DNA from: an uncultured Candidatus Saccharibacteria bacterium
GTDB taxonomy: Bacteria; Patescibacteriota; Minisyncoccia; Portnoybacterales; UBA2143
Length of the DNA: 64,000 bases
Reading direction: 5' to 3'
Assembly (NCBI GenBank): GCA_964556655.1
Contig: CAZKWY010000001.1
Coordinates: forward strand, 7,528-71,527
In this document: positions 1 to 64,000 of the stretch, piece by piece
Layout: every line of letters begins with the position of its first letter
Position numbering within the stretch: the first letter of the stretch is position 1
Made by a program: the position numbers and the translations under genes
The notes under the pieces: generated by a model
What the model was told of the DNA's origin: nothing
What the model saw: the letters and a program-made list of their open reading frames with translations, nothing else
The model's database searches: none

Positions 1-2067
1 AATGCCCTTTACTTTAACTGGAACAATCTGACCGGCATGAAGAATATCATCCACTTTCTCCACACGATAATCAGCTAGTTCAGAAATATGAGCCAGTCCT
101 TCTTGGCCGGGAAGAATCTCTATAAAAGCGCCGAAATCAACAATTTTGACTACTTTCCCTTGGAAGATCTCGCCCGGCTTAACCTCTCTAGTAAGCCCCT
201 TCACCCATTCTAGGGCTTTTCTGCCTGCCTCTTCGTCAATAGAAGCAATATTGACTGTGCCATCATCTTCAATATCAATTTTAACCCCTGTTTGCTCAAT
301 GATTTCGTTGATTACTTTGCCCCCCGGACCAATCACGTTTCTGATCCTATCTGGATTTATTTTAAAGGAAATTACGCGCGGAGCAAAGGGAGACATTTCT
401 GGATTATATTGAGCAATAGCCTCGCTCATCTTTTTAAGAATATCCCGACGCCCCTTTTTCGCCTGGACAAAAACTTCTTTTAATATTTCTAGGGGAATCC
501 CTTCTATTTTAACATCCATTTGCATAGCTGTCACCCCTTTCTCCGTGCCCGCAATTTTACAATCCATATCTCCATGATGATCTTCTGGCCCTTGAATATC
601 AGTCATAATCTTATACTTCTCTGGCGAACTCATCACCAAGCCCATAGCCACACCGCTAACATGTCTTTTCAGAGGCACGCCGGCATCCATTAGAGCTAAG
701 CTTGAACCGCTTACTGCTGCCATAGAAGAAGATCCGTTAGAAGAAAGTATTTCCGAAACTACTCGGATAATATATGGAAAATCATCTTTTTTTGGAATCA
801 AAGGCAGTAAAGCTCTTTCAGCTAAAACGCCGTGGCCAATTTCGCGACGTCCGGGGCCTCTTATAGGGCCAGTTTCTCCAGTGCAGAAAGGAGGGAAGTT
901 GTAATGGTGCATAAAACGCCTTTTCTCCTCTATTTCCATGCCATCAACAAGCTGCTCCTCTCCCGGCGCGCCTAGAGTACAGACTGAAAGCGCTTGCGTC
1001 TCCCCTCTTTGGAAAAGTCCGGAGCCATGCGCTCTGGGCAAAATGCCTGTCTGCGACTTAATTTCTCTTACTTCGTCTAATTTTCTTCCATCAGGTCTTT
1101 TTTCTTCTCCAGCAGACGCCTCTAAAATATTTTTATGAATCAAACGATCAATCTCTTCTTCAAAAAGTTCTTTAATTTGCTTAATTTTTTCTTCGTCTCC
1201 GCGCCCCAACTGTTCTATAAGACCTTTTTCTAGCTCGCCCAATTCTTCCATGCGATGCGATTTGCCAGGCTGATAAAGAACTTTTTCAAGCTTCTCGCCC
1301 AGCCAAGACCTCATCTCTTCCAATAAAGCGCTGTCAGCCTGTTCTATTGGGAAAGAAACTTTAGCAGGATTAATTTCTGTAATAATCTTATTTTGGAAAT
1401 CAATAATCTGTTTGATATGGGGCTGAGCAAAGCTAATAGCTGACAAAACATCATCTTCTGAAATTTCTCCAGCTTCCCCTTCTATCATATTGATTCGGCC
1501 ATTTTTTCCGGCCACCACTAAATCAAGAGCGTTTTCTTCTCTAGCCTGATAAGGAGGATTAAGCAACCATTCTTTTTGGCTTGCCTCTTCTCCCACTAAA
1601 GAGGAGCCGATTCTAACTGCTCCTACTGGCTCTGGCCAAGGAATATCAGAAATGCCTAAAGCCAACGAGACAGCCAGCAGAGCGGGAACATCAGGATCAT
1701 TTTCTTTGTCAAAAGAAAGCACTGTTACTACTGCCTGGATCTCATTCCTTATTTTCTTGTCAAAGCAGGGACGGATGATGCGATCAATCATCCGAGCAGT
1801 TAAAACCGCTTCATTAGATGCCTGCCCTTCCCTTTTGATAAAACGACTGCTTTTTATCTTGCCCGCCGCATAAAGCTTTTCCTCATAATAAACCGAAAGA
1901 GGTAAATAGCTAACTTCTTTCGGCTCCTGGCTGGCCGCTACTGTTGCCAGCACCATAGTTTGGCCATAGGTGATTAGGACCGAGCCATTGGCCTGCTGGG
2001 CCATACGGCCTAATTCTACTTTAAGCTCACGGCCAGCCCATTCTGTTTTGAATTGTTTATACTCCAT
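1..2067 (-). CDS. pnp: Polynucleotide phosphorylase (PNPase), C-terminus truncated by the window edge
   Basis: The reverse-strand translation from the ATG at 2067 reads MEYKQFKTEWAGRELKVELGRMAQQANGSVLI..., the conserved PNPase N-terminus. Two RNase PH domains (FMHHYNFPPFCTGE, GSSSMAAVSGSSLALMDAGVP), KH (GPGGKVINEIIEQTGVKIDIED) and S1 (GKVVKIVDFGAFIEILPGQEGLAHISELA) motifs follow. A TAA sits immediately upstream in frame. The ORF is missing from the track only because it runs off the window start. Confidence 0.9.
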   Translation of the reverse strand, partial: MEYKQFKTEWAGRELKVELGRMAQQANGSVLITYGQTMVLATVAASQEPKEVSYLPLSVYYEEKLYAAGKIKSSRFIKREGQASNEAVLTARMIDRIIRPCFDKKIRNEIQAVVTVLSFDKENDPDVPALLAVSLALGISDIPWPEPVGAVRIGSSLVGEEASQKEWLLNPPYQAREENALDLVVAGKNGRINMIEGEAGEISEDDVLSAISFAQPHIKQIIDFQNKIITEINPAKVSFPIEQADSALLEEMRSWLGEKLEKVLYQPGKSHRMEELGELEKGLIEQLGRGDEEKIKQIKELFEEEIDRLIHKNILEASAGEEKRPDGRKLDEVREIKSQTGILPRAHGSGLFQRGETQALSVCTLGAPGEEQLVDGMEIEEKRRFMHHYNFPPFCTGETGPIRGPGRREIGHGVLAERALLPLIPKKDDFPYIIRVVSEILSSNGSSSMAAVSGSSLALMDAGVPLKRHVSGVAMGLVMSSPEKYKIMTDIQGPEDHHGDMDCKIAGTEKGVTAMQMDVKIEGIPLEILKEVFVQAKKGRRDILKKMSEAIAQYNPEMSPFAPRVISFKINPDRIRNVIGPGGKVINEIIEQTGVKIDIEDDGTVNIASIDEEAGRKALEWVKGLTREVKPGEIFQGKVVKIVDFGAFIEILPGQEGLAHISELADYRVEKVDDILHAGQIVPVKVKGI

Positions 2068-2140
2068 TTAAGAAAGCCAGCCCGAAAATATTAATCCGGC
2101 TTTCGCACAGGCTTTTATCAGCGTCAAGCAACACTGACAA
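2068..2140 (-). promoter_or_regulatory. pnp 5' leader with a stem-loop (GAAAGCC...GGCUUUC)
   Basis: An inverted repeat sits immediately upstream of the pnp start codon on the minus strand. Structured leaders that autoregulate pnp via RNase III are known in other bacteria. Confidence 0.3.
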
Positions 2141-2149
2141 AGGCCTAAA

Positions 2150-2180
2150 CGAAAAAACCCGACTCAATATCAGTCCGGGC
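2150..2180 (-). terminator. Rho-independent terminator after the NYN gene (GCCCGGACUG...AGUCGGG followed by a U-run on the minus strand)
   Basis: A GC-rich hairpin is followed by TTTTTTCG on the minus strand. Confidence 0.5.
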
Positions 2181-2189
2181 ATGGCTGGT

Positions 2190-2696
2190 TTATCTTTTTA
2201 TTAAGTACTTCTCTTTCCCTTCGCCTAAATCAATAAAATCATCGGCAATCTCTTTTAGCTTTCCAGAAGCGCTTTTAGCAAAAGCAATTACTTCGGCTTG
2301 CTGGCCTTTGGCCTTAAGATATTCCAAAAGAGGGATGAAATCGCCATCTCCAGTCACCAGCACTAAAACATCAAGAAGGGGAGATAATTTAACCGCGTCG
2401 ATAGTAATACCGACATCCCAATCTGCTTTTTTGAGACCGCCATAAAAGATTTGCAAATCCTTAACCCTTGTTTCAATGCCCGCTTTTTCCAATGCATTAA
2501 AAAAGGTCTTTTCTTCGCCAGTTTCTGTTCTGATAACATAAGCAACTGCTCTTATCAGCTTGCGTCCTGCTACAGCTGTTTTAAGGACTTCCTTGAAATT
2601 CACCCGCGCTCCGAAGAGATTTTTGGCTGAATGGTACATATTCTGGGCGTCTATCAAAACGCCAACGCGCTGTTCTTTGTGTTTAATAATGCTCAT
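2190..2696 (-). CDS. NYN/LabA-like PIN-fold domain protein
   Basis: 168 aa. The motifs GVLIDAQNMYHS and VLVTGDGDFIPLLEYLKAKG are typical of NYN/LabA (DUF88) predicted RNases. Confidence 0.6.
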   Translation of the reverse strand: MSIIKHKEQRVGVLIDAQNMYHSAKNLFGARVNFKEVLKTAVAGRKLIRAVAYVIRTETGEEKTFFNALEKAGIETRVKDLQIFYGGLKKADWDVGITIDAVKLSPLLDVLVLVTGDGDFIPLLEYLKAKGQQAEVIAFAKSASGKLKEIADDFIDLGEGKEKYLIKR

Positions 2697-2717
2697 TAAC
2701 GACTGAAGAATTAAAAA

Positions 2718-2984
2718 TTAGCGCTTTAAACCAAGTTTCTTGATCACTTTTTTGTAGCGCTTTTCGTTTTCTTTTTTAAGATAATCCAAAAGTTTTCGTC
2801 TTTTAGCGACCATCTTTAAAAGGCCACGCCTAGAATGATTGTCTTTAGGATGCTTCTTAAGGTGTTTAGCCAATTCATCAATTTGCTCGGTTAAAATAGC
2901 TACCTGCACGTCGGAAGATCCAGTGTCTGTATCGTGAGCCTTGAAATCCTCGATAATTTTTGTTTTTTTGTCTTGCTTGATCAT
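2718..2984 (-). CDS. rpsO: 30S ribosomal protein S15
   Basis: 88 aa. [51 protein letters not shown] matches the S15 consensus. It lies upstream of pnp, the conserved rpsO-pnp arrangement. Confidence 0.9.
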
Positions 2985-3221
2985 AACTAATTATACTTTA
3001 TCAAAAAAAAATAAATAAGGCAAGTTTTTGCCTTAATTATTCTTCTGGTGCAGGATACTTGAATTAGTGCGAACCCACCGCGCCTGCGATGTGGCAGAAC
3101 CCCCGCCAAAAATACAGGCGACGGAGCCGCGCCGCTGACAATTTCAAGTTTTTCTTTGACGGCAAATAATTTTGAGTTTGCGAAGCAAACACTAAAAATA
3201 TGATAACAAATTTTCAAAAAT

Positions 3222-3268
3222 TAAACAAAGAAAAAGCCCGCCAGAGGTCCTTTGGACATGGCGGGCTG
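3222..3268 (-). terminator. Rho-independent terminator for the GC-rich orphan ORF
   Basis: The hairpin GCCCGCCA-(15 nt)-UGGCGGGC is followed by a U-run on the minus strand. Confidence 0.5.
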
Positions 3269-3283
3269 GTGCTGGTGATCGGG

Positions 3284-3625
3284 TCACTTCTTGAACTCAC
3301 TCGGATAGATGACAGTCGTCTCCCAGTCGTCCGGCAGCAGCCTAAGCTCCACAGCCCAACTGCCGATACCGTCGAGAAGAAACTGCCACTTCGCCTCAGT
3401 CAGTTCGTCGATCTCGAAACACACGCAGGAGACCGGCTTCTCGTGGTTTTCCCAAACGCCCTTGTGAGCGAGGTAGCCACGATGCATTACGGTCGTCATG
3501 CCAGCGTTTCGGAGAATCGACGGGTTTCGGTAGCAATACCCCGCTACTTCACCTAAGATGTACCTCCGATCGTACGGCTCTCCGTAGTTTTTAACGATTT
3601 TGTCAAGAACAACGATCTTCGTCAT
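3284..3625 (-). CDS. Hypothetical protein encoded on a GC-rich, atypical insert
   Basis: 113 aa from the ATG at 3625, with a strong AAAGGAG Shine-Dalgarno 7 nt upstream. Local GC is clearly higher than in flanking genes. I recognise no domain. Confidence 0.4.
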   Translation of the reverse strand: MTKIVVLDKIVKNYGEPYDRRYILGEVAGYCYRNPSILRNAGMTTVMHRGYLAHKGVWENHEKPVSCVCFEIDELTEAKWQFLLDGIGSWAVELRLLPDDWETTVIYPSEFKK

Positions 3626-4050
3626 ATTAGCTCTCCTTTGTTTGTTTGGCGGAATTGCCAAACTTGCATCGGAGCGCTTACCCGCTTGCCTCCATTAATG
3701 GAAGGGATGAAGGGTAGAGAACCATACTTCCTCAAAGCCCTGATTATCCGTACAGACTATGAGGTGCCGGGACATACCGGGGTTTCTGGTCGCTTTGCGA
3801 TGATCGTGCGGCTGTGGACGCATGTATCGCTCAGCCAAGCTCTGAAGTGCATACTAGCATATCTATGTATTCCTGTCAAGTGCAACAGAAAAAAGCCCGT
3901 ATTTTAAGGCTTTTTCTAGGAGTTCGTATTGGATTAAAAATTTTTCTTCCTCTCAATCAAAATCGCAAATTCAGTTTTGAGCCGAAAATACACTGCGCGC
4001 GAGCCGCCGAGCACCGCAAGGCGGCGAGCTCTGACTTGCAATTTCCTTTC

Positions 4051-4125
4051 TGGTGCCCCCGCTAGGATTCGAACCTAGAACCAATTGCTTAAGAGGCAAC
4101 TGCTCTGCCATTGAGCTACAGGGGC
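4051..4125 (-). tRNA. tRNA-Lys (anticodon CTT), CCA encoded
   Basis: Manual cloverleaf: acceptor GCCCCTG/CGGGGGC, D-arm GCTC..GAGC, anticodon loop CTCTTAA, T-arm CTAGG-TTCGAAT-CCTAG, discriminator A, then CCA. Confidence 0.8.
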
Positions 4126-4133
4126 GAACAAGG

Positions 4134-4207
4134 CACGCCCGGAAGGACTCGAACCTCCAACCTTATGGTCCGAAGCCATACGCTCTATCCAATTGAGCTA
4201 CGGGCGC
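4134..4207 (-). tRNA. tRNA-Arg (anticodon TCG)
   Basis: Manual cloverleaf: acceptor GCGCCCG/CGGGCGT with a G-U wobble at pair 1-72, D-arm GCTC-AATTGGATA-GAGC, anticodon stem TATGG/CCATA with loop CTTCGGA, T-loop TTCGAGT. Confidence 0.75.
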
Positions 4208-4249
4208 CTTGGTCCGCATATTAGCATAAACAAGCCAAACAGGCAACCC

Positions 4250-4471
4250 TTATTGGCAGTCCTCAGGACAGCTTTCTCTTGTCTCTGGACAAGGACAGCC
4301 AAATGCTTGGCAAACCATTTCTTGACAAACGCCATCGCCACAAAGATCCTGGCATATTTCTGTTTTATTTTCGCCGCCTCCTTTTCTTTCGTTGTTTTCT
4401 CTGGCCAATAAAAAAGCGGCGAAAATAAGAGAAATTACAACTAATAATAAAATTATCTTTTTGTTAAACAT
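4250..4471 (-). CDS. Small secreted or membrane-anchored cysteine-rich protein
   Basis: 73 aa from the ATG at 4471 (the track's longer ORF begins at TTG). An N-terminal hydrophobic segment MFNKKIILLLVVISLIFAAFLLA is followed by 10 Cys in about 35 aa: CQDLCGDGVCQEMVCQAFGCPCPETRESCPEDC. Confidence 0.4.
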   Translation of the reverse strand: MFNKKIILLLVVISLIFAAFLLARENNERKGGGENKTEICQDLCGDGVCQEMVCQAFGCPCPETRESCPEDCQ

Positions 4472-4559
4472 AAAAATTATCTCTTTATTATTGATCAAAA
4501 AGTTGCTCTAAGCGCTTAACCATGATATGATTTTACCGTAAGATCAGCCAATTATCAAT

Positions 4560-5999
4560 ATGGAAAAATTACCTAGTATCATTAAGAATATCCTTGAGAA
4601 ACTGGAGAAAGAAGGCTTTGAAGCTTATGCTGTGGGAGGATGCGTTCGCGACTTGCTCCTCGACAGAGAACCGAAAGACTGGGACATTGCTACTAGCGCT
4701 CTTCCTGAAGAAATTCAAAAAATATTCCCCGAAAGCTTTTACAAAAACAAGTTTGGCACGGTTACCGTTAAAACAAAAAGCTTGGTTGAAACGCTTAAAG
4801 AAGTTGAAATAACCACTTTTAGAACAGAAGAGGGGTATTCTGATAAAAGGCATCCCGACAGAATAGAATTCGCTAAAACGCTTAAAAAAGACCTTTCTAG
4901 AAGAGACTTTACCATCAACGCCCTGGCCTTAAATAAGGAAGAAAAGCTCATCGATTTTTATTGCGGCCAAAAAGATATAGAAAAAAAGTTTCTTCGGGCA
5001 GTCGGGACGCCCAACAAACGATTTGAGGAAGACGCTCTGCGCATGCTAAGAGCTGTTAGGCTGGCCGTAGAGCTCAATTTTAAAATAGAAGAAAAGACTT
5101 TGTCAGCTATAGAAAAAAACGCCGGCTGGCTTCAGGCTATCGCTAAAGAAAGAGTTAGAGACGAATTCTCCAAAATGATTATGACTGACCGCCCTCACCA
5201 AGGGATAGAGCTTTTAAGAAAAAGCGGATTGTTGAAATATATTATTCCAGAATTAGAAAAAGGTATTGGGATAAGCCAAAACCGCCACCATATCTACACC
5301 ATCTATCAACATGCTGTCCTTTCTTTGAAATTTGCCGCCCAGAGGAAATATAGCATGGAAGTTCGCCTTGCCGCTCTTTTGCATGATATTGCCAAACCGC
5401 AGACTAAAAGAGGGGAGGGGCCTGATGCTACTTTCTACAATCACGATAACTTGGGAGCGCGCTTTGCCGTAAAAATCCTTAGTCGATTGAAGTTTCCTAA
5501 AAAAACCATAGAGAAAACAGCCCTTTTAGTACGCTATCATATGTTTGTTTACGGAGTAGAAGAAGTCAGCGAAGCTGGCGTAAGAAGGCTTTTGCGCCGC
5601 GTCGGGCCGGAAAATGTTCAAGATTTAATTGATTTAAGGGTAGCCGACAGGCTGGGTAGCGGATGCCCCAAAGCTGTCCCCTATAAATTACGCCATTTGC
5701 GATATATTATTGAGAAAGTCTCCAAAGATCCTATTTCTCCTAAAATGATCAAAATTAATGGCAGCGACTTAATAGAGCGCCTCGGTCTAGGGCCTGGACC
5801 AAGAATCGGCCTGCTTCTAGAGGCGCTGCTTTCAGAAATTTTAGAAAATCCTAAAATTAATATCAAAAAACACCTTCTTGAGAGAGCCGAAGAGCTAAAC
5901 AAGTTATCTGAAAAGGAATTAGAGAAAAAAACAGAAAGAGTAAAAGAAAGAAAAGAAGAAATAGATCTCCAAACAAAGCAAAAACACTTCGTCAAATAG
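4560..5999 (+). CDS. cca: CCA-adding tRNA nucleotidyltransferase with HD domain
   Basis: 479 aa. The N-terminal pol-beta NTase motif GGCVRDLLLDREPKDWDIAT, the downstream RRDFTINA motif and the HD motif LLHDIAKP are all present, followed by a K/E-rich C-terminal tail. Confidence 0.85.
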   Translation: MEKLPSIIKNILEKLEKEGFEAYAVGGCVRDLLLDREPKDWDIATSALPEEIQKIFPESFYKNKFGTVTVKTKSLVETLKEVEITTFRTEEGYSDKRHPDRIEFAKTLKKDLSRRDFTINALALNKEEKLIDFYCGQKDIEKKFLRAVGTPNKRFEEDALRMLRAVRLAVELNFKIEEKTLSAIEKNAGWLQAIAKERVRDEFSKMIMTDRPHQGIELLRKSGLLKYIIPELEKGIGISQNRHHIYTIYQHAVLSLKFAAQRKYSMEVRLAALLHDIAKPQTKRGEGPDATFYNHDNLGARFAVKILSRLKFPKKTIEKTALLVRYHMFVYGVEEVSEAGVRRLLRRVGPENVQDLIDLRVADRLGSGCPKAVPYKLRHLRYIIEKVSKDPISPKMIKINGSDLIERLGLGPGPRIGLLLEALLSEILENPKINIKKHLLERAEELNKLSEKELEKKTERVKERKEEIDLQTKQKHFVK

Positions 6000-6000
6000 C

Positions 6001-6028
6001 AAGGACTGTCATTCTAGGACAGTCCTTG
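6001..6028. repeat. Palindromic repeat element, copy A (single unit AAGGACTGTCATTCTAGGACAGTCCTTG)
   Basis: A perfect inverted repeat GGACTGTC/GACAGTCC lies between the cca stop and tRNA-Pro. It belongs to the same family as the copies at 8143, 23578 and 23956. Confidence 0.7.
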
Positions 6029-6033
6029 AAAAT

Positions 6034-6104
6034 CGGGATGTAGTATAACGGAAGTACGCATCCTTCGGGTGGATGTAGTCTGGGTTCGATTCCCAGCATC
6101 CCGA
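6034..6104 (+). tRNA. tRNA-Pro (anticodon CGG)
   Basis: Manual cloverleaf: acceptor CGGGATG/CATCCCG, anticodon stem CATCC/GGATG with loop TTCGGGT, T-arm CTGGG-TTCGATT-CCCAG, discriminator A. CCA is not encoded and the variable loop is short (4 nt). Confidence 0.7.
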
Positions 6105-6158
6105 CTAAGATAGTATTTTTTAAAAAAGGTCGAAAAATAAAATAAGGAGAAAAACAAT

Positions 6159-6440
6159 ATGCTTTCGAAGTTGCCCATTGACCTAAAAAAGGTTGATAAA
6201 AACAACATCGACAAAGAAATTCTAAGACTTGGCGTCATCGCAGAACTTGATGCGGTAAGTCTTTACGAACAATTGGCCGCTATGACCGAAAACGAAAAGA
6301 TTAAGAAGATTATGTTTGACGTTGCCAAAGAAGAAAAAACTCATGTAGGGGAGTTTCAAGCACTTCTTTTGCAACTTGACCAGGAGCAAACAAAAGAGCT
6401 AGAAAAAGGCAAAGAAGAAGTAGAAGAAATAACAGAATAA
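6159..6440 (+). CDS. Ferritin-like (rubrerythrin/EncFtn-like) small protein
   Basis: 93 aa. ELDAVSLYEQLAA and the EExxH motif AKEEKTHVGEF are characteristic of small ferritin-like di-iron proteins. Confidence 0.45.
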   Translation: MLSKLPIDLKKVDKNNIDKEILRLGVIAELDAVSLYEQLAAMTENEKIKKIMFDVAKEEKTHVGEFQALLLQLDQEQTKELEKGKEEVEEITE

Positions 6441-6515
6441 GCAGAGAAATGAAAAACTGCCGCAGAAAAAAAGATCTGCGGCAGTTAATGCGCTGGATAA
6501 TTAAGTTCTTAAAAA

Positions 6516-6588
6516 GGGCCAATAGCTCAGCTGGGAGAGCGCAGCATTCGCATTGCTGAGGTCGAGGGTTCGAATCCCTCTTGGTCCA
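6516..6588 (+). tRNA. tRNA-Ala (anticodon CGC)
   Basis: Manual cloverleaf with the G3:U70 alanine identity pair (acceptor GGGCCAA/TTGGTCC), anticodon stem CAGCA/TGCTG with loop TTCGCAT, T-arm GAGGG-TTCGAAT-CCCTC. Confidence 0.8.
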
Positions 6589-6604
6589 CCGAAGAATAAG
6601 TCTT

Positions 6605-6979
6605 ATGCTGGCAAAAGATAAACTAGGCAAAACCGGAGAAAGAATCGCGGAAAAATTCTTAAAAGAAAAAGGTTATTTTATTCTAGCAAAAAACTACAGA
6701 AAACCATGGGGAGAAATTGATATTATTGCCGAACAAAATAAAGAAATAATTTTTGTCGAAGTGAAAACAAGAACAAGTAATAATAAAAACCCAGTTCTTC
6801 CGGAAACGGCAGTTAACTACTACAAGCAAAGAAAGATTATTAAAACAGCCCAAACGTATCTTTTAGAAAAAAGTTACCACGAAGAAACACCTTGGCGAAT
6901 TGATGTTATCGCCATAGAAGTTTCCGCCCTTAAAGAACATCCTCTTATAACCCATATAGAAAACGCTGTCTGGGAATAA
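6605..6979 (+). CDS. YraN-family (UPF0102) endonuclease
   Basis: GERIAEKFLKEKGYFILAKNYRKPWGEIDIIAEQNKEIIFVEVKTR is the YraN signature. I placed the start at the ATG at 6605 because the longer ORF overlaps tRNA-Ala. Confidence 0.65.
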   Translation: MLAKDKLGKTGERIAEKFLKEKGYFILAKNYRKPWGEIDIIAEQNKEIIFVEVKTRTSNNKNPVLPETAVNYYKQRKIIKTAQTYLLEKSYHEETPWRIDVIAIEVSALKEHPLITHIENAVWE

Positions 6980-6995
6980 AAATATTTTTGTCTTC

Positions 6996-8213
6996 TTGCC
7001 AAAACTTAAATTTATGGATTATTCCAAAGAATCTCTTTCTTTGCACAAAAGAAACAAAGGTAAAATAGAAATAAAATCTAAAATAAAGCTTAGCGACAAG
7101 AGAGATTTAAGCCTGGCCTATACTCCTGGCGTAGCCGAACCGTGCAGGAAAATAGATCAGCAGACTTCTCGAGTCTATGATTACACCATTAAGGGCAACA
7201 GCGTAGCAGTAGTCTCCAACGGCACTGCTGTCCTAGGGCTTGGAGACATAGGGCCCCACGCCGCTATGCCAGTAATGGAAGGTAAATGCCTGCTTTTCAA
7301 AAAATTTGCCGGCATTGACGCTTATCCAATATGCCTAGATGCCAAAGACTCTGAAAAAGTAATTGAAATAACTAAAGCAATAGCGCCAGGCTTTGGAGGC
7401 ATCAACCTAGAAGATATCAAAGCGCCTGAGTGTTTTAAAATAGAGGAGAAACTAGCTCGAGAGATAGACATTCCTGTTTTTCACGACGATCAGCATGGCA
7501 CAGCTATTGTTGTTTTAGCGGCTCTTATTAACGCGCTAAAAATCGTCAAAAAAGAAATAGGGGAGACAAAAATTGTCGTTAGCGGAGCAGGAGCCGCTGG
7601 AATAGCCACAGCCAGACTACTTTTAGCAAAAGGCGCGCAAAAAATAATTCTCGTTGACAGAAAAGGAATAATTTACAAGGGTAGGGAAGAGCTAAATCCT
7701 GAAAAACAAAAAATGGCTGAACTAACTAATCCGGAAAAAATCAAGGGCGACCTCCAAGGAGCGCTTGAAAAAGCCGATGTTTTCATCGGCATTTCGTCAG
7801 GCAACCTACTAAAAAAAATAGACATTAAAAAAATGTCCTCTAACGCAATCGTTTTTGCTATGGCCAATCCTATTCCAGAAATTATGCCTGATGAAGCCAA
7901 AAAAGGCGGAGCTATCATTGTTGCCACAGGAAGAAGCGACTTTGAAAACCAGATCAATAATGTTCTCGTTTTCCCAGGTTTTTTTAGAGGGCTTTTAGAT
8001 AGTCGGGCTAAAAAAATAACCACGGAAATGAAATTATCTGCCGCCCACGCCCTAGCCAAGATAGTTAAAAATCCTACTCCCAAAAAGATCATTCCTTCGG
8101 TTTTTGAGAAAAATATTGCCAAAATCATATCGTCAAACATCCAAGGACTGTCAAAAAAGGACTGTCCTAAAATTACAGTCCTTGGAAGGACTGTCAAAAA
8201 AGGACTGTCCTAA
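6996..8213 (+). CDS. NAD(P)-dependent malic enzyme (small type), with the last ~23 codons supplied by a palindromic repeat element
   Basis: 405 aa. [27 protein letters not shown] and [11 protein letters not shown] are malic-enzyme motifs. The C-terminal [23 protein letters not shown] is encoded by repeat copy B. Confidence 0.8.
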
Positions 8214-8232
8214 AATTACAGTCCTTGGAAAG
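8143..8232. repeat. Palindromic repeat element, copy B (two tandem ~43-bp units)
   Basis: The unit AAGGACTGTCAAAAAAGGACTGTCCTAAAATTACAGTCCTTGG occurs twice and is 90 bp in total. It overlaps the malic enzyme 3' end and lies just upstream of the trxB-like start. Confidence 0.8.
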
Positions 8233-8238
8233 GGATTA

Positions 8239-9126
8239 ATGAAAGATTTAATAATTATAGGAGCGGGGCCAGCAGGAATATGCGCAGGAGTATATGCCGA
8301 AAGGTATAAAATGAATTTTTTAATAATGGGAGAAAAGCCGGGAGGAACAGTAAATGAAGCGCATAAAGTAGAAAACTATTTAGGTTTTGGCTCTATTAAT
8401 GGGAAAGACCTAGCCGAAAGGTTCGCTAGCCACATAAAATCAGACATTGTCAATGAAAGAGCGGAAAGAATCTGCTCTCAAAAAGATTTCTTTGAAATAC
8501 AAACTAACCGAAACAAATATAAAGCGAAATCATTAATTATCAGCTTAGGCATGAAGTCAAAAAAGCTAGACCTAGAAAATGAAGCTAAATTTCTCAACCA
8601 AAGCATTTTTTATTATCTTCCTTCAAAGGCAAGTATTTTCAACCAAAAAGAAGCGGCTGTTGTCGGAGGAGGCGATAGCGCTTTAGACGCCGTTCTTAAA
8701 ATTTCTCTAGAAGCTAAAAAAGTCTATCTTATTCATAGAAGGAACGAGTTTAGAGGGTCGCCTGATCTTTTAGAAAAAGCGGAGCAAAAAGAAAATGTCA
8801 CCATCCTGCGAGAAAGGCGGGCTAAATCAGCGCGAGGAGGGAAAAAATTAGAAAAAATTATTCTTGACAATGGAAAAGAAATTAAGATAGATCTTCTTTT
8901 TGTCCAGATAGGAGGAGTGCCTAATGTTTCCCTGTGCGCAAACCTTAGCCTTGAGATGAAAGGAAGCTTTATTAAAACAGACAAAACCCAGTCTACAAAC
9001 AGAGATGGAGTATTCGCCGCTGGAGATATCACTAACAACCCATTAAAACAGATTATCACCGCCGCGGCTGAAGGCGCCATCGCGGCAACCAGCGCCTATC
9101 GCTTTATTAAAGGGACAAATAATTGA
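8239..9126 (+). CDS. Thioredoxin-reductase-like FAD/NAD(P)-binding flavoprotein lacking the CxxC redox centre
   Basis: IIIGAGPAGICAGVYAERY (FAD GxGxxG), VVGGGDSALDAV (NADPH site) and FAAGDITNN motifs are present. Where TrxR carries CAT/VCDG the sequence reads YYLPSKASIF. Start is the ATG at 8239 with a GGAAAGGGA Shine-Dalgarno; the track's longer ORF begins inside the repeat. Confidence 0.7.
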   Translation: MKDLIIIGAGPAGICAGVYAERYKMNFLIMGEKPGGTVNEAHKVENYLGFGSINGKDLAERFASHIKSDIVNERAERICSQKDFFEIQTNRNKYKAKSLIISLGMKSKKLDLENEAKFLNQSIFYYLPSKASIFNQKEAAVVGGGDSALDAVLKISLEAKKVYLIHRRNEFRGSPDLLEKAEQKENVTILRERRAKSARGGKKLEKIILDNGKEIKIDLLFVQIGGVPNVSLCANLSLEMKGSFIKTDKTQSTNRDGVFAAGDITNNPLKQIITAAAEGAIAATSAYRFIKGTNN

Positions 9127-9180
9127 CAATCTCTCTGAAAACATGATAAGCTTTTAATAAGGTAAGAAAAGAGTTATTTT

Positions 9181-9207
9181 GTCCGCCCGAAAGCGGACTT
9201 TTGTTTT
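9181..9207 (+). terminator. Rho-independent terminator after the trxB-like gene
   Basis: GTCCGC-CCGAAA-GCGGAC followed by TTTTGTTTT. Confidence 0.6.
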
Positions 9208-9220
9208 AAAAGAAGCATTT

Positions 9221-9229
9221 TGTTATAAT
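9221..9229 (+). promoter_or_regulatory. Extended -10 promoter element (TGtTATAAT) upstream of nusA
   Basis: TGnTATAAT matches the extended -10 consensus and lies 43 nt upstream of the nusA ATG. Confidence 0.4.
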
Positions 9230-9271
9230 TTAAGATTCCTACTATTTTAAATAATTTCTCAAAATAAAATT

Positions 9272-10645
9272 ATGGAACAACAATCATTTGTCTCAGCCCT
9301 AGAACAAATTTGCGAGGAAAAAGGAATTTCCAAAGAAAAAGCCATAGAAACAGTGGAGCTAGCTTTAGCGGCGGCCTATAAAAAAGAATACGCGTGCAGA
9401 AATAAAAATATTCGAGTAAAACTAGACCCTAAAAGCGGCGAGATGAAAATTTATCAGATCAAGACAGTCGTTGACGAGTCAATGATTAAATCAGAAGAGG
9501 AAATTGCTCAAGAAAAAGAAGAAAAAGGGATAGATAGCGAGCCAGAAAATAAGCAAGAACAGGAAGACGACCTCCCAGAAGAAGAAAAAAAAGTAAGATT
9601 TAATCAAGAAAAGCATGTTATGGCAGACAAGATAAAAGAAGATGAAGACATTCCTAAGAAGAAAAAAGAGAAAGAATATCAAGTAGGAGAGGAGATAAAA
9701 ATCCCTCTTAAAATTACTCATGACTTCGGCCGCATTGCCGCCCAAACAGCCAAACAAGTTATTATCCAAAGGATAAGAGAGGCTGAAAGAGACGCAATTT
9801 TTGAAGAATATAAAGATAAAGAAGGTCAGATAGCCAGCGGCATTATCCAGCGGATAGAAGGCAATACCGTCTTTTTGGATATTGGCAAAGCCACGGGCGT
9901 CCTTTTTCCTGAAGAGCAAATCTCGCATGAAAGATACCGTCTCGGGCAAAGAATTAAAGTGTATCTTGCCGAAGTGCAAAAAGACTCGCGAGGTCCCACC
10001 ATTGCTCTTTCGCGATCTCATCCTCAAATGATCAGTCAGCTCTTTTATCTAGAAGTTCCAGAGATAGCAGCTGGATCAGTGGAGATCAAAGCTGTGGCGC
10101 GCGAAGCAGGCTCCCGTTCTAAAATAGCGGTCAGCTCAACAGAAGAGAAAATCGACCCCATTGGCTCAATGATCGGACAAAAAGGGACAAGAGTTCAAGC
10201 AGTCATTAACGAACTAAACGGAGAAAAAATAGATATTGTTGAGTGGTCAGAAAACCCTGTCCAATATATTACTAATGCTCTTTCTCCTGCCAAAGTAATT
10301 GACGTTAGAATGAAGAAAGAAAAGAAGGAAGCAGAGGTGGTTGTTCCAGAAGAACAACTCTCTCTAGCGATCGGGGTAAAAGGACAAAATGTTAGATTAG
10401 CCGCCAAGCTAACTGACTGGAAAATAGACATCAAGCCACAAGAAGAAAGTCCCAAAGAAAAGAAAGGGGAAAAGGGGAAAGAAGAGAAAAAAACAAAACT
10501 AAAAGGCAAAGAAGAAAAACCAGCTCAGACAGAAAAAAAAGAGAAAAAAACCTCCAAAAAGAAGGCAACAAAAAAAGAAACGGAGGGGGACAAGGAAGAA
10601 AAGCTAAAGAAAAAAAGTAAAAACATTGCGAAAAAAAATAAATAG
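9272..10645 (+). CDS. nusA: Transcription termination/antitermination factor NusA
   Basis: 457 aa. It has an N-terminal domain, an S1 region (GQIASGIIQRIEGNTVFLDIGKATGVLFPEEQ), tandem KH motifs (IGQKGTRVQAVINELNGEKIDIV, AIGVKGQNVRLAAKLTDWKIDIK) and a long K/E-rich low-complexity insert and tail. Confidence 0.85.
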   Translation: MEQQSFVSALEQICEEKGISKEKAIETVELALAAAYKKEYACRNKNIRVKLDPKSGEMKIYQIKTVVDESMIKSEEEIAQEKEEKGIDSEPENKQEQEDDLPEEEKKVRFNQEKHVMADKIKEDEDIPKKKKEKEYQVGEEIKIPLKITHDFGRIAAQTAKQVIIQRIREAERDAIFEEYKDKEGQIASGIIQRIEGNTVFLDIGKATGVLFPEEQISHERYRLGQRIKVYLAEVQKDSRGPTIALSRSHPQMISQLFYLEVPEIAAGSVEIKAVAREAGSRSKIAVSSTEEKIDPIGSMIGQKGTRVQAVINELNGEKIDIVEWSENPVQYITNALSPAKVIDVRMKKEKKEAEVVVPEEQLSLAIGVKGQNVRLAAKLTDWKIDIKPQEESPKEKKGEKGKEEKKTKLKGKEEKPAQTEKKEKKTSKKKATKKETEGDKEEKLKKKSKNIAKKNK

Positions 10646-10656
10646 AAAAAACAAAA

Positions 10657-10690
10657 AGAGGATGTCTTGCCAAGCATCCTCTTTTTGTTT
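10657..10690 (+). terminator. Rho-independent terminator after nusA
   Basis: AGAGGATG-(10 nt)-CATCCTCT followed by TTTTGTTT. Confidence 0.6.
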
Positions 10691-10928
10691 GACAAAACAG
10701 GCCATCTCCTGATAAAATTAAGCGGTCATTAAAAGACATTAATAAAAATAAATGGCAAATTTCCCTTTGTTTATCTATTTATTGATCTAAAAAATCTATG
10801 AGAAAAGACCAAGCAAAACACATATTTTTTCAGACAGGCCAGTTTCTGCCTAATTTAGCTTTTCTTTTTTTTAATGTAAACGCACGCATTCAAAAGATAA
10901 CCATAAAGGAATTTACCAAAAGAGAAAT

Positions 10929-12461
10929 ATGGACAATCAACTTATTCTTATTGGAATTTTTTTCGCTACTCTTATTTTCGGCTCAACCTTGGGCTATTAT
11001 ACCAGGCAAACTATCGCCAAGAAACAAGCTGGGACAATTGAGGCAAAACTAAACAAGCTTATTGGCCAAGCCAAAGAAGAAGCCAAAGAAACTGTTTCAC
11101 GAGCCAAAGAAAAAGCCAATACTATCCTAGAAGAAATCAAGGAGCAAGAAAGAGAAAGACAAAGCCAGCTGACCAGAATGGAAGAAAGATTGCTTAAAAA
11201 AGAACAATTTGTCGATCAAAAAGGCAATCAAATAGAAAAAGAACAGCACCGACTTAAGGCCAAAATTCAAAAAGTAAAACAAATTAAGGACGAACTTTCC
11301 CAGGCCAGGCAAGAACAAACAGAAAAACTTGAAAAAATAGCTAATCTCAATCAAGATCAAGCCAAAGAAGAACTGCTTAAACTAGCCGAAGAAGACCACC
11401 AGCAAGTATTGGTGGAAAAAATCAAGAAGCTAGAACAGGAGGGGCAGGAAGAGTTAAATAAAAAGGCTCAAAGAATTATTGCTCTGGCTATGCAACGCTA
11501 CGCTGCCTCCCAAGCCAGCGAAACCACTTCTACGGCCGTTGACCTTCCCAACGAAGAACTCAAAGGGAGAATCATCGGCAAAGAAGGAAGAAATATCAAA
11601 GCGCTGGAAAAGTTTACTGGGGTAGAAATATTAGTAGACGACACTCCGGGAGCAATCATTATTTCCGGATTCGACCCGGTTAGAAGGCAAACAGCTAAGA
11701 TGGCTCTAGAAAAACTAATGGGCGACGGGAGGATCCAGCCAGCGCGCATTGAAGAAGCGGTAGAAAAAGCCACTGAGGAAATAGGGCAAAAAATTATTGA
11801 GGCAGGAGAAGCAGCCGTCTATGATGTGGGCCTTGCCGGAATCAACCCCCAGCTGGTTAAAACACTAGGACGCCTGAGGTTCAGAACCAGCTACGGCCAA
11901 AATGTTCTGCTTCATTCTGTAGAAACCGCCCATTTAGCAGGCGCCATCGCCTCTGAGCTTGGCGTTGATATTAATATAGCCAAAAAAGCCGGCCTTTTCC
12001 ATGATATTGGCAAGGCCGTTGACCATGAAGTCCAAGGCTCTCATGTAGAAATTGGCAGAAGAATTCTTCAAAAATTCGAAGTGGACGAAAAAGTTATTGA
12101 AGCTATGCAGGCACATCACGAAGAATACCCTTTTGACAGCTTGGAGTCTATCATCGTCCAAGTGGCTGACGCCATTTCCGGCGCCCGACCAGGAGCCAGA
12201 AAAGACACTCTGGAAGCTTATCTCAAAAGGCTGGAAGAGCTGGAAAGCATTGCCAACGCCTTCCCCGGAGTAGAGAAAACATACGCTGTGCAGGCAGGAA
12301 GAGAAATAAGGATTTTTGTAAAACCGGAAGAAATAGACGACCTCAAAGCCCATAAAATGGCCAGAGAAATTGCCTCTCAGATTCAGCAAGATCTTAAATA
12401 CCCCGGAGAAATTAAAGTTAATGTTATCAGAGAAACAAGAGCGATAGAATATGCCAGATAA
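10929..12461 (+). CDS. rny: Ribonuclease Y
   Basis: 510 aa. It has an N-terminal TM helix, a coiled-coil region, a KH domain (GRIIGKEGRNIKALEKFTGVEI) and an HD domain (LLHSVETAHLAGAIASELG...GLFHDIGKAVDHE). Confidence 0.85.
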   Translation: MDNQLILIGIFFATLIFGSTLGYYTRQTIAKKQAGTIEAKLNKLIGQAKEEAKETVSRAKEKANTILEEIKEQERERQSQLTRMEERLLKKEQFVDQKGNQIEKEQHRLKAKIQKVKQIKDELSQARQEQTEKLEKIANLNQDQAKEELLKLAEEDHQQVLVEKIKKLEQEGQEELNKKAQRIIALAMQRYAASQASETTSTAVDLPNEELKGRIIGKEGRNIKALEKFTGVEILVDDTPGAIIISGFDPVRRQTAKMALEKLMGDGRIQPARIEEAVEKATEEIGQKIIEAGEAAVYDVGLAGINPQLVKTLGRLRFRTSYGQNVLLHSVETAHLAGAIASELGVDINIAKKAGLFHDIGKAVDHEVQGSHVEIGRRILQKFEVDEKVIEAMQAHHEEYPFDSLESIIVQVADAISGARPGARKDTLEAYLKRLEELESIANAFPGVEKTYAVQAGREIRIFVKPEEIDDLKAHKMAREIASQIQQDLKYPGEIKVNVIRETRAIEYAR

Positions 12462-12481
12462 TCTTTAAAGAGCTAAAAACT

Positions 12482-13270
12482 ATGAAAATAATATTTTTTG
12501 GAGATATTGTCGGTCGCCCTGGGCGAGAAGCAGTCAAAAAAATTATCCCCCAATTAAAAAAGGCCTACCAGCCTGATTTTATTATCGGCAATGGAGAAAA
12601 CGTGGCCCATGGCTCGGGCATCACTGAAGCAACCATGAAAGAGCTTTTAGAAGCGGGCCTTGATCTGATTACCTTAGGCGACCACGCTTTGCGCAAAAAG
12701 GAAGCTTTTCGCCTCCTAGAAGACAAAGAAGCAAAAATCATTAGACCAGCTAATTTTCCTCCGCAAGCGCCAGGCAGAGGATGTCAAGTTATCAAAGTAA
12801 GGACCAAAAAAATTATGGTGGTAAATCTAATCGGGCGCGTTTTTATGAAACAAGATTACGACTGTCCTTTTAGAAAAGCAAACGAAATTCTCCAAGAACA
12901 GGAAGAAAGCCTTGATGGCATTGTTGTTGACTGGCACGCTGAAGCTACCTCGGAAAAAGTATGCTTAGGATGGCACCTAGACGGCCGCGTATCAGCTGTC
13001 CTAGGCACTCATACCCATGTCCAAACCGCTGATGCAAGAATTCTTCCCCAAGGCACAGCATATCTCTCTGACGTCGGCATGACGGGAGTCAAAGATTCCA
13101 GCCTGGGGCTAAACAAAGAAGAAGCGATAAAAAGGTTTATTACCCAAGCGCCGTCCAACATAAGCATGGCCAGCGGGCCATCAGAAGCAAGCGCCGTCTT
13201 GGTAGAAATAGGCCAGGATAAAAAAGCTAAAAAAATAAAGCCCCTTCAAGAAGCAGCTGCCAACGATTAA
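12482..13270 (+). CDS. ymdB: YmdB-family 2',3'-cyclic-nucleotide phosphodiesterase (metallophosphoesterase)
   Basis: MKIIFFGDIVGRPGR, GNGENVAHGSGIT and GTHTHVQTADARIL are YmdB/TIGR00282 motifs. It sits directly downstream of rny, as in Bacillus. Confidence 0.75.
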   Translation: MKIIFFGDIVGRPGREAVKKIIPQLKKAYQPDFIIGNGENVAHGSGITEATMKELLEAGLDLITLGDHALRKKEAFRLLEDKEAKIIRPANFPPQAPGRGCQVIKVRTKKIMVVNLIGRVFMKQDYDCPFRKANEILQEQEESLDGIVVDWHAEATSEKVCLGWHLDGRVSAVLGTHTHVQTADARILPQGTAYLSDVGMTGVKDSSLGLNKEEAIKRFITQAPSNISMASGPSEASAVLVEIGQDKKAKKIKPLQEAAAND

Positions 13271-13477
13271 CAATTAGCTGTTGATTAATTTTGTTGACTA
13301 ATAATAAAATTTAGTAAAAAATAGCTTAATAGCTTGCTCTGGCACAAAAAAACCTGTTAAAATAAACTGTTGTTGGCAAAAACAGCATAAAGGTCGAAAA
13401 ACAAAAATAAGCTTGCGAAATCTGTCCAAAAGAATAACTGTTATTCAAGATAGGATTCGTAAGCCATTAACGACATT

Positions 13478-13747
13478 ATGACTAAAGATGATTTAATTGA
13501 AGCAGTGGCTAAAGTATGCGACTCAAAAAAACAAGCCACTGACGCAGTTAACGCCATAACTGACGCAATTGCCAAGGCTCTCTCTAAAGGAGAAAAAGTT
13601 AGTTTGCCAGGATTTGGCACTTTCAGTATTTCGAAGAGAGCGGCTCGCACCGGCGTCAACCCAAGGACAGGCGAAAAAATTAAGATCGCGGCAACAAAAG
13701 TTCCTAAGTTCAAAGCAGGCAAGTCTTTGAAAGACGCGGTCAAATAG
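13478..13747 (+). CDS. hup: HU-family DNA-binding protein
   Basis: 89 aa. MTKDDLIEAVA...GEKVSLPGFGTFSISKRAARTGVNPRTGEKIKIAATKVPKFKAGKSLKDAV is the canonical HU sequence. Confidence 0.9.
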   Translation: MTKDDLIEAVAKVCDSKKQATDAVNAITDAIAKALSKGEKVSLPGFGTFSISKRAARTGVNPRTGEKIKIAATKVPKFKAGKSLKDAVK

Positions 13748-13782
13748 ATAAACTTTTCAAGACATTGAAAGTCCAACGAAAA

Positions 13783-13808
13783 AAGGCGCTTTTTACGCGC
13801 CTTTTTTA
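13783..13808 (+). terminator. Rho-independent terminator after hup
   Basis: AAGGCGC-TTTTTAC-GCGCCTT followed by a T-run. Confidence 0.6.
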
Positions 13809-13843
13809 ATATGCCCTAGGATGCATTGGCTTAGGCAAAAATG

Positions 13844-13914
13844 AGCGGGTAGGGGGAGTCGAACCCCCGTCATCAGGTTGGAAACCTGAGGTAATACCGT
13901 TATACAATACCCGC
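13844..13914 (-). tRNA. tRNA-Gly (anticodon TCC)
   Basis: Manual cloverleaf on the reverse strand: acceptor GCGGGTA/TACCCGC, anticodon stem TCAGG/CCTGA with loop TTTCCAA, T-arm GGGGG-TTCGACT-CCCCC, discriminator U (typical of tRNA-Gly). Confidence 0.75.
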
Positions 13915-13931
13915 TTATATTAAGATTGCTG

Positions 13932-14004
13932 TCGGGGATACCAGACTCGAACTGGTAACCTCCTGCTCCCAAAGCAGGCGCGCTAGCCATTGCGCCAATC
14001 CCCG
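13932..14004 (-). tRNA. tRNA-Pro (anticodon TGG)
   Basis: Manual cloverleaf on the reverse strand: acceptor CGGGGAT/ATCCCCG, D-arm GCGC-AATGGCTA-GCGC, anticodon stem CCTGC/GCAGG with loop TTTGGGA, T-arm ACCAG-TTCGAGT-CTGGT, discriminator A. Confidence 0.8.
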
Positions 14005-14125
14005 TTTCTACACTAAATTAACCGGCTTTCTCTAGCCAGCTTTTTATCTTAATCCAGAAAAAGCACCAAGTCAATCATCCCCAGCCGCCACTAGAACAGT
14101 TTTCGCACTTATGATATAATATTGA

Positions 14126-15115
14126 TTGATTATGATAAAAGAAATTTGCGAAAATATTAATTTCTTCAAACAATGCCGCAAATATAATATCGGACTCTGG
14201 CAGTGTCCGACTTTCCTTTTTCTTATCACTGGAATAGTGACTATCTCTGCTATCATCACGACCTACTTTATTGGGACAAAATACGCTAACCCGGAAATAG
14301 TTGTTTTAATTGTCATTGGCATGTCAATTATTCTTCTAGTGGTTAGTTATCTCATTATTCATGGCTTCGAAAGACTGGCTGAGGCCAACCGCATGAAGTC
14401 AGAGTTCGTCAGCGTCGCCTCCCACCAGCTAAGAACTCCTCTCACTTCTGTAAAATGGGCCCTTAACATCATCGACCAACGAAAAGACAAACACCATCTT
14501 GATGGCCAAGAAATAAGCTTTCTAAAAGACGTGGAAAAAGGCAACCAGCGCATGATTGATCTAGTCAATGATCTCTTAAACGTTTCCCGCATTGAGCAGG
14601 GAAGATTGTTTTTTAATCCTAAAAAAACTTCTTTTGTTAAAATAGTTCAACAAAAAGTAGATGAATATCGACCCATCGCTAAAGCTAAAAACATTAAATT
14701 AACCTTAAAGATAGAAGACCTCCAAGAAATCCCTTTGCTTTTTGTTGATCCGCAAAGCATTAAATTGGCCGTTAATAATCTTATTGACAATGCCGTTAAA
14801 TATAGCCGTGAAAAAGGAGAGATATTGGTTCGGCTAGAAAAAGACAAAAAATGTTTGAGATTTTCCGTTAGAGACCACGGAGTGGGCATCCCAAAAACAG
14901 AGCAAAAAAAGATTTTTGATAAATTCTTCCGCAGCCAAAATATTTTAAAATACCAGACTGAAGGCACGGGATTGGGGCTTTTTATCGCCAAGGCAGCCGT
15001 GGAAAGCTACGGCGGAAAAATGAATTTTAAAAGCCAGGAAGGCAAAGGATCGCTTTTCTGGTTTGCCGTACCAATTAAACAGCCTAATAAAGAGGCCGTA
15101 ACCGAGATAGAATAA
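14126..15115 (+). CDS. Membrane-bound sensor histidine kinase
   Basis: Two TM segments precede HisKA (SEFVSVASHQLRTPLTSVKWAL) and HATPase_c (DNAVKYS, RDHGVGIP, GTGLGLFIAKAAVESYGGKM). Confidence 0.85.
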   Translation: MIMIKEICENINFFKQCRKYNIGLWQCPTFLFLITGIVTISAIITTYFIGTKYANPEIVVLIVIGMSIILLVVSYLIIHGFERLAEANRMKSEFVSVASHQLRTPLTSVKWALNIIDQRKDKHHLDGQEISFLKDVEKGNQRMIDLVNDLLNVSRIEQGRLFFNPKKTSFVKIVQQKVDEYRPIAKAKNIKLTLKIEDLQEIPLLFVDPQSIKLAVNNLIDNAVKYSREKGEILVRLEKDKKCLRFSVRDHGVGIPKTEQKKIFDKFFRSQNILKYQTEGTGLGLFIAKAAVESYGGKMNFKSQEGKGSLFWFAVPIKQPNKEAVTEIE

Positions 15116-15155
15116 TGGCTATCTCCGGAAATGTCTCTTTCTAGCGTTTTGCTAT

Positions 15156-15530
15156 ATGAAAACAATATTGTTTATTGAAGACGAACCAACTCTACAAAAA
15201 ACAGCTGGACGTTTTTTAGAGGAAGAAGGATACGAAATAAGAAGCGCCCTTGACGGAGAGGCCGGTCTTGCTCTAGCTAAAAAAATAAAGCCGGACTTGA
15301 TCCTGCTAGATTTAATCCTACCAAAAAAAGACGGCTTTGAGGTACTTGAAGAACTCAAGACAGACTCCTCTACCAAAGAAATTCCTGTTATTGTCTTAAC
15401 TAACCTCGAAGGTAGCCACGATGTAGAAAGAGCTCTTTCTTTGGGCGCGACTACCTATTTAGTCAAGGCTAATTACAAATTGAACGAAATTTCAAAAAAG
15501 ATTAAAAAAGCCTTTGAAAGCAAGAAGTAA
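15156..15530 (+). CDS. Single-domain response regulator (CheY-like receiver)
   Basis: 124 aa. ILFIEDEP, the phospho-acceptor context PDLILLDLILP, and TNLEGSHDVERALSLGATTYLVK are receiver-domain motifs. Confidence 0.85.
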   Translation: MKTILFIEDEPTLQKTAGRFLEEEGYEIRSALDGEAGLALAKKIKPDLILLDLILPKKDGFEVLEELKTDSSTKEIPVIVLTNLEGSHDVERALSLGATTYLVKANYKLNEISKKIKKAFESKK

Positions 15531-15568
15531 AAACGCCTTACTAAATGTTTTTATTGCCGCTTTAATAT

Positions 15569-17320
15569 ATGAAGGTGGATAATTCCCAATTAAAAGCTTT
15601 CATTCTTGACGCAGAGCTAGTTAAAAAAGAAGACCTGGAAAAAGCTGATCAGAAAGCAAAAAAAGAGAAAAAAAGCCTGGGAGATATCTTAGTCCAACAA
15701 AAACTCCTTACTCAAGAACAGCTTATTAAGCTCAAAGCCTATATCCTAGGCATTCCTTTTGTAAACTTGGAAGAAGCCAATATCGACCAAGATGTTTTAA
15801 GAATTATCCCAGAACCGATTGCCAGGCGTCATAACATCATCGCTTTTCGTAAAAACGGACGCGATCTAGAAGTGGCGATGCTTGACCCCAGAGACCTTCA
15901 GACGATTGAGTTTATCAAAAAGAAGTCAAGCTTAGAAATTCTTCCCCGCCTAACTACCCCGGAAAGCATTAAAAATATCCTCAAGCAGTATCAAAAAAGT
16001 CTAGAAGCGGAATTTGGCGAGCTTATTAAACAAGAGTCTGAAATGGTCTCTCTCCCTGAAGAAGCCACCGAAAAAGAAAGCAAAGAAGACCTGGAAAAAG
16101 CAGCCGAACAAATGCCAATTATTAAAATTGTTGATACTCTTTTAAAGCATGCTATTCTCCAGCAGGCCTCGGACATTCACATTGAGCCAACAGAGAAAGA
16201 AGTTGTCGTCAGATATCGCATTGACGGCATTCTGCGCGATGCTATGACTCTGCCCAAAAAAGTTCATTCCGGCATTGTCGCGCGCATCAAAGTCCTTTCC
16301 AATTTAAAATTAGATGAACACCGCCTTCCCCAAGACGGAAGGTTTAAAATAGAAACGCCTGATTATAAAATCTCTTTCCGCGTTTCCATTCTGCCTGTCT
16401 ACGACGGAGAAAAAATAGTTATGAGGCTGCTTTCTGAAGACAATAAAGGCCTCACCTTAGAAACTCTCGGCTTGGCCGGCAAAGCGCTGGAAAAAGTCCA
16501 CCAAAACATCGCCCGTCCCAATGGCATGATTCTAGCAACCGGCCCAACAGGATCCGGAAAGACAACCACCCTCTACACTATTTTAGATATTCTCAATCAG
16601 CCAGAGGTTAACATCTCCACTGTTGAAGACCCCATTGAATACCGTATGCCACGCATCAATCAGACTCAAGTAAGACCGAAAATAGGGTTGACTTTTGCTA
16701 ATGGCCTGCGCGCTCTTGTCAGGCAAGACCCCGACATCATTATGGTAGGCGAGATTAGAGACAACGAAACAGCTGGCTTAGCTGTCAATGCCGCTTTAAC
16801 CGGTCATTTAGTTTTATCTACCCTCCATACCAACAGCGCTTCCGGCGCTTTTCCACGATTAATCGACATGAAAGCGGAGCCGTTTCTCATCACCTCTACT
16901 GTTAACGTGATCATCGCCCAAAGGCTGGTCAGAAAGCTTTGCTCAGAAACCAGAAAGGCTTATCATTTAAGCGAAAAAGACTTAAAGAATTTTTCTGAAC
17001 AAGTTGACTTAGAAAAACTATTAACTACTATGAAAAACGAAAAAATTGTCGGTCCCAAGGACACTTGGGAAACAATTAATTTTTTCCGGCCTCAAAAATC
17101 CGAAGACTGTCCTGACGGATACAAAGGACGCTTGGGTATTTATGAAGTGCTAGAAATAAGCGAAAAGATAAGAGAAATGATCGTTAAAGAAGCTAATACC
17201 GACCAGATAGAAAAGCAAGCGAAAGAAGATGGCATGCTCACTCTTATTGAAGACGGCATCATTAAAGCCGCCCAAGGGCTAACCAGCATTGAAGAAGTCC
17301 TGCGCGCTACCCAGGAATAA
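15569..17320 (+). CDS. pilB: Type IV pilus assembly ATPase PilB (GspE family)
   Basis: 583 aa. It has an N-terminal GspII_E_N-like domain, Walker A GPTGSGKTTTLY, aspartate and histidine boxes (DPIEYRMPRINQTQV, STLHTNSA), and Walker B in PDIIMVGEIRD. Confidence 0.9.
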   Translation: MKVDNSQLKAFILDAELVKKEDLEKADQKAKKEKKSLGDILVQQKLLTQEQLIKLKAYILGIPFVNLEEANIDQDVLRIIPEPIARRHNIIAFRKNGRDLEVAMLDPRDLQTIEFIKKKSSLEILPRLTTPESIKNILKQYQKSLEAEFGELIKQESEMVSLPEEATEKESKEDLEKAAEQMPIIKIVDTLLKHAILQQASDIHIEPTEKEVVVRYRIDGILRDAMTLPKKVHSGIVARIKVLSNLKLDEHRLPQDGRFKIETPDYKISFRVSILPVYDGEKIVMRLLSEDNKGLTLETLGLAGKALEKVHQNIARPNGMILATGPTGSGKTTTLYTILDILNQPEVNISTVEDPIEYRMPRINQTQVRPKIGLTFANGLRALVRQDPDIIMVGEIRDNETAGLAVNAALTGHLVLSTLHTNSASGAFPRLIDMKAEPFLITSTVNVIIAQRLVRKLCSETRKAYHLSEKDLKNFSEQVDLEKLLTTMKNEKIVGPKDTWETINFFRPQKSEDCPDGYKGRLGIYEVLEISEKIREMIVKEANTDQIEKQAKEDGMLTLIEDGIIKAAQGLTSIEEVLRATQE

Positions 17321-17347
17321 GCCCAACACAGGCGCATTTTTTAAACT

Positions 17348-18580
17348 ATGCCTAATTTTATCTATACCGCCAAAGACCAAACAGGAAGGGATATCGAAGG
17401 CCACAGCGAAGCCTCCAATATTCATGAATTGGCCAATATCCTCAGAAGAAAAAATCTTTCTCTTATCTCGGCTGATATAGCCGGAGAAGAAAGTGGCGGA
17501 TTACTGAAAAAAATCAAAATAATCTTTACCAAAACAGGCTTTGGCAAAGTTTCTTTGGTAGATAAAATGGTTTTTACTAGGCATCTTTCCGTTATGATTG
17601 AAGCTGGCCTATCTCTCAATCAATCCCTTCAAGCTCTTTCTAAACAAACTAAAAACCCGAAATTTAAAAGAATATTAAAAGACGTTGAGCAGAAAATTAA
17701 AAAGGGAGTTTCATTTAGCAACGCTTTAGGCCGGTATCCAAAAACGTTTCCTGATCTTTATGTTAATATGGTGCGGGTAGGAGAGTCTAGCGGCAATCTA
17801 GAAGAGGTGCTTAAAAAACTAGCCGAACAGATGAAGAAAAACCACGAACTGGTTAGCCGCGTCCGAGGAGCTATGATTTATCCATCTGTTATTGTGGCTA
17901 CTATGATTGGAATAGGTGTTTTTATGATGATTATGGTAGTGCCAAAACTAAGCCAAGTCTTTGCGGAACTAAAAATAGAGCTGCCTTTAAGCACGAGGGC
18001 CATTATTGCTATCAGTGAATTTCTTAAAAATAATTATCTGCTATCTCTTATCGGCTTAGCCTGCTTGGCAATCCTTTTAAAGATAGCTTTAGGCAATAGC
18101 GCCGTCAAAAAGGTTCTACAAAAAGCCTATCTCCGCATGCCTGTTTTCGGCCCTCTAATCAAAAAAGTAAACTCCGCCCGTTTTGCCCATACTTTTAGCT
18201 CTCTCATTGAAAGCGGAGTACCTATTGTTGAATCCCTTAAAATTACCGGCGGGACCCTAGGCAACATCAACTTCAAAAATTCGCTTTTAAAATCAGCCGA
18301 AAAAGTACAGGAAGGAAAACCGCTAAGCAAGGCGCTGGCCCGGCACACTCGGCTCTATCCTCCTATGATTATCCAAATGATAAGCGTAGGAGAAGAGACC
18401 GGCCGTCTTTCTGACACCCTTAAAACGCTGGCTGACTTCTATCAAGAAGAAATCGACAATACTACTAAAAATCTTTCTTCCGTTATTGAGCCAATTATTA
18501 TGGTTGTTATAGGCGCTGCGGTGGCCTTTTTTGCTATTTCTATGATCCAGCCAATGTATTCAATGATGGGAGAAATGTAA
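17348..18580 (+). CDS. pilC: Type IV pilus platform protein PilC (GspF family)
   Basis: 410 aa with duplicated T2SS_F domains (VFTRHLSVMIEAGLSLNQSL; NFKNSLLKSAEKVQEGKPLSKAL) and three TM segments. Confidence 0.85.
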   Translation: MPNFIYTAKDQTGRDIEGHSEASNIHELANILRRKNLSLISADIAGEESGGLLKKIKIIFTKTGFGKVSLVDKMVFTRHLSVMIEAGLSLNQSLQALSKQTKNPKFKRILKDVEQKIKKGVSFSNALGRYPKTFPDLYVNMVRVGESSGNLEEVLKKLAEQMKKNHELVSRVRGAMIYPSVIVATMIGIGVFMMIMVVPKLSQVFAELKIELPLSTRAIIAISEFLKNNYLLSLIGLACLAILLKIALGNSAVKKVLQKAYLRMPVFGPLIKKVNSARFAHTFSSLIESGVPIVESLKITGGTLGNINFKNSLLKSAEKVQEGKPLSKALARHTRLYPPMIIQMISVGEETGRLSDTLKTLADFYQEEIDNTTKNLSSVIEPIIMVVIGAAVAFFAISMIQPMYSMMGEM

Positions 18581-18581
18581 A

Positions 18582-19439
18582 ATGATAATTAAAAAAGACC
18601 AAGGTTTTACTGCTATTGAAATTCTGATCGTTATTTCTATCCTGATTATTCTGCTGGCTATCACTATAGGAAGCTACTTATTTTTTGAGAGAAGAAGCGA
18701 GCTTGATGATGCTACCCACCGTATTCTTGAAATTATCCGCTCGGCCCAAAATAAAACTCTTGCTTCAAAAGATGACACCCAATACGGAGTCTATTTTCAA
18801 AATGACCGCATAACCATTTTTAAAGGAGATTCTTATTCGGCTACTTCTACCGACAATGAAATATTTACCCTTCCAGACCGCTTAGAAATATACGATACCA
18901 GCCTGCGGGGCGGCGGCAATGAGCTAGTTTTTGAAAAGTTAAGCGGCCGCACCGAACAATATGGCAGCACAACTATTAGGATGATTGATCAGCCCTCTCA
19001 AGCAACCACTATTTTTATTGCTTCTTCCGGCCAGCTTAATACCAGCCAGCCTAGCGCTTGTTGCCAGAGCAATAGAATCACTGACACTAGACATCTTCAT
19101 TTTGATCTTGGCTGGAGCATCCAAAATTCTGCTACTACAACGCTTATTTTTTCCGACTCTCCGACAATAACTGAAACCATTAATATGGCTGACTATTTCG
19201 ATCCGACCAAGACAGAGTTTGACTGGAAGAAAACAATAGATGTCAATGGAGAAAATCAAACTTTGCGCATCCATACGCATTCTTTAGACGCTTTTAACAC
19301 TATTTTATGCGTCCATCGAGACCGCATGAGAAACGATAAACCTGTTCAAATAGAAATTGACGGCAAAAGCATTGTTTCTTATGACGCCGATGGAGCTATT
19401 TCTGTAGAAGCCTATGGCGGAACAGTGGAAAAACAATAA
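18582..19439 (+). CDS. Prepilin-type N-terminal cleavage/methylation domain protein (large pilin or pseudopilin)
   Basis: 285 aa. KDQG|FTAIEILIVISILIILLA is the class III signal, with G at -1, F at +1 and E at +5. Confidence 0.7.
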   Translation: MIIKKDQGFTAIEILIVISILIILLAITIGSYLFFERRSELDDATHRILEIIRSAQNKTLASKDDTQYGVYFQNDRITIFKGDSYSATSTDNEIFTLPDRLEIYDTSLRGGGNELVFEKLSGRTEQYGSTTIRMIDQPSQATTIFIASSGQLNTSQPSACCQSNRITDTRHLHFDLGWSIQNSATTTLIFSDSPTITETINMADYFDPTKTEFDWKKTIDVNGENQTLRIHTHSLDAFNTILCVHRDRMRNDKPVQIEIDGKSIVSYDADGAISVEAYGGTVEKQ

Positions 19440-19902
19440 ACAAAAAGGCATTGGCATGATAGAGGTAATGATTTCTCTAGCGATTATAGTCATCGTCTTT
19501 TTCTCTTTTATCCTGCTTATCAAAATTAATCTGCAAATCCAAAGAGAAAATCAAAACAGCCTGAAGGCCCTTAACCTTGCCACAGAGACAATGGAGGCAG
19601 TTAGAAGCTTTAAAGAAAATGACTGGAGCGCTTTTTCTTCACTGAGCACAGCTAGTCCCTATTATCCAGTTATCTCTGGAAACGAATGGACGCTTTCCGA
19701 GTCTGATCCGGGCGAAATTGACAGCTTCAGCCGATGGATTGAAATAGAAGAAGTTTACCGCGATGCTAACGACAATATCGCTGAAACAGGCAATCTTGAC
19801 AATAAAAGTCGCGAAATTAAAGCTTTTGTCCAATGGGAGGAACGGTCCAGAATAAAACAAATTACTCTTTCAAGCATTTTAACTAATTGGAAAAACCAAT
19901 AA
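19414..19902 (+). CDS. Minor pilin or pseudopilin with a prepilin-like N-terminus
   Basis: KQKG|IGMIEVMISLAIIVIVFF has G at -1, E at +5 and a hydrophobic helix. The start is ambiguous, and an alternative ATG lies at 19456. Confidence 0.5.
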   Translation: MAEQWKNNKQKGIGMIEVMISLAIIVIVFFSFILLIKINLQIQRENQNSLKALNLATETMEAVRSFKENDWSAFSSLSTASPYYPVISGNEWTLSESDPGEIDSFSRWIEIEEVYRDANDNIAETGNLDNKSREIKAFVQWEERSRIKQITLSSILTNWKNQ

Positions 19903-19906
19903 GCTT

Positions 19907-20440
19907 ATGCGCTTGCCCATCAAACAACAATCCGGCTTTACCCTGATTGAATTAGTTGTCTACGCGGCTGTTTTTATTCTTGTTATTATTCTGCTGACTT
20001 CCTTTGTTTTTGATTTGATTAAGGCGCAAAACAGGACTAGAATTAGCAAAGAACTGACTGAAAACAATAAAAGAGCGCTGGAAGCGATTGTTTACGAAAT
20101 AAAACACGCCCAAGAAATATATCTGCCTACCAGCAATTTGAGCGCAGACAAAGGACAATTAAGCCTAAAAACATCCCAAAACGCTCCTTCCGGGGAAGAA
20201 AATTCCTATATTGATATTTATTTAGACGACAACGACTGCTTATGTGTCAAAAGAGAAAGCAGCCAACCGGAAAGAATGATGTCTGAAGACATTAAAACAT
20301 CTCGTCTTTTTTTTAGCAGCTTAGGCACCAGCACTAGCCAAACCATTAGAATAAAACTAACCTCTTTTTACGATCATCCGCAGGCTAAATACCGCGCCAG
20401 CTCAACAATTATCACTTCAGCAGGATTAAGAAATGATTAA
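19907..20440 (+). CDS. Type IV pilin or pseudopilin
   Basis: 177 aa. KQQSG|FTLIELVVYAAVFILVIILL is a canonical prepilin signal. Confidence 0.75.
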   Translation: MRLPIKQQSGFTLIELVVYAAVFILVIILLTSFVFDLIKAQNRTRISKELTENNKRALEAIVYEIKHAQEIYLPTSNLSADKGQLSLKTSQNAPSGEENSYIDIYLDDNDCLCVKRESSQPERMMSEDIKTSRLFFSSLGTSTSQTIRIKLTSFYDHPQAKYRASSTIITSAGLRND

Positions 20441-21698
20441 ACACCAACAAAAAGGAGCCGCCCTTATTATAGGCATCATTATTATTATGTCTATTACTTT
20501 AATTATTGGCCTAAACCTAAGTTTTTTGGCTTTTAGCGCTATGGCTAATATGAAGAACAAAATTTATTCCGCCCAAAGCCTTTACGCCTCAGAAGCCGGC
20601 CTAGAAGACGCTCTCCTAAAATTATCTGACAGCTCTCTTTCTCTAACCAGCCCCTACAGCTTCTCCCTAGACAACCAAGCAGTGGAAGTTAATGTTTCAG
20701 AGTTAGTTGGCGGAGCAAGAACTATCACCTCTCTGGGAAACGCTGAAGAAAGAATCAAAAAATTAGCCGTCACTTATATGATTAAATCGGACGATGTCTC
20801 TTTTCACTACGGTGTTCAGATAGGAAAAGGAGGTATGATTATGGGCAACAACAGTCTAGTGGAAGGCAATGTTTTCTCCAACGGCAGCATTGTTCCGGCC
20901 GGAGGAGGCAACGGAGAGATTGACGGCACAGCTATTGTCGCCATTGACAACAACGTTCTTGATAGTATTGATGTGACCAACGGAGACGCTTACACCTACT
21001 CCTGCAAGGACTCCAATATTTCAGATACTCTTTATTATGTTTCCGGCGGTACTGTTGATAATTGCTCTTACGGCAGTTTGGTTATGCTAAATGAAGAGAT
21101 AGCCAGCGAGCCCCTGCCTATTTCCAATAACGATATTCAAGAATGGAAAACCGAAGCCGAAGCAGGCGGGACTATTACCGGAGACCATACTTACGATTCT
21201 CAAAACGCCTCTTTGGGGCCGGTAAAGATCACAGGCAACTTAACAATCACTAATAATTCTATCGTAAATATTACTGGCACCATCTATGTGCAAAAAGACC
21301 TAATTATTGACAACAACGCCATTGCAAAACTTGATTCAGAATATGGCTCTTTAAGCGGCATGGTTATCGCTGACGGGAAAATCTCTTTTAGAAACAACGG
21401 CATTGCTGCCGGATCAGGAGAAGAAGGAAGTTTTATTATGCTTCTTTCTACCAATGCTTCTCTTAACGCAAACAGCCCGGCCATAGATGTTACCAACAAC
21501 ACCGAAGGAGCTATTTTTTACACAAACACTGGTTTGATCCATCTGCATAATAATATTAATATTAAAGAAGCTACGGGCTACCAAGTTCAGCTAGACAACA
21601 ATGCTGAGGTTAATTACGAAACTGGCCTAGAAAACATCAGCTTTACTAGCGGGCCAGGAGGAAGCTGGGAAGCAGTTAATTGGCGAGAAATAAAATAA
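20433..21698 (+). CDS. PilX-N-like minor pilin with a repeat-rich (beta-helix-like) body, possibly tip or adhesin
   Basis: 421 aa. The N-terminus KGAALIIGIIIIMSITLIIGL resembles the PilX N-terminal domain. The body is N/T/G-rich with repeated motifs (NNSIVNITGTIYVQKDLIIDNNAIAKLD). Confidence 0.5.
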   Translation: MIKHQQKGAALIIGIIIIMSITLIIGLNLSFLAFSAMANMKNKIYSAQSLYASEAGLEDALLKLSDSSLSLTSPYSFSLDNQAVEVNVSELVGGARTITSLGNAEERIKKLAVTYMIKSDDVSFHYGVQIGKGGMIMGNNSLVEGNVFSNGSIVPAGGGNGEIDGTAIVAIDNNVLDSIDVTNGDAYTYSCKDSNISDTLYYVSGGTVDNCSYGSLVMLNEEIASEPLPISNNDIQEWKTEAEAGGTITGDHTYDSQNASLGPVKITGNLTITNNSIVNITGTIYVQKDLIIDNNAIAKLDSEYGSLSGMVIADGKISFRNNGIAAGSGEEGSFIMLLSTNASLNANSPAIDVTNNTEGAIFYTNTGLIHLHNNINIKEATGYQVQLDNNAEVNYETGLENISFTSGPGGSWEAVNWREIK

Positions 21699-23579
21699 AT
21701 GAACGTTTTATCTTCTCTCAACAGTAAACAAAAACAAGCAGTCACGGCTCTCAAAGGGCCTGTTTTGGTTATTGCCGGACCCGGAAGCGGGAAAACCAGA
21801 TGTCTAACCCATCGCATTGCCTATCTCGTTACTAAAAAGAAAATCCCCGCTTTTAATATTTTGGCCGTCACCTTTACTAACAAAGCAGCCCAGGAAATGA
21901 AGGAAAGATTAGCTAAAATTCTTCCACCTTCTTTTCAGAGAATGCCTGATATCGGAACTTTTCACGCTATTTGCCTGCGGATTCTTAGGCAGGATATTGA
22001 CAAACTCCCCCAAACCTCTTTAGGCAGAAATTTTGTCATTTACGACGAAGCTGACCGATTATCCTTAATCAAAAAAATTATTAACGACTTAGCTGTTAAC
22101 ACCGACCAATTCAAGCCTTCTACTCTGCAAAACACTATTTCTAGAGCAAAAGACGAATTAATTGACCCCGGATCATACCAGGAACAAGCTAAAGAATATT
22201 TTCCTAAAACAGTCGCCCAAGTTTATCAAGCCTATCAAGAGGCTCTAGCTCAAGCCAATGCCCTTGATTTTGACGATCTTATTATGCTAACCGTTAAGCT
22301 TTTCCAAACACGGCCCGATGTCTTAAAAAAATATCAAAACAGATGGCGCTATTTTTTGGTAGATGAAGCCCACGATACCAATTTAAGCCAATACAAACTG
22401 ACCAACCTTTTGGCGCGAAAGCGCCAAAACTTGTGGCTGATTGCTGATCCAGACCAGTCTATCTATATGTGGCGAGGCGCCGACTTTAGAAATATTCTTA
22501 ATTTTGAAAAAGATTATCCTAAGGCTCGCGTTATCCTTTTAGAAGAGAACTACCGCTCTACTAAAAATATCTTGGAGGCTGGCCATTGCGTTATTAATAA
22601 AAACACCCAACGCCGAGAAAAAAATCTTTGGACAAAAAATGGACAAGGCGCGCCCATTAATTTAATTCTAGCGTCAAACGAAAGAGCGGAAGGCGATTTT
22701 ATTGTCAACGAAATTGAGGGATTAATTAACGAAAAAGGATATACTCTAAAAGACTTTACCGTTCTTTACCGCACCAATGCCCAATCCAGAGCCATTGAAG
22801 AAGCCTTCCTGCAAGCCGGCTTCCCCTATAGAATTATTGGCACAGTCAAATTCTACGAAAGAAAAGAAATTAAAGATATTTTATGCTACCTCCGACTAAC
22901 AGCCAACCCTCAAGACCTCGTCAGTCTGCAAAGAGTAGTCAATCTCCCCCCGCGCCGCCTTGCTAGATACAGCAAAGATCCGTCTTTGGTCTTAAGAAAA
23001 AACGACAAAGCCCTAGAGAGTTTCAATCAGATAATGAACTCTTTTAGAATTTTCAGCCGGCAAAATTCCTTAACTGCTCTTATTAAAAAAATAATTGAAG
23101 AAATCGGCTATGAGAAATACATTAAATCCTTTGCCTCTGACGCAGAAGAAGGGGAGAGAAGATGGGAGAATGTAGAAGAAATTTTTACCGTGGCTAGCCG
23201 CTATGACAAAGAAGATCCAGGCACAGGATTAGAAAAATTCCTTGAAGAAATCAGTCTTTTGACAGGCCAAGACGAGATTGAAACCAACAGCGAAGTTATT
23301 AACTTAATGACTCTTCACTGCGCTAAAGGATTAGAATTTCCTGTTGTCTTTATCGCCGGATGCGAGGAAAGCATCCTGCCTCATTCCAGAAGCCAGCTTC
23401 ACCGGGACCAGATGGAAGAAGAAAGACGCCTATGCTATGTCGGCATTACCCGGGCTAAAGAAATTAGCTATCTTACTTTCACTAATCAACGCCGCCTGTG
23501 GGGACAAACAATGGCTAATTATCCTTCCCGCTTCCTTTCCGACTTGCCCGAACACCTCATCGCCTTCCGCCAATTCTAG
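21699..23579 (+). CDS. UvrD/PcrA/Rep-family ATP-dependent DNA helicase
   Basis: 626 aa. Motif I AGPGSGKT, Ia TFTNKAAQEM, II FLVDEAHDTN, III DPDQSIYMWRGAD, V LEENYRST, and VI TLHCAKGLEFPVVFI are all present. Confidence 0.85.
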   Translation: MNVLSSLNSKQKQAVTALKGPVLVIAGPGSGKTRCLTHRIAYLVTKKKIPAFNILAVTFTNKAAQEMKERLAKILPPSFQRMPDIGTFHAICLRILRQDIDKLPQTSLGRNFVIYDEADRLSLIKKIINDLAVNTDQFKPSTLQNTISRAKDELIDPGSYQEQAKEYFPKTVAQVYQAYQEALAQANALDFDDLIMLTVKLFQTRPDVLKKYQNRWRYFLVDEAHDTNLSQYKLTNLLARKRQNLWLIADPDQSIYMWRGADFRNILNFEKDYPKARVILLEENYRSTKNILEAGHCVINKNTQRREKNLWTKNGQGAPINLILASNERAEGDFIVNEIEGLINEKGYTLKDFTVLYRTNAQSRAIEEAFLQAGFPYRIIGTVKFYERKEIKDILCYLRLTANPQDLVSLQRVVNLPPRRLARYSKDPSLVLRKNDKALESFNQIMNSFRIFSRQNSLTALIKKIIEEIGYEKYIKSFASDAEEGERRWENVEEIFTVASRYDKEDPGTGLEKFLEEISLLTGQDEIETNSEVINLMTLHCAKGLEFPVVFIAGCEESILPHSRSQLHRDQMEEERRLCYVGITRAKEISYLTFTNQRRLWGQTMANYPSRFLSDLPEHLIAFRQF

Positions 23580-23647
23580 GACTGTAATTCTAGGACAGTC
23601 CTTTTTTGACAGTCCTTCAAGGACTGTAATTCTAGGACAGTCCTTGG
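23578..23647. repeat. Palindromic repeat element, copy C (about 1.7 units, inverted relative to copy B)
   Basis: AGGACTGTAATTCTAGGACAGTCCTTTTTTGACAGTCCTTCA plus a partial second unit. It begins at the helicase stop codon and ends 3 nt before the rsmA ATG. Confidence 0.8.
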
Positions 23648-23649
23648 CT

Positions 23650-24519
23650 ATGAACCTTACTTCGCCCAAAATATTAAGGGAAACATTTAAAAAACACGAC
23701 TTTAAACCCCAAAAAAGACTGGGGCAAAATTTTTTAATTGACCAAAATATTGTTAATAAAATTGTCAAAATAGCTCAAATAAGTAAGAAAGACACTATTT
23801 TAGAAATCGGTCCCGGCACAGGCGCTATTACTAAAGCACTAGCGCAAAAGAGCAAAAAAGTAATTGCCGTAGAAAAAGACCCTCAACTATCAAAGATCCT
23901 AAAAGAAAACCTTTCTTCTTTTAAAAACACATCCATTATTACCTCCGACATCCGCAGGACTGTAATTCTAGGACAGTCCTTTTTTGACAGTCCTTCAAGG
24001 ACTGTAATTCTAGGACAGTCCTTGAAGGACTGTCCTTGGAAGGTGGTGGCTAATTTGCCTTATTATCTTAGCCAGCATGTTATTAGAAAGCTTTTAGAAT
24101 TAGAAAATCAGCCGGAAAAAATAGTTCTTCTAGTTCAAAAAGAACTTGCCCAAAGGATTTGCGCCAAGCCCCCGCGAATGAACATTCTAGCTGTTTCAGT
24201 CCAGTTTTACAGCCAGCCCGAAATTAAAGGATATGTTTCCAAAACTTGTTTTTGGCCTCAGCCAAAAGTAGATTCTGCCATTATTGAAATAAATCCCCTT
24301 GAAAAAACACAAGAGATATCCTCGGAGAGATTTTTTAAAACAGTTAAGGCCGGATTTTTTGCCCCCCGCAAACAGCTAGCCAATAATTTAACCAGTCAAC
24401 TAAAAAAAGGAAGGGAAGGAATAATAAAAGCGATCAAAAAGACGGGGATAGAAGAAAAGGCCAGAGCAGAAAACTTAACCATTAAAGAATGGATTAATTT
24501 AAGCCGTTTATTAACATAA
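23650..24519 (+). CDS. rsmA: 16S rRNA (adenine1518/1519-N6)-dimethyltransferase RsmA/KsgA, carrying an in-frame 28-codon repeat-element insertion
   Basis: The SAM motif ILEIGPGTGAITKAL and motif IV VVANLPYYLS are present. The insert [30 protein letters not shown] (nt 23956-24039) is encoded by the palindromic element and sits just before motif IV. The track's longer ORF (from 23344) overlaps the helicase in another frame. Confidence 0.8.
   Translation: MNLTSPKILRETFKKHDFKPQKRLGQNFLIDQNIVNKIVKIAQISKKDTILEIGPGTGAITKALAQKSKKVIAVEKDPQLSKILKENLSSFKNTSIITSDIRRTVILGQSFFDSPSRTVILGQSLKDCPWKVVANLPYYLSQHVIRKLLELENQPEKIVLLVQKELAQRICAKPPRMNILAVSVQFYSQPEIKGYVSKTCFWPQPKVDSAIIEINPLEKTQEISSERFFKTVKAGFFAPRKQLANNLTSQLKKGREGIIKAIKKTGIEEKARAENLTIKEWINLSRLLT
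23956..24039. repeat. Palindromic repeat element, copy D (84 bp), inside the rsmA coding sequence
   Basis: It is near-identical to copy C plus a GAAGGACTGTCCTTGG extension. The length is a multiple of 3 and the reading frame is preserved across it. Confidence 0.8.
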
Positions 24520-24545
24520 AAAAACCGACCGCTAGGCGGTCGGTG
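24518..24545 (-). terminator. Terminator for the minus-strand lipoprotein gene (hairpin shared with the rsmA 3' end)
   Basis: CCGACCGC-TAG-GCGGTCGG with a U-run on the minus strand (an A-run on plus). Confidence 0.5.
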
Positions 24546-24554
24546 GGTGAAGGG

Positions 24555-25064
24555 TTATCTTAATTTTCGGTAGCTTCTGATGTGCCAGAAGCCTTCCTCC
24601 CCTCTTCTGACTCGGATACGCCTACTGGCTGTCCCGAGCAACTCAGAACCGCTATAGACTCTGACCATAATGAGTGTCTCCTCTCTTCTTCGCGCTCCCC
24701 ATCCCCTAGGAACATCTTTCACAAGTATCCCGCCGGGATTAAGGGAATGCCAAGCCGCGTCATCCTGGATGTAAACTAGAACTTTGCGGCTAAGGCCATT
24801 AAAAATTTTGAACCGCCAGTTGAAAAATCCAGGCGGCTCGGACGGATCTACGTAGGCTTTCTCCTCCCCGCTTTTGGAAAGATGATCCACGACCGACCCG
24901 ACTCCAGCGCCAGTTAACCCGCCTACGAGAGCGCCTCTTTCATCTCCCGTATGAAGGCCAATACCAGCGCCCAGAAGGGCGCCTGTCGCTGCCCACTGAT
25001 GAGTGCATCCAAAAGAAAGCGCCATGACTATTGCCATTGCCATTGTTGCCCTAATTCTTTTCAT
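24555..25064 (-). CDS. Glycine-zipper lipoprotein
   Basis: 169 aa. The signal peptide has a lipobox (MAMAIVMALSFGC). The glycine-zipper TM-like motif is GALLGAGIGLHTGDERGALVGGLTGAGVGSVV. GC content is visibly higher than in neighbouring genes. Confidence 0.5.
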   Translation of the reverse strand: MKRIRATMAMAIVMALSFGCTHQWAATGALLGAGIGLHTGDERGALVGGLTGAGVGSVVDHLSKSGEEKAYVDPSEPPGFFNWRFKIFNGLSRKVLVYIQDDAAWHSLNPGGILVKDVPRGWGARRREETLIMVRVYSGSELLGTASRRIRVRRGEEGFWHIRSYRKLR

Positions 25065-25239
25065 TTTCTCCTCCTTTGTAAAGAACTAAAATATTTTCTA
25101 AATTATACCACTTAAAATTATATATTGTCAATAGAAGAAGAACGAAAGGAGAAAGCTAATTTCACCGAATTAAAAAGGCTATTAGTTGTGGATAGGATTT
25201 TGTTGTTTTTGGCTACACTGTGGTATAATAAGCTAACAA

Positions 25240-26046
25240 ATGATGAAAAAAAAGCAATCTTCTATTAAAAAGAAAATTTTCGGAGGCTTTTTTATCTTTT
25301 CAGCGGCAATGGTAGGATGGTTTTTAATCAAAGACGATCCCGCTAAAAATAGCCCTAAAAATAACGGACCAGAAAGATTCAGCGGAGAAAAGCAAAGCAT
25401 CCAAGATCTTCCCGGCGGAAAAGACTCTGACAATGATGGGCTTACCGACAGAGAAGAGAAGGCTTACGGCACGGATCCATATAATCCTGACTCCGACCAA
25501 GACGGATATTTAGACGGAGAAGAAATCGCCGCTGGATACGATCCGCTAGTTCCTTCTCCTGGGGATAAAATCACCAATTTGGAAAATTTCTTGGCTAAAA
25601 TTAATCCCAGCCTAGACATTCAGATGCCGGATGAAAAAGATCTTAATATTTCTCTAGAAACAGGGCCAGAAGCATTAGAAAAATATTTTCAAGAAGCGCA
25701 AACTCCGTCTGAATTAAAAAACCCTGATTTATATAAAGAAGCCTTTCTGGAAGCCAGGCTGGGCAAAAGCGAAAAGATTAACCAGATTATCGCTAATCTT
25801 AAACAAAGCCGCCAGCGCCTTCGACAGATAACCGTCCCCATAGAAGCGCTCCAAGTCCATAAGCTAACTTTAGCTTTAATGACTCCCTTAATCCAACTTT
25901 TTGAAGACCTTAAATCGGCCCAAGACAGCCCCCTTAAAACATTAGTCTCTATCAAGGGTTCTCAAGAATTAGTCCCTTATACCGTAGCCCTCCAAGCACA
26001 GACAAATAATTTGGCGAAAAAATACGACATTACTATTCCTCAATAA
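25240..26046 (+). CDS. Membrane-anchored protein with thrombospondin-type-3-like Ca-binding Asp repeats
   Basis: 268 aa. An N-terminal TM segment is followed by DSDNDGLTDREE and DPYNPDSDQDGYLDGEE repeats. A TGgTATAAT extended -10 lies upstream. Confidence 0.45.
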   Translation: MMKKKQSSIKKKIFGGFFIFSAAMVGWFLIKDDPAKNSPKNNGPERFSGEKQSIQDLPGGKDSDNDGLTDREEKAYGTDPYNPDSDQDGYLDGEEIAAGYDPLVPSPGDKITNLENFLAKINPSLDIQMPDEKDLNISLETGPEALEKYFQEAQTPSELKNPDLYKEAFLEARLGKSEKINQIIANLKQSRQRLRQITVPIEALQVHKLTLALMTPLIQLFEDLKSAQDSPLKTLVSIKGSQELVPYTVALQAQTNNLAKKYDITIPQ

Positions 26047-27558
26047 ATGACCGCAAAGAGAACAGCTAAGCTAATAATGATTATAACCGTTTTTAGCGCG
26101 GGCGTTTTTTTGGCGCCCTTAAAAAGCCAAGCGGCTGTACCAGTAGTCGTTTTTGGAGAATACCTTAATCAAATTAAAACCGTTTCCGATATCTCTGATA
26201 CCGATCCGGAAGCAGATCTTCAATCAAAAATTATCGGCGAAAGAGAATACACCGAAGGAGATCCCTATAACGCCACTGTTACTCATACACAGAAAATGCA
26301 AGGATCACCTGACGACAAAGAAATCGTCCTTGACAGCCTTTTAGATAATATCAACGAAAGGATCGTAGAGCTTGAAAGAGCTATTGCCGAAGAAGAAAAC
26401 AAAGAAGATTCTAATAAAGCGCTAATCGACACCATGGAAGAAAGCGTTGGAGAGCTGACAGCTCTACGCGCTAGAATTAACTCTTTAAAAAGCCAACTAG
26501 CAGAAAGCGTAGCCCTTGATGTTCATATTGTCAAAGATACTTCTGATACTCTTGACGACTTAAAAGCGCTGGCAAGAGAAAAGCTGGCCAGAACACAGGT
26601 TTCAGAATTAAGCCGCGCCTTTAATAACCAATACGAAGAGACCATTATTAGAAATTTCCACGACTATATGTATCAAGAGCCGGTCCAAAGCGCCTATAAC
26701 TATTTAGATAATGTCCATTTCAAAGCAGACGAAACTGTTATGAGCGAAGAGAAAAAGGAAGCTATGAGCGTTGCCGTAAAAAGAAGCCTTGTTTCTTCAT
26801 ATTCTGACCCCGCGCTTCCGGAAAAAGATCCTGAATTTGTCGGTATAGAAAACATTTTTAAAAAAGAAGAGGGCGGCGGATGGGACCAATGGCGGCTAGC
26901 CCTCAAACCTAATAATAACGATTACGGCATTTTCTTTTCTGCCAAAAAAGCAGCCCAAGAATTAGCAGAAAGCAAAAAAGAAGAACAAATCACTAAAACA
27001 CTAGCCTATCAAGGCATTAAGCCCATTACTGGCGAAAACGAAAAAGGGGAGCTTGGACCAGGCGGCAATAGCAAAGAAGAAATTCAAGTTCCAGGCAGTT
27101 TAATCGCCTCCAACAAAGCGGCCGTTACCGAAGCCCAGTTTAACTTAGCGGCTACGCCGGAATACGCCGCTCCCCAAGACGCTCTAGGCGCTCCCGGCCA
27201 AACTCCTGAACCGCCCTACAAAGACGTCACCGCCGGAACGGCCAGCCAGGAAAATATTGTCTGGTGGAATAATGTAGCAGCAGACAGCCTTAGCGCTTTA
27301 GAAGATATTTTCTGCGCCTGCTTCCCTGAATTCTGCCGCAGCTATGAAATTTTTGACTTAAGCGGCATTATTCCTGGACTTAAAGTTCCCAGCGTTAATA
27401 TTTGCGGAAGAAGTTTTGATGTTTGCCGCTATTATCCTGAAATGTGCGAGAGCCTTTTAGGCCCGCTTGAAGGCCTTTTAGACAACTTAAACGACTTAAC
27501 CGATGTTAACGTTACCATTCCAGGCCTGCCCGACATTCTGGACGATATCGGAATTTAA
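26047..27558 (+). CDS. Secreted coiled-coil protein with a cysteine-rich C-terminal module
   Basis: 503 aa with a signal peptide and long predicted coiled coils. The C-terminal ~80 aa contain 8 Cys (CACFPEFC...NICGRSFDVCRYYPEMC). Confidence 0.45.
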   Translation: MTAKRTAKLIMIITVFSAGVFLAPLKSQAAVPVVVFGEYLNQIKTVSDISDTDPEADLQSKIIGEREYTEGDPYNATVTHTQKMQGSPDDKEIVLDSLLDNINERIVELERAIAEEENKEDSNKALIDTMEESVGELTALRARINSLKSQLAESVALDVHIVKDTSDTLDDLKALAREKLARTQVSELSRAFNNQYEETIIRNFHDYMYQEPVQSAYNYLDNVHFKADETVMSEEKKEAMSVAVKRSLVSSYSDPALPEKDPEFVGIENIFKKEEGGGWDQWRLALKPNNNDYGIFFSAKKAAQELAESKKEEQITKTLAYQGIKPITGENEKGELGPGGNSKEEIQVPGSLIASNKAAVTEAQFNLAATPEYAAPQDALGAPGQTPEPPYKDVTAGTASQENIVWWNNVAADSLSALEDIFCACFPEFCRSYEIFDLSGIIPGLKVPSVNICGRSFDVCRYYPEMCESLLGPLEGLLDNLNDLTDVNVTIPGLPDILDDIGI

Positions 27559-27573
27559 TAACAAACGATCATT

Positions 27574-28392
27574 ATGTTCAGCCTTAAACAGCTTCTCGCC
27601 ATCTGTCTAGGATTATCAGCAATAATTTTTTTAAATAGTATTGATATTAACAGCCACAAACAAAACAACCTCTCGCCCCAACAAGCTTCTCTGCCCGAAC
27701 CCAGCCTTTTGCCCCTAACAGAAAACAAGGCTTCGCTGGAATATTCCTCCCAAAACACCCTCGCAGAAGAAATTAAAACTATTGCCCAAAAAATAAACTA
27801 TTACAGCAAGGAAGATAATGAAGACGACGTTTGCGAAGCGACATTCCTAATTGAAGAAGACAGTCCCGAAATAAGAAACAACATCCAAGCAGTCTTTGAC
27901 TGGGTAGGCAAGGAAAAAGAAGTTTCTAAAGCTCAGGATCAAGGCATGGAAGCGCCCCAGGAAATAGTTGAAGGGACAAAAGATGTTGTTAGGTCTAGAA
28001 TTAAAGAAGCGGAAAGAATGATTGAAGAAATAGAAGAAAAAAAAGAAGAAGCGGCTCTGTCTATTGAAGAAATGGTCCAGATCCAACACTACCAACAACA
28101 AATTGACTATATCGACGAAATGGTAAAAAAACTGAAAAGAACGATGTCTTTAATAAGCACATCTAATAAAATTCCCTTGGGCATGCAATGCGGAGACGGA
28201 ACACATCCTAAAGAAGGTATTGGCCATAGTTTTTTTGCCTTTTGCTGTTCTGACTGCTGCCTATCGTGCCTGCCTAAATGCTGTTATTGCGGATGCTGCA
28301 TCCCCAGCTGTGAAGTATTGTGCCAATGCCTCTACGGATCATCTGCCTATTTATGGGACTCTGTAACCGGCACTTGCGGATGCGGCAATTAA
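27574..28392 (+). CDS. Secreted protein with an extremely cysteine-rich C-terminal tail
   Basis: 272 aa with a signal peptide and an acidic coiled-coil region. The last ~70 aa contain about 20 Cys (QCGDGTHPKEG...CCSDCCLSCLPKCCYCGCCIPSCEVLCQC...GTCGCGN). Confidence 0.45.
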   Translation: MFSLKQLLAICLGLSAIIFLNSIDINSHKQNNLSPQQASLPEPSLLPLTENKASLEYSSQNTLAEEIKTIAQKINYYSKEDNEDDVCEATFLIEEDSPEIRNNIQAVFDWVGKEKEVSKAQDQGMEAPQEIVEGTKDVVRSRIKEAERMIEEIEEKKEEAALSIEEMVQIQHYQQQIDYIDEMVKKLKRTMSLISTSNKIPLGMQCGDGTHPKEGIGHSFFAFCCSDCCLSCLPKCCYCGCCIPSCEVLCQCLYGSSAYLWDSVTGTCGCGN

Positions 28393-28399
28393 AAACTTT

Positions 28400-30280
28400 A
28401 TGAAAGGAAAAAAGACAATAAAAAACAAGAAAAAAATTTTGGGCGTTTTCCTCGTTTTTATTTTTCTTTTTTCTTCTTTTCTTACCGCGCCCGCCGCTAA
28501 AGCTCAAACTTTTGCAGACTTCGGACCCGGAGGAGGACTGGGCAGTTATACAGTAGGAAAATACATAGGGAACAAAGCTTTGGGAGCAATAGGAGACGCC
28601 TTTCAATGGCTCCTTGAAAAAGCGCTTATGATTGTAGGAGGACTAATGGCCTTAGTAGGAGAATTGTTTGACTACGCCCTCAACATCAGCAGTTTTACTG
28701 ATTCGCCCACTATCCGGGCCGGATGGGAAATAAGCAGGGACATCGTTAATTTATCCCTTATTCTCATCCTTTTAGTAATTGCCTTTGCTACAACCTTAAA
28801 AATTGATAACTACAGCATGAAAAGCCTTCTACCCAAGCTGATTGGCGTAGCTCTTTTGGTTAATTTTAGTTTAGTGGGATGCGGTCTGGTGATTGATTTT
28901 ACTCAATTAATAGCTGGTTTTTTCATAGAAAAAGCTGGCGGATCTTTTTCGGTAGAGCTTATGAGGGGGATAGAACTGCAAAAAGCGATCCAAATGAACG
29001 AAGAAGGAGTTAGAGAAATTGCCACTAATCCAGACCCGTCAGGGAAAGTTATCGTCAGCCTTATAGGAAGCATTATTGTCATCCTTATTGCCACTCTAGC
29101 CCTTTTTCTAGGAGCGTTGCTCATGATTTTTAGAGTGGCCGCTCTATGGATTCTACTTATTTTGGTCCCCTTGGCGCTAATGGCAATGATTTTACCTGCT
29201 ACTCGCGGATCTTGGAATTCATGGGTCAATCAATTTTTAAAATGGTCGTTTTTCGCTCCTCTTTATGCTTTCTTTGTTTATCTCGCCCTTTTGACTGCCC
29301 AAAAAGGGTTGGTCACTCAATATATTACTTCAACCGGAACTGGAAGCAAAGACGGCCAGCAGGCTACCGTTGCCGGACTTAATGGTTTTTCCAACATTGA
29401 TTTGATCCTTAATTATGCTGTAGTAATAGGATTTGTAGTCGGCGGATTGATCGTAGCCCAAAAAATGGGCATAAAAGGATCTAACTTCACCATGAGAACA
29501 GCCAAAGGGTTTGGCGAAAAAGCGAAAAAAATAGGCAAAAGAACAAGCATGGCTCCCGTTAAATGGGCTGGCCGAACGGCGGCCACAAGCGGAGCCATGA
29601 AAAAACTGACTGAAAGCGCGAGTGAAAGCAGATTTGGCAAAAAAATCTCTAAGCCGCTCCAACAATTCACTGAAAAAGAGAGAAAAGCTATGGCAGAATC
29701 AGAGAAGAAGTTTGACGACTTTACCGATGAAAACGTGGTCAGAAGATTTCGCGCAGGGAACCCACGCGAAAAAGCAGCCGCGGCTAAAATACTGGCCAAA
29801 AGAAAAAAGACAAACCTCTTAAATAGAAAAGGAGAAATGGACAAAGCAATGAAATTGGCCAGAAGATACAATGTCCAAGGAGATTTGGAAAAAGCGCGTC
29901 TTGACTTAGCCGCTGACGTCGACAAAACTATTGCCGGACTTAAGCTTAATGATACAGAAAAAATCCAGTCGGAAAAAATAACCCCCGAAATTGCCAGAAA
30001 ATTCACTGCTCAGTTTGAAGCAGGAGGCAATTTTAAAAGCAAGTTCCTAGAAAAAATAGGCGAGACAAACCCAGCCCTCATAGACAAGCTAGAATCAGGC
30101 CTCAAGGAACGCTGGACCGCATTGCGTCCAGAAATTAAAAAATACTTTATGGGCCCGGGAGGACAAGCTTTATGGAATGTCGCTCCTTCAGAAAGAGAAA
30201 CCTCCGAAGGCCCAACGACTACAACTAATAGGATAACCAAACATGGAAAAATACAAAGCGAAAAAATACGTCCAGCCTGA
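28400..30280 (+). CDS. Polytopic membrane protein, VirB6/TrbL-like (type IV secretion channel component)
   Basis: 626 aa. A signal peptide is followed by at least 6 TM helices and a hydrophilic K-rich C-terminal domain. The architecture is typical of VirB6/TrbL/PrgH-like proteins, and it is adjacent to PrgI-like and VirB4 genes. Confidence 0.5.
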   Translation: MKGKKTIKNKKKILGVFLVFIFLFSSFLTAPAAKAQTFADFGPGGGLGSYTVGKYIGNKALGAIGDAFQWLLEKALMIVGGLMALVGELFDYALNISSFTDSPTIRAGWEISRDIVNLSLILILLVIAFATTLKIDNYSMKSLLPKLIGVALLVNFSLVGCGLVIDFTQLIAGFFIEKAGGSFSVELMRGIELQKAIQMNEEGVREIATNPDPSGKVIVSLIGSIIVILIATLALFLGALLMIFRVAALWILLILVPLALMAMILPATRGSWNSWVNQFLKWSFFAPLYAFFVYLALLTAQKGLVTQYITSTGTGSKDGQQATVAGLNGFSNIDLILNYAVVIGFVVGGLIVAQKMGIKGSNFTMRTAKGFGEKAKKIGKRTSMAPVKWAGRTAATSGAMKKLTESASESRFGKKISKPLQQFTEKERKAMAESEKKFDDFTDENVVRRFRAGNPREKAAAAKILAKRKKTNLLNRKGEMDKAMKLARRYNVQGDLEKARLDLAADVDKTIAGLKLNDTEKIQSEKITPEIARKFTAQFEAGGNFKSKFLEKIGETNPALIDKLESGLKERWTALRPEIKKYFMGPGGQALWNVAPSERETSEGPTTTTNRITKHGKIQSEKIRPA

Positions 30281-30752
30281 AGAAAAGCTGGAGGAGATAA
30301 AAAATCCTAGACGAAAAGAAGTTTTTCGCCGCTATTTTAATCTTCCGCCAAAATTAAGAGAAACTCTTTTAAGCACAGAAACGGCCGAAAAGATGTTTCA
30401 GGCGGCAAGAAAAAACAGCTTAAACGAAACCCAGCACTGCCAAGCATCTTGGGCGGCAGGAATGATTATCTTAGGCGAAATTAATATCGTTAATTTCGTC
30501 AAGAAGCTGGAAGAGAAAAGCGGCTTAGAGAAAGAAAGCGCCCGCCAGCTGGCAAGAGATATTAATCAACTCATTTTTTTGCCAGTTAAAGAAGAGCTCA
30601 AAAAAATTCATCATATAGAAGAATGGCCCAGAGAAAAAGAAGCTTCTCCAGCCCCAGAGAAACCTGCCATGCCCGAACCGGAACCAAAAAAACAAAAAGA
30701 AGCTCCTTCCGGCAACGGAAGAATAGTAGATTTAAAAAATAATATTTATTAA
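30243..30752 (+). CDS. Hypothetical protein in the T4SS-like cluster
   Basis: 169 aa, hydrophilic, with no recognisable motif. Its start overlaps the upstream gene by 38 nt. Confidence 0.35.
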   Translation: MEKYKAKKYVQPEEKLEEIKNPRRKEVFRRYFNLPPKLRETLLSTETAEKMFQAARKNSLNETQHCQASWAAGMIILGEINIVNFVKKLEEKSGLEKESARQLARDINQLIFLPVKEELKKIHHIEEWPREKEASPAPEKPAMPEPEPKKQKEAPSGNGRIVDLKNNIY

Positions 30753-30758
30753 TGGGTT

Positions 30759-31055
30759 ATGCAATTTAAAGTGCCACAATTTATTGAAATGGAAGATAAG
30801 ATTGTCGGCCCCTTCACCTTAAAACAGTTTCTCTATCTGGCAGGAGGAACGGGCGTTCTTTTTGTTTTATGGTTTATTCTAAGATTGGGCGCTTTTATTA
30901 TTGCCGCTATTCCTGTTGGCGCCGCCTCTTTATTGCTGGCTTTTCGCAAGGTAAACGGCCGGCCCTTTATCAGTTTTTTAGGCTCTTTTTTTAAATATCT
31001 TAGCAAGCCTAAAATATATCTTTGGCGCAGGAACAATAATAATAATTTTTCCTAA
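30759..31055 (+). CDS. PrgI-family (VirB3-like) small membrane protein
   Basis: 98 aa. The N-terminal VPQFIEMEDKIVGPFTLKQFLYLAGG, followed by two TM helices, matches the PrgI family pattern of Gram-positive T4SS. Confidence 0.55.
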   Translation: MQFKVPQFIEMEDKIVGPFTLKQFLYLAGGTGVLFVLWFILRLGAFIIAAIPVGAASLLLAFRKVNGRPFISFLGSFFKYLSKPKIYLWRRNNNNNFS

Positions 31056-31058
31056 ATT

Positions 31059-31712
31059 ATGGCCTTATCAGACAACAGCACTCCCATTCAAAAACACCTA
31101 GACATTAAAGAAATTAAAAACGATGTAATCATCCTTAAGAGCAAAGAGTTAAGGGCTGTTTTGATGGCCAACAGCTTAAATTTTTCCCTCAAATCAGCTG
31201 AAGAACAAGACGCTATTGTCTATCGCTACCAAGAATTTCTTAATTCGCTTGATTTTTCTATCCAGATTTTAACTTCCTCAAGGCAATTTGACATTACTGA
31301 ATATATTGAGTCACTGGAGAAAAGACAGGCGCGCCAAGAAAACGATTTGTTAAAAATTCAAACTGCTGAATATATTGACTTTATTAAAAGCCTTTCGGAA
31401 ATAGCTAACATCATGGCCAGTTCTTTTTATCTGGTTGTTCCTTACACGCCTAATGTTTTTAAAAAAGGAGGCTTTTTAAGCGGCCTCTTTGGCAAAAAAA
31501 AGAAATCAGAGGCAGAAAACCAGCATTTCCAGACTTTGAAAAACAGCCTCTGGCAAAGAGTAGAATTCGTGGCTACCGGCCTTAGCTCTATGGGCATCCG
31601 CACTGCTCCCTTAAAAACCGATGAATTGATTGAGCTTTTTTACAAACTTTACAATCCCGGCGCGAAAGAAGAACCTGAGCTGCCTAGAAATAAAAAACTT
31701 AAACTGGAATAA
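31059..31712 (+). CDS. Hypothetical protein in the T4SS-like cluster
   Basis: 217 aa, soluble. Its stop lies 2 nt before the VirB4 start, so translational coupling is likely. Confidence 0.35.
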   Translation: MALSDNSTPIQKHLDIKEIKNDVIILKSKELRAVLMANSLNFSLKSAEEQDAIVYRYQEFLNSLDFSIQILTSSRQFDITEYIESLEKRQARQENDLLKIQTAEYIDFIKSLSEIANIMASSFYLVVPYTPNVFKKGGFLSGLFGKKKKSEAENQHFQTLKNSLWQRVEFVATGLSSMGIRTAPLKTDELIELFYKLYNPGAKEEPELPRNKKLKLE

Positions 31713-31714
31713 TT

Positions 31715-33526
31715 ATGGCTTGGTTTAATAAAAACAAAAAAGAAGAGTCTTTCAATTTTAACGGCCAATCTTTAGATCTTACAGATTTAATCGCCCCGGC
31801 GGCTTTAAAGATTGACTCTAACTATATCCAGCTGGGAGAAAAATACGGCCGGACTATTTTTGTTTTTAGCTACCCGCAAGCCCTTACTACAGGATGGCTT
31901 TCTCCCATTATTACCCTCGACCAAGAAACTAATATTTCTCTTTTTATCCATCCTGTAGACACTAGCGACATCTTGAAAAAAATGACCAAAAGGGTAGCTG
32001 AAATTCAGTCTCAGGTCTCTTTACAAATGGAAAAAGGCAAAGTGCGAGACCCCAAACTAGAAGCGGCTTTGCGCAATGTGGAAGAATTGCGCGACCGCCT
32101 CTTGCAAGGACAGGAAAAACTTTTTAAATTCGGCCTTTATATCACCTTCTTCTCTCGGTCGGTAAAAGAGCTTGATGATATTGAAACCCGCATTAGAGCG
32201 CTTTTAGAAAACCAAATTATTTATGCTAAACCGGCTATTTTTCAACAGGAAGAAGGATTTACTTCAACTCTACCCTTAGGCAGCGACAAGCTCTACATCA
32301 ATAACAGCCTTAACACCGGCCCTCTTTCCTCGGCCTTTCCCTTTGTTTCCTCTGACTTAACTGATAACAAAGGAGTTCTTTACGGCATTAACCGACACAA
32401 TAATTCTCTGATCCTTTTTGACAGATTTAGCCTAGAAAACGCCAATATGGTTGTTTTTGCCAAATCTGGCTCGGGGAAAAGCTATTCCGTAAAACTAGAG
32501 GTGCTAAGATCGTTAATGCAGGATACCGAAGTAATTATTGTTGATCCAGAAAAAGAGTATAAATATCTTACCGAAACAGTAGACGGCTCTTTTATTGACA
32601 TCTCTCTAGCTTCACCCAACCACCTAAACCCTTTTGATCTGCCTCTTCCCGGACCCGACGAAAACCCAGCCGACCTACTCAAAGGAAATATTATTAACCT
32701 TGTCGGTCTCTTGCGCATTATGCTGGGCGGACTGACTCCAGAAGAAGACTCTATTATTGACCGCGCCCTCCATGAAACTTATGCCGCCCGCGACATCACC
32801 CCCAAATCAGATTTCAGTAAAATTAATCCTCCTTTAATGCAAGATCTCTGCACTATTTTAAGGGGCATGGAAGGCGCAGAGGGGCTGATTAATCGGCTAG
32901 AAAAATATATCAGCGGAAGCTACGCGGGGTTTTTTAACCAGCCGACTAATGTTAAACTAGATAAAAAACTAGTCACCTTCAGCATCAGAGACATGGAAGA
33001 AGAGCTAAGGCCGATGGCCACTTATGTTATCCTGCGCTATATTTGGAACATTATTCGTTCGAAAAGAAAGAAGCGCCTGATGGTAGTAGACGAGGCATGG
33101 TGGATGATGCAACACGAAGATGCTGCTTCTTTCTTATTCGGCATTGCCAAAAGATGCCGCAAATACTATCTGGGCCTAACGACTATTACTCAGGACGTTA
33201 CAGATTTTATGAAGTCAAGATACGGCAAACCGATTATCACTAACTCTTCACTCCAACTTCTCCTTAAGCAGTCGCCAGCAGCCATAGATTTGGTCCAGAA
33301 AACATTCAACCTCACCAACCAAGAAAAATATATGATCTTGGAAAGCGCGGTAGGGGAGGGCATCTTTTTCGCTGGCGGCAAACACGCAGCCATAAGGGTT
33401 GTCGCCTCCTACACCGAAGATCAGGTTATTACTTCTGACCCAGCCCAGCTCCAAGAAATTGAACGAGCCAAAAGAGAGCTAGATGAAGAAGAGGGCAATG
33501 GACCGCCTTCTGATAATATTTATTAG
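31715..33526 (+). CDS. VirB4/TrbE/CagE-family type IV secretion ATPase
   Basis: 603 aa. The N-terminal CagE_TrbE_VirB-type region (IDSNYIQLGEKYGRTIFVFSYPQALTTGWL) is followed by Walker A (FAKSGSGKSYSV) and Walker B (RLMVVDEAWWMM), then a YLGLTTITQDVTDF segment. Confidence 0.8.
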   Translation: MAWFNKNKKEESFNFNGQSLDLTDLIAPAALKIDSNYIQLGEKYGRTIFVFSYPQALTTGWLSPIITLDQETNISLFIHPVDTSDILKKMTKRVAEIQSQVSLQMEKGKVRDPKLEAALRNVEELRDRLLQGQEKLFKFGLYITFFSRSVKELDDIETRIRALLENQIIYAKPAIFQQEEGFTSTLPLGSDKLYINNSLNTGPLSSAFPFVSSDLTDNKGVLYGINRHNNSLILFDRFSLENANMVVFAKSGSGKSYSVKLEVLRSLMQDTEVIIVDPEKEYKYLTETVDGSFIDISLASPNHLNPFDLPLPGPDENPADLLKGNIINLVGLLRIMLGGLTPEEDSIIDRALHETYAARDITPKSDFSKINPPLMQDLCTILRGMEGAEGLINRLEKYISGSYAGFFNQPTNVKLDKKLVTFSIRDMEEELRPMATYVILRYIWNIIRSKRKKRLMVVDEAWWMMQHEDAASFLFGIAKRCRKYYLGLTTITQDVTDFMKSRYGKPIITNSSLQLLLKQSPAAIDLVQKTFNLTNQEKYMILESAVGEGIFFAGGKHAAIRVVASYTEDQVITSDPAQLQEIERAKRELDEEEGNGPPSDNIY

Positions 33527-33528
33527 CC

Positions 33529-33912
33529 ATGCCAGATTACAGCCAATCATTTAATCAAGAAAGAAGCCTTGAAAGAAAAAAAGCTAGAAAAATTTCAGCA
33601 AGAAAAACTGCTGGAAGTCCTCCAAGCGATCTTAGCGGGGTAGAATTTATTGTTTTTGGCAGCATTGCTTTTTTAAATGACGCTTGCGACTGGATAGGAT
33701 TAGACCTGCTTTTATTTAGAGCTCTTGATTTAGCCACCTCTTTTATTCTCGGTTCATGGTGTTGGCTCCGGCTAAAACGCTTTCCTACAACTAGGTTTGC
33801 CTCTACTTTTGCCATAGAAATTATCCCATTAGTCGGAGATGTTTCCCCTGCCTGGACAATTTTTGTCATCAGCCTTTATTTAGAGCAAAGAAAAAATCAT
33901 AACGCAAAATAA
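33529..33912 (+). CDS. Small membrane protein in the T4SS-like cluster
   Basis: 127 aa with 2-3 predicted TM helices. Confidence 0.35.
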   Translation: MPDYSQSFNQERSLERKKARKISARKTAGSPPSDLSGVEFIVFGSIAFLNDACDWIGLDLLLFRALDLATSFILGSWCWLRLKRFPTTRFASTFAIEIIPLVGDVSPAWTIFVISLYLEQRKNHNAK

Positions 33913-34650
33913 ATGAACCGCCAACTAATCAAAAATTTCGCCGCTCTTTTTCTAGTAGCAATTTTTTTTGCTTTTACAATAAGCGTTGGGGCGCAAAATG
34001 CCCCCTCTGCTAGCCCTATTGATCTGTTATGGTCAACAAACGCCTACACTCCTCCTCTGTACCAAGGCAAAGCTCTGCCTATTAGAGAAAGCACAATAGA
34101 AATCGCGGCTATTACTTATTCTACAGACCGGCCCGATAGCGAGCTTTTTTTTAGCTGGTATTTAAACAACCAACTGATGAGAGAAGAATCAGGGCGGGGC
34201 AAAAATACTTTTTCCTTTGAATGTTTCCGTCCTTCTTGCCAGGTCAGGCTCCGGCTTCAAGACGACAACAAGCTGCCTCTTGCGGACAAAGAGATATCTA
34301 TTCCTCTTGTCTCGCCAGAAGTGGTCTTAGAAAAAAGACACTTTTCGTTAGACGGGCCCCGCTTATCAGGCGCCTTTGCCCTAATTTCCGGCCAAGAAAG
34401 CTCCTTTTTTATCCAACCCTACTTTTTTAATATCAACCAGCCCGAAGAGCTGGCCTATGAATGGCGCTTGGGCGATAAAAAAGCTCAAAATACTAGCGGA
34501 GAGAACCCCCAAGAGCTCGTTTTAAGAGTTGATAATATTAAAAAAATCGTTTCTGGGAATCTGTTTTTTAGCGCTATTGACTCCCAGACCAATCAATCAG
34601 CGAAAAACAGCGCTTTGCTTTATTTAATTCCTCAAAATAATGGCCAATAA
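33913..34650 (+). CDS. Secreted hypothetical protein
   Basis: 245 aa. It has an N-terminal signal peptide and no recognisable domain. Confidence 0.35.
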   Translation: MNRQLIKNFAALFLVAIFFAFTISVGAQNAPSASPIDLLWSTNAYTPPLYQGKALPIRESTIEIAAITYSTDRPDSELFFSWYLNNQLMREESGRGKNTFSFECFRPSCQVRLRLQDDNKLPLADKEISIPLVSPEVVLEKRHFSLDGPRLSGAFALISGQESSFFIQPYFFNINQPEELAYEWRLGDKKAQNTSGENPQELVLRVDNIKKIVSGNLFFSAIDSQTNQSAKNSALLYLIPQNNGQ

Positions 34651-35251
34651 GTCATCACTGCTTGTTTTTATTATTCTTTTTTCTCTCTTTTCAGCGGCTC
34701 TTCTTTTGGCTCCGGAAAATTCTCTTGCCGAATACGAATTGATCATAGATTATCCGGAACTTCCCTTTGAAAACGCCGGAAGCCCCGAAGAAGGCCTGCT
34801 TAGTTATCTTCGTTATATTTATATGGGAAGTATTAGCATTGTAGCCGCCACTGCCTTGATCATGCTGGTTTATTCCGGCTTTGTTTATATGCTTTCGGAG
34901 TCGGTCACCTCTAAAGAAAGCGCGATAGAAAGGATCCGCTCTGCCCTTTCCGGCCTTCTTTTAGCTTTGATGGCTTTTCTTATCTTAAACACCATCAATC
35001 CAGACTTAGTAAGCTTAAGGGAGCCAAAAGCCGCCCCTATCAATATTGAGGGGTCTGGGAAAGAAACAAATTGGTGGGGAGGAAGATATAAATGTTATTA
35101 TCCAAAAGGAAACGAGGAACCTTATTCTATAACATGCAATGGGGAAAACGAAACAAGCTGTCAGTTAAACTGCGAGGAGGCTTGCAAGGAAGGTTGCGAA
35201 GTAAATTGCGCGCCAGTCAACAATTGCGAGCCATCTCCAGCGTCAGAATAA
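34640..35251 (+). CDS. VirB2/TrbC-like T4SS pilin candidate with a cysteine-rich C-terminal extension
   Basis: 203 aa. A signal peptide is followed by two hydrophobic helices separated by a short loop, which is the VirB2-like topology. A C-terminal tail carries 10 Cys (CYYPKGNEEPYSITCNGENETSCQLNCEEACKEGCEVNCAPVNNCEPS). Confidence 0.45.
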   Translation: MANKSSLLVFIILFSLFSAALLLAPENSLAEYELIIDYPELPFENAGSPEEGLLSYLRYIYMGSISIVAATALIMLVYSGFVYMLSESVTSKESAIERIRSALSGLLLALMAFLILNTINPDLVSLREPKAAPINIEGSGKETNWWGGRYKCYYPKGNEEPYSITCNGENETSCQLNCEEACKEGCEVNCAPVNNCEPSPASE

Positions 35252-35257
35252 TAATAT

Positions 35258-36349
35258 ATGTCTTACAAAAATATTCTTATTGGATTAATCATCGCTTTTT
35301 TGGCCAGCCTAGGCGCTTTAATCGCCTATGAGGTCTATTTTAGCGACGAAGAAGAGCCGTCCGGGGGAAAAGAAAAATCCCTCCTTGGCAATCTTAAAAT
35401 TATTTCTGAAGAGCCAGCGTTAGGGCCGATTGTTGACGGACAAAAAGTGAAATACTATCTCCAAAACAACGGCAATGTTTTTCAAGCCAATTTTGACGGA
35501 TCGGACACTAAAAGAATCTCTTCTGATATTTTAGAGGGCCTTGTTAAAGTAATCTGGTCGCCCCAAAAAGACCAAGTCATTACTTTTTTTGAGAAAGAAA
35601 ACAGCATAGAAAAATATCTCTACGATTACCAGAGCCAAAAAGCTCAGCTTTTAGACCAAAACATCAAAGAAATTTCCTGGCATAATCGACAAAACACCAT
35701 AGCTTATCAATATACCAGCCAAGAAACAAATAATATTAGCCTGAAACAATTCGCTCAAGGGCCTCATAAAATTATTTCTAAAACACCGTTAAAAAATCTC
35801 CTCCTTGATTGGCCAAAAGAAAACAAGCTCGCTGCCTCAACGAAAGCCAGCGGACTAGTCCAGGGCTTTATTTATTTAATTGACACTGCTTCCGGCAAAT
35901 GGGAAAAAGCAATGGGAGGAAAATACGGCCTCACTGCCCTTTGGTCGCCCCAAGGCGACAAAATTCTTTTTTCTGAAACCAACGAACAAGGAAAAAAGCT
36001 AAGCCTAAAAATGCTTGACCTTAACAGCCAAAAAACTATAGCCACGGAGTTTGAAACATTGGCTGAGAAGTGCGTCTGGAGCCGCGATAACCGCAGTATT
36101 TTTTGCGCCGTGCCAAAAGAAATTCCTTCTTCTTCAGTTTTGCCAGACGATTACTATAAGGATAAAATAACTTTTTTTGACGATATTTGGTGGATTAATC
36201 TAGACACTCAAGAGACAGAAAAAGTTTTTGATTCTTCAGGGATAAAAGGCGAACCGTATAATATTTCTAAAATTATTCTTTCAGAAACAGAGGACCATCT
36301 TGTTTTCCTTAACAAGCAAGACGGTCACCTTTATTCGCTAGAGCTATAA
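35258..36349 (+). CDS. Membrane-anchored TolB-like beta-propeller protein
   Basis: 363 aa. An N-terminal TM segment is followed by PD40/WD-like repeats (VIWSPQKDQVITF, ALWSPQGDKILFS). Confidence 0.45.
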   Translation: MSYKNILIGLIIAFLASLGALIAYEVYFSDEEEPSGGKEKSLLGNLKIISEEPALGPIVDGQKVKYYLQNNGNVFQANFDGSDTKRISSDILEGLVKVIWSPQKDQVITFFEKENSIEKYLYDYQSQKAQLLDQNIKEISWHNRQNTIAYQYTSQETNNISLKQFAQGPHKIISKTPLKNLLLDWPKENKLAASTKASGLVQGFIYLIDTASGKWEKAMGGKYGLTALWSPQGDKILFSETNEQGKKLSLKMLDLNSQKTIATEFETLAEKCVWSRDNRSIFCAVPKEIPSSSVLPDDYYKDKITFFDDIWWINLDTQETEKVFDSSGIKGEPYNISKIILSETEDHLVFLNKQDGHLYSLEL

Positions 36350-37511
36350 TAAGCCAGAAAATAATTGCTAAATCGTTCTTCCAATAAGGCGTGTCGAAAA
36401 GGCCGTGAACAAGAAAATATAATAAAACTGCCCCCAGATAAAACTGCCAGCCCTGAAATTGAGGGGCTTTTTTAAATGAAAAAACTTTTTTAAAAACGGC
36501 CAATAAAAGCCAGATAAAACCAACAATGCCCAGCAGTCCTGTCTGCAGCCAAAAAGCTAGGAAAATGTTATGTGGCTGGGGAACAGCCCACTCTGGATAA
36601 GGAGGAAAATTATGCTGATAAGCCAAATAATATCTCTGGAACACTCCCGGCCCAATGCCGACAAAAGGGTGATCTTTAGCGATTTCTAAGGCGCTTTGCC
36701 AAATAACCATCCTTGATTTAAGGGAAGGATAAGAAAAATCAACTATTCTTTGCAATTTTTCCTCTGGCCACTGGATTAAAAAGAAAATAATTATCATTAA
36801 AAAAAAGAGAATGATGAGATTTTTTCTATCCGAAAGAAAAGCTGCTTTCTTTAATCCAACCAGCAAAAAGAAAAAGGCTCCGACCAAGCCAAGCCACGCG
36901 CCATAAGAAAAAGTCAGATAAAGAACAAACGCCATACAAAAATAACCAACGGACAAAACAGTTTTTTTAGCTTTTTTTCTCGCTAAAGGCCATAGTCCTA
37001 GAGAAATAGCCAAAATCGGAGCTAAATACATAGCTAGATGATTAGGAGAAAGGAAAAAAGCTTTTAATCGACCGTCATAAGTCAAATCCCCATTGAGCCA
37101 ATACCAAAGACTAACTAAGCTGACTAAGGCGCCTGAGAGAAATAATCCTCGCAGAAGAGAAATAAAATAGCTTCTTTTTTTGATAAGATCAATTAAAACC
37201 AGATAAAAAAGAAGGGGCGCCAAAAACCACCCCTTCCATATGCCAGCGCTGGCAGAAAGATTGGAGGAAAAGAAAACAGCTAAGGTAGCTCCAAAAAAAA
37301 TTAAAAAAACAGGATATGGAAAATCAAAAAAAGATATTTTTTCTTTTTGAAGAGCCTTTTTTAAAAGCCATAAAAAGAAAGTAAGATAAATAAGGATCTC
37401 AATAAAATTAAAAGGGACCCAGCCAGCCTTAAAACGCAGCAAATAGAGAGGCAGGCAAACAATAATGAGATAGGAAAAATGTTTTACTAAACTATGGATT
37501 AAACTAGCCAT
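36309..37511 (-). CDS. O-antigen ligase (Wzy_C) family membrane protein
   Basis: 400 aa with about 10 TM helices. A periplasmic loop carries HPFVGIGPGVFQRYY and HNIFLAFWLQTGLLG. Confidence 0.6.
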   Translation of the reverse strand: MASLIHSLVKHFSYLIIVCLPLYLLRFKAGWVPFNFIEILIYLTFFLWLLKKALQKEKISFFDFPYPVFLIFFGATLAVFFSSNLSASAGIWKGWFLAPLLFYLVLIDLIKKRSYFISLLRGLFLSGALVSLVSLWYWLNGDLTYDGRLKAFFLSPNHLAMYLAPILAISLGLWPLARKKAKKTVLSVGYFCMAFVLYLTFSYGAWLGLVGAFFFLLVGLKKAAFLSDRKNLIILFFLMIIIFFLIQWPEEKLQRIVDFSYPSLKSRMVIWQSALEIAKDHPFVGIGPGVFQRYYLAYQHNFPPYPEWAVPQPHNIFLAFWLQTGLLGIVGFIWLLLAVFKKVFSFKKAPQFQGWQFYLGAVLLYFLVHGLFDTPYWKNDLAIIFWLIIALANKGDRLAC

Positions 37512-38802
37512 TGTTTCGAGAAATATCTTCTAAAAGGCTCCTCGCCAAGCCTAAAATAACCATCAGCAGAGCCAAAAGGGAGGGGTGGTAAAGGCTTGTT
37601 TCAAAAAAGCTATGGCCCAAAAAATAAACAAGCGCTCCCATCAAAGAGACGGACAAGAATAATTCCTCGCTGCCGACCTCGTCCTTTCTTAAACATATTC
37701 TCTTAAAAAGAAAAAGAATAAGACCCAAGAAAAGAGCCAGCCAGACAAGCAGAGAAAAAATACCCATTTCAGAAAAAATATCTAAATAAAGATTGTGGGC
37801 GTTAATCGGACTGCGATAATCAGAATCACTATCAACCACCAAAGTATAGTTTCCAAACCCCACCCCTTGCCAAAAATTACTCCGTCCCGCCGTTCCCGCC
37901 TCTTTCCACATTTCCAATCTGCCTGTGTTAGATCCCTCTTCTAAATCAAAACTGGAATAAAAACGACTGGCAAAAGGATTAAAAGGCAGAAGAAAAATCA
38001 TCAAAGAAGCCAGCCAAATAAAAAGCCATTGTTTTTGTTTTAAACGAAGAAAAATTACTAATCCCGAAAAAGCAAAAAAAGAAACTATTACTGCTAGATA
38101 CGCGCCTCTGGCAAAGCTAAAAAGAAGGGCAACGAACAAAAGCCAATAACCGCCAAAAAGCCACTTTCTTGTCTTTTCTTTTCGGCTCAAGAAAAAACCC
38201 AGAGGAATAATTAAGCCAAGGTAAAAAGAAAAAATATGAGGGTCAGAAAAAACAGAAAAAGCCCTCATTATAGCAACGCCCTTAATTTCGACTAACCAAC
38301 TGGGATAAGCCAAGATTAAAGAGCCAAGATTAAATCCTGAAAAAACAGGTATTATGTTTAGAGCCCAAAAAGAAGCGACTCTTTCCAAGCCAAAAAGAAA
38401 CTGGCCCAAAAACTGACTCCAGCCAACAAAAGCCAAAAGACAAGCGCCTCCCCATAAAGCCCAAAGGGCTTGTCTTCTTTTTCTCCCATTGTCCAATAAA
38501 TCAACGGTTAAAAAATAAAGGGGAAAAATAGAAAGAAAAAACAATATCTTCCTTAGCCCCCAAAGAACATTTTCCGCGAAAAATAAAGAAAAGACAGCCA
38601 ACAGCAAAAATAAGATCAAAAAGAAAGACTCATAATGAAAAAAGAGGGGGCGAGAAAAAGATTTTCTTTTCTGCCAAAGCCAGATTAGAAAAAAAATTAA
38701 AATAAAAACGCGCAAAGAAGAAAGATCTATCCCCGGCAGAGGGTTGAGAGCGATTTGGAAGGGCAAATATGCTATTAAAAGAATCAACCATTTATACAAC
38801 AT
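37504..38802 (-). CDS. O-antigen ligase (Wzy_C) family membrane protein, paralog
   Basis: 432 aa and polytopic. It carries WQGVGFGNY and AHNLYLDIFSEMGIFSL motifs. Confidence 0.6.
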   Translation of the reverse strand: MLYKWLILLIAYLPFQIALNPLPGIDLSSLRVFILIFFLIWLWQKRKSFSRPLFFHYESFFLILFLLLAVFSLFFAENVLWGLRKILFFLSIFPLYFLTVDLLDNGRKRRQALWALWGGACLLAFVGWSQFLGQFLFGLERVASFWALNIIPVFSGFNLGSLILAYPSWLVEIKGVAIMRAFSVFSDPHIFSFYLGLIIPLGFFLSRKEKTRKWLFGGYWLLFVALLFSFARGAYLAVIVSFFAFSGLVIFLRLKQKQWLFIWLASLMIFLLPFNPFASRFYSSFDLEEGSNTGRLEMWKEAGTAGRSNFWQGVGFGNYTLVVDSDSDYRSPINAHNLYLDIFSEMGIFSLLVWLALFLGLILFLFKRICLRKDEVGSEELFLSVSLMGALVYFLGHSFFETSLYHPSLLALLMVILGLARSLLEDISRNNG

Positions 38803-40213
38803 CTTTCCTTATTAAAGGTAAAAGATCTTTTTTAATGGAAAAAACGCCCATCAAATAAAGAACAATGAAATAAACCGCCCCTCCTGAAAAAACGGCTACC
38901 CAAGGATTATTTAATAAACCCGACCAAATAAATAAGGCCATTATTGCTCCAGCTCCGAAATATTTCAATAAAGAAACAAGGGAAGGCAGACGCCCCAGAA
39001 GCCGCCTGACGACCACAAGCATTAAAAACGTGACTATTAATTCGGTAAAAAGAGTGGTGAAAGCCGCTCCAAAGTAAGAATAGCGAGGAATTAAAAGCAA
39101 GTTGGCCGCCAAATTTATTAAAGCTCCTAAGCCATAAAAATAGGTAAGAATTTTTTGTTTTTTAAAGGAAATAATGGTATTGGAAAAAAGAACGGCCAGA
39201 AAAATAACACTAGCTGCGACAACAAGAATGTTAAGCACCGACGCTGAAGCAATAAATTCTCTGCCTCCTACCAACACTACTAATTCCTTGGAAATAAAAA
39301 AAGTGCCGACAGCAAGAGGAACGATAAAAAGAGCCAAAAGATTAAATCCTTTTTGGAAAATATGGTAAAATTTTTCGCGATTTGTAAACGCGTAGCGAGA
39401 CATCAACGGAACGATTAAGCCAACAAACATTGCCGGAAAAAACAAAAGGCTCTCTAAAAATTTATAAGCCAAATTATAAATCCCTACTTCGCCCGGAGGT
39501 CTCATCACTGAAAGCATTAAGGTGTCCATTTTAAAATAAACAGCCGTAAAAATAATTGCCAAAGCCAAAGGAACGGATTCCTGGAGCAAACGGCGCCAAA
39601 AAGAAAAATCAAAATCAAACCCGACTTTAACATAGCGGCGAGAAAAAAGGAAAGTTAAGCCAAAAGAGATCAAGGAACCGACCGCCATAGCCCAAAGCAA
39701 AGAAAAAAATCCTAAGCCAAGTTTAATAAAGAAAAAAACCAGCCCTAACTGAATAAGCCGGCCCAAAAGCTCAGCCAAAGCTACCTTATCCATCCTAAGG
39801 TATTTTTGAAAAATCCCCATTAAAACCTGCTGATTAGACATCAGCCAAAAAGCTAGAGCGCCGATTAAAACGCCCCATTTTACTTGGCCGGGATAAGGGA
39901 ATAAAAGAATTGTCAAAGGAGCCAAAGAAAAAACAGCCAAACCCGCAAAAAATCTTAAAGAAAAAGCATTGCTAGCAATCTTTTTTTTATCGGCAAGAGG
40001 ACGAGAAATATCTCTGACGCAAATAGAGTAAAGACCAAGATCTGATAAAACAGTAAAAAAATACAAAAAAGCCAAGATGGTCGCGTAATAGCCAAAACCC
40101 TCTTGGCCAAGATGACGGGTAATCAACCCGATAATAATTAAAGAAAGGGCTAGACCAATAATTCTAGCCCCCGCAGAAACCAAACTGTTATAAGCTATCT
40201 TTTTATCAATCAT
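38792..40213 (-). CDS. Wzx/MurJ-superfamily oligosaccharide flippase
   Basis: 473 aa with about 12-14 TM helices. The N-terminus YNSLVSAGARIIGLALSLIIIGLITRHLGQEGFGYY is typical of polysaccharide-biosynthesis flippases. Confidence 0.65.
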   Translation of the reverse strand: MIDKKIAYNSLVSAGARIIGLALSLIIIGLITRHLGQEGFGYYATILAFLYFFTVLSDLGLYSICVRDISRPLADKKKIASNAFSLRFFAGLAVFSLAPLTILLFPYPGQVKWGVLIGALAFWLMSNQQVLMGIFQKYLRMDKVALAELLGRLIQLGLVFFFIKLGLGFFSLLWAMAVGSLISFGLTFLFSRRYVKVGFDFDFSFWRRLLQESVPLALAIIFTAVYFKMDTLMLSVMRPPGEVGIYNLAYKFLESLLFFPAMFVGLIVPLMSRYAFTNREKFYHIFQKGFNLLALFIVPLAVGTFFISKELVVLVGGREFIASASVLNILVVAASVIFLAVLFSNTIISFKKQKILTYFYGLGALINLAANLLLIPRYSYFGAAFTTLFTELIVTFLMLVVVRRLLGRLPSLVSLLKYFGAGAIMALFIWSGLLNNPWVAVFSGGAVYFIVLYLMGVFSIKKDLLPLIRKDVV

Positions 40214-40668
40214 TTTTTAGAAACAGATCTGACGACAATTCTTCTTTCAGGTTCCTCGCCAACGCTTTCTGTTTCTATTCGCGGATAAGAGGATAGGACA
40301 AGGTGAATAATTCTTCTTTCGCGAGCAGGCATCGGCTGAAGAGTAACAGCTATTTTTTCTGACAAAGCTTGCTGAGCAATGTTTTGAGCTAATCCCTCCA
40401 ATAGTCTGCTCCGATGCTGGCGATAATTGTTGATATCAAGACAGAAATAAACAGGTTCTCCAGCTTGCTTGCTAACTAAAAGACGAGCTAGATGTTGGAA
40501 AGCTTCTAAATTAATCCCGCCCTGGCCAATTAAAAAACCAGCCTTTTCGCTTTGAATATTAACCAACAAACCCTCTTGGGGATGCTCTTCTATGGAAACC
40601 TCTTCGCGCAGGCTCATATATTCAAGCATCTTGGCAATAGTTTCTTTAATCAGCCTAATCTTATCCAT
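40210..40668 (-). CDS. jag: Jag/KhpB RNA-binding protein (KH + R3H)
   Basis: 152 aa. An R3H-like C-terminus (RERRIIHLVL) is present, and the gene lies directly downstream of yidC as in Firmicutes. Confidence 0.7.
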   Translation of the reverse strand: MDKIRLIKETIAKMLEYMSLREEVSIEEHPQEGLLVNIQSEKAGFLIGQGGINLEAFQHLARLLVSKQAGEPVYFCLDINNYRQHRSRLLEGLAQNIAQQALSEKIAVTLQPMPARERRIIHLVLSSYPRIETESVGEEPERRIVVRSVSKK

Positions 40669-40702
40669 AAGAATACTAATATAATACTTATTGGATTAAA
40701 TT

Positions 40703-41425
40703 TCAAGCCTCTGCCTCTGTTCGAACCTTAGTTAAGCGATGTTGAATAATGCCAAAAACAGTAATCACAGACCAATAAAGAGGCAGAGCGGCGGGAAGAT
40801 TTAAAGCAATAAAAAAAGTAAGCAAAGGCATAAAATAAGTCATTTGGCTGCTTAGGATAGAAGAAACATCAATGCCGCCTACCTTGCCTTTCTGGGCCGA
40901 AGATCCTTTTTTGGGCATTACCATTTTAGAATGAAAAAACTGCAAAATACCAGCAAGAAAAGCGAAGATGATGCTTTTTTGTGAAAGATCAACTAGATTT
41001 AAAAACATAACATTGAAAGAAGCAGGCTCCTGAACAAAATTATAAAGCAAATCAAAATTATGCGCGTCTAAACCGGTAAAAAAAACTCGATACAAAGCAA
41101 TTAAAATCGGCAGCTGAATTAAAATAGGCAGGCATCCAGCCATTGGATTGATACGATGCTTTTGGTATAAGGACATTAAGGCGCGCGCCTGCTCTTCTTT
41201 GTTGGGATGCTTTTTCTGAATTTCCTTAATTTTTGGCTGAAGCTGGCTAATTTCTTTCTGCGAACGAACTGCTTTTTTAGAAAAAGGATAAAGAATCAAA
41301 CGAATAATAGAAGTAAGAACAATAATGGCAATGCCCAAATCGGGAATAATATTATAGATAAAAACAAGAGCATTAAAGAGGGGACGATAAAGAGTTTCGT
41401 TAAAAATAGTAATAAAAATTTCCAT
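40703..41425 (-). CDS. yidC: Membrane protein insertase YidC/Oxa1
   Basis: 240 aa. YRPLFNALVFIY...LTSIIRLILYPF, MAGCLPILIQLPILIALY and polytopic TM segments are present. Confidence 0.85.
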   Translation of the reverse strand: MEIFITIFNETLYRPLFNALVFIYNIIPDLGIAIIVLTSIIRLILYPFSKKAVRSQKEISQLQPKIKEIQKKHPNKEEQARALMSLYQKHRINPMAGCLPILIQLPILIALYRVFFTGLDAHNFDLLYNFVQEPASFNVMFLNLVDLSQKSIIFAFLAGILQFFHSKMVMPKKGSSAQKGKVGGIDVSSILSSQMTYFMPLLTFFIALNLPAALPLYWSVITVFGIIQHRLTKVRTEAEA

Positions 41426-41429
41426 TTTT

Positions 41430-41774
41430 TTATTTTTTTATTAAACCAGCCTTTTCAAATAAGCACGTTAATTCTTCTTTAATAAGCTGATATTCTTTTT
41501 CTATAATCTTATCAGAAGGAATAACTACGATATCAAAACAACATTTAAGCTTCTCTTTTTCATCAAAGACTATTTCTTCTAGCCTTTTTTTTATTTTATT
41601 TCGCCAAACAGCTTTCTTTGATATTTTCAGGCCTACTACAAAAGCAAATCTATTAAAGCCTAAATTATTAGCTTTAGTTTTGATTTTTAAAAAATCTCCG
41701 TAATAAGAACGACCTTGATCAAATAGTTCCTTAAAATCGTTCTTTTTTTTGAGCTTGTGTTTTCGTTTAAGCAT
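41430..41774 (-). CDS. rnpA: Ribonuclease P protein component
   Basis: 114 aa and basic. FGLKISKKAVWRNKIKRRLRE-like motifs are present, and the gene sits between rpmH and yidC. Confidence 0.8.
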   Translation of the reverse strand: MLKRKHKLKKKNDFKELFDQGRSYYGDFLKIKTKANNLGFNRFAFVVGLKISKKAVWRNKIKKRLEEIVFDEKEKLKCCFDIVVIPSDKIIEKEYQLIKEELTCLFEKAGLIKK

Positions 41775-41813
41775 TTACGCGCAAAACAAAAACTCCTTCT
41801 TTTGCAATGAAGG

Positions 41814-41948
41814 CTAGACAGTTATTTTTTTTCTTTTTTTAAGTCTTCTTTTAGAAAGAACCCTTTTCCCAAATTTATCTGCCATTCTTTTTTTAAAACC
41901 ATGGGTTCTTTTCCTTTTTTTTCTCTTGGGATTGTAAGTAAAAGACAT
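41814..41948 (-). CDS. rpmH: 50S ribosomal protein L34
   Basis: Manual reverse-strand translation gives MSFTYNPKRKKRKRTHGFKKRMADKFGKRVLSKRRLKKRKKITV (44 aa), which matches the L34 consensus. It is absent from the ORF track because it is under 60 aa. Confidence 0.85.
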   Translation of the reverse strand: MSFTYNPKRKKRKRTHGFKKRMADKFGKRVLSKRRLKKRKKITV

Positions 41949-42132
41949 AACTAAAATTAATTAAAGACCTAGTTTAGGTTAGCATTTTAAAAAAACTAAG
42001 TCAAATCACTAACAACTTATCCCCAATCAATCCACAACTAAAGAAAAAACAGCATTATCTGTGGATATTTTTTAAAATATCGGGTTTGTGATAGAATAAA
42101 AGCGCTAACAAAAAAATAATTTCCCCAAGTTT
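41949..42132. promoter_or_regulatory. oriC part 1 (rpmH-dnaA intergenic) with DnaA-box-like 9-mers
   Basis: TTATCCCCA (42017-42025), AATCCACAA (42029-42037), TGTGGATAT (42060-42068, reverse complement ATATCCACA) and TGTGATAGA (42088-42096) are compared against the TTATCCACA consensus. Confidence 0.6.
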
Positions 42133-43494
42133 ATGGACTTAAAAGAACTTTGGCAGACAACTTTAACCGAAATAGAGCTGACCACATCCAAAGCCAATTA
42201 TATCACCTGGTTCAAAAACACTGACATTCATGCCAAAAAAGAAGGAACTGTTATCATCAACACTCCCAACGGGTTCACCAAAGAATGGCTGGAGAACAAA
42301 TACAACAAACTAATTTTAAAAATTCTCCGCAATCACTCTCCTGACGTTAAAGATGTCCAATTCGTTATTGGGAAATCTTCTTTTTCACCAAAAGAAAACG
42401 AATACAAGAAAGAAAAAGAAGAAAACTTCTTAAACGACCAGCAATTAGGCTTTCAAGAATTTAATCTTAATAAAGAAACCAATCTCAATCCTAAATATAA
42501 CTTTGACAACTTTATTGTAGGCTCTTTCAACGAATTAGCTCAAGCGGCCGGCCGAGCTGTGGTTAAGCATGCAGGAACTCTCTACAACCCTTTATTTGTT
42601 TACGGCGGCGTAGGATTAGGCAAAACCCACCTCTTGCAAGCTATTGGCAATGAATTAACCAAAAAACACCCGAATAAAAAAATAAAATACTTAAGCTCTG
42701 AAAAATATACCACTGAACTTGTAGATGCTATCTCTAAAAGAGGGATGGAAAGTTTTAAAGATAAATACCATAAAACAGATGTGCTTATTATTGATGATAT
42801 TCAATTTATTGCTGGCAAAGAAAAAACACAAGAAGAGTTTTTCCATACCTTTAATTCTCTTTATCAAAAAAATAAACAAATTATCATTAGCTCCGATAGG
42901 CCGCCTAACGCTATCGCCACCTTAGAAGACCGCCTAAGATCAAGATTTGAAGGAGGAATGATCGCTGATGTGAGCACTCCTGATCTAGAAACAAGATTTG
43001 CTATTTTAAAAAATAAAGCTCAAGAGAAAAAAGTTAAAATCCCTGATGAATCAATTAATTATATTGTCACCCATATCCAAAAAAGCATTAGGGATCTAGA
43101 AGGAGCGCTTAACAGGGTAGTGGCTTTTTCTCAAATTAACAATACCACTCCTACGCTTAAAAATACCGCCAAGATACTTTCTCAGATCATTAAAACACCA
43201 AAAAAAATGACCAATCACAAAAACATCATTCAAACTGTGGCAGAATTTTATGATATCGCCATCAGTGATTTAACTAGCCACTCCCGCAAAAAAGAATTAG
43301 TCAGACCTAGACAAATTACTATGCATCTCCTAAGAGAAGAGCTAAAAGGATCGTATCCTTTTATTGGAGAAAAATTGGGCGGTAGAGATCATACCACTGT
43401 TATTTATGCCTGCCAAAAAATTAATAAGGAGATAGAAGAAAACGACTCTCTTCAACAAGAAATCAATCTCATTAAAGAAAGGCTTTATAATTAA
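42133..43494 (+). CDS. dnaA: Chromosomal replication initiator DnaA
   Basis: 453 aa. AAA+ Walker A GGVGLGKTHLLQAIGN, Walker B LIIDDIQF and sensor RFEGGMIADV are present, with a C-terminal DNA-binding domain (ITMHLLREE). Confidence 0.9.
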   Translation: MDLKELWQTTLTEIELTTSKANYITWFKNTDIHAKKEGTVIINTPNGFTKEWLENKYNKLILKILRNHSPDVKDVQFVIGKSSFSPKENEYKKEKEENFLNDQQLGFQEFNLNKETNLNPKYNFDNFIVGSFNELAQAAGRAVVKHAGTLYNPLFVYGGVGLGKTHLLQAIGNELTKKHPNKKIKYLSSEKYTTELVDAISKRGMESFKDKYHKTDVLIIDDIQFIAGKEKTQEEFFHTFNSLYQKNKQIIISSDRPPNAIATLEDRLRSRFEGGMIADVSTPDLETRFAILKNKAQEKKVKIPDESINYIVTHIQKSIRDLEGALNRVVAFSQINNTTPTLKNTAKILSQIIKTPKKMTNHKNIIQTVAEFYDIAISDLTSHSRKKELVRPRQITMHLLREELKGSYPFIGEKLGGRDHTTVIYACQKINKEIEENDSLQQEINLIKERLYN

Positions 43495-43662
43495 CCTCTT
43501 ATAAGATTTTTATCAACAAGCTTTTCTATTCTTTTTGCCCAAGCTGTTAAAAAGAAAAATAACTCTAATAAACAAAAAAGAAGTTTTTCCCCATAAAAAT
43601 TATCACTAATAATATCAATAATAATTTTATATTTATATTATTAATATTATTATTAATTAATA
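43495..43662. promoter_or_regulatory. oriC part 2 (dnaA-dnaN intergenic): DnaA-box-like TTATCAACA plus an AT-rich unwinding element
   Basis: TTATCAACA lies at 43513-43521. An A+T tract of more than 90% spans 43605-43660 (AATATCAATAATAATTTTATATTTATATTATTAATATTATTATTAATTAATAA). Confidence 0.55.
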
Positions 43663-44775
43663 ATGGAAATTATTTGTCTCAAAGAAAAATTAAAAAAGGC
43701 CCTTAATATTGCGGAAAGAATTATCGGAAGAAACTTAACTTTGCCTATCTTAAATAACCTTTTATTGAATACAGAAAAGAATAAGCTAAGAATTTCTTCT
43801 ACTAACCTTGAAATAGGCATTAATTGTTGGCTTCCTGTTAAAGTTAAGGAAAAAGGAAGCATTACTGTGCCTGCTAAATTGATAGCTGGTTTTGTTAATA
43901 ATCTTCCCAATAAAAAAGTAGAGATAAAAAATAAAAACAACCAACTGCAGATAAAATGCGAAAGCTATAAATCAATTATTAACGGCTTAAGCGCCGATGA
44001 TTTTCCTATTATCCCTAAAGTTAAAAGTGATTGTGTCTTAGAAATCAAAGGCAGTAATTTAAGGGATACTCTTTCTCAGGTGGTGAGCATTGCTTCTTTT
44101 TCAGAATCAAGGCCTGAAATTTCTGGTGTTTTTATTTCCTTTAATAAAAATAATATTACCTTAGCGGCAACAGATAGCTTTAGGTTGGCGGAAAAAAATT
44201 TAGAAGCGGAGAAAAGCAACTTTTCATTCGGAGAAAACAGCTCTATTATTGTTCCTCAGAGGACAATTCAGGAATTAATAAGGATCTTAGGCGAAGAAGA
44301 TAGCGAGCTGGTTAAATTATTTTTTGCTAATAGCCAAATTTTATTTGATATGGGCAATCAGCAGATTGTTTCACGTCTTATTGAGGGTCAATACCCAGAT
44401 TATCAACAAATTATCCCCGACAAACTTGAAACAGAAGCTATTATTAATAAACAGGAGTTAATTAACAGCGTTAAATTATCCGGTTTATTCAGCGGCAAGG
44501 CAGGAAATGTCAATCTATTAGTTAATCCTAAAAAATCGGCGGTCATTGTTTCCTCAAAAGACACTGAACTAGGGCAAAACCAATCCCAAATAGAGGCTAA
44601 GATTAAAGGGAAAGAAATAGAGGCAACGTTAAATTATCAATATATATTAGAAGGATTAAGCAATATTTTTAGCGATAAAGTTGTTTTGGGGCTTAATGAT
44701 AATTCCAAGCCAGTTTTATTAAAACCAGTAGGAGATATTAGTTATAATTATATTGTTATGCCTATTAAAGTATAA
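43663..44775 (+). CDS. dnaN: DNA polymerase III beta sliding clamp
   Basis: 370 aa with the three-domain clamp pattern (LKKALNIAERIIG...LPILNNLLL). It is directly downstream of dnaA. Confidence 0.85.
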   Translation: MEIICLKEKLKKALNIAERIIGRNLTLPILNNLLLNTEKNKLRISSTNLEIGINCWLPVKVKEKGSITVPAKLIAGFVNNLPNKKVEIKNKNNQLQIKCESYKSIINGLSADDFPIIPKVKSDCVLEIKGSNLRDTLSQVVSIASFSESRPEISGVFISFNKNNITLAATDSFRLAEKNLEAEKSNFSFGENSSIIVPQRTIQELIRILGEEDSELVKLFFANSQILFDMGNQQIVSRLIEGQYPDYQQIIPDKLETEAIINKQELINSVKLSGLFSGKAGNVNLLVNPKKSAVIVSSKDTELGQNQSQIEAKIKGKEIEATLNYQYILEGLSNIFSDKVVLGLNDNSKPVLLKPVGDISYNYIVMPIKV

Positions 44776-44776
44776 T

Positions 44777-45541
44777 GATTAGCAAATTAAAACAAATTGG
44801 CTTATCAGACAAAGAAGCTAGAGTTTATCTAGCTTCTTTGGAGCTTGGAGAAGCTTCTATCCAAAAATTTCTTTAAAAGCAGAAGTCAATCGACCAACTA
44901 CTTATGTTCAGATGGATAGCCTTATTAAAATGGGATTAATGGCTTCTGTGGAAAAGAATAAAAAAAAGCGCTTTTCGCCTCTTCCTCCTTCGCAACTGCT
45001 TTCTTTTTTAGATAACAAAGAAAAAGAAATTGCCAAAAAGAGAGAAGATCTTAAATTGTCTCTATCAGAGTTTGATTATATTTATAATTTATCTTCTTCT
45101 AGCGAAAAGCCCAGGGTGATGTTTTTTGAAGGAAGAGAGGGGATTAAAGCTATCCAAAACGATATTCTTAAAAGTAAAATAGATCATATTTGCGAATTTG
45201 TTTCTTTAGATGATTCTTATCGTGTTTTTCCGCCAAAAAAAAACGATCATAGGGCAAAAATGAAAAAGAAGTTAAAAAAAGTTGTCAGTCGTGTAATTTA
45301 TACCACTCAAAAAGGCCCTTTTCTAAAAGAAAAAGACAATCTTACTGAACGGCGGTTTGTGCCTTATGAGAAATATCCTTTTCATACTGAAATTAGTGTT
45401 TATGCCAATAAAACAGCCTTTGTTTCCCATCAAGATAAGCTTATTGGCGCGGTAATTGAATGCCAAGATATTTCTAACAGCTTGGAGATTATTTTTAATC
45501 TAGCTTGGGAGGCAACAGAAAAACACCAAAGAGAAAAATAA
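44777..45541 (+). pseudogene. TrmB-family transcriptional regulator interrupted by a frameshift in an A5 tract (about 44866)
   Basis: Frame 1 gives MISKLKQIGLSDKEARVYLASLELGEASIQKFL followed by a stop. The HTH continues in the +1 frame (ISLKAEVNRPTTYVQMDSLIKMGLMASVEK) into the 209-aa ORF at 44912-45541. Confidence 0.5.
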
Positions 45542-45566
45542 GTCGTAGTTGTTTTTAATTTTTAAA

Positions 45567-45603
45567 GCCCCTATTCCGAAAACAAAGGAATAGGGGCTTT
45601 TAA
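45567..45603 (+). terminator. Rho-independent terminator after the TrmB-like gene
   Basis: GCCCCTATTCC-(10 nt)-GGAATAGGGGC followed by TTTT. Confidence 0.65.
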
Positions 45604-45812
45604 GCTGCCCTCTTTGCAGTGGGCAACCCTAGGTAGTGTGAATTTTTTTATTGCCATAAAGCAGCACTCTCCTTTCTTAATATTTTATTATAGATGTTTT
45701 TTGATAGGATATCAAGTGAATATTTTATGTCAACAATATTTGACATAGATCAACAAAATTTATATGATATCAATAATGTCAGTTTTTTAGCGTAGTTTTA
45801 TGTCATTATCTA

Positions 45813-45841
45813 TTGACATAAAATATAATAAGTGATATAAT
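45813..45841 (+). promoter_or_regulatory. Consensus sigma70-type promoter (TTGACA, 17-bp spacer, TATAAT)
   Basis: TTGACA lies at 45813-45818 and TATAAT at 45836-45841 with exactly 17 bp between them. No protein-coding gene follows on the plus strand. Confidence 0.6.
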
Positions 45842-45847
45842 CTAGAA

Positions 45848-45961
45848 AACAACACTTTTTAGTGCGAGAGTCTCGCCTCGTTCTCCTCCTTACGAGGCCT
45901 CCTTCCGGGGGGATAGGGGCTTGATGCCGTAAGAGGCTTTCGCGCTAAAGGGTGTTTTTTT
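45848..45961 (+). ncRNA. Candidate small RNA (~110 nt) with C/U-rich hairpin loops, class unknown
   Basis: It is bounded by the consensus promoter and a T7 run. Predicted hairpins are GCGAG-AGU-CUCGC, CCUCGU-UCUCCUCCUU-ACGAGG and CCUCC-UUCC-GGGGG; the last contains a U-G pair that is valid only on the plus strand. Confidence 0.35.
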
Positions 45962-48509
45962 ATTCTATTCTTATTTCAACAATATCTTCTGCTTTATTAA
46001 GCGATTTATCATAAACTCTTGCTTTGATAATTTGTTTTTCAGAAGAATGGTCTAGATAAGAAACAATAGGCAGAGTCAAAGAATAAGGCACACGAGTATC
46101 GACTCCGATTAAATAGTCGTTGAAGTAAAATTCTACTTGGCTAACTTTTAATAATGATTTTACTTGAGCAGAAATAGTTAATTCTGATTTTTTTATTGTT
46201 TCGTTGTTTTTAGGAGAGATGATTTTAATATTAATGCTTTCTTCAGGCGAATTGTTTCCATTCTGGCAGGATTGGCAGGGCGGAGTTTGATTATAACAAA
46301 TGTCTTCGGAGCACCCTTGTTCTTGCGCCCATAAAAGAACTGGCGCTTCCCAGTTGTTGAACTGGGGGTCTTGGCTGGGGTTTTTCGGATAATCGCCCAG
46401 AGGATTATCTTTATCAACATAGTAAAGAATATTATGCGCTTGGCGATAATTTCTTTCTTCTATTAGGCCAATAGGAGTTTCGCCAGTAGCAGCCTCTCCG
46501 GTTTTTTTGTTAATAAGAACAGTTGTTTGAGAAAAAAATTCTCCATTTAACATTGGTTTAGTTGGCGGGTTGTTTTCTTGAGGAGGAGCGAACTCTTCAT
46601 TCTGGATGGGCAGATTGAAATAATTATTAGTTGATTTTTTTTCTTTTTTTGTTTCTTCTTTTGCTTGGTAGCTTTTTTCCATAAAAGCTTTCCATATAGG
46701 GGCGGCCACATAAAGACCGGCTGCTCCCGGCTTCATTTTTTGAGAATAATCGTTATTACCAGCCCAGACTCCTACTACTAAGCTGGGCGTGTATCCTACA
46801 GTCCAGCCGTCGCTGTAGTTTTGCGTGGTGCCTGTTTTAGCGGCGGCGGAACGGCCTGGCAGGTAGAGATCTGACTGAGGGCCAAACATAGGCACGCGCG
46901 CTGCTTCATCAGAAAGGATGCTGTTAATTTGACGCGCGGTTTGCGCTTCAAGCACTCTTATAGAATCAGGGCGGTATTCTTCTAGGATATTTCCTTGGGC
47001 ATCCTCTATCTTTAAAATGATGGCTGCCTTGTTCTTAATCCCCTCGGCGGCAAAAACGCCATAGGCGGCTGTTTCATCAAAAAGCTTTACTTCTCCGCCT
47101 CCTAGAACCAGAGAAAGGCCGTATGCTTTTCTGTTTTTGAGGGTAGAGATGCCCATATCGTGGGCAAGATTAATGGTTTCCTCTATTCCTGCCAGGTAAA
47201 GCGTTTTTACCGAAGTTACGTTAATAGATTGGGCCAGAGAATTTCTCATGCTAATAGGGCCGCGATACTGAAGGTCGTAGTTTTTAGGCAAATAAAGTTG
47301 TTCGCCAGCGCCAAAATTGGTAGGCATGTCAAAAAGCATTGTTTCTGGGGTATATCCTTTTCTAAAAGCGGCAGCATAGGCAAAGGGCTTAAAAGAAGAT
47401 CCTGGCTGGCGATAGGGGCTGGTAGCTACATTAAACTGGTCTTCTTGATAATTCTTTGATCCTACCAAAGCCACTACATGGCCTGTTTTAGGATCAATAG
47501 CGACTAGAGCGCCATTGTTCGCGCTATATTTTTGCTGGTTTTTTTCCACTCCTTCGGCTACTATTTCTTCGGCGATCTGCTGGAGATCCCAGTCTAAAGT
47601 AGTGTAAACCTTAAGGCCCGCTTTGTTAATGTCAGCATAAGTTTGCTGGTAGTTTTTCTCTAGGTATTCTTTAACCATAGCAACAAAATGATGCGCTTTT
47701 AGATCTTTCTGGCTGGCGTATTTTATTTCTTCATCTTTGGCTTCTTGCGCTTGCCGCGCCCCTAAATAGCCTAATTGGACCATTCGATCTAAGATATAGT
47801 TTTTTCTTTGTTTTAATTCTTCAACATGAGAGCCATAAGGAGAATAATAGCTGGGAGCTTTAGGCAGGGCCGCTAAGGCGGCTCCCTCCGCGAGAGTAAG
47901 CTCTTTAGCCGATTTGTTAAAAAAAGTTCGGCTGGCGGCTTCTATACCGTAAGCGTTTGAGCCATAAGGAACCTGATTAAGATAGAAGCTCAAAATTTCA
48001 TCTTTCGTATATTTGCTTTCTAGCTCAAGAGATAAGATAGCTTCTTTAATTTTTCTAACAATAGTTCTCTCTGATTGAGGCCCTCCCAGATAGGCGTTTT
48101 TAATAAATTGCTGAGTAATAGTAGATCCACCCTGGGATATTCTTTTTTGGGTGATATTTGACCAAGCGGCTCTAAGGATGCCGCGCCAGTCTAAGCCGAT
48201 ATGATGATAAAAATTATCGTCTTCTATGGCAATAGTAGCCTCTTTGATAAATTGGGGAATTTCTTTATAGGGGATGACGGTCCTTTTTTCTTCGCCATGG
48301 ATGTCGTAAAGAATGACTTCTCCGCTGCGATCATATATTTTGGTTGATTCGATGATTTCTCTTTGCCCCATATTATTAGGATTAGGCAGGTCCTTGGCAA
48401 AATAAGCGAAGAGAAAGATAGTCCCTAAAAGACCGAAGACAAAGCAAAAAACAGCTAACTTAAAAGCTACTTTAACAATTCCCAGGCTTGTTATTCTTTT
48501 GATACTCAT
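45960..48509 (-). CDS. Class A penicillin-binding protein (PBP1A-type transglycosylase/transpeptidase) with a C-terminal extension
   Basis: There is an N-terminal TM anchor. Glycosyltransferase motifs are EDDNFYHHIGLDWRGILRA, GGSTITQQFIKNAY and RKIKEAILSLELE. Transpeptidase motifs are the active-site SSFKPF, plus SINV and KTGT. The start is ambiguous (ATG at 48509 or TTG at 48545). Confidence 0.85.
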   Translation of the reverse strand: MSIKRITSLGIVKVAFKLAVFCFVFGLLGTIFLFAYFAKDLPNPNNMGQREIIESTKIYDRSGEVILYDIHGEEKRTVIPYKEIPQFIKEATIAIEDDNFYHHIGLDWRGILRAAWSNITQKRISQGGSTITQQFIKNAYLGGPQSERTIVRKIKEAILSLELESKYTKDEILSFYLNQVPYGSNAYGIEAASRTFFNKSAKELTLAEGAALAALPKAPSYYSPYGSHVEELKQRKNYILDRMVQLGYLGARQAQEAKDEEIKYASQKDLKAHHFVAMVKEYLEKNYQQTYADINKAGLKVYTTLDWDLQQIAEEIVAEGVEKNQQKYSANNGALVAIDPKTGHVVALVGSKNYQEDQFNVATSPYRQPGSSFKPFAYAAAFRKGYTPETMLFDMPTNFGAGEQLYLPKNYDLQYRGPISMRNSLAQSINVTSVKTLYLAGIEETINLAHDMGISTLKNRKAYGLSLVLGGGEVKLFDETAAYGVFAAEGIKNKAAIILKIEDAQGNILEEYRPDSIRVLEAQTARQINSILSDEAARVPMFGPQSDLYLPGRSAAAKTGTTQNYSDGWTVGYTPSLVVGVWAGNNDYSQKMKPGAAGLYVAAPIWKAFMEKSYQAKEETKKEKKSTNNYFNLPIQNEEFAPPQENNPPTKPMLNGEFFSQTTVLINKKTGEAATGETPIGLIEERNYRQAHNILYYVDKDNPLGDYPKNPSQDPQFNNWEAPVLLWAQEQGCSEDICYNQTPPCQSCQNGNNSPEESINIKIISPKNNETIKKSELTISAQVKSLLKVSQVEFYFNDYLIGVDTRVPYSLTLPIVSYLDHSSEKQIIKARVYDKSLNKAEDIVEIRIE

Positions 48510-48714
48510 TCTTATAATAATGCCAAAATTAAATATTTTTGGCAAGAAAATTACTCAATAAAAAATCTCTTCTTGAGAGAAAAAATCCTATAGCTAGCAG
48601 GATATTTTAATTTTTTGCTTAAAAGATAATCAATAGTTTCCCCGGCCGAGTTCATTTTTTTTCGTGATGAGGGAAGTGGTGGATCTATAATCCAGGAAAA
48701 GAGCAAGATGTCAT

Positions 48715-50211
48715 TTATCCTTTAGCGATAAAGTGAGGAAAAAATATTTTTTTTAGTTTGAGCAGACGGATCGGTCTCAAATCAAATGATTGATAAACAG
48801 CCTCGGCGACGCTTTTGGCCCATTCGTTAAGAGATTGATAATTATCTTGGGCTAGAGTTCTGTTTAAGGAGAGAATGCGGCAGAGTCTTCTGTTGGGGCT
48901 GAAATGAGATTTCTTAAAAGGGACGCCATCAGAAATAAGGAATTCTTCTTCTTTTTCGAGGTGTTTTAAATGGTATCCCGGGCGCAAGTAAGATAGTTTT
49001 CCTTGTTTAAGGCGATAGATTCCTGCCTTGGTTTGTTTATGGTTTCTTGCCCAGTGGCCGGTAAGATTATGCGGGAAGAGCTGGCTTCCTCTTTTGGCTT
49101 GTCTTATCAGGCGATTAATCTCTTGGCAGTTGATGCGGTAGGGATGATTAAGGAATTCCAGCGCGTGGAATCCTATTAGAGGAGGTTCGTTATTAATAGT
49201 TTGGCACATTGTTAAAGCAGGGAAGGACCCTAAAAGGCGCGGATTGCATTCAATTAAAAAAAGTTTTTCTGTTTTTTGGTCTAAAATAAAATCTAATCCA
49301 AAAATGCCTTGATATCCCCGCTGATGGAAATAAAGGCCGATTTTTTCTACCATTTCGTAAGCTTGATGAAGAATTTTTTCAGAAAAGGAAGAGCTTGTCC
49401 AGTCATGGCCACAGAAAAGGCCGCTTCCTTTTTCTGGATTGTAGAGCTGGGGAATATCTAGAATTTGCAATTGGGGATTAGTGGAGAGAATCCCTTGCCT
49501 GGTTACACAGCCAGTAATGCTGGGAGAAGGGCCGTGGATAAATTGAGCTACAATGGCTTCAGTAGGCGGACGGATTATTTTCGCTTCTTCCTTGTTCCAT
49601 TTTTCTTCTAGTTTAGCAATGGCCTTCTGAAAATCTTCTTTATTCTTAATAAAAAAAGTTCCTTTTCCGCCCCCCTTGGCGGGATGTTGAATAACGAAAG
49701 GAAGGCCGTATTTATTAACAAGATGGCCGTAATGGAGGCGACGGGGCGTATCTATTTTTCCCGGCGGAAGATTAAGCTTTAGCTCTTGGGCGATTTTTCT
49801 GAAATTAACTTTGTCTTCAAATAGTTTTTTGCCAAAATTAGTAGGGTTGCTCATTAAAAGCCAATTATTTTCTTGGCATACTTTTTCCATTTTTTCAGAC
49901 GATTTATAAACAGTAATCGCCGGCCGATCGAATTGGTTTAAGTATTTTTTAGTTTTGGGGTGATCTAAGATAGTAGTGGCGTTGCGCGGTGCTTGAATAT
50001 GCTTGGTGCCCATGCCTTTTTCTAGAGAAAGAGTAGGGACATCTTTTTCGATTAAAGCGGTATCTAAACTATAGCGCAAGGCAAGAAGACGGTAATTAGA
50101 AGTGATTTCTTCTAGTCCTAGCCGATCAAAAGCATAAGCCCCCGCGCCGAAGAGGGGATTTTTGATTTCTTTAAAGGCTTGCTTGAGGGAGGAAAGGTCT
50201 TTAACTTCCAT
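48715..50211 (-). CDS. ATP-grasp domain protein (carboxylate-amine/peptide ligase superfamily)
   Basis: 498 aa. PFVIQHPAKGGGKGTFFIKNKEDF and GLDFILDQKTEKLFLIECNPRLLGS fit the ATP-grasp core and catalytic loop. Confidence 0.6.
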   Translation of the reverse strand: MEVKDLSSLKQAFKEIKNPLFGAGAYAFDRLGLEEITSNYRLLALRYSLDTALIEKDVPTLSLEKGMGTKHIQAPRNATTILDHPKTKKYLNQFDRPAITVYKSSEKMEKVCQENNWLLMSNPTNFGKKLFEDKVNFRKIAQELKLNLPPGKIDTPRRLHYGHLVNKYGLPFVIQHPAKGGGKGTFFIKNKEDFQKAIAKLEEKWNKEEAKIIRPPTEAIVAQFIHGPSPSITGCVTRQGILSTNPQLQILDIPQLYNPEKGSGLFCGHDWTSSSFSEKILHQAYEMVEKIGLYFHQRGYQGIFGLDFILDQKTEKLFLIECNPRLLGSFPALTMCQTINNEPPLIGFHALEFLNHPYRINCQEINRLIRQAKRGSQLFPHNLTGHWARNHKQTKAGIYRLKQGKLSYLRPGYHLKHLEKEEEFLISDGVPFKKSHFSPNRRLCRILSLNRTLAQDNYQSLNEWAKSVAEAVYQSFDLRPIRLLKLKKIFFPHFIAKG

Positions 50212-50216
50212 AAGGG

Positions 50217-51548
50217 CTAAGTTCGTTTAATTTTTTTGCCCATAAAGACATTTTTGGCTGGATCTACTAAAAATCTTTTTAAGTCTCTCCGACCGATAAT
50301 AATATCATATTTCATTTCTTTTCTGTCGGCAAGAAAAACTTCTGCGCTGACAATTCTTTTGTCTAAAACAAAGGAAGCTTGGATGAGGGGTCTCTCTTGA
50401 GCCCCTAGGGCGCCGCGGACTTTTTTGTAGCCGATAATTTTTTCATCAAGGCCTAATTTTTCCGCTAGACTTTTGCAGACAGTTGTATGATAAGCGCCAG
50501 TATCTATTTTGGCTATTGCGCTATGCTTGTTTTTGTCTTTGTCGATTATCTCGACTGGTTCGTTAATGCCAATGACTTTGCGTCCGGAAATTTCTTCCAG
50601 TTCCTCTTCTACTTCTCCGCCAAAGAGATCTCGGGCGATCTGAACTCCTTTAGAAACATTTTTAATCTTTAGCCCCTTTACTCTTTGGAGCTTTTCTTTA
50701 AGAGAGGAGAGATTGGCGATTTGAATAGAGAGTCCCGGCCGGGCATTAAGCTCTAAAATAACAGGGCCTTTTTCTCTATCAATAGCGATATCAACGCCCA
50801 AGAAGCCAATGCGGCTGGTCTCTTGGGCGTTGATAGCCATTCTCAAAACTTCTTTCCACTCGGGAATATGGATGCCGCTAAGGAGCAGGCGGCTTTGGGG
50901 CAAATATTCAATAATTTTGTCTTTTTGAATAGCAGTGGTAGTAACTCCGCTGCCCATATCGATGCCTACGCCAATGCCTCCCAAGTGAAGATTGGCTTTA
51001 CCGCCAGATTCTTTAGTGGGCAGGCGCAGTTCGGCCATGACTGGAATAGAGTTGTAAACGATGATTCTAATATCAGGAATGCCGCGGTAAACATAGGGCT
51101 TGAAGAGCTTAAGCAGTTTGATGCGCTCTTCAAAAAAAGCGGTGTCAGGTAGATTGGAAAGAGAATAATTACCTTCAATAATGTTATAGATATGGTTCTG
51201 GAGATCTTTAACGTCAATCAACTTTTTATCAGCTTTAATCCAAGAATAGGGAAATTTCTTTTTGCGGCCGTAAACAATAATGATGCCCTCGCCTGCTAGC
51301 CCTCGATTAGGCTTGAGGGCGAAAGTGGAAGGAAGATTGCGCCAGTCAAGGTTTTTTATCTGGCTTGGCCTCTCAACCACAGAAAAAGTTTGCAGAACAG
51401 GCAAGCCTGCTCGACTAAGGACTTTTTTGGCCAGAAGCTTGTTGTCAGCAATACGAACAGCCCTCATCTTATTTGAGGGCCGGAGGTAGTTAAGATTTCG
51501 CGCGTTGATTCCCAGGACGTATTGAGATTTCTTAAAAAAATCTAGCAT
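50217..51548 (-). CDS. RimK-like ATP-grasp ligase fused to a C-terminal retropepsin-like (DTGA) aspartic peptidase domain
   Basis: 443 aa. The N-terminal region has FALKPNRGLAGEGIIIV and GVDIAIDREKGPVILELNARPGLS. The C-terminal ~120 aa carry KIDTGAYHT (the D-T-G active-site motif) with a PF05618-like pattern. Confidence 0.6.
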   Translation of the reverse strand: MLDFFKKSQYVLGINARNLNYLRPSNKMRAVRIADNKLLAKKVLSRAGLPVLQTFSVVERPSQIKNLDWRNLPSTFALKPNRGLAGEGIIIVYGRKKKFPYSWIKADKKLIDVKDLQNHIYNIIEGNYSLSNLPDTAFFEERIKLLKLFKPYVYRGIPDIRIIVYNSIPVMAELRLPTKESGGKANLHLGGIGVGIDMGSGVTTTAIQKDKIIEYLPQSRLLLSGIHIPEWKEVLRMAINAQETSRIGFLGVDIAIDREKGPVILELNARPGLSIQIANLSSLKEKLQRVKGLKIKNVSKGVQIARDLFGGEVEEELEEISGRKVIGINEPVEIIDKDKNKHSAIAKIDTGAYHTTVCKSLAEKLGLDEKIIGYKKVRGALGAQERPLIQASFVLDKRIVSAEVFLADRKEMKYDIIIGRRDLKRFLVDPAKNVFMGKKIKRT

Positions 51549-51561
51549 TTAACGGATTAAG

Positions 51562-52224
51562 TTATTTTTTTTCAGGCAATTCCACTTCTTTAATAACAGT
51601 CTTGAAGCGAAAATATTCAGAAAGGCGCAAGCCGGTCCATTTACTTAGGATGAAATTAATTAAAAGAGCTCCGACAATAGTCCATAAGGGAAAGTTAAGG
51701 GCTTGGTTTTTTGCCCATGGGCAAACGATCGCGCCGTAGCAAACCAAGGAGAGGAAAAGAGTTTCAGCAGTCAGAAGAACAGCGCCTTTAGGGCCTCTTT
51801 CAATTTGGGCAGCGACAAATTTTTCCACCAAGGTAATCATAATTAAAATAGCGAAAATAGAGCTATAAGGAGGCCCGCTTTGGCCTAAGAGAGGAGCGAT
51901 CAAAAGAAGCGCTAGAATAGCCAATGTAGTAAAAGTTAGGATAATGGCCATGCGAGGGAGGTAAAGCATTCTGATTTTTTTTAGCGCTAATCTAGCTAGA
52001 CTACCAGCAAGAAAAATAGTAACAAAAAAAGCTAGGCCGTATTTTAGGCCGATAGACCAAAAAGCGAAGGCAAGAATAAGGGGGGTATAAATGCCGAATC
52101 CTTTGATGCCAATAACCTGGCGGGCAAAAGCAACAATAGTAGCCGCGACAGGCAGGAGGAGCAAGAAAACGATTGTTTCTTGAGGGACTCCTTGGTTGAT
52201 AATATATTGGGTTAATGGGGACAT
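51562..52224 (-). CDS. Polytopic membrane protein (6-7 TM), candidate partner of the ATP-grasp/peptidase pair
   Basis: 220 aa and almost entirely hydrophobic helices. Its start overlaps the ruvC stop by 13 nt. Confidence 0.45.
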   Translation of the reverse strand: MSPLTQYIINQGVPQETIVFLLLLPVAATIVAFARQVIGIKGFGIYTPLILAFAFWSIGLKYGLAFFVTIFLAGSLARLALKKIRMLYLPRMAIILTFTTLAILALLLIAPLLGQSGPPYSSIFAILIMITLVEKFVAAQIERGPKGAVLLTAETLFLSLVCYGAIVCPWAKNQALNFPLWTIVGALLINFILSKWTGLRLSEYFRFKTVIKEVELPEKK

Positions 52225-52706
52225 TTGAATTGGTAATTATTTATTGAATGAGCGCAACAAATAGCAGCCGCAAGAGCGTCAGCGGCATCGTCTGGCTTAG
52301 GAATTTCTTTAAGATCAAGAATAATTTTAACCATCTGCTGAATTTGTTTTTTATCTGCTCGGCCGTAACCGGTAACTGCTTGTTTAATTTGAAGCGGAGA
52401 ATATTCTTCAATAGTTAATTTAGCTCGACAGACTCTGGCAAGAACGACTCCTCGCGCTTGGCTGACTTTCACCGCTGTTTTAAGATTTTTAAAGAAAAAA
52501 ATATCTTCTATCGCCGCTTTTTCAGGTCGATATTTTTTTATAACGCTTTTTAGCTGCTGGTCTATAATTTGAAGGCGTTGAGCAGTGGCAAGATGGTTTT
52601 TGGTGATAATACATCCATAATCAATCAATTTTATTTTATGGGACTCTTTGGAGATAAGGCCGTAGCCAGTAAGGGCAGTCCCTGGATCAATGCCAAGGAT
52701 AATCAT
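52212..52706 (-). CDS. ruvC: Holliday junction resolvase RuvC
   Basis: 164 aa. MIILGIDPGTALTGYG and the catalytic acidic residues are in place. Confidence 0.85.
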   Translation of the reverse strand: MIILGIDPGTALTGYGLISKESHKIKLIDYGCIITKNHLATAQRLQIIDQQLKSVIKKYRPEKAAIEDIFFFKNLKTAVKVSQARGVVLARVCRAKLTIEEYSPLQIKQAVTGYGRADKKQIQQMVKIILDLKEIPKPDDAADALAAAICCAHSINNYQFKCPH

Positions 52707-52736
52707 AAAAATATTTTTTAAAAAGCTTCTACGGGA

Positions 52737-53276
52737 TTATTTAAGACTGGAATATATTTCCTGAACATCGTCATTTTCGTCAAGCGCTTCGAAGATTTTT
52801 TCTAGCTGGTTATTGGTTTTTTCGTCGCTTATTCCCATTGGATATTTGGCAAGCCATTCGTTGCCTTTTTTATCAAACATATATTTAACGCTTCCGGCTT
52901 CTGCTAATTTGCCGTCAAATTTATTGAGGATTTGCTTGATTTCTGATAGAGTGCGGTTTTTGTTATCAGTAATTCCTTCAATGATTAAAGCAATCCCGCC
53001 AGGCCCGTAAGCTTCGTAAGTAAATTCTTCAATGCTTTCGCTCCCTGTCTGCCCCGCCCCTTTTTTAATAGCCCGTTCAATATTTTCTTTGGGCATATTG
53101 AATTGCTGGGCTTTTTCGATGGCAGCGCGGAGACGCGGATTAGTTTCAGGGTCGCCGCCCTTTTCGCGGGCGGCAATAGTAATAAGGCGGGATATTTTGC
53201 TGAAAACCTTACCCCGCTTAGCGTCAGTAGAGCCCTTTTTGTGTCTAATGGAATGCCAGTGGCTATGACCAGACAT
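52737..53276 (-). CDS. YebC/PmpR-family transcriptional regulator (short form)
   Basis: 179 aa. MSGHSHWHSIRHKKGSTDAKRGKVFSKISRLITIAAREKGGDPETNPRLRAAIEKA is the YebC N-terminal signature. Confidence 0.8.
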   Translation of the reverse strand: MSGHSHWHSIRHKKGSTDAKRGKVFSKISRLITIAAREKGGDPETNPRLRAAIEKAQQFNMPKENIERAIKKGAGQTGSESIEEFTYEAYGPGGIALIIEGITDNKNRTLSEIKQILNKFDGKLAEAGSVKYMFDKKGNEWLAKYPMGISDEKTNNQLEKIFEALDENDDVQEIYSSLK

Positions 53277-53317
53277 GTTCTTATGATACTATTTGGCTTT
53301 TATTGGTGTCAACTTAT

Positions 53318-54913
53318 TTAGTTCTTAAAAATTTTTTGCGGATGGGTTTTTCGCCATTTTCTCCATTTGATAGCCAGCCATGCCATTGCCAAGCCGGCTC
53401 CGGAAGCTGATAGCGCTAGTGGGAGGAGATTTTTCTTGTTGGCAGTATTTTGGTTAAGGCTGGCAAAATGAAGAGATAGCGAGGCAGCAGAATCTTTCCC
53501 TGTTAAACTTGCCATAGAAGTAGAGCTTGTGGATGTTTTTTCTTCCCCCTTGTCTTCTTGGTTTTTGGCTAAAGAGAGATTACCTTGAGGAAAGGATGGT
53601 GTTTCTTTGCTCTTCTTTACAGAAAAACGGCGGTTCTCTTCTATAAGGGCGAGCGGTTGGTGGCTGGTAATAATGTTTTTTGATCCTGGCGTAGGCTGGT
53701 TGGTCCAATGATAATCTCTTCCATCAAAAGACAAAGAAGATCCTGCGGCGCTTTGGCGGTAGTTAATTTCGCAGGCCAAAGAGTTATTGGGATAAAAAAG
53801 TCTTATTTGATCTTGCTCATTATTAAAGGAAAGCTTGGTTGTCTCTTTTTTCAAAACTAAAAATTGCTGGGGGCCGAGAAAGGTGTTCTCGGGGAAGACA
53901 AAAGGGCTGCTTCCTTCTTCTCTGTCATCAATTGTCCAGCCAGAAAGGTTGGCTATGTTTTCGCTTTGGTTAAAAAGCTCCAGCCATTCGCGGTCATCGC
54001 TTCCTTTGGGATTAGGCATCGCTTCATTAATAATAATGGAATCTTGATAAACATTAATTGAAATGATGTCGGTATCAGAAAGGATGCCGTCAGAGGCAAA
54101 GAGACTAGCGAGATATTGGCCGGGATAATGGTAGATATGGTTTACCCGCTCTCCTTCTTGACTGGCCCCATCGCCAAAACTCCAAAAAAAATTCAATAGT
54201 TCGTTTTCGGGATCGTAAGAATTACTGGCGTCAAAGGAAATATTTTGTCCTACCAAAGCAATGAGGTCGGGTCCGGCTTGCGCTTGGGGAGGGCGATTGA
54301 TTGAAGTATTTTTTTCTTCGGACGAAAAAATAGGCGGATTTTCCGGTTCAGCTTCTTTTTGTTTTAATTGGTTTGGATTTTCTCGTTTTTTTTGCTGGCC
54401 AGCGCTGTTTTCTTCTTTGGGCGTACCGCCGGAAATAGCGCTTGTTTGCCATTGTCCGTCCGATGATTTCTCCATTGTTTGCTTGGTTTCATTGTCCCCA
54501 TTCAGCCAGCCGTTAGAACAATCAACAACATCAATGATCTCGTTTTCTCTGTCGTAGAGTTCTAATTTTTCTCCGCTATTGCCAAGGGCGCCCGTATAAA
54601 TTTGGTCGGCGAAAAGATGGGGAAGCGTTTCTTCGCTAGTTCTTTCTAATAAAAAATAGCCGTGAGCGGCTATTGTGTTGGATAAACTTATTCGCGGGGA
54701 GCCGTCCCGCGCTTTGAGGGTCCATCCCTCTAAGTTGATTTCCTCTGCCGTATTGTTTTTAAGCTCTATCCATTCATGGCGGGGGCTTTTTTCTGTTCCC
54801 ATCCAGGCAATCTCATAAAAAATAATTTCTTTTTGTTCTCCCGCGGCAAGGCAAGGCGTTATTAATACAGCCAATAAGGCGGCTGCTCGAAAACCTGTTT
54901 TGAAGTGAGGCAT
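53318..54913 (-). CDS. Secreted, C-terminally anchored protein with two lamin-tail-domain (LTD) modules
   Basis: 531 aa with a signal peptide. The LTD motifs are IIFYEIAWMGTEKSPRHEWIELKNN...GWTL and IIINEAMPNPKGSDDREWLELFNQ...GWTI. The C-terminal TM segment is LLPLALSASGAGLAMAWLAIKWRKWRK. Confidence 0.55.
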   Translation of the reverse strand: MPHFKTGFRAAALLAVLITPCLAAGEQKEIIFYEIAWMGTEKSPRHEWIELKNNTAEEINLEGWTLKARDGSPRISLSNTIAAHGYFLLERTSEETLPHLFADQIYTGALGNSGEKLELYDRENEIIDVVDCSNGWLNGDNETKQTMEKSSDGQWQTSAISGGTPKEENSAGQQKKRENPNQLKQKEAEPENPPIFSSEEKNTSINRPPQAQAGPDLIALVGQNISFDASNSYDPENELLNFFWSFGDGASQEGERVNHIYHYPGQYLASLFASDGILSDTDIISINVYQDSIIINEAMPNPKGSDDREWLELFNQSENIANLSGWTIDDREEGSSPFVFPENTFLGPQQFLVLKKETTKLSFNNEQDQIRLFYPNNSLACEINYRQSAAGSSLSFDGRDYHWTNQPTPGSKNIITSHQPLALIEENRRFSVKKSKETPSFPQGNLSLAKNQEDKGEEKTSTSSTSMASLTGKDSAASLSLHFASLNQNTANKKNLLPLALSASGAGLAMAWLAIKWRKWRKTHPQKIFKN

Positions 54914-54920
54914 GTTTTTA

Positions 54921-55931
54921 TTAAAAAAGACTGTTTTCTTCTTCTGGATAAGTTTTCTTAAGGTGGTGGTAAGCGGAAGGAGTAGTTATTCTCCCTCGGG
55001 GAGTGCGGCAAAGAAAGCCTAATTGCATAAGATACGGCTCATAGACATCCGCGATGGTGTCCGTTTCTTCATTGGAAGCTGCGGCCATGGCCTGAAGGCC
55101 TACAGGACCGCCGTTGAATTTCTCGATAATCATTTCTAAGAGGTGGCGGTCTGACGGCTCTAGTCCGAGGTGGTCTATTTCCATCATTGCTAGCGCTTCT
55201 TGGGCCGATTTTTCGTTGATTATTCCGTCTCCTTTAACTTGACTATAATCGCGGACTCTTTTTAAGAGGCGGTTGGCAACTCGCGGAGTTCGCCGAGCTG
55301 ATTGGGCGATTGTTAAAAGAGCTTTTTCGTTTTTTATTTCAACATTCAATATTTGGGCCGAGCGGGCAATAATTTTTTTAATTTCTGAAGGATCGTAAAA
55401 ATCAAGACGATAAGCGGCTCCAAAGCGGCTTCTTAAAGGGGAGGACAAGAGACCGATTCTTGTGGTGGCGCCGATGAGAGTGAAACGAGGCAGATCTAAT
55501 TGGAGGGTGCGCGCCGATGGCCCTTTGCCAATAACAATATCCAAAACAAAATCTTCCATAGCTGGATACAGGGTTTCTTCCACAGTCTTGTTTAGGCGAT
55601 GACATTCATCAATAAAAATGATGTCGCCGTTTTCCAAGTTGGTCAGAATAGAAGCCAAATCTCCGACCTTTTCAATAGCCGGCCCAGAAGTAATTTTAAT
55701 ATGGCGGCCCATTTCTTTGGCGATAATATAGGCAAGACTAGTTTTACCCAGCCCGCTTGGCCCGTGAAGCAGAGTATGGTCGATAGGCTCTCCTCTTCTT
55801 TGCGCGGCCTCTATTAAGATAGAAAGATTTTTCTTTATTTTTTCTTGGCCGATATATTCGTTAAAACTTCTAGGGCGCAAAGTGTTTTCTATGGTTTTGT
55901 CTTCGCTTTTTTTTTGCGAATTAGTAAGCAT
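54921..55931 (-). CDS. ruvB: Holliday junction branch-migration helicase RuvB
   Basis: 336 aa. Walker [12 protein letters not shown], Walker [11 protein letters not shown] and sensor GATTRIG are present. Confidence 0.9.
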
Positions 55932-55994
55932 AATTTGATTGAGGATGCTCCTCTCTCTATTGACAAAGATTTATAAATCTGTTATTATCTCAAA

Positions 55995-56318
55995 AATGGA
56001 GAAATAAAACTCCATTATTTTTAATCTTTGACAAACTGCAGGCAATAGGGCTTTTTATTTTATGAGACAGCCCGATGGGATTTCCTCTTAGTTTTCGGAT
56101 ATCCTGGCGCCTTCCACTTACTTGCTAAGAGGCATGATGATAAAACATCAAACGGTGAAAACCGCTTTTCTGTTGGCAAGTAAGTGGGAGGACAAGCTGG
56201 GTTATTCCTCGGAGCAATCTTTCTTTCTGTCCTCAGGCAGAGAGTCTTTGCCTGCAGCTTGGCAAAGATTAATTCATACGTCCCTCTTTAATATTTAAAG
56301 AGGGGTTATTTTTTCAGC
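55995..56318 (+). ncRNA. Candidate structured RNA (~300 nt) in the ruvB-pilB2 intergenic region
   Basis: A plus-strand promoter-like TTGACA-17-TATTAT lies at 55962-55990. An 18-bp stem CCUUCCACUUACUUGC/GCAAGUAAGUGGGAGG has a U-G pair that is valid only on the plus strand, and there are nested small hairpins. An intrinsic terminator CCCTCTTTAA-TATT-TAAAGAGGG followed by TTATTTTTT lies at 56282-56314. Confidence 0.3.
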
Positions 56319-58001
56319 GGCTATTTGATAAGAGCCAACCTCTCTTTCTATTTCTTCTAAGCTGGTGATGCCTTCGCTAGCCTTAAGAAGGGCGTCTTGA
56401 ATCATGAGGATCATTCCTTCTCGACGGGCCGTCCCTTGGATTTGGGAGGCAGAGGCTTTATCAATGATTAACTGTCCAATTTTGTGGCTTACTGCTAAAA
56501 ACTCAAAAACGCCAACTCTTCCTTGGTAGCCAAGGCCGTGGCAAGAAGAACAGCCTTGCGGTTGATAGAATTGTCTAGAAGGAGGGATTTTTATGCCGGC
56601 TGAAGAGGGTATGCAAGAAATAACTTTTTCAATAGCCTCCAGGCCTTTTGGCGAAGGCTGGTGTTTCTTTTTGCACTCAGGGCAGAGCTTTCTGACAAGT
56701 CTTTGGGCGATAATAAGGGTAAGCGCTGAAGCTAAAGAATCAGGCCTCGCTCCCATGCCTGTTAAACGAGGGATGGCGCCAGCCGCTTCATTAGTGTGAA
56801 GGGTGGAAAAAACAATATGGCCGGTCAGAGAAAACTGAATGGCGATGTCGGCGCTTTCTTGGTCTCTAATTTCTCCTACCATAAGAATATCCGGGTCCTG
56901 TCTGACAATAGCTCTTAGGGATTGGGCAAAAGTATGGCCGCGACGCTGGCTGATTTGGGTTTGAGTAATGCCTTCCAGTTGATATTCAATAGGATTTTCT
57001 ACAGTGATAATTTTGTTTCCTGGCTGGTTGACGTAATTTAGAAAAGAATAGAGGGTAGTTGTTTTCCCGGAGCCTGTAGGGCCGGTAGAAAGAATCATTC
57101 CATTGGGTTGGCCAATTTGCTTTTCTACCAAGGGGAGAAGCTCTTTTTTAATGCCAAGGTCGCGCAAAGAGGGTTTTACTTGTCCTATTCCCAAAAGACG
57201 CATGACAATTGTTTCTCCGTGGTTACTGGGCAAAAGAGAGACTCTTACATCTATTTCTTGCTTGATTCTGCTTGATGATTTGATGTGAATAGAAAAACGT
57301 CCGTCTTGGCTGATGTCACGGACGTTTAAAAGCATATCGGAAAGCGTTTTAATTCTGGAAAGAATAAAAAGATAATCTTTATTAGGCATATCGGCCGCTT
57401 TTTGAAGGATCCCATCAACGCGATAGCGTAATCTTGTCTTGTTTTTTTCCGGCTCTAAATGAATATCCGAAGCTTTCATCTTGAGGGCGCCTGCGATAAT
57501 AGCCGAAAGAAGTTTTGTCGTAGAAAGATGGCGGATAGTTTTTTCTAATTCTTGGATAGTAGCCAGAGATTTTTCAAGCTGGGACAATTCTTCTTTGGGG
57601 ATATTAAAAACGCCGCGGAGGGGCGCTTTTTTAGATAGAGAAGCGCTAGACTGGTAAGCAGGCCATCTTTTTTTAAGGCCGCTTAAGGAAACGACAAAAA
57701 TTTGGCACTGGAAGCCTTTGGCTTGAAGATGTTCAATAATTTTTTGGGCTTTTTTATTTTGGGGATCTGCGGCAGCAATTATTATTTTGGGGCCGCTTTT
57801 ATCAATAACAAGAACTTTTGCTTGTTTTGCTTGCTCTTCAGGAATAGTGGCCATGTCCTCCGCGTCTATTGGGGCAAGAGACAAATCAAGATAGGGCAAA
57901 TCTAATTTTTGGGCTAGCTGTTTGGCCCTGGTCTCTTCTTCTTGTTTTTTGATTTGAGCCAGTTTTTCCTCTAGTTGTTTTTTGCTCTTGAGCTCGGACA
58001 T
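56295..58001 (-). CDS. Second GspE/PilB-family secretion ATPase with a tetracysteine zinc motif
   Basis: 568 aa. It has an N-terminal T2SSE_N-like domain, Walker A GPTGSGKTTTLYSFL, Walker B in PDILMVGEIRD, and CPECKK...CSSCHG cysteines typical of PilB rather than PilT. Confidence 0.8.
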   Translation of the reverse strand: MSELKSKKQLEEKLAQIKKQEEETRAKQLAQKLDLPYLDLSLAPIDAEDMATIPEEQAKQAKVLVIDKSGPKIIIAAADPQNKKAQKIIEHLQAKGFQCQIFVVSLSGLKKRWPAYQSSASLSKKAPLRGVFNIPKEELSQLEKSLATIQELEKTIRHLSTTKLLSAIIAGALKMKASDIHLEPEKNKTRLRYRVDGILQKAADMPNKDYLFILSRIKTLSDMLLNVRDISQDGRFSIHIKSSSRIKQEIDVRVSLLPSNHGETIVMRLLGIGQVKPSLRDLGIKKELLPLVEKQIGQPNGMILSTGPTGSGKTTTLYSFLNYVNQPGNKIITVENPIEYQLEGITQTQISQRRGHTFAQSLRAIVRQDPDILMVGEIRDQESADIAIQFSLTGHIVFSTLHTNEAAGAIPRLTGMGARPDSLASALTLIIAQRLVRKLCPECKKKHQPSPKGLEAIEKVISCIPSSAGIKIPPSRQFYQPQGCSSCHGLGYQGRVGVFEFLAVSHKIGQLIIDKASASQIQGTARREGMILMIQDALLKASEGITSLEEIEREVGSYQIAAEKITPL

Positions 58002-58084
58002 ATTTTTAAAGCTTCTTTTAAAATAAAATGGCTTTGCTTTTCTTAAAGAAAGTCTAGCTTATTTTTTCCACAGGGTCAAACTGA

Positions 58085-58597
58085 TTGTTTTGGCATTATG
58101 GCTGTAGTATAATAAAAATAGTGAAAGCGAACAATTTATTGGAGGTTGTTGTCAAAAGCAAAGAAGAAATGAAGAAAGTAGGCCTTCTTTTAGGGCGGGA
58201 GATTAAGCAGACTATGGCAGAAAGAAAAAAGTCTTTGGTTATCTGCCTAAAAGGCGAATTGGGAAGCGGCAAGACGACTTTTGTTCAAGGACTGGCCCAA
58301 GGATTAGAGGGGAAAGGTAAAATCACCAGCCCTACTTTTGTGATTATGAAAAAAATTCCTGTTTCGGCTGGCTTTTTATATCATTTTGACTGTTATCGCC
58401 TCCATGGCAAAAAAGAAGCGATCGAGTTGGGCTTTGACGAAATTATTTCTTTTCCCAAAAATATTGTTGTCATTGAATGGCCGGAAAAGATTAGAAGCCT
58501 TCTTCCCGCGGGCGTTCTTTGGATAAAATTTGTTCATTTGTCAGAGGGCCAGAGAAAAATTGAAATTGGAACAAAACGATTAAGCAGGGAAAGTTAA
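58085..58597 (+). CDS. tsaE: tRNA threonylcarbamoyladenosine biosynthesis protein TsaE
   Basis: The P-loop LKGELGSGKTTFVQGLAQGL and SPTFVIMKKI...FHFDCYRL are TsaE/YjeE signatures. The start is uncertain. Confidence 0.75.
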   Translation: MFWHYGCSIIKIVKANNLLEVVVKSKEEMKKVGLLLGREIKQTMAERKKSLVICLKGELGSGKTTFVQGLAQGLEGKGKITSPTFVIMKKIPVSAGFLYHFDCYRLHGKKEAIELGFDEIISFPKNIVVIEWPEKIRSLLPAGVLWIKFVHLSEGQRKIEIGTKRLSRES

Positions 58598-59467
58598 ATG
58601 AAAAAGCAAACGAGCAAAGCAGTTATCCTTGACAGTAATTCTTTGGTCCATCGGGCTTATCATGCTCTGCCGCCTTTAAAGACGCCGCGAGGATGTTTGG
58701 TCAATGTTGTTTATGGTTTTATTTCAATATTTTTCAAAATTATTAATGACACCGCGCCTGCTTATGTGGCGGCGGCCTTTGACTTAGAGGGCCCGACCTT
58801 TAGGGATGAAATTTACCATGAGTATAAGGCTAAGAGGGTTAGGCCGTCACAGGAAATGTATGATCAAATTCCTCTGATAAAGGAATTTCTCGATTGTCTT
58901 TCCGTGGCTATTTACGAAAAAAAAGGCTTTGAGGCAGACGATATTATTGGGACAATTGTAGAAAAAAATTCATCCAGGCCTCTTACTAATATTATTATTA
59001 CTGGTGATTTAGATACTCTTCAATTGGTTAACAGCAAAACAAGAGTTTATTTAAGCCAAGGAGGGGGAAGGGTTAAAATTTATGATTTTTCTTCGGTCAA
59101 AGAACGTTATGGATTCGCGCCTTGTTATCTGCCTGATTTTAGAGGGCTGAGGGGAGATCCTTCTGACAATATTAGCGGAGTGCCGGGGATAGGAGAAAAA
59201 ACAGCCCAAAGTCTTATTGTTGAGTTTGGCCGGCTGGAAAAGCTATATCAAGAAATAGAGAAAAGCTCTCTAGACCAAAAAATTAAATCTCGCTTGCTTG
59301 AATATAAAGGAGAAGCTTTTTTAAGCAAGCGCTTGTCAGAGATCAAAAGAGACGCGCCCATTCCTTATTCTTTAAGGGAATGCCAATGGGGCGGATATGA
59401 TCGCAAAAAAGCAAATGATTTTCTTGAGGGGTTGGGTTTTAAATCCTTAGTTGGGCGTCTGCCTTAA
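58598..59467 (+). CDS. Stand-alone 5'-3' exonuclease/FEN (PolI N-terminal-domain-like)
   Basis: 289 aa. ILDSNSLVHRAYHALPPLKT, VAAFD, YKAKR, IITGDLDTLQLV and GVPGIGEKTA (helix-hairpin-helix) are present. Confidence 0.8.
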   Translation: MKKQTSKAVILDSNSLVHRAYHALPPLKTPRGCLVNVVYGFISIFFKIINDTAPAYVAAAFDLEGPTFRDEIYHEYKAKRVRPSQEMYDQIPLIKEFLDCLSVAIYEKKGFEADDIIGTIVEKNSSRPLTNIIITGDLDTLQLVNSKTRVYLSQGGGRVKIYDFSSVKERYGFAPCYLPDFRGLRGDPSDNISGVPGIGEKTAQSLIVEFGRLEKLYQEIEKSSLDQKIKSRLLEYKGEAFLSKRLSEIKRDAPIPYSLRECQWGGYDRKKANDFLEGLGFKSLVGRLP

Positions 59468-59485
59468 TAATAAATAAATTTTAAG

Positions 59486-60418
59486 ATGGAGCTAAAAAAA
59501 ATCATCAAAGAGAAAATTCTTCTTTTAGGGCCGGAGTATGAATTTGAGGGTGCTGATCTCTATTGCGATCTAAAAAAGAAGATTGCCGAAAACAATCGTA
59601 TTAGATATGTTATTGTAATTATTTTTATTATCAATCCTTTTTTGATGAGATTTCTCTTTGGGGTGGCAATCCCTTACATGGCTTCTTTCCTGGCTGGCAT
59701 TATTTTGATTTATACTTATTTTTCTCAAGTGGTCGTTAACAAAAATATTTTTAAGACTGCTAGCAGTTTAAGTAATTTTTATTTGTTCTTTTTAATCATT
59801 TTAGACCTAATTATTTTCTTGCCGTTTGCTTTTCATTATATGAGCGGACTTAATTGGATTCATCTAATGATTTACTGCTATTTTATTGTTTACGGCTACT
59901 TGGTTTTTCCCAAGTATTGGCAGGCGGGTCTTTTGACGGTGGCAGTAGTTGTTTCGGCAGTAGAAACAGGTCTCTTGGACTATCTTAGGATATTGGAGCC
60001 GGTTCAAATCTTTCCTGAACTAATGAACAATCCCCAGCTTCATAAAGGATTTTTTCTGGCGACTTCAGTAACTTTTTTTATCATTTTATATTTTATTGCT
60101 TATTGGAGCTATTCTTTCGCCCGTTATCTCAAAGATGAAAAAGAAGAACTAAGAGAAGCCAAGACAAAATTAGAAAAGATAAAGAGCGGTTTAGAGGAAG
60201 AGGTGGGGCAGAGAACTATGGCTTTGCAAAAAGAAAAAGAACTTCTTGACAAAAGAGTTAGAGAAAGGACTGAAGAGCTCCAAGAAAAGGTCAATGATTT
60301 AGAGAGATTTCATCGCTTAACAGTTGGAAGGGAGTTAAGGATGATTGAACTTAAAAAGAAAGTCGAACAATTTGATAAAAAGAAAAAAGAGAAAAATAAA
60401 AAAAATAAATCGAGCTAA
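59486..60418 (+). CDS. Polytopic membrane protein with a C-terminal coiled-coil, possibly a truncated sensor module
   Basis: 310 aa with about 6 TM helices, then EELREAKTKLEKIKSGLEEEV...FHRLTVGRELRMIELKKKV. No kinase domain follows. Confidence 0.4.
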   Translation: MELKKIIKEKILLLGPEYEFEGADLYCDLKKKIAENNRIRYVIVIIFIINPFLMRFLFGVAIPYMASFLAGIILIYTYFSQVVVNKNIFKTASSLSNFYLFFLIILDLIIFLPFAFHYMSGLNWIHLMIYCYFIVYGYLVFPKYWQAGLLTVAVVVSAVETGLLDYLRILEPVQIFPELMNNPQLHKGFFLATSVTFFIILYFIAYWSYSFARYLKDEKEELREAKTKLEKIKSGLEEEVGQRTMALQKEKELLDKRVRERTEELQEKVNDLERFHRLTVGRELRMIELKKKVEQFDKKKKEKNKKNKSS

Positions 60419-60439
60419 TAAGGCCGTCATTTTGGTCTT

Positions 60440-61618
60440 ATGGTTTTTAAGCAGATGAAAGTAGGCATTGTTGGGAGCGGAGTGGCCGGTTTAACTTGCG
60501 CTTACCGGCTTTCCCAAAAGAAAATAGAAACTATCAACATAGAAAGAGAGCCTTTTATCGGCGGTCGGCTCTTTTATAATATTGGAGCTATTACTGGCGA
60601 GGATGTTTACCCAAGGACGCACAGTCTCATTAAGGACCTAGGCATAGAAGTCTTAGTGACGCCCCTCGCTCCGTCTGAGCTGGCGGTAGTAGGCGGCAAA
60701 AAAGTGATAGGAGCTGAAACGGCTCCGGAAATGCTAAAACAACTTTCCAAAGAAGATCTTGATTATTACCAGGAATTTATGAAAACTTTAGCCACCCTTG
60801 ACTTTGATGGCGGGACTGGCGAGATAGAAAAATTAAGAGACATCTCTTTAGAGGAGTATTTAAAGGACTGTCCTGATTCTATCAAGCATTTCTTTGTTAG
60901 CGCTATTATGAACTTTGTTTTTGAAAGCGATTACAGCAAGATGGCGGCTGATTACGGACTTTTTGTCTTAAAGCATGGTTTTGATGTTTTTGCCGGCAAG
61001 GGATATATCTTTGAAGAAAGCTTAATCCCTCTAGGCAATGTTTTAGAAGAAAAAGTTAGGCAAGCAGGTGGAAAAATTGAAAACGACTCATTAGTAGAAG
61101 AGATTACGGAAGAAGGAGGAGAATTTAGGATAAAATATGACCAGAAAAAGAAAGAAAAAGATATCGTTGTAGATAGAATTGTTCTGACGACGCCCCTTCC
61201 TGTTGCCAAAAAAATATTCCCTGCCTTAGAAATAACTAGCGATATTTTTTATAAGGACATTAAATGCTTTTTAGTTAAGGGAGAGCTCAAAGAAAATAGA
61301 AAACTTTTTGTCGGTGTTAGAGAACAGGATGTGAGCAATATGGATATTATCTCCACGGGCCTTCCTTTTGAGCATTTAGTGATTCCTTTTGATCCGGGGA
61401 AAGAGATAGATTTTGACGTTTGGTATAATAGTTATTCTGTGATAGACGAAAAAATAGTGCCTAACGGAATGTCTGTCCGCCCTCCAAAGGCGCGAATGCC
61501 AGAGCTAACCACTAATATTAAGGGGGCTTATTTGTGCGGAGATTTTTATCATTACCCGATGATTGAGGCTTCTGTTAATTCAGCTAACCAAGTAGTTGAA
61601 ATGATCAGCAGTTATTAA
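60440..61618 (+). CDS. FAD/NAD(P)-binding oxidoreductase (amine-oxidase/desaturase-like)
   Basis: 392 aa. The N-terminal Rossmann dinucleotide motif is KVGIVGSGVAGLTCAYRL. Confidence 0.6.
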   Translation: MVFKQMKVGIVGSGVAGLTCAYRLSQKKIETINIEREPFIGGRLFYNIGAITGEDVYPRTHSLIKDLGIEVLVTPLAPSELAVVGGKKVIGAETAPEMLKQLSKEDLDYYQEFMKTLATLDFDGGTGEIEKLRDISLEEYLKDCPDSIKHFFVSAIMNFVFESDYSKMAADYGLFVLKHGFDVFAGKGYIFEESLIPLGNVLEEKVRQAGGKIENDSLVEEITEEGGEFRIKYDQKKKEKDIVVDRIVLTTPLPVAKKIFPALEITSDIFYKDIKCFLVKGELKENRKLFVGVREQDVSNMDIISTGLPFEHLVIPFDPGKEIDFDVWYNSYSVIDEKIVPNGMSVRPPKARMPELTTNIKGAYLCGDFYHYPMIEASVNSANQVVEMISSY

Positions 61619-61631
61619 AAATAAAAAATTT

Positions 61632-62231
61632 ATGATTAATGCAGAAGAAGTGGAAAAATTAATGGCTCTGGAAGGGAGATGCCGAGGGGCGGTTTTTCAG
61701 ACTGATGGGCAGTATATTATTAACCAAAAAGGCAGGGCCGGGATGGAGAAAATTAAGGAGCTGGGCAAAAAAATCGGCCAACCTATTCCCTACGGGAAAG
61801 AGGTTCAAGCTACTAGATGGTATCCTTTGGGTTGGCGTGTCATTTCACTATTGATGGCACAAGAAGTTTTTGGCTGGGGAGAAAGAGATTTGTTCGATAT
61901 GGGCTGCGAGGCGCCCAAAAAGTCATTTATTATCAAAACCATTCTTCGTTATTTTATCTCAATAGAAAAAACTTTTGCTGAAAGCTCTAAATATTGGGAA
62001 AAGCATTATTCTGTTGGCTTTCTAACAGCTCCTGAAATTAGCGAAGAAGAAAAGACGCTTGTTCTTCGTTTGGAAGAATTTAATGTCCATCCTATCCTTT
62101 GCCCTTATTTTAGGGGCTATTTTAAGGGACTGGCCAATTTGGTTATTAGGACCGATAAAATAACCATTAAAGAGACGAAGTGCCCTTTTAAGGAAGGCGG
62201 CTACCACGAATTTGTCATTAAATGGGAGTAA
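61632..62231 (+). CDS. Hypothetical protein whose 3' end overlaps the downstream PAS-histidine kinase start
   Basis: 199 aa with no recognised domain. It overlaps the kinase gene by 20 nt, which suggests co-translation. Confidence 0.35.
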   Translation: MINAEEVEKLMALEGRCRGAVFQTDGQYIINQKGRAGMEKIKELGKKIGQPIPYGKEVQATRWYPLGWRVISLLMAQEVFGWGERDLFDMGCEAPKKSFIIKTILRYFISIEKTFAESSKYWEKHYSVGFLTAPEISEEEKTLVLRLEEFNVHPILCPYFRGYFKGLANLVIRTDKITIKETKCPFKEGGYHEFVIKWE

Positions 62232-63807
62232 TTTTTTACTATCAATGGCGGAGGAAGAAAAATATTTACTTGAGCAAACAGAAGAGGATTTAGAAAACCT
62301 CGAAAAATATATCGAAGACTTTTCGATCTTTTTGCCTATGCCTGTTTGTTCGGTCAACCCGGCCGGCAACATTGTGGATGCCAACCAAGCTGCGGTTAAT
62401 CTTACTGGCTACTCTGATATAGAGCTAATCGGTCAAAAAATAGAGTCTATTTTTAAAGATCAGGAAAGCGTCCGCCATTTATTTAATGATGTCTTAGAAA
62501 GGGGCGTAGTTAGAAAGAAAGAATTTATTCTTCTTTCTAAAAAAAGAAACAATATTCCTGTTAGTGTTTCGGCGGCGGCTAGAAAAGACAGCGTGGGCGA
62601 TGTTATCGGAGTCTTTTGGGCTATGTCAGATATTACTGAAGCCAAGAAATGCCAAATAGGGCTGGAAGAAGAAGTCTCTGAAAGGATGCAGGAATTAGAA
62701 AGAACCAGAAGAGCTTTGCTCAATATGCTAGAAGACGCTGAAGGCTCAAGAAGGCTTTTAGAAGAGGAGAAAAATAAAACCAGAGCGACTTTGATAAGCT
62801 TGACTGACGGATTGATTGTTTTTGACAACAAGGAAAGAATTAGCTTAGTTAATCCTCAGGCAGAGCAGATTCTAGGAGTTAAAGAAAGCGAAGTTTTAGG
62901 CAAAAGGATTTCCCAGGCTAGAAAATTTGGGGAAATAAATAAGCTTTACCAGTTATTAGGAGGAGAAATTGCTTGGACTGGGCAAAGATACGAGCTTTTT
63001 CTAAAGGAACCTCTTAAAAGATATTTTCAGGTTTCTATTACTCCTGCTACTGCCGGAGGAGAGATTTTTGGCATGATGGTCGTCCTTCATGATATTACCA
63101 GAGAAAAAGAAATTGATCGCTTAAGAAACGAATTTGTTTCTATTGCCGCTCATCAGCTAAGAACGCCTCTTTCCGCTATCAAGTGGATTTTAAAGATTCT
63201 TCTAGACGGAGACGCGGGAGAGCTGAATAAAGAGCAAAACTCTCTTTTGCGAAAAGGGTATCAAAGCAATGAAAGGATGATCTCCTTAATTAACGATCTT
63301 TTGAATGTGGCTCGGATCGAAGAGGGGAGGTTTGTTTACGAACCGTCTTTTTGCTCCATAGAAAAAATTGTTAAAGAAAGAGTAGAGGGGTTAAAAGAGC
63401 TAGCGGAAAAGAAAGGCGTTAATCTTTCTTTCGATATGCCGGACAAGCCCTTGCCGCGGATTAAAGTAGATAAAGAAAAAATTGATCTAGTAGTGCAGAA
63501 CTTTCTGGACAATGCTGTTAGCTTTACCTCCTTTGGCGGGAGGGTGACAGCGTCAATAAAGCGTGATAATATGGTAATAAGATTTGCTGTTGAAGATACG
63601 GGAATAGGCATCCCAGAATCAGAACAAAACCGTATTTTCAAAAAGTTTTTCAGAGCGGAAAGCGCTATGCGTTCAGAATCAGAAGGAACCGGCTTAGGCT
63701 TATTTATCAGCAAAAATATTATTAAGGCTCATGGCGGAGAAATTGGTTTTGAGAGCGAGGAAAGAAAAGGAAGCACTTTTTGGTTTGAGTTGCCTATTAA
63801 AACATAG
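62212..63807 (+). CDS. PAS-domain sensor histidine kinase (cytoplasmic)
   Basis: 531 aa. PAS-like regions precede HisKA (NEFVSIAAHQLRTPLSAIKWIL) and HATPase_c (DNAVSFT, EDTGIGIP, GTGLGLFISKNIIKAHGGEI). It is a paralog of the kinase at 14126. Confidence 0.85.
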   Translation: MSLNGSNFLLSMAEEEKYLLEQTEEDLENLEKYIEDFSIFLPMPVCSVNPAGNIVDANQAAVNLTGYSDIELIGQKIESIFKDQESVRHLFNDVLERGVVRKKEFILLSKKRNNIPVSVSAAARKDSVGDVIGVFWAMSDITEAKKCQIGLEEEVSERMQELERTRRALLNMLEDAEGSRRLLEEEKNKTRATLISLTDGLIVFDNKERISLVNPQAEQILGVKESEVLGKRISQARKFGEINKLYQLLGGEIAWTGQRYELFLKEPLKRYFQVSITPATAGGEIFGMMVVLHDITREKEIDRLRNEFVSIAAHQLRTPLSAIKWILKILLDGDAGELNKEQNSLLRKGYQSNERMISLINDLLNVARIEEGRFVYEPSFCSIEKIVKERVEGLKELAEKKGVNLSFDMPDKPLPRIKVDKEKIDLVVQNFLDNAVSFTSFGGRVTASIKRDNMVIRFAVEDTGIGIPESEQNRIFKKFFRAESAMRSESEGTGLGLFISKNIIKAHGGEIGFESEERKGSTFWFELPIKT

Positions 63808-63879
63808 AAGGCACTTCTACGGTTTGCCCGCAAGAAGCGCTAGCCTCTTCTTGCGTTGCATTCTGGGTGCTATATAATA

Positions 63880-64000
63880 ATGAAAAAGATACTCATTATT
63901 GAAGATGAAGAGGTCTTGCTTAATCTCATTGAGGCGAAGCTAAGAAAAGAAGGCTACAAAGTAGCAATAGCCAAAGACGGAGTAGAGGGGCTTAAAATGG
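63880..64000 (+). CDS. Response regulator receiver domain (N-terminal fragment; continues beyond the window)
   Basis: MKKILIIEDEEVLLNLIEAKLRKEGYKVAIAKDGVEGLKM is a receiver-domain N-terminus. Confidence 0.7.
   Translation, partial: MKKILIIEDEEVLLNLIEAKLRKEGYKVAIAKDGVEGLKM

Follow-up and report, generated by a model that had tools for sequence, protein, structure and literature searches.

The SCCmec elements of staphylococci are moved by the large serine recombinases (LSRs) CcrAB, and derivatives that have lost the recombinase but retain the same flanking repeats, the ccr-less pseudo-SCC elements, are common. Each SCCmec element carries a copy of its site at its end, so that elements can accumulate in tandem. 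The 3' ends of tRNA genes are the classic targets of tyrosine integrases, and the resulting islands, integrated at the tRNA 3' end, are bounded by terminal direct repeats and include decayed copies that lack the integrase. Integron cassettes are small single-gene units that share a common recombination end and form arrays beside the gene of a site-specific recombinase.

Here we analyse a cassette of about 1 kb in a 64-kb stretch of DNA from a patescibacterial genome (hereafter the window). As in SCCmec, the DNA would have been placed by an LSR at the very 3' end of a conserved gene, which to judge from its sequence has not been inactivated, and there are integration-site copies at the element end, tandem arrays and recombinase-less derivatives; the locus differs from SCCmec in that the target is the CCA end of several different tRNAs and not rlmH, in that the cassettes are about 1 kb long with a single gene, in that the recombinase ORF crosses the core into the antisense strand of the tRNA, and in that the hosts are Patescibacteria. 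With tRNA-targeting islands it shares the tRNA 3'-end site, the direct repeat at both ends, a deviant composition, tandem arrays and integrase-less copies; the recombinase, however, is a serine and not a tyrosine enzyme, the identity segment is only 8-9 nt, and the element has a mimic of the tRNA end where islands carry a genuine duplicate of the 3' half of the tRNA. The small single-gene units, common recombination end and arrays by a recombinase gene (L023-L026) recall integron cassettes, but there is no IntI tyrosine recombinase, attC hairpin site or attI/Pc platform, and the cassettes can have their own promoter, so that this likeness is functional only. The cargo gene is preceded by an RNA leader which, like translational riboswitches, combines a multi-helix, aptamer-like 5' UTR domain with a following helix that pairs the Shine-Dalgarno sequence, and has covarying helices and invariant junctions; it differs from them in lying outside all Rfam 15 families and in being tied to a single gene family.

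By comparing the locus with its copies and with syntenic genomes, and by a covariation analysis of the leader, we arrive at the view that window 3052-4047 is probably a recombinase-less mini cassette of an LSR family, inserted at tRNA-Lys, whose cargo would be under the control of a ligand- or protein-responsive leader.

Results

Boundaries of the insertion and related loci

The interval has rpsO (2718-2984) as its left neighbour and is adjoined on the right by tRNA-Lys(ctt) (4051-4125) and then tRNA-Arg(tcg) (4132-4207), the neighbours named in the original prediction, which had seen here a GC-rich insert with an orphan ORF, acquired horizontally and deprived of its integrase. The rise in GC is real: the content is 49.4% across window 3050-4050, and the 52.6% found at 3233-3880 is the top value of all 650-nt segments in the 64 kb (mean 40.3%, sd 3.8%). 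Codon usage is equally extreme, with a GC3 of 0.69 in the ORF against 0.382±0.033 in 34 host ORFs (z = 9.2). The features of the locus are listed in Table 1.

Table 1. Features of the cassette and its immediate surroundings (window positions; a dot marks features given without strand).
Feature	Position	Strand	Basis
Core repeat copy 1, TTCTGGTGC; junction of cassette tail and rpsO-side host DNA (attL/attR-type)	3043..3051	.	from sequence
Tail arm b, GC-rich hairpins, tRNA-3'-end-like terminus GGTTCGCACTAATTCAAGTATCCTGCACCA; putative P' arm of attP	3046..3141	-	pattern search and copies
14-codon fragment resembling LSR codons 29-42 (..FAVKEKLEIV..)	3131..3172	-	tblastn and nucleotide match
Cargo-gene intrinsic terminator (long GC-rich hairpin, then U-run)	~3228..3268	-	from sequence
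Cargo gene, 113 aa, predicted ferredoxin-like beta-alpha-beta-beta-alpha-beta fold with long beta-hairpin	3284..3625	-	
Structured 5' leader RNA, 229 nt	3623..3851	-	covariation, covariance model
P6 hairpin, pairing Shine-Dalgarno AAGGAG (3638-3633) with upstream CUCC	3629..3678	-	inverted repeat I1, covariation
Sigma-70-type promoter, TTGACA-17 nt-TAGTAT, extended -10 TG	3851..3879	-	10/12 consensus positions
Small hairpin AAAGCC..GGCTTT upstream of the promoter, predicted to insulate the cargo unit	3892..3914	.	from sequence; conserved in close copies
Cassette head c, GGAAGAAAAATTTTTAATCCAAT	3928..3950	-	comparison of sister loci
Arm a', remnant of LSR C-terminal coding end (..QNRKFSFEPKIHCARAAEHRKAASSDLQFPFWC); putative P arm of attP	3958..4053	+	tblastn, translations
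Core repeat copy 2, TTCTGGTGC; reverse complement of tRNA-Lys 3' end GCACCA + GAA	4048..4056	.	from sequence
tRNA-Lys(ctt), integration target, intact including the encoded CCA	4051..4125	-	ARAGORN and Rfam, 73.3 bits

The insertion measures 1,005 bp and is bounded by a 9-nt direct repeat, TTCTGGTGC, the second copy of which comprises the last six bases of tRNA-Lys and three more. This pair, and not the motifs CTGACAATTTCAAG (about 3133-3146) and CTGACTTGCAATTTCC (about 4031-4046) that had been taken for possible attachment-site remnants, marks the true boundary; both motifs belong to fragments of a recombinase gene and are not crossover sites. The homology of all close copies to the window stops exactly at the left core (copy 1). 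A short identical core stands as a direct repeat at both junctions in L022 as well as in the window, reading GCACCAAA at both ends in L022.

Related genomes without the insert keep the order tRNA-Arg, tRNA-Lys, rpsO, NYN, and in these the spacing from tRNA-Lys to rpsO is 140 nt (L046 and L047) or 190 nt (L048), the flanking genes being only about 70-76% identical to those of the window. An exact-match look-up of rpsO returned only L009, which is the same genome as the window, and hence yielded no empty site; neither an empty site nor a circle junction was recovered from the same population or species. The predicted empty junction is ..GGGGGCACCAGAAGAATAATTAAGGC.. (empty-site sequence GGTTCGAATCCTAGCGGGGGCACCAGAAGAATAATTAAGGCAAAAACTTGCC) and the predicted circle junction ..AGTATCCTGCACCAGAAAGGAAATTGC.. 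(circle or attP sequence CTAATTCAAGTATCCTGCACCAGAAAGGAAATTGCAAGTCAGAGC).

Copies that are 91-93% identical over window 3043-3948/3962 occur in unrelated flanks in L014, L021-L027 and L038. The cassette in L022 begins directly after the GCACCA of tRNA-Leu(gag) and ends ..GCACCA|AAAC before a nusA gene that is only 66-69% identical to that of the window, while L023 has two different cassettes with common head and tail in tandem after tRNA-Leu. More distant homologues directly follow tRNA genes of the same orientation, for Asp, Arg (at two loci) and Asn; an adjacent co-directional tRNA is present at only about 7 of 25 distinct loci. The empty relatives, the extreme composition, the copies elsewhere and the LSR remnants at both ends described below support horizontal acquisition at tRNA-Lys with loss of the integrase, as originally proposed.

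Cassette arms and the large serine recombinase

On the tRNA side, arm a' runs antisense into tRNA-Lys and matches the C-terminal coding end of an LSR (tblastn E = 1.7e-8, 66% identity over 32 aa). At the other end, the 14-codon fragment gives a tblastn match that is weak alone (71% identity over 14 aa, E = 0.86), and window 3137-3168 has 97% nucleotide identity to L014:1568-1599, which lies within an LSR gene. The pattern TTCGNACTANTTNNAGNATANNGCACCA of arm b has one match in the window with none expected. This same tail ends two different cassettes in L021-L026, and in L014, L027 and L038 arm b is contiguous with arm a'; RNA folding of tail b gave no consistent tRNA-like minihelix. At sister loci, head c also stands in front of the LSR gene and of other cargo genes. 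When window 3928-4056 is joined to 3052-3141, the resulting predicted attP aligns at 90-91% over about 218 nt to L014:1703-1921, L027:1535-1752 and L038:407-622, and is 100% identical for about 70 nt around the core to these contiguous sites beside LSR genes. Short LSR fragments recur beside arm b, and an attempt to reconstruct a single rearrangement history for all of them produced none.

The full LSR gene, with Resolvase, Recombinase and Zn_ribbon_recom domains, is present in the sister loci L014, L024-L027, L049 and L050. In L049 and L050 the intact genes run antisense into tRNA-Arg genes, with the same architecture of a, c and b. More than 7,800 clusters of this LSR were found, and all those with a source name come from Patescibacteria-type lineages; our literature search found no work on LSRs in this group. 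The window has kept both arms, identical around the core to sites adjoining LSR genes, and its 64 kb contain no intact LSR, just the 32-codon C-terminal remnant and the 14-codon N-terminal fragment. Mobilisation of the window cassette by an LSR acting in trans is therefore an assumption. The arm on the tRNA side also differs between copies, a' being about 100 nt long in the window and about 30 nt in L022 and L023, so that the copies need not all use one recombinase.

On these grounds we propose for window 3052-4047 a non-autonomous integrative cassette whose family would be mobilised by the LSR abundant in Patescibacteria. Its insertion at the final bases of tRNA-Lys(ctt) would have kept the tRNA whole and produced a second copy of the 9-nt core. 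In the tRNA-side arm (a' with head c), the 3' end of the LSR gene would be present as an inverted-repeat copy along with the region upstream of that gene, and the far arm b would end in a mimic of the tRNA 3' end (..GGTTCG..GCACCA); the two arms joined at the core would form the attP-like site that adjoins intact LSR genes in other contigs. Deletion between two directly repeated copies of the common head c is the most probable route by which the LSR gene disappeared.

The cargo gene

The ORF of 113 codons on the minus strand, its Shine-Dalgarno sequence (AAGGAG, 8 nt upstream of the ATG) and its GC-rich terminator hairpin are all as first described; the hairpin is preserved through compensatory changes in the alignment of diverged homologues, and TTGACA and the -10 box of the promoter are conserved in alignments. 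The absence of a recognisable domain also held in Pfam, PHROGs and PADLOC searches with the ORF and the antisense ORFs. The ORF is no orphan, though, as it had been called: there are 46 clusters of homologues with 57-95% identity, all from Patescibacteria, and substitutions are concentrated at the third codon position (0.16, 0.13 and 0.38 for positions 1, 2 and 3). An exhaustive profile search gave no remote homologues past 5 clusters. The cargo is a rare small protein. Its suspected phage or toxin-antitoxin affinity was not borne out, since searches of IMG/VR, INPHARED, PLSDB, PHROGs and PADLOC gave no hits. The genes around diverged homologues, DUF7689 among them, did not point to a function.

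The protein is predicted to have a PII/CutA-like ferredoxin fold. Its best Foldseek matches are ferredoxin-fold proteins of the PII, CutA and uS10 types, with which the model shares the beta-alpha-beta-beta-alpha-beta topology, a long beta2-beta3 hairpin and a length of about 110 aa, although these matches are not significant; a profile search of PDB sequences returned no match. With a strong promoter, the 229-nt multi-helix leader, the 113-aa protein and the terminator, the cargo would be a self-contained expression unit.

A structured leader upstream of the cargo gene

The promoter and the conserved leader between it and the ORF had been missed in the original prediction. In the leader, helices P2, P3 and P4 meet in a junction closed by P1, and P5 and P6 follow. 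A plain MAFFT alignment contains 21 compensatory pairs against 10.7±2.2 in shuffled alignments (reached in 0 of 500), and 92.3% of its cells are paired compared with 38-44% in slid controls; for the covariance-model alignment the figures are 92.3% and 36-45%. In the latter, which is biased towards the modelled structure, 47 of the 61 base pairs show compensatory changes, including 15 of the 16 pairs of P6 (helices 9 and 10). Because the 5' half is misaligned in the raw MAFFT alignment of the full set of 25 leaders, RNAalifold found no more than 15 pairs on it, and the hand-made structure and covariance model were used in its place. The model detected nine leader sequences outside the seed (E 1e-5 to 1e-34); its hits lie immediately before each homologous ORF and at no other place, a strict 1:1 linkage. 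Conservation is very high in the loops and junctions (GCGACC, UGUnnGGAUAAUCA, AAGCGGG).

Rfam 15 (4,227 families) gave no match on the leader strand over the 281 nt searched, even at E ≤ 10, and on six diverged loci nothing but tRNAs at gathering score. A search of the whole region at E ≤ 10 likewise assigned the leader to no family. A likeness to the TPP THI-box that is visible by eye (GGCUGAG.., ..GGAUAAU..) had no covariance-model support and was dropped, since no Rfam family matched and the covarying helices are different ones. An interpretation as T-box, retron or type III antitoxin was likewise rejected, there being no matches, no reverse transcriptase and no repeats. We found no report of this 229-nt leader in the literature.

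Discussion

The leader of 229 nt, which is strongly structured and had not been described before, seems to gate translation of the cargo. Because its last helix pairs the Shine-Dalgarno sequence, translational control is the most likely mechanism, exerted by a leader that would switch in response to a ligand or a protein.

The strongest competitor keeps translational control but makes the leader the binding site of the cargo protein itself, which would repress its own translation in the manner of ribosomal-protein leaders, with no metabolite riboswitch involved. The 1:1 linkage of leader and ORF, with the leader never before another gene, fits this, as do the sequestered Shine-Dalgarno sequence and a ferredoxin-like fold common to RNA-binding proteins such as uS10 and Cas6. 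Yet for a protein operator the leader is large, with its 229 nt, six helices and many unpaired nucleotides that do not vary; the matches to the fold are of a generic kind, and no RNA-binding motif was identified. Autogenous repression seems rather unlikely. We think it improbable that the RNA is instead a functional non-coding RNA (acting as a ribozyme, as a partner of the protein, or as a requirement for the mobility of the element) that is only co-transcribed with the ORF by chance. The very high conservation of its loops and junctions and its carriage by a mobile element would suit such a role, but the covarying helix at its end blocks the Shine-Dalgarno sequence just ahead of the start codon, RNA and ORF also occur together where recombinase or cassette arms are undetectable, and no Rfam ribozyme matches.

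As to the origin of the cassette, the arrangement could reflect an invertible, shufflon-like or phase-variable system in which the recombinase flips DNA between inverted cores, the window representing one frozen orientation. There are loci at which the cargo lies between inverted copies of arm b with 98-100% identity (L014, L027, L038 and L050), perfect 101-nt inverted repeats surround the LSR gene in L049 and L050, and inverted 29-nt copies of head c are present. The cores in the window, L022 and L023 are direct, however, and not inverted, one cassette is found after different tRNAs in different hosts, and relatives have empty sites. Inversion has therefore only a slim chance of being the sole explanation; it may well coexist with integration. 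Far less plausible still is an origin from a prophage that has decayed, or from a tyrosine-integrase tRNA island of which a remnant is left, with incidental similarity to LSRs, a reading suggested by the classic role of tRNA 3' ends as targets and by the tyrosine recombinase that adjoins rpsO in the relative L049: phage and plasmid matches are absent, both arms are homologous to LSR-element sequence and when joined make up the site found by LSR genes, and LSR genes directly abut tRNAs in L049 and L050. That the interval is native, vertically inherited DNA whose composition stems from high expression or from structural constraint on the gene is already refuted by the GC3 deviation, the absence of the interval from syntenic relatives and copies that are 91-93% identical in hosts whose housekeeping genes are 66-69% identical, even if RNA structure could account for some of the leader's GC excess.

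A wider reading can be offered tentatively, as a possibility that we hold to be somewhat doubtful: that serine recombinases drive gene capture in Patescibacteria. Single-gene cassettes with a mimic of the tRNA acceptor end (..GGTTCG..GCACCA) would enter at the tRNA CCA end, and every insertion would remake the target for the next, giving integron-like arrays. The LSR gene itself would be one such unit, lying within perfect 101-nt inverted repeats and crossing the core into the tRNA, and one widespread cargo would be a riboswitch of a new class with a new PII-like signalling protein under its control.

The integrative element is of a kind already known, and the leader adds a candidate cis-regulatory RNA that is new. 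Its covariation is unusually strong, Rfam has no counterpart to it, and it is tied to a small protein family without known function; it is a candidate for ligand screening. The locus provides sequence-defined candidates for attP, attB, attL and attR of this LSR family, which may serve as integrase tools with specificity for tRNA ends. The mobile elements and regulatory RNAs of Patescibacteria (CPR) are poorly charted, and the locus offers an exactly delimited case of gene acquisition by reduced genomes, a 1-kb cassette at a tRNA CCA end, with a recombinase family behind it that has thousands of members in the phylum.

A putative insertion at the end of tRNA-Lys

The gene order in relatives runs CCA-adding enzyme, tRNA-Arg(tcg), tRNA-Lys(ctt), rpsO, NYN and PNPase. 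When we checked whether these relatives share the GC-rich interval, three comparison loci (L046, L047 and L048) were found to keep the synteny without the cassette, and their gap between tRNA-Lys and rpsO (140 nt in L046 and L047; 190 nt in L048) holds nothing but the rpsO upstream hairpin. In the window, the interval is bounded by a short direct repeat, the core, which reads TTCTGGTGC at 3043-3051 and at 4048-4056, the latter copy being the reverse complement of the terminal GCACCA of tRNA-Lys plus GAA. The repeats are spaced 1,005 nt apart (one repeat copy plus the 996 nt between copies), and in-silico removal of 1,005 nt leaves tRNA-Lys, a hairpin with a T-run, and rpsO, as in relatives. 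By this comparison, the interval is best read as an insertion.

Features of the locus and of the leader RNA (window coordinates)
Feature	Position	Strand	Remarks
tRNA-Arg(tcg)	4132-4207	minus	first in minus-strand order
tRNA-Lys(ctt)	4051-4125	minus	second in order, then the interval
LSR C-terminus remnant	3958-4053	plus	homology, E = 1.7e-8
Promoter	3879-3851	minus	TTGACA-17-TAGTAT, extended -10, near-consensus; from sequence
Cargo ORF, 113 aa	3284-3625	minus	AAGGAG Shine-Dalgarno sequence, GC-rich terminator
LSR codons 29-42 remnant	3131-3172	minus	sequence match
rpsO	2718-2984	minus	after the interval
NYN-domain gene	2190-2696	minus	after rpsO
P1	leader		closes junction of P2, P3 and P4
P2	leader		long hairpin
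P3	leader		variable hairpin
P4	leader		13-nt invariant loop UGUnnGGAUAAUCA
P5	leader, after P4		CCC..hairpin..AAGCGGG
P6	leader, after P5		pairs Shine-Dalgarno sequence (3638-3633) with upstream CUCC

The observations in the original prediction were largely right: the ORF was correctly described, together with its Shine-Dalgarno sequence and GC-rich terminator, and the compositional shift is real. At 52.6% GC, 3233-3880 outranks all other 650-nt stretches across the 64 kb (mean 40.3%, sd 3.8%) in this Patescibacteria genome of ~40% GC in the window, and third-position GC in the cargo ORF is 0.69 versus 0.382±0.033 in 34 long host ORFs (z = 9.2). Homologues of the NYN-gene protein are named Candidatus Portnoybacteria or Patescibacteria.

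Other features of the window include an 82-aa ORF (4250-4498, minus) that closely precedes tRNA-Arg on their shared strand; its N-terminus has a hydrophobic segment, its C-terminal half is Cys-rich, and Pfam gives no match. A stretch of 27% GC (in the 4400-4560 region) comes next, ahead of the divergent CCA-adding enzyme gene. The second-highest-GC 650-nt stretch (about 24350-25100, ~49%) takes in a minus-strand ORF of 169 aa (24555-25064) and the 3' end of a plus-strand ORF of 391 aa (23344-24519).

The tRNA-Lys/rpsO site looks like a hotspot whose content varies: in L045 the gap holds an 83-aa acyl-carrier-protein-like gene (PP-binding; 3847-4098) and no cassette. A syntenic relative has an ORF of 249 aa between tRNA-Arg(tcg) and tRNA-Lys(ctt) (L048:3203-3952; GC 35.7% versus 39.8% for the locus). 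The ORF starts 23 nt past the tRNA-Arg CCA, shows a weak HTH match at its N-terminus, and may be another insertion at a tRNA end. Locus L049 has a tyrosine recombinase (Phage_integrase plus SAM-like N-terminal domain; 5126-6124) immediately upstream of rpsO, as well as a large serine recombinase (LSR) next to the CCA-adding enzyme gene.

Mobility and cassette arrays

Nearly the whole interval (3043-3948/3962) recurs in L014, L021-L027 and L038 at 91-93% nucleotide identity, with homology to the window ending exactly at the core. In L022 the cassette starts directly past the GCACCA of tRNA-Leu(gag) and ends with ..CTGCACCA joined to AAAC before nusA; since the nusA genes of this host and of the window are only 66-69% identical, the cassette is far younger than the split between its hosts. 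These sequence comparisons indicate that the insertion is mobile. The original proposal of a horizontally acquired fragment whose integrase has been lost is supported, with copies in diverged hosts and LSR remnants at both ends.

In L023 (1476-2635) and in L024-L026, a second, unrelated cassette separates the main one from tRNA-Leu(gag), the two standing in tandem. The second cassette has a 342-aa ORF whose N-terminus is hydrophobic and for which Pfam gives no match. Both cassettes have the head ..GGGAAAAGAAAATTTTTAATC and a tail made of a GC hairpin plus TTCGAACTATTTTCAGAATAGAGCACCA. L022 is without the second cassette, such that one tRNA-Leu/nusA locus has three occupancy states. The tail pattern occurs once in the window (0 expected). 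More distant cargo-unit homologues likewise follow tRNA genes read in the same direction (tRNA-Asp, tRNA-Asn and, at two loci, tRNA-Arg), at a distance of 100-170 nt.

Link to a large serine recombinase

In L014 the neighbour of the cassette is a protein of 502 aa that has Resolvase, Recombinase and Zn_ribbon_recom domains; its homologues occur in L027 (89% identity) and L024-L026 (74%). The window holds no intact LSR, only two remnants. When its right arm (3928-4056) and left arm (3052-3141) are joined at the core, they give a contiguous match immediately upstream of the LSR gene in L014, L027 and L038, at 90-91% over ~218 nt, including ~70 nt with the core at their centre that are 100% identical. 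This is how attL/attR and attP are expected to relate.

At E < 1e-40 the LSR family numbers >7,800 clusters, many of them with 72-83% identity, and those with a source name belong to Patescibacteria-type lineages; query coverage is typically 97%, which means variation at the extreme C-terminus. Two independent members, in L049 and L050, account for the variable C-termini (486-643 aa) of the family: their LSR ORF crosses the core into a tRNA-Arg gene on the opposite strand. Upstream of the LSR in both loci lie a b-type tail (b, the far, rpsO-side tail), GCACCA, an inverted copy of the LSR 3' end (101 nt, 100% identical) and the head c. Perfect 101-nt inverted repeats surround the gene (L049:65-165 / 1587-1687; L050:4866-4966 / 6370-6470), and in each pair one repeat is the 3' end of the LSR coding sequence itself. 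In diverged elements, short pieces of the LSR (codons 30-40, 46-52 and 449-457) recur beside b.

With a' for the tRNA-side arm and rc for reverse complement, the full element can be written in general as tRNA·GCACCA / rc(a) ← LSR – c – a' / TGGTGC·rc(b) – cargo – b·GCACCA / flank, and the version in the window as tRNA-Lys·GCACCA / rc(a') – rc(c) – cargo – b·GCACCA / rpsO. The window version could have arisen from the full one if the LSR unit first inverted and a deletion then joined the two c copies, which would by that stage be direct.

In L050, inverted and 100% identical copies of tail b (3688-3788 / 4772-4872) surround a cargo gene whose 282-aa product has Ig-like domains (Kre9_KNH, Gmad2), and the main cassette likewise lies between inverted b copies (98-99%) in L014, L027 and L038. 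Their arrangement suggests that cargo inversion occurs besides integration.

The cargo protein family

The ORF had been called an orphan, a description that falls with 46 homologue clusters at 57-95% identity, none annotated, of which the named ones come from Paceibacteria, Saccharibacteria or 'Patescibacteria group'. The family is rare: only 6 of 185,579 species representatives carry the gene, an exhaustive profile search of 1.84 billion representatives matched only 5 clusters at 50% identity, and no relatives were found in IMG/VR, INPHARED or PLSDB. Substitutions by codon position (0.16/0.13/0.38) are concentrated at position 3, which shows that the ORF is translated and under purifying selection. 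As first noted, it has no recognisable domain, with no match in Pfam, PHROG, PADLOC or PDB sequences. Its AlphaFold2 model is confident (pLDDT 92.7): the elements run beta-alpha-beta-beta-alpha-beta, one beta-hairpin is long, and the topology of the protein is at best PII/CutA-like.

At L010:2775-3788 and L012:102-1115, a cargo-unit copy of 87% identity adjoins a transposase with HTH_38 and rve domains, which we take to be IS30-like; there the ORF is called as 149 aa running through the leader, probably an annotation artefact. In one subfamily the cargo unit precedes a second, conserved gene (DUF7689, E = 1e-4; L006:4409-4933, and just downstream of the cargo ORF in L041 and L043); in another (L004, L037) it precedes an unrelated 145-aa gene. 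Both genes are absent from the window. A cargo-bearing genome labelled 'uncultured Gammaproteobacteria' (L019, CAZHTB010000024.1) has a leader and ORF typical of Patescibacteria copies, and may represent a mis-binned contig or a real transfer.

A structured leader RNA

The distance from promoter to ORF leaves a leader of ~220 nt, conserved from promoter through start codon in every locus aligned. Its structure was derived from single-sequence folds. Tested on 15 leaders in a plain MAFFT alignment, this structure has 92.3% of its cells paired (38-44% in slid controls), with 21 compensatory pairs versus 10.7±2.2 in shuffles (0/500). A covariance model built on this alignment picks up all ORF-bearing loci, including nine outside the seed (E between 1e-5 and 1e-34), gives a single match in the window and none in ORF-less loci. 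The covariance-model alignment, which leans towards the modelled structure, shows compensatory change in 47 of 61 pairs and 92.3% of cells paired versus 36-45% in slid controls. P6 covaries; one pair, for example, is A-U in 11 sequences and G-C in 12.

We read the leader as a putative cis-acting element of translational control. That it is a metabolite riboswitch is a tentative reading, somewhat short of even odds, and autogenous control, in which the encoded protein would act on the leader, seems rather unlikely. Rfam 15 yielded no family, even with the search limited to 281 nt at E ≤ 10.

Relationship to known systems

New here are the exact insertion boundaries, the link to an LSR, with remnants at both ends of the interval, the cassette-array setting in sister loci, and a structured leader RNA, well supported and not described before. 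The leader would work like a translational riboswitch, yet it stands outside every described family. The likeness to integron cassettes is one of effect, not mechanism. A further likeness is to tRNA-targeting islands, for which tyrosine integrases are the norm. SCCmec and pseudo-SCC elements enter at the 3' end of a conserved gene by way of a large serine recombinase, and each element regenerates the integration sequence, from which tandem arrays and recombinase-less derivatives follow. By analogy, cassette mobility would work as in these elements, and the window element, which does not contain its recombinase, is accordingly filed as a non-autonomous derivative.

Follow-up and report, generated by a model that had tools for sequence, protein, structure and literature searches.

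Four mutually non-homologous cysteine-rich elements in exported proteins of a Patescibacteria genome, three of them encoded in a T4SS-like operon

The window analysed here is a stretch of 64,000 nucleotides (64 kb) on a 93,973-bp contig of an uncultured Candidatus Saccharibacteria bacterium. It contains a chromosomal T4SS-like operon of Patescibacteria, Gram-positive (MPF-FATA-like) in type, which consists of PrgI, TrsD-like, VirB4, VirB6-like and PF18895 pilin genes and is syntenic in 80 Patescibacteria loci. The core block spans positions 30759 to 33526 of the forward strand and encodes a PrgI/VirB3-like protein (30759-31055; 37 bits against a 27-bit cut-off), a TrsD-like protein recognized by a family profile (31059-31712), and a VirB4 ATPase (31715-33526; P-loop_TraG, 90.5 bits; CagE_TrbE_VirB, 21.2 bits; and a match in the N-terminal region). 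Also on the forward strand are a VirB6/TrbL-like polytopic membrane protein (28400-30280), whose Pfam TrbL match is weak (E=0.24) and which has 52 matches across 51 related loci, and a single PF18895-type pilin gene. A clade-specific upstream block begins with a secreted, Cys-free TSP3 protein (25240-26046, forward strand; PF18884, E=2.3e-14), whose repeats are of the bacterial thrombospondin type 3 (Ca-binding) kind and whose orthologs are found at this position in 20 related loci. The operon lies near dnaA, as judged by a dnaA-like ORF at 42133 and a cumulative GC-skew minimum at 42-44 kb.

The same genes, i.e., PrgI/VirB3, TrsD-like, VirB4, VirB6 and a VirB2-like PF18895 pilin, make up the chromosomal T4SS of Patescibacteria (CPR) described by Quinonero-Coronel et al. 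2025 (PMC12102498), who related it to the conjugation machinery of monoderm MPF-FATA systems. In both cases the operon has no visible relaxase and dnaA is a few kb away, but the window has one pilin gene instead of an array and, in addition, the upstream block made up of the TSP3 protein, a large secreted protein and a poly-Cys protein. That study covers pilin variability and pilin arrays; Cys-rich tails are not mentioned in it, and the word cysteine appears once, for the amidase domain of VirB1.

An initial annotation had placed dense Cys clusters in four proteins of this window, and both the genes and their coordinates were confirmed. Three of the proteins, designated here p503, p272 and the pilin, are exported parts of the T4SS-like operon, and the fourth, small73, is encoded elsewhere in the window. 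As had also been proposed, a signal peptide or transmembrane anchor precedes every cluster; leaders and topology were read from the N-terminal sequences by inspection and with the positive-inside rule. Cys makes up 0.68% of residues in the window's remaining 53 genes. With binomial tails multiplied by the approximately 17,500 residue positions, the clusters reach 9e-7 in small73, 1e-16 in p272, 2e-5 in the pilin and 0.013 in p503. In a six-frame scan, only three really dense segments, with 13, 8 and 7 Cys per 35 aa, fell within real genes, and the p503 cluster was under the density cut-off.

The first protein, small73, is a 73-aa ORF on the reverse strand (4250-4471) in which an N-terminal signal anchor is joined by a G-rich linker to a single 8-Cys module. 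Its leader (MFNKK and then 18 hydrophobic residues) coincides with a helix predicted by AF2 at residues 4-27; the module is modeled with only moderate confidence. Neither start variant occurs in a public collection of 15 billion proteins, which does contain the pilin, p272 and p503 of this contig; small73 seems to have been missed in gene calling. Genes for tRNA-Arg and tRNA-Lys are located directly downstream of it. The module itself (4256-4360, reverse strand; residues 38-72, with all eight Cys in residues 40-72) belongs to a family with the consensus EICKDLCGDGICQEIVCLAIGCPCAETKESCPEDC.

This family is a domain of approximately 35 aa with the pattern C-x3-CGDG-x-C-x4-C-x4-C-x-C-x6-C-x3-C and invariant positions C40, C44, C49, C59, E63, C68, D71 and C72 (small73 numbering). 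It was found in 674 representative protein clusters at E<=1e-3 (20 at E<=1e-10), whose carriers include CPR bacteria and at least one DPANN archaeon, and it had no match in Pfam, NCBIfam or PDB sequences. Between one and five copies per protein were counted, with seven matched stretches in one protein; the domain was C-terminal in 88 of 150 members, and an N-terminal hydrophobic leader was present in 137 of these 150. Partner domains were all of extracytoplasmic kinds, including DUF333 (13 of 106 members), DUF5667, PsbP_2 and Kazal. The domain in small73 is a free-standing, promiscuous extracellular mini-domain with nothing T4SS-specific about it; small73, the small protein that carries it, is Sec-exported or membrane-anchored, and its eight Cys would leave room for four disulfides. 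Among known families the domain resembles Pfam DUF4215/PF13948 (the Myxococcus cysteine-rich repeat), likewise a short extracellular Cys-rich repeat that starts with CG[DN]G. DUF4215 also occurs in the family of the present operon, where it ends the large secreted protein of one related locus (L009; 30.8 bits, above cut-off), but it matched neither small73 nor p272 at E<=1, and the small73 module differs in having 8 Cys per 35 residues and its own second half, GCPC...ET...CPxDC.

The second protein, p503 (26047-27558, forward strand), is secreted and consists of a signal peptide ending in ...KSQA/AVP, a helical region and, toward the C-terminus, a cluster containing its only six Cys residues (27313-27447; residues 423-467; C-x-C-x4-C-x22-C-x6-C-x6-C), which is the weakest of the four. 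It shows weak similarity (best E=6e-5) to 570-700-aa proteins at the same position in relatives and lacks the 8-9 Cys columns conserved in these counterparts.

Immediately upstream of the VirB6-like gene, p272 (27574-28392, forward strand) combines an N-terminal anchor (MFSLKQ followed by 14 hydrophobic residues), a helical middle region that is acidic (21% D+E) and, at the C-terminus, a poly-Cys tail (28189-28383; residues 206-270). The tail matched no Pfam or NCBIfam family. The reported figure of about 20 Cys in 70 aa was a slight overcount: the protein has 18, of which 16, including four CC doublets, lie in the tail, and with Cys87 the predicted ectodomain holds 17, an odd number. No homolog of p272 was found among 5.8 billion cluster representatives. 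Six relatives nevertheless encode a counterpart with this position and architecture, i.e., an anchored acidic protein directly upstream of VirB6 with a poly-Cys end (...CCCxCCxxCCG or ...CxCLCHCCGPxCC; 12 or 14 Cys per predicted ectodomain), to which p272 has no detectable homology (hhalign probability 1.9%).

The fourth cluster is in the VirB2-like pilin (34640-35251, forward strand), which consists of a signal peptide ending in ...NSLA/EYE, two hydrophobic helices that form a hairpin core (residues 50-124), and a tail of 80 aa. The pilin assignment was supported: the PF18895 match (E=3.9e-4) is under the gathering score, NF045849 matches at E=5e-5, and homologs carry PF18895. Pilins of the VirB2/TrbC/TraA type likewise have a signal peptide, a two-helix hairpin and a gene adjoining that of VirB4, and both of their ends face away from the cytoplasm; the C-terminal tail of the window pilin should lie outside the membrane. 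F pili can display additions made to the C-terminus of F-pilin. The window pilin differs from classical pilins in its sub-threshold Pfam score, in a fold search that returned generic helical hairpins only, and in its unusual 80-aa tail with 8 Cys; its polymerisation is putative. The Cys-rich part of the tail (35093-35227; residues 152-196) has four successive C-x3-C spacings and overlies a weak 12-nt tandem duplication at 35171-35197. AF2 gave pLDDT values of about 75-91 for the core and below 50 for the tail, which has no confident fold.

The four clusters are real, but they are mutually non-homologous and not the one recurring module as which they had been interpreted. When the segments were aligned, no conserved spacing emerged, an outcome that the initial annotation itself had named as refuting a shared module: successive Cys are separated by 3, 4, 4, 4, 1, 6 and 3 residues in small73; by 1, 4, 22, 6 and 6 in p503; by 17, 0, 2, 0, 2, 3, 0, 1, 1, 0, 3, 3, 1, 15 and 1 in p272; and by 13, 7, 3, 3, 3, 3 and 5 in the pilin. 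All six pairwise local alignments scored at the level of composition-preserving shuffles (z from -0.63 to +0.25). A profile built from 173 sequences of the small73 module gave 64 bits for small73, -25.6 for p272, -7.4 for the pilin and no alignment for p503, and a profile search of the six-frame translated window detected no further copies of the module. The CGDG start noted in two of the proteins is literally present in small73 and p272, but in p272 it lacks the family pattern (0.7 bits on the module profile), is followed by 17 Cys-free residues and is absent from the positional analogs. Acidic residues between Cys, the other shared property claimed, hold for small73, the pilin and p503 and are weak in p272 (5 D/E per 71 residues). 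The four elements are one copy of a widespread, unnamed 8-Cys domain (small73) and three lineage-specific Cys-rich tails (p503, p272 and the pilin).

Relatives carry non-homologous Cys-rich inserts at three sites of the operon: the pilin C-terminus, the small anchored protein upstream of VirB6, and the first external loop of VirB6, which has no Cys in the window and 4 or 8 (in one case 9) in relatives. Genes reaching 6 or more Cys per 35 aa were more frequent in the T4SS zone (22 of 683) than in its flanks (5 of 474; odds ratio 3.1, Fisher p=0.017). Pilin tails of relatives diverge immediately past a conserved LILNTINPDL motif and contain 0, 2, 4, 6, 8, 10, 12, 16, 18, 20 or 30 Cys; 26 counts were even, 2 odd and 17 zero, in a sample that includes related sequences and in which the group of 6-Cys tails accounts for several cases. 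This even bias favors disulfide-type chemistry. The 6-Cys tail is a conserved module whose spacing is constant across eight sequences of different assemblies; the window pilin tail scores -3.9 bits against it and is shared by no homolog. Tail families of relatives matched neither each other nor the window tails in profile tests and hhalign comparisons. Since many close relatives entirely lack a Cys-rich tail or a small poly-Cys protein, these elements are dispensable for the core machine, and since p272 and the window pilin tail have no detectable homologs, conservation cannot support a function of these exact sequences; the tie of the window tails to those of relatives is one of position and architecture only.

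The reading that we prefer, with a probability of roughly 0.6, is that the clusters are four independent elements and that the three linked to the T4SS would serve as fast-evolving, disulfide-stabilised surface tips. A different chemistry, in which the p272 tail and perhaps the pilin tail form a metal-binding cluster (metallothionein-like or a Zn/Cu/Fe-S site) and not a disulfide knot, seems unlikely. The 16 Cys per 65 residues of the p272 tail, with CC, CxC and CxxC motifs as in metallothioneins, and the odd Cys number of its ectodomain would suit such a site, as would the life of many Patescibacteria in anoxic groundwater without respiratory quinones, where oxidative folding is harder. But unlike metallothioneins, the tail abounds in aromatic and aliphatic residues; no metallothionein or other metal-site family in Pfam or NCBIfam matched it at E<=1; even counts in the analogs (6 of 6) and among the Cys-containing pilin tails (26 of 28) are a signature of disulfide pairing; and MdbA-like/VKOR proteins are common in CPR genomes.

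It is also improbable that the T4SS-linked tails are neutral, low-complexity C-terminal extensions that slippage or drift generated in rapidly evolving surface genes and that reflect pure compositional bias. Their hypervariability and absence from many relatives, the orphan status of p272 and the window pilin tail, the 12-nt duplication under part of the latter and the lack of a confident AF2 fold are all consistent with neutrality. Yet drift would not be expected to raise the content of a residue as rare as Cys to 25% at defined extracytoplasmic sites in several lineages, the even-number bias argues for selection on Cys pairing, the 6-Cys module keeps its spacing across assemblies, and no tandem DNA repeat underlies the p272 tail.

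Metallothioneins, thionins, conotoxins and keratin-associated proteins resemble the poly-Cys tail in Cys density and CC doublets, an analogy only, as sequence matches are not significant and organism, context and residue composition differ. That the poly-Cys tail is a thionin- or conotoxin-like, membrane-active peptide freed from its stalk and delivered to a host via or beside the T4SS, or else a membrane-proximal segment with lipid modification, comparable to the Cys-rich endodomain of the coronavirus spike, is very unlikely: the p272 gene does adjoin that of the VirB6 channel, and the best PDB sequence matches were a plant thionin (E=0.48) and the Cys-rich tail of the spike (E=0.54), but both matches are non-significant and composition-driven, neither a cleavage site nor a processing enzyme is evident, no general machinery by which bacteria would S-acylate such tails is known to us, and the positional analogs carry different Cys patterns. 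Least credible is a single homologous module that spread to four secreted proteins and diverged beyond easy recognition, for although each of the four clusters is exported and at least somewhat acidic, two contain CGDG, and small disulfide-rich domains quickly lose sequence signal, the differing Cys numbers and spacings, the rejection of three proteins by a well-populated family profile and the mismatches among the tail families of relatives speak against it.

For the disulfide-stabilised tips, we infer topology, disulfide formation, filament display and host contact. The T4SS-linked Cys-rich proteins would be exported by Sec, with the two membrane helices of the pilin, and the N-terminal anchor and acidic stalk of p272, placing the Cys-rich ends outside the membrane. 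There, Cys residues would be oxidised to disulfides, presumably by an MdbA-like/VKOR system such as that used in oxidative folding of Gram-positive pilins, although no disulfide oxidoreductase gene lies within the 64-kb window. A CxxC MdbA-like oxidoreductase family is reportedly enriched in CPR, often adjoins VKOR and has been proposed to fold pilins (bioRxiv 10.1101/335083), and Cys-rich large extracellular proteins have been described in CPR (Peregrinibacteria; Anantharaman et al. 2016, PMC4736985). The latter resemble the present tails as exported, Cys-rich, strain-variable surface proteins proposed for attachment, but the two reports deal with very large proteins (approximately 1,655 aa) and type IV pili, not with short T4SS tails. 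Once oxidised, the Cys-rich ends may form compact knobs that resist proteases and stress. Such knobs would make up the exposed surface of the apparatus, at the pilin C-terminus, on the stalked protein beside VirB6 and, in relatives, in the VirB6 loop, and would evolve fast or be swapped, as expected of parts that touch host cells.

Four genes of the window code for proteins with dense Cys clusters, namely small73 (a 73-aa ORF at 4250-4471 on the minus strand) and, on the plus strand, p503 (26047-27558), p272 (27574-28392) and a VirB2-like pilin (34640-35251). The genes and their clusters were located where the initial annotation had placed them. The clusters contain 8 Cys in 33 residues (small73), 16 in 65 (p272), 8 in 45 (pilin) and 6 in 45 (p503), with position-corrected binomial tails of 9e-7, 1e-16, 2e-5 and 0.013, respectively; the Cys content of the remaining 53 genes of the window is 0.68%. 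A six-frame scan of the window detected no further dense Cys segments in real genes, and p503 itself was under the cut-off for a dense segment. Inspection of the sequences showed that each of the four proteins begins with a basic segment and then a hydrophobic stretch, and that p503 and the pilin have AXA-like cleavage sites; the small73 leader is predicted by AF2 to be a helix. Export of all four proteins, which had also been proposed, is supported by these leaders as read by eye and appears probable. Separately, an additional extracytoplasmic Cys cluster, GCSEDICYNQTPPCQSCQ (4 Cys in 16 residues), is present at 46260-46316 on the minus strand, near the C-terminal part of a penicillin-binding protein (PBP1A-like gene, 45960-48545), and these are the only cysteines of this protein except for one in the N-terminal membrane segment.

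The four clusters had further been viewed as one recurring Cys-rich module. They were found to have different numbers of Cys (8, 6, 16 and 8 in small73, p503, p272 and the pilin), their spacing vectors are unrelated, and no Cys spacing is conserved among them. Smith-Waterman alignments of the six pairs yielded z = -0.63 to +0.25 against 1000 composition-preserving shuffles, i.e., no similarity beyond composition. A profile of the small73 family (173 sequences), an 8-Cys domain family defined in this analysis, scored small73 at 64.1 bits, p272 at -25.6 and the pilin at -7.4, did not align to p503, and matched small73 alone in a six-frame search of the whole window. The CGDG motif of p272 is worth 0.7 bits on this profile, and the next 17 residues contain no Cys. 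When profiles were made from tails found in relatives (a 6-Cys pilin-tail module and poly-Cys proteins), they matched neither each other nor the tails in the window. Unrelated spacings, shuffle-level alignments and the lack of profile cross-matches refute the claim of a shared module, and, as far as sequences can tell, the four clusters are very probably not one module.

The small73 domain proved to be a family of its own. A word-index search with small73 returned nothing, and a full HMMER search against a representative library was needed; with the 40-aa Cys part as query, it identified 674 clusters at E<=1e-3 among 1.84 billion representatives, with identity of up to 79%. The domain (~35 aa, consensus EICKDLCGDGICQEIVCLAIGCPCAETKESCPEDC) has the pattern C-x3-C-x4-C-x4-C-x4-C-x-C-x6-C-x3-C, in which GDG follows the second Cys, E follows the sixth, and the end is P-x-D-C; small73 fits this pattern. 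Of the eight Cys, six are invariant and the other two almost so; E63 and D71 do not vary either, GDG is nearly invariant, and small73 agrees with the family in all of these columns. The domain occurs singly or in tandem (as many as 7 matched stretches in a single protein). In 88 of 150 proteins it lies at the very C-terminus, and 137 of the 150 have an N-terminal hydrophobic leader. Its partner domains are DUF333, DUF5667, PsbP_2 and Kazal. DUF5667 is typical of CPR proteins, and one family member comes from a Diapherotrites (DPANN) archaeon. None of the members looked up had a functional name, and a literature search on "CGDG" returned unrelated eukaryotic proteins only. The domain matched nothing in Pfam or NCBIfam, and a sequence search against PDB found no match and no solved relative. 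In the AF2 model of small73, the membrane helix is the confident part, and the module is a moderate-confidence irregular coil (pLDDT 52-83) with no regular secondary structure. A possible relationship of small73 or p272 to the Myxococcus cysteine-rich repeat (DUF4215/PF13948) was rejected, as there was no match at E<=1 and the positive control, a protein from L009 (one of the syntenic T4SS loci of relatives, which carry L numbers), scored 30.8 bits.

The small73 gene adjoins tRNA genes 20 kb from the T4SS operon, and none of 106 scanned family members contained a T4SS domain. Small73 is missing under either start codon from a 15-billion-protein collection that does include its contig-mates; its gene was therefore apparently left uncalled. 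Compact and widespread as a building block, the 8-Cys domain is missing from the Pfam and NCBIfam libraries used, and small73, judged by its sequence, would be a minimal single-domain protein, either secreted or anchored. These findings matter for annotation and not for any conceptual change.

The other three proteins are encoded in a T4SS operon at 25240-36349 (plus strand), assigned by family matches and gene order. The genes code, in this order, for a thrombospondin-type-3-repeat protein, p503, p272, a VirB6/TrbL-like protein, p169, PrgI/VirB3-like and TrsD-like proteins, VirB4, two small proteins, the PF18895-type VirB2-like pilin, and a 363-aa protein that faintly matches a beta-propeller. 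VirB4 matched P-loop_TraG (90.5 bits) and CagE_TrbE_VirB (21.2 bits), the PrgI/VirB3-like protein scored 37 bits, and the TrsD-like protein had E=1.1e-5; the VirB6-like protein had a weak TrbL match (E=0.24), with 52 matches at the same position in relatives. Thus, VirB4, PrgI/VirB3, TrsD-like and VirB6-like proteins are found in one cluster, which is the combination used to recognize an MPF-FATA-like T4SS in Patescibacteria. VirB4 as query identified 80 syntenic loci, nearly all in Patescibacteria (CPR) assemblies; the nearest named ones belong to Candidatus Portnoybacteria (70-74% identity), and identity reached 80% in assemblies labelled "Candidatus Saccharibacteria" in their records. Patescibacteria T4SS genes are frequently situated close to the replication origin (PMC12102498). 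The dnaA/dnaN region of the window lies at 42-45 kb (dnaA at 42133-43494) with a cumulative GC-skew minimum at 42-44 kb, and the distance of ~6 kb from the operon end (36349) to dnaA, within an interval of note at 36349-44775, agrees with this published placement. The operon is the T4SS known from Patescibacteria (PMC12102498), which is chromosomal, lies close to the origin and lacks a relaxase.

Upstream of the operon is a type IV pilus gene set (15569-21698) coding for a PilB-like ATPase, a PilC-like platform protein and several pseudopilins that bear N-terminal methylation motifs, and the minus strand has a further PilB-like ATPase gene at 56295-58001. A lone minus-strand gene between ksgA and the operon (24555-25064; Gly-zipper_YMGG, 31.4 bits) codes for a lipoprotein-like glycine-zipper protein whose C-terminal half is arginine-rich. 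Short palindromic repeat clusters with ~14-nt units (core AAGGACTGTCC / GGACAGTCCTT) are present at 6001-6030, 8143-8228, 23564-23660 and 23956-24050, among them two identical 43-nt copies in tandem (8143-8228) and a pair of identical 69-nt copies (23578-23646 and 23956-24024); the latter copy is inside the KsgA/RsmA-like ORF, where it is translated in frame into 23 residues. The repeat looks like a REP- or MITE-like element.

The pilin was below the cut-offs of both relevant profiles, with 20.9 bits (E=3.9e-4) against PF18895 T4SS_pilin (cut-off 26.6) and 22.9 against NF045849 (cut-off 40). Its homologues reached by phmmer/jackhmmer exceeded the PF18895 cut-off (27.1 bits for P0161, 30.1 for L031, 33.6 for L035 and 33.0 for L025). 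The leader reads ...NSLA/EYE, AF2 placed helices 50-85 and 89-119 of the core in a hairpin (per-block pLDDT 75-91), and Foldseek against PDB matched the model to generic helical hairpins only (E>=0.29). The gene lies 1.1 kb downstream of VirB4, and the same order is seen in 33 related loci with a pilin match. Homologues align up to LILNTINPDL and then diverge completely. Beyond this point, the tails of relatives are absent, consist of a conserved 6-Cys module of ~30 aa (C-x4-C-x3-C-x3-C-x9-11-C-x-C, eight sequences), or are larger Cys-rich regions, e.g., 30 Cys in 181 aa in L007 (12907-13821) and 16 Cys in L020 (3322-4245). The P0161 tail has a lysozyme-like SLT_3 segment (E=1.6e-4, below the Pfam cut-off), and a LAS/M15 peptidase domain suspected from a motif in the L019 tail (13019-13810) was not confirmed by Pfam. 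The pilin C-terminus of relatives (L007, L020, L019, L034:12936-14312, P0161) is a fusion point for differing extracytoplasmic additions. The 8-Cys tail in the window is unique among the homologues, and AF2 gave it no confident fold. A weak 12-nt tandem duplication (35171-35197, 2.2 copies, 80% matches) underlies its C-x3-C periodicity (CEEACKEGC), so this tail may have partly grown by local duplication. Among 45 distinct pilin tails, 26 have an even number of Cys, two an odd number and 17 none.

By sequence comparison, p272 is an orphan. A word-index search matched p272 alone, and its counterparts in related loci were detected neither by phmmer nor by a six-sequence HMM, with an hhalign probability of 1.9%. 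In six of the ~20 closest loci, a protein of 188-318 aa occupies the p272 position between a large secreted protein and VirB6, and shares the p272 build: a membrane helix in a basic N-terminal part, then a middle part that is acidic (17-26% D+E), and finally a poly-Cys end. Since homology is not detectable, we call these proteins positional and architectural analogs. Their ends contain 2-5 CC doublets (...CCCxCCxxCCG in four loci and ...CxCLCHCCGPxCC in two), and the ectodomain has 12 or 14 Cys in all six, compared with 16 in the p272 tail plus Cys87. A metagenome scan with a narrow poly-Cys alignment detected four loci; two were inspected, and their tails are the same as those of L011 and L014. 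The remaining two share their match values, and no new lineages were seen among the inspected loci. The poly-Cys protein family is narrow. Several identities of the p272 tail were considered and set aside: metallothionein (no family match at E<=1 in Pfam or NCBIfam, and F, Y, W, L and I in the tail), a thionin or coronavirus spike type (PDB sequence matches non-significant and treated as compositional), and a C-terminal membrane helix, which is unlikely given a hand-calculated mean hydropathy of ~1.3 and D, K and E inside.

The first external loop of VirB6 is a further Cys-bearing site in relatives, where it contains a Cys-rich insert. It has 4 Cys in L007, L012, L017, L018 and L023, 8 in L014 (6535-8385) and L030 (6498-8483), 9 in L010 (6266-8128) and none in the window. 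The similarity of p503 to the large proteins secreted by relatives is weak; the 8-9 Cys conserved in those are missing from p503, whose 6-Cys C-terminus is its own. Across the 80 loci, 22 of 683 genes in the T4SS zone reach a density of 6 or more Cys per 35 aa, an enrichment over the 5 of 474 in the flanks (p=0.017). One large secreted protein upstream of VirB6 (L009:3611-5710) ends in a DUF4215 repeat (30.8 bits), which suggests that Cys-rich extracellular repeats tend to accumulate throughout the operon's upstream block.

Overall, three T4SS-associated proteins that are exported have Cys clusters at their ends that are not homologous, other clusters are present at the same sites in relatives, and the Cys numbers at these sites are overwhelmingly even. 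The positive-inside rule and VirB2-type topology would place the Cys-rich ends outside the membrane. An even-number bias of Cys in exported proteins is reportedly a classic bioinformatic sign of disulfide formation, a logic ascribed to Dutton et al. 2008; here, it indicates that these organisms perform oxidative protein folding outside the cell. An MdbA-like CxxC oxidoreductase, often adjoining VKOR, is reportedly enriched in CPR genomes (bioRxiv 10.1101/335083). A scan of the window for thioredoxin/DsbA-like CxxC motifs returned only a zinc-type motif in a PilB-like ATPase. On the basis of external topology, even-Cys bias and the reported CPR oxidoreductase, we read the tails as disulfide-stabilized tips, to which we give moderate confidence (a probability of about 0.5). 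They would form compact knobs on the outer face of the T4SS machine, one on the pilin, and hence on a filament if the pilin polymerizes, another on a ~170-residue acidic stalk beside the VirB6 channel and, in relatives, on VirB6 itself.

Binding of metal by the p272 tail is a less likely alternative; the density and odd total of its Cys and the possibly anoxic habitat of such organisms are in its favor, but no metallothionein-type match was found, the composition is rich in aromatic residues, and Cys parity is even in the analogs. Neutral low-complexity drift is in line with the tails being orphans and with the small tandem duplication, but the recurrence of Cys clusters at defined external sites and the parity bias speak against it. 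A released toxin-like peptide or lipid-modified segment, suggested by the non-significant PDB matches to thionin and coronavirus spike, is improbable.

If the tails are disulfide-stabilized tips, they may be accessory parts that contact a variable partner, e.g., the host cell surface, which fits their rapid turnover and absence in some relatives, or they may simply harden exposed loops; a role in host recognition is less certain than the tips themselves. Tentative, and on balance doubtful, is the joint proposal that the Patescibacteria T4SS has a few constant sites of display (the C-terminus of the pilin, the first external loop of VirB6 and the stalked anchor protein encoded just upstream of VirB6), on which non-homologous disulfide-knotted mini-domains are repeatedly invented or swapped as a hypervariable host-recognition surface, and, separately, that the small73 module is an undescribed extracellular family common to ultra-small bacteria (CPR) and archaea (DPANN). 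Such a surface would resemble the receptor-binding tips of phage tail fibres, which are exchangeable.

Exoproteins rich in Cys are, in general, already known from CPR (PMC4736985). Cys tails on VirB2-like pilins, a poly-Cys protein beside VirB6, a Cys-bearing VirB6 loop and the 8-Cys family were absent from PMC12102498 and from Pfam/NCBIfam. Our findings represent variation within a known secretion system plus an uncatalogued small domain, and are useful and testable, if not very surprising to a specialist. In the single Patescibacteria strain examined, epibiotic growth reportedly requires the T4SS (as cited in PMC12102498), and the survey in that study found no PrgB-type adhesin. The Cys-rich, fast-changing tips on the pilin, VirB6 and its stalked neighbour are concrete candidates for host contact, and would provide testable handles in the form of tail swaps, antibodies and correlation with host range.

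Follow-up and report, generated by a model that had tools for sequence, protein, structure and literature searches.

A probable REP/REPIN repeat family with a RAYT partner in related Patescibacteria, including a copy read in frame within rsmA

Introduction

Two REP superfamilies have been published, each defined by a tetranucleotide tag, GTAG or CGTC, on one hairpin end (Di Nocera 2013, PMC3733652). In-frame intragenic REPs are known from other phyla, where UvrD/Rep helicases and RNA-modifying enzymes are among the hosts; genes that abut a REP can also take their stop codon from its end (PMC3733652). Xanthomonas recB holds differing REPs at about one site, and among the Rickettsia palindromic elements (RPEs), RPE-1 elements measure 100–150 bp, while those of R. 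conorii terminate in CGTC (PMC3733652).

Here we analyse a 64-kb stretch of Patescibacteria DNA (hereafter the window) in which an original prediction had placed four copies of a palindromic element, two of them running into protein-coding genes. These clusters probably belong to a REP/REPIN family that, in related Patescibacteria, both flanks an apparently single-copy Y1 HUH transposase, probably of the RAYT type, and is dispersed as its partner. The prediction knew of no description of such a family in this lineage, and our literature search likewise found none for Patescibacteria.

Results

Four hairpin clusters in the window

The window carries four clusters of hairpin units based on AAGGAC(A/T)GTCCTT (copies A–D, Table 1), about 11 repeat units over the four, at a modest density of four clusters per 64 kb. 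Repeat counts are far above those in shuffled sequence: the 23-nt core, allowing up to three mismatches, matches seven times against none expected, and AGGACTGT matches 20 times against 0.6 expected, with 19 of the 20 inside the clusters. All four predicted copies are present at the stated coordinates, as members of a dispersed palindromic family. The solitary core-like 13-mer listed in Table 1 could be either a relic or a coincidental match. Folded as single-stranded DNA, the clusters give strong hairpins with z scores from -5.5 to -8.9; copy A forms an 11-bp stem (-11.3 kcal/mol, z = -6.7), and copies B and D reach -27.7 kcal/mol (z = -8.3) and -29.5 kcal/mol (z = -8.9), respectively. Near-palindromic AGGAC(W)GTCCT arms set a 14-bp phasing beneath the arrays. 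Window copies are arranged as direct 42/43-bp arrays; relatives typically carry inverted doublets.

Table 1. Repeat copies and their host or neighbour genes in the 64-kb window
Feature	Position	Strand	Description
CCA-adding enzyme / poly(A) polymerase family gene	4560..5999	+	Pfam PolyA_pol, PolyA_pol_RNAbd, HD; upstream of copy A
Copy A	6001..6028	+	Single REP unit, AAGGACTGT-CATTCT-AGGACAGTCCTT
tRNA-Pro(cgg)	6034..6105	+	ARAGORN and Rfam; downstream of copy A
Malic enzyme gene	7014..8213	+	Pfam malic, Malic_M; PDB 5cee, E = 9e-132; 3' end is copy B
Copy B	8143..8232	-	Two 43-bp units, opposite orientation to copies C and D
Thioredoxin-reductase-like flavoprotein gene	8239..9126	+	Pfam Pyr_redox_2; downstream of copy B
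UvrD/PcrA-type helicase gene	21699..23579	+	Pfam UvrD-helicase, UvrD_C; stop overlaps copy C
Copy C	23578..23647	+	REP + TTTTTGACAGTCCTTC + REP; occupies entire UvrD–rsmA intergenic space
rsmA/ksgA gene	23650..24519	+	Pfam RrnaAD, E = 8e-55; PDB 6ifs, E = 4e-54; hosts copy D
Copy D	23956..24039	+	84-bp REP array, in frame in rsmA
Solitary core-like 13-mer AAGGACTGTCCTG	60863..60875	+	Inside ORF 60440–61618, without partner arm

The copies fit tightly between or into genes. Copy A begins 2 nt past the stop codon of the CCA-adding enzyme gene and finishes 5 nt ahead of the tRNA gene. Copy B supplies the malic enzyme with its final 23 codons and TAA stop, as predicted: similarity to malic enzymes of solved structure breaks off at ...ISSNIQ(GL), where the element starts, and the element takes up most of the gap before the trxB-like ATG at 8239. 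Its tandem units are 100% identical to one another, although they read ATTTTA where the prediction gave ATTCTA, and it is the reverse complement of copies C and D (98% complementarity), which bears out the inversion claimed relative to copy D. Copy C, described as running from the helicase stop codon, overlaps the AG of the TAG stop with its first bases and finishes 3 nt ahead of the rsmA ATG. Copies C and D share a 69-nt stretch at 100% identity (23578–23646 and 23956–24024). These direct repeats flank the first 102 codons of rsmA.

Copy D replaces native loop sequence of RsmA

Copy D constitutes codons 103–130 of rsmA, between motif III (D100) and motif IV (N135-L-P-Y), and ends four codons ahead of N135. 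Only one of its three plus-strand frames is stop-free, and it is the frame that rsmA reads. The in-frame placement originally proposed is correct. The AlphaFold (AF2) model of RsmA gives residues 106–119 a pLDDT below 50 and residues 120–126 as helical, and the last 10 residues of copy D form the helix and the strand start before motif IV. Without copy D the loop would hold about 2–3 residues, against about 10 in the shortest ortholog loop. Given this shortfall and the modelled helix and strand, copy D is a replacement of native loop sequence and not the pure addition that had been supposed.

A covarying palindrome family in related genomes

Related metagenome loci (at least 120) were picked by the inner hairpin pattern, and the proportions given here are conditional on that choice. 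About half of 120 loci, among the matches listed, carry a 52–57-nt perfect palindrome of the form GGGACWGTCCC-spacer-ACAGTCCTT-loop-AAGGACTGT-spacer-GGGACWGTCCC. The spacers vary among copies yet remain complementary: in an alignment of 32 distinct REPINs, all of them relatives' copies and none taken from the four window clusters, pairing holds in 98% of cells, against 27–48% in slid controls. Six pairs show double changes, and the 39 double-change cells compare with 9.6 in shuffles (none of 500 shuffles was as high). The stem is kept by compensatory changes among family copies.

Copies are found mainly at the 3' ends of genes or in gaps separating co-directional genes, and others sit in frame within genuine RecG, GltX, MiaA, MiaB-like enzyme, glycosyltransferase and UvrD genes. 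Neither a GTAG nor a CGTC end tag was found at the flanks of dozens of copies, which show only c/gAGGGAC...GTCCCTg/c. The repeats thus do not fit the definition of either tagged REP superfamily.

Sites persist while palindromes turn over

The original prediction took the insertions to be lineage-specific. Comparison with orthologs contradicts this: all four window sites hold related elements at orthologous positions in relatives whose proteins are 48–70% identical. The copy A junction is also occupied in L080, L057 and L119, and the copy B junction (malic/trxB) carries a REPIN in L115 too. At the copy C junction elements are found in L017–L019, with a single outer unit in L147/L148, and the rsmA loop that holds copy D contains palindromes in L017, L145, L146, L147 and L148. 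Since L017–L019 are independent assemblies from three samples, with the same kind of element at the same sites, and reading frames are intact, an assembly artefact is unlikely. Nor do orthologs share the 28-residue segment encoded by copy D; the segments differ, and what recurs is palindromic DNA and not conserved protein.

The loop DNA of rsmA in relatives is a perfect palindrome. Such palindromes are found there in many Patescibacteria, in differing sequence families, and the rsmA and UvrD loops are each filled with the lineage's own type. The UvrD site, PPRRLA[KR]Y, is occupied in L017 and L145; the window's helicase gene has no REPIN at that site, by alignment or in the DNA. Two strains that are otherwise ~99.6% identical differ only in a swap of the rsmA loop palindrome, which takes in a few non-palindromic codons on either side. 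This is the sole recent change seen; no transposition was detected, and the exchange may be ordinary recombination. Occupied sites persist across lineages while the palindrome sequence turns over.

Persistence of this kind could reflect use by the host, with the hairpins serving as RNA processing or stability elements, transcription punctuation or sites for a DNA- or RNA-binding protein, held by purifying selection at set junctions and loops, and the RAYT at most a maintenance partner. We consider this explanation, which overlaps with a REP/REPIN origin, possible but not the probable one. It would account for cores that are perfectly conserved at orthologous sites despite the 48–70% identity of the flanking proteins, where neutral DNA would be scrambled, and it sits well with the compensatory stem changes, with the location of most copies (gene 3' ends and gaps separating co-directional genes), and with a RAYT that is vertical in conserved synteny (below), as a domesticated gene would be. 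Many copies, however, fall within coding regions of unrelated genes, and what a strong RNA or DNA signal would do there is not obvious. A single site can hold differing palindrome families even between near-identical strains, which argues against a specific sequence requirement. No Rfam family matches the repeats. Nor do they have the build of an intrinsic terminator (a GC-rich hairpin then a T-run): a terminator scan reported no window copy, and family copies are generally without a T-run. One window unit, which lies inside rsmA, does show T6 behind its first hairpin, though the 9-nt loop is larger than the scan allows.

A probable RAYT transposase flanked by the repeats

A gene with a Y1_Tnp domain has hairpins on both flanks in 9 of 120 pattern-selected loci, among the matches listed; in L064, L040, L130, L025 and L043 the flanking hairpins include the window's AAGGACWGTCCTT form. 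The transposase of L078 has as its best NCBIfam match the model REP_Tyr_transpos, with 75.1 bits (cut-off 80), and scores 17.6 bits with the IS200 model. A PDB sequence search places 4ER8, the E. coli RAYT bound to a REP hairpin, first (E = 0.34); identity to 4ER8 is ~15%. For P0122, a homolog 96% identical to the L078 protein, the AF2 model (pLDDT 88.9) likewise matches 4ER8 best in fold (E = 2e-7, TM 0.62/0.73), and the alignment covers 158 columns including the extra C-terminal region, whereas IS608 and ISDra2 reach TM ~0.45 (query-normalised). This evidence leans strongly towards the RAYT clade and away from IS200/IS605 TnpA, with the curated cut-off not reached. RAYT homologs are numerous in Patescibacteria, and some carry the JGI name RayT.

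The neighbourhood of the gene is conserved. In L078, L142, L143 and L144, whose RAYTs are 58–99% identical to the L078 protein, a large LTD/beta-helix protein gene, the RAYT, a sigma-70 gene and a DUF5667 gene recur together; in the first three, the next gene after the RAYT encodes an NTP-transferase, which in L144 is encoded ~5 kb upstream. Judged from these four loci, the RAYT appears to be single-copy and vertically inherited in conserved synteny. Flanking palindromes at loci selected by their RAYT are of the GGGACWGTCCC type in L143 (80% identity; both sides, the same family), the GGAGCWGCTCC type in L142 (73%) and the AAGGCCGTGCCTT type in L144 (58%), all with the same nested architecture. 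Palindrome sequence therefore co-varies with RAYT lineage across these three loci. A tblastn search of the 64-kb window with four RAYTs and three syntenic neighbours gave no match. A RAYT may act, or may once have acted, in this particular genome.

We judge it unlikely that the repeats instead derive, as MITE-like PATEs, from an IS200/IS605 element that is active and multi-copy. The associated protein does carry the IS200-like Pfam Y1_Tnp domain and falls slightly under the NCBIfam RAYT cut-off, and IS200/IS605 elements likewise combine a Y1 HUH fold with subterminal hairpins recognised in single-stranded DNA. Both the profile scores and the structural match, with its aligned C-terminal region, nevertheless favour RAYT. 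Further, the gene lies between the LTD/beta-helix and sigma-70 genes in four loci and not at varying insertion sites, it has the same palindrome on both flanks and not distinct left and right ends, and no tnpB is adjacent at the examined loci.

Discussion

We favour the assignment of the window clusters to a REP/REPIN family with a RAYT partner in relatives. Against it stand the lack of any RAYT match in the 64-kb window, the missing end tags, a transposase score slightly short of the curated threshold, the direct layout of the window arrays, their low density and the dependence of the metagenome proportions on selection by repeat pattern. It is highly improbable that the rsmA segment is ordinary inherited coding sequence resembling the repeats by chance, as the length variability of the KsgA stretch between motifs III and IV in all bacteria and the partly helical model might suggest, or that the repeats are assembly artefacts: 69 nt are identical between an intragenic and an intergenic copy, the relatives' loop DNA is a perfect palindrome that can be swapped between near-identical strains, and the same structure, with intact frames, is found in three independent assemblies.

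By analogy with E. coli TnpA-REP and the IS200/IS605 enzymes, the RAYT would recognise the folded hairpin in single-stranded DNA, cut beside it and rejoin the ends, and such cutting and rejoining could multiply, invert, tandemise and homogenise the units. Since there is hardly any room between genes in these genomes, the copies that survive sit at gene ends, contributing stop codons and C-terminal tails, or in insertion-tolerant protein loops with a stop-free frame. Palindrome turnover would then proceed through RAYT action or homologous recombination. Going further, we tentatively propose that REPINs in Patescibacteria are replaceable cassettes at fixed addresses: gene junctions and particular protein loops, among them the motif III–IV loop of RsmA and the PPRRLAKY site of UvrD. 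Each address might outlast deep divergence while its palindrome is repeatedly overwritten by the genome's current REPIN family, by a RAYT that acts on the hairpin already in place instead of by fresh insertion; sequence derived from REPs would thereby have become an obligatory, ever-rewritten structural part of essential enzymes.

Our findings extend REP/REPIN–RAYT biology, in what appears to be the first such case, to the Candidate Phyla Radiation, whose tiny, gene-dense genomes are known only through metagenomes. They account for a class of unusual peptide segments (RTV/GQS/DSP/DCP/GLS among others) cluttering the alignments and annotations of Patescibacteria proteins, and they offer a clean natural system for REPIN persistence, with codon-level sites filled across lineages by differing palindrome families. 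The repeats are also recombination and assembly hazards, the identical 69-nt pair around the start of rsmA being an example.

The prediction had likened the elements to RPEs, a comparison that is apt as far as behaviour goes. In-frame behaviour does link the two, palindromic repeats being tolerated as peptide segments of functional proteins, with DNA-repair helicases and RNA-modifying enzymes as hosts in both, and intragenic REPs share these traits. Such behaviour alone is common to both: the Patescibacteria host, the different core and the lack of a CGTC tag set the elements apart from RPEs, and they are best read as REP/REPIN hairpins with a RAYT in relatives. No transposase is known for RPEs, which are for the most part decayed, whereas the Patescibacteria elements have perfect cores and stems and a candidate RAYT partner, and are swapped for other palindrome families at a fixed codon position. 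Intragenic REPs were already known (Di Nocera 2013), as were RPEs; the added twist is site persistence combined with sequence turnover.

Compared with the REP/REPIN–RAYT systems (REPtrons) of E. coli, Pseudomonas and Stenotrophomonas, the Patescibacteria repeats lack a GTAG or CGTC tag, have a nested architecture (an outer 11–13-nt palindrome plus an inner arm, with ~14-bp phasing) and reside in genomes with almost no intergenic space, with a high share of copies in frame; their RAYT, just under the NCBIfam cut-off and distant from 4ER8 in sequence, has no match in the 64-kb window. The two nevertheless agree in the features that characterise these systems: dispersed short hairpin repeats, often in inverted doublets or arrays and mostly at gene 3' ends, where they sometimes donate stop codons, and one vertically inherited Y1 HUH transposase gene with repeats on its flanks whose sequence co-varies with the transposase lineage.

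Repeat clusters in the window and their genes

Four repeat clusters (copies A–D) lie in the window, exactly where the original prediction placed them. The 23-nt core has seven matches in the window at up to three mismatches and none in shuffles, and the 8-mer AGGACTGT has 20 matches against 0.6 expected, 19 of them inside the four clusters. Copy B is a 43-bp unit repeated twice with both units identical, a stretch of 69 nt is the same in copies C and D, and copy B is the reverse complement of both. A 14-bp period that Tandem Repeats Finder detects as well comes from the near-palindromic hairpin arm AGGAC(A/T)GTCCT, which makes the two arms of a hairpin resemble direct repeats. Deletion or gene conversion could readily use the 69-nt repeats, which show recent homogenisation within the window genome.

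Positions of the repeat copies and of other features in the window and related loci
Feature	Position	Context
Copy A	window 6001–6028	between the CCA-adding-enzyme gene stop and tRNA-Pro(cgg)
Copy B	window 8143–8232	malic enzyme 3′ end: last 23 codons and stop
Copy C	window 23578–23647	fills the UvrD/PcrA helicase–rsmA gap, from within the helicase TAG stop to 3 nt short of the rsmA ATG
Copy D	window 23956–24039	rsmA codons 103–130, in-frame; ends four codons before the NLPY asparagine
69-nt direct repeats	window 23578–23646 and 23956–24024	100% identical, 378 bp apart; flank the first 102 codons of rsmA
Variant unit	window 23578–23610 and 23956–23988	first hairpin followed by TTTTTT; intrinsic-terminator look, 9-nt loop
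Type IV pilus/T2SS block	window 15569–21698	T2SSE, T2SSF and prepilin-like genes; directly upstream of uvrD–rsmA
Likely origin region	window 40000–46000	
dnaA	window 42133–43494	Pfam
dnaN	window 43663–44775	Pfam
Inverted repeat pair	window 45720–45826	
Repeats in L004	1836–1886 and 3110–3157	Saccharibacteria MAG contig; AAGGACWGTCCTT outer units
Repeat in L012	2402–2458	Saccharibacteria MAG contig; AAGGACWGTCCTT outer units
Pilus block in L017	1436–7975	arranged as in the window; also in the near-identical contig L018
Long hairpin in L145	2250–2330	different hairpin at the helicase/rsmA junction, AGGTCAGACCCTTATTTTT...AAAAATAAGGGTCTGACCT
RAYT homolog in L130	4640–5293 (reverse strand)	AAGGACWGTCCTT units on flanks; in-frame stop LEVR*NSEVP

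The predicted gene contexts are likewise confirmed: copy B supplies the tail and stop of the malic enzyme, copy C spans the gap from the helicase stop almost to the rsmA start, and copy D lies in-frame inside rsmA, upstream of NLPY. Homology to solved malic enzymes stops at ...ISSNIQ(GL), and a thioredoxin-reductase-like gene starts 7 nt past copy B. On the plus strand of copy D, the rsmA frame is the only one free of stops. Rfam searches of the whole window at gathering thresholds return six tRNAs only, with no match at the repeats, and terminator and promoter scans of the window call none of the clusters a terminator. The variant unit with a TTTTTT tract, one copy of which sits within rsmA, went unreported because the loop limit of the scan is 8 nt.

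Away from the repeats, the region around dnaA and dnaN is likely to hold the replication origin, judging from its genes, a cumulative GC skew minimum near 44 kb and GC falling to 32–35%. Pilin-like genes also precede the helicase in the related loci L146 and L147.

A family of nested palindromes in related genomes

Scanning metagenomes with the inner-hairpin pattern ACAGTCCTT-N0-5-AAGGACTGT yields at least 120 loci. About half of the 120 listed carry a perfect palindrome of 52–57 nt, laid out as GGGAC(W)GTCCC, a 5–6-nt spacer, ACAGTCCTT, a loop, AAGGACTGT, the spacer and GGGAC(W)GTCCC. The window unit, AAGGACTGT-N6-AGGACAGTCCTT, is half of this doublet, strung together as direct arrays in the window copies; direct dimers occur elsewhere too (L080 and L012). 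Across 32 distinct copies the spacers vary while complementarity is kept, with 98% of cells paired and six pairs changed on both sides. Double-change cells number 39 against 9.6 in shuffles (none of 500 reaches 39), and paired cells fall to 27–48% in slid controls. This result is not circular, because the extraction pattern demanded the arms and not spacer complementarity.

A scan of genome contigs with AGGACTGTN6AGGACAGTCCT gives 16 loci, most of them ordinary hairpin terminators in Firmicutes and Bacteroidota that are probably chance matches; the genome of the window is not among the 16. The true family appears there only in two Saccharibacteria contigs, L004 and L012, and therefore reaches beyond the Parcubacteria-like lineage of the window. 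Two isolated matches in viral contigs, without the family architecture, are taken as chance.

Of 118 non-redundant elements, 25 lie within an ORF that extends 60 codons or more to either side and 21 overlap a gene 3′ end, by a read-through test crude enough to score copy C wrongly as intragenic. Judged by their sequence motifs, hosts of intragenic copies appear to include RecG, glutamyl-tRNA synthetase, MiaA (three cases, two at the same site), a MiaB-like enzyme, glycosyltransferases and a radical-SAM protein. The glycosyltransferase ORFs of L058 and L112 hold several REP-derived segments in one gene, N-terminal (QGTVPEGQSFREGLSLRNSPL) and internal, so one protein is able to accommodate more than one copy.

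Persistent sites with changing palindromes

Relatives carry elements at each of the four window addresses. At the CCA-enzyme/tRNA-Pro(cgg) junction they are present in L080 (70% protein identity, same tRNA synteny), L057 and L119, at the malic-enzyme/trxB junction in L115 (68% and 48% identity), and in the rsmA loop and at the helicase/rsmA junction in the orthologous metagenome loci L017–L019. L017, whose RsmA is 54% identical and which keeps the pilus-gene/helicase/rsmA synteny, has related palindromes at this junction, in the same rsmA loop and inside the helicase. The window comes from a member of the Patescibacteria: the closest orthologs of its RsmA are 53–55% identical, and those with a named source come from Patescibacteria, Parcubacteria, Portnoybacteria or Staskawiczbacteria. 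Where proteins have diverged this far, DNA free of selection would no longer be recognisable, yet the repeat cores are intact. Contrary to what had been proposed, the insertions are not lineage-specific; the elements are old residents of fixed sites with renewed sequence.

The occupant of a site can differ between relatives. The rsmA loop holds an L142-type palindrome in L145, a Portnoybacteria ortholog, and an L144-type palindrome in L146. Directly past the helicase motif PPRRLA[KR]Y, at the same codon, L017 has a GGGAC-type and L145 a GGAGC-type palindrome; the window helicase has none at this site. In the clearest case, the loci L147 and L148 differ by one mismatch in ~430 nt upstream of the rsmA loop and one in ~80 nt downstream, with AAAGGCACGCCCTTTTTGCCACATCCCTTTTGGAAAAAGGGTGTAGCAAAAAGGGCGTGCCTTT in the loop of L147 and AGGGACAGTCCTTCAGATACAGTCCTTGATTCAAGGACTGTATCTGAAGGACTGTCCCT in that of L148; the loop palindrome has recently been exchanged at its site. 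The exchanged tract also takes in 3–4 non-palindromic codons per side that resemble the allele P0002, and homologous recombination through conserved motif III/IV DNA is therefore at least as likely as action of the transposase.

Conservation of the elements also fits hairpins that serve a host function. However, terminator scans call no window copy, and the interchange of palindromes at one site argues against a sequence-specific function there.

Effect on RsmA

Without copy D, just 2–3 residues would remain between D100 and K131 of the window RsmA, against ~10 in the shortest ortholog and 12–17 in most. Copy D thus took the place of native loop residues, rather than being a pure addition as first supposed. 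In B. subtilis KsgA (6IFS) the corresponding segment is 21 residues long, 10 fewer than in the window RsmA. In an AlphaFold model of the window protein (pLDDT 88.8), residues 106–119 fall below 50, consistent with a disordered surface loop, and residues 120–126 are modelled as a helix ahead of the motif IV strand.

Among the best 120 RsmA matches this loop ranges from ~7 to 54 residues, and many loops appear repeat-encoded. Between motifs III and IV, many Patescibacteria orthologs (P0043, P0078, P0035, P0075, P0033, P0016 and others) carry other repeat-looking peptides such as FVIPAKAGIQ...KPGMT, NSKFQIPNSK and RQGFGGQA, suggesting that other, unrelated repeat families also occupy this loop. 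The RsmA of L145 (P0077) has a second insertion of ~20 residues further downstream, at residues APIRFLEQKFLETAPIKLKTAPKISAPKS.

Association with a RAYT

Between two elements of L078 lies a gene with an HUH motif and the tyrosine motif YIHLNP. Its product matches Pfam Y1_Tnp (E = 2.6e-13) and scores 75.1 bits against the NCBIfam model for REP-associated tyrosine transposases (RAYTs; cut-off 80), with 17.6 bits for the IS200/IS605 model. By tblastn, a RAYT-like gene occurs in 9 of the 120 pattern-selected loci listed, each time with hairpins on both flanks; in five (L064, L040, L130, L025 and L043) the flanks are of the window's AAGGAC(W)GTCCTT form. The homolog in L130 may be a decaying copy. 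Within the window, tblastn finds no match to the RAYT or its syntenic neighbours.

A PDB sequence search with the transposase gives 4ER8, the E. coli RAYT, as the only significant-looking match. The same structure, a RAYT bound to a REP hairpin, is the best fold match to the AlphaFold model of P0122, a 96%-identical homolog (pLDDT 88.9; E = 2e-7, TM 0.62/0.73, 158 columns), followed by the TnpA proteins of IS608 and ISDra2 (query-normalised TM ~0.45). RAYT homologs are abundant in Patescibacteria, and some carry the JGI name RayT.

Four loci place the RAYT between a large LTD/beta-helix protein gene and a sigma-70 and DUF5667 pair, with an NTP-transferase gene directly after it in three and ~5 kb upstream in L144. 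This constant neighbourhood indicates a gene that behaves as vertically inherited, not as an insertion sequence. An origin of the repeats from an active IS200/IS605 element is accordingly disfavoured; identical flanks, the absence of tnpB, the model scores and the fold match also speak against it.

Loci L142–L144 were fetched via the RAYT and not via the repeat, and so form an independent test. L143 (80% identity to the L078 RAYT) has flanks of the same family and further copies after neighbouring genes; L142 (73%; Portnoybacteria) is flanked by TGGAGCAGCTCCATTGGAGCAGTTCTTAAGAACTGCTCCAATGGAGCTGCTCCA and L144 (58%) by AAGGCCGTGCCTTAAAATGTACAACCTTAAGGTTGTATGTTTTAAGGCACGGCCTT. The three share the nested architecture and differ in sequence, as would be expected if repeat and transposase co-evolve. 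On these comparisons, the window-type repeats appear to act like a REP/REPIN–RAYT system, most of whose defining features are found in relatives.

Three observations contradict an assembly artefact or ordinary coding sequence: the 69 nucleotides shared between copies C and D, the perfect palindromes in relatives, and agreement among three independent assemblies. Spacing of 570–770 bp in L078, L084 and L087 resembles an integron attC-like cassette array, which we rejected because no integrase is present, elements occur within genes as well, and the genes themselves are ordinary housekeeping ones plus a RAYT. DNA-uptake sequences, parS and other protein-binding sites find no support (low density, clustered copies).

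Comparison with known systems

Rickettsia palindromic elements (RPEs) are the classic in-frame palindromic case. Searching the literature on RAYTs, REPs, palindromic elements or MITEs in Patescibacteria/CPR, we found no description of this family; hits for "RAYT" were unrelated uses of the word, and one preprint mentions a RAYT KO, in an archaeon. From the original reading, palindromes tolerated in coding sequence stand, and new insertions in the window's lineage do not, the sites being long occupied. These repeats are of the REP/REPIN type; coding sequence tolerates them and has partly co-opted them.

Di Nocera et al. 2013 reported such behaviours for REPs in other phyla (PMC3733652). In several species REPs occur within genes, frequently as dimers that code for 20–30 residues; genes for DNA repair (including a UvrD/Rep helicase) and RNA-binding enzymes are over-represented as hosts; REP ends supply stop codons; and recB of two Xanthomonas species carries different REPs at about the same site (PMC3733652). 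Those REPs bear GTAG or CGTC tags that are absent from the Patescibacteria family, which differs further in its nested double palindrome and its host phylum. Elements of this kind, and their in-frame behaviour, are already known. New, and open to testing, are the phylum, how densely copies occur in coding regions, and the pairing of fixed sites with changing sequence.
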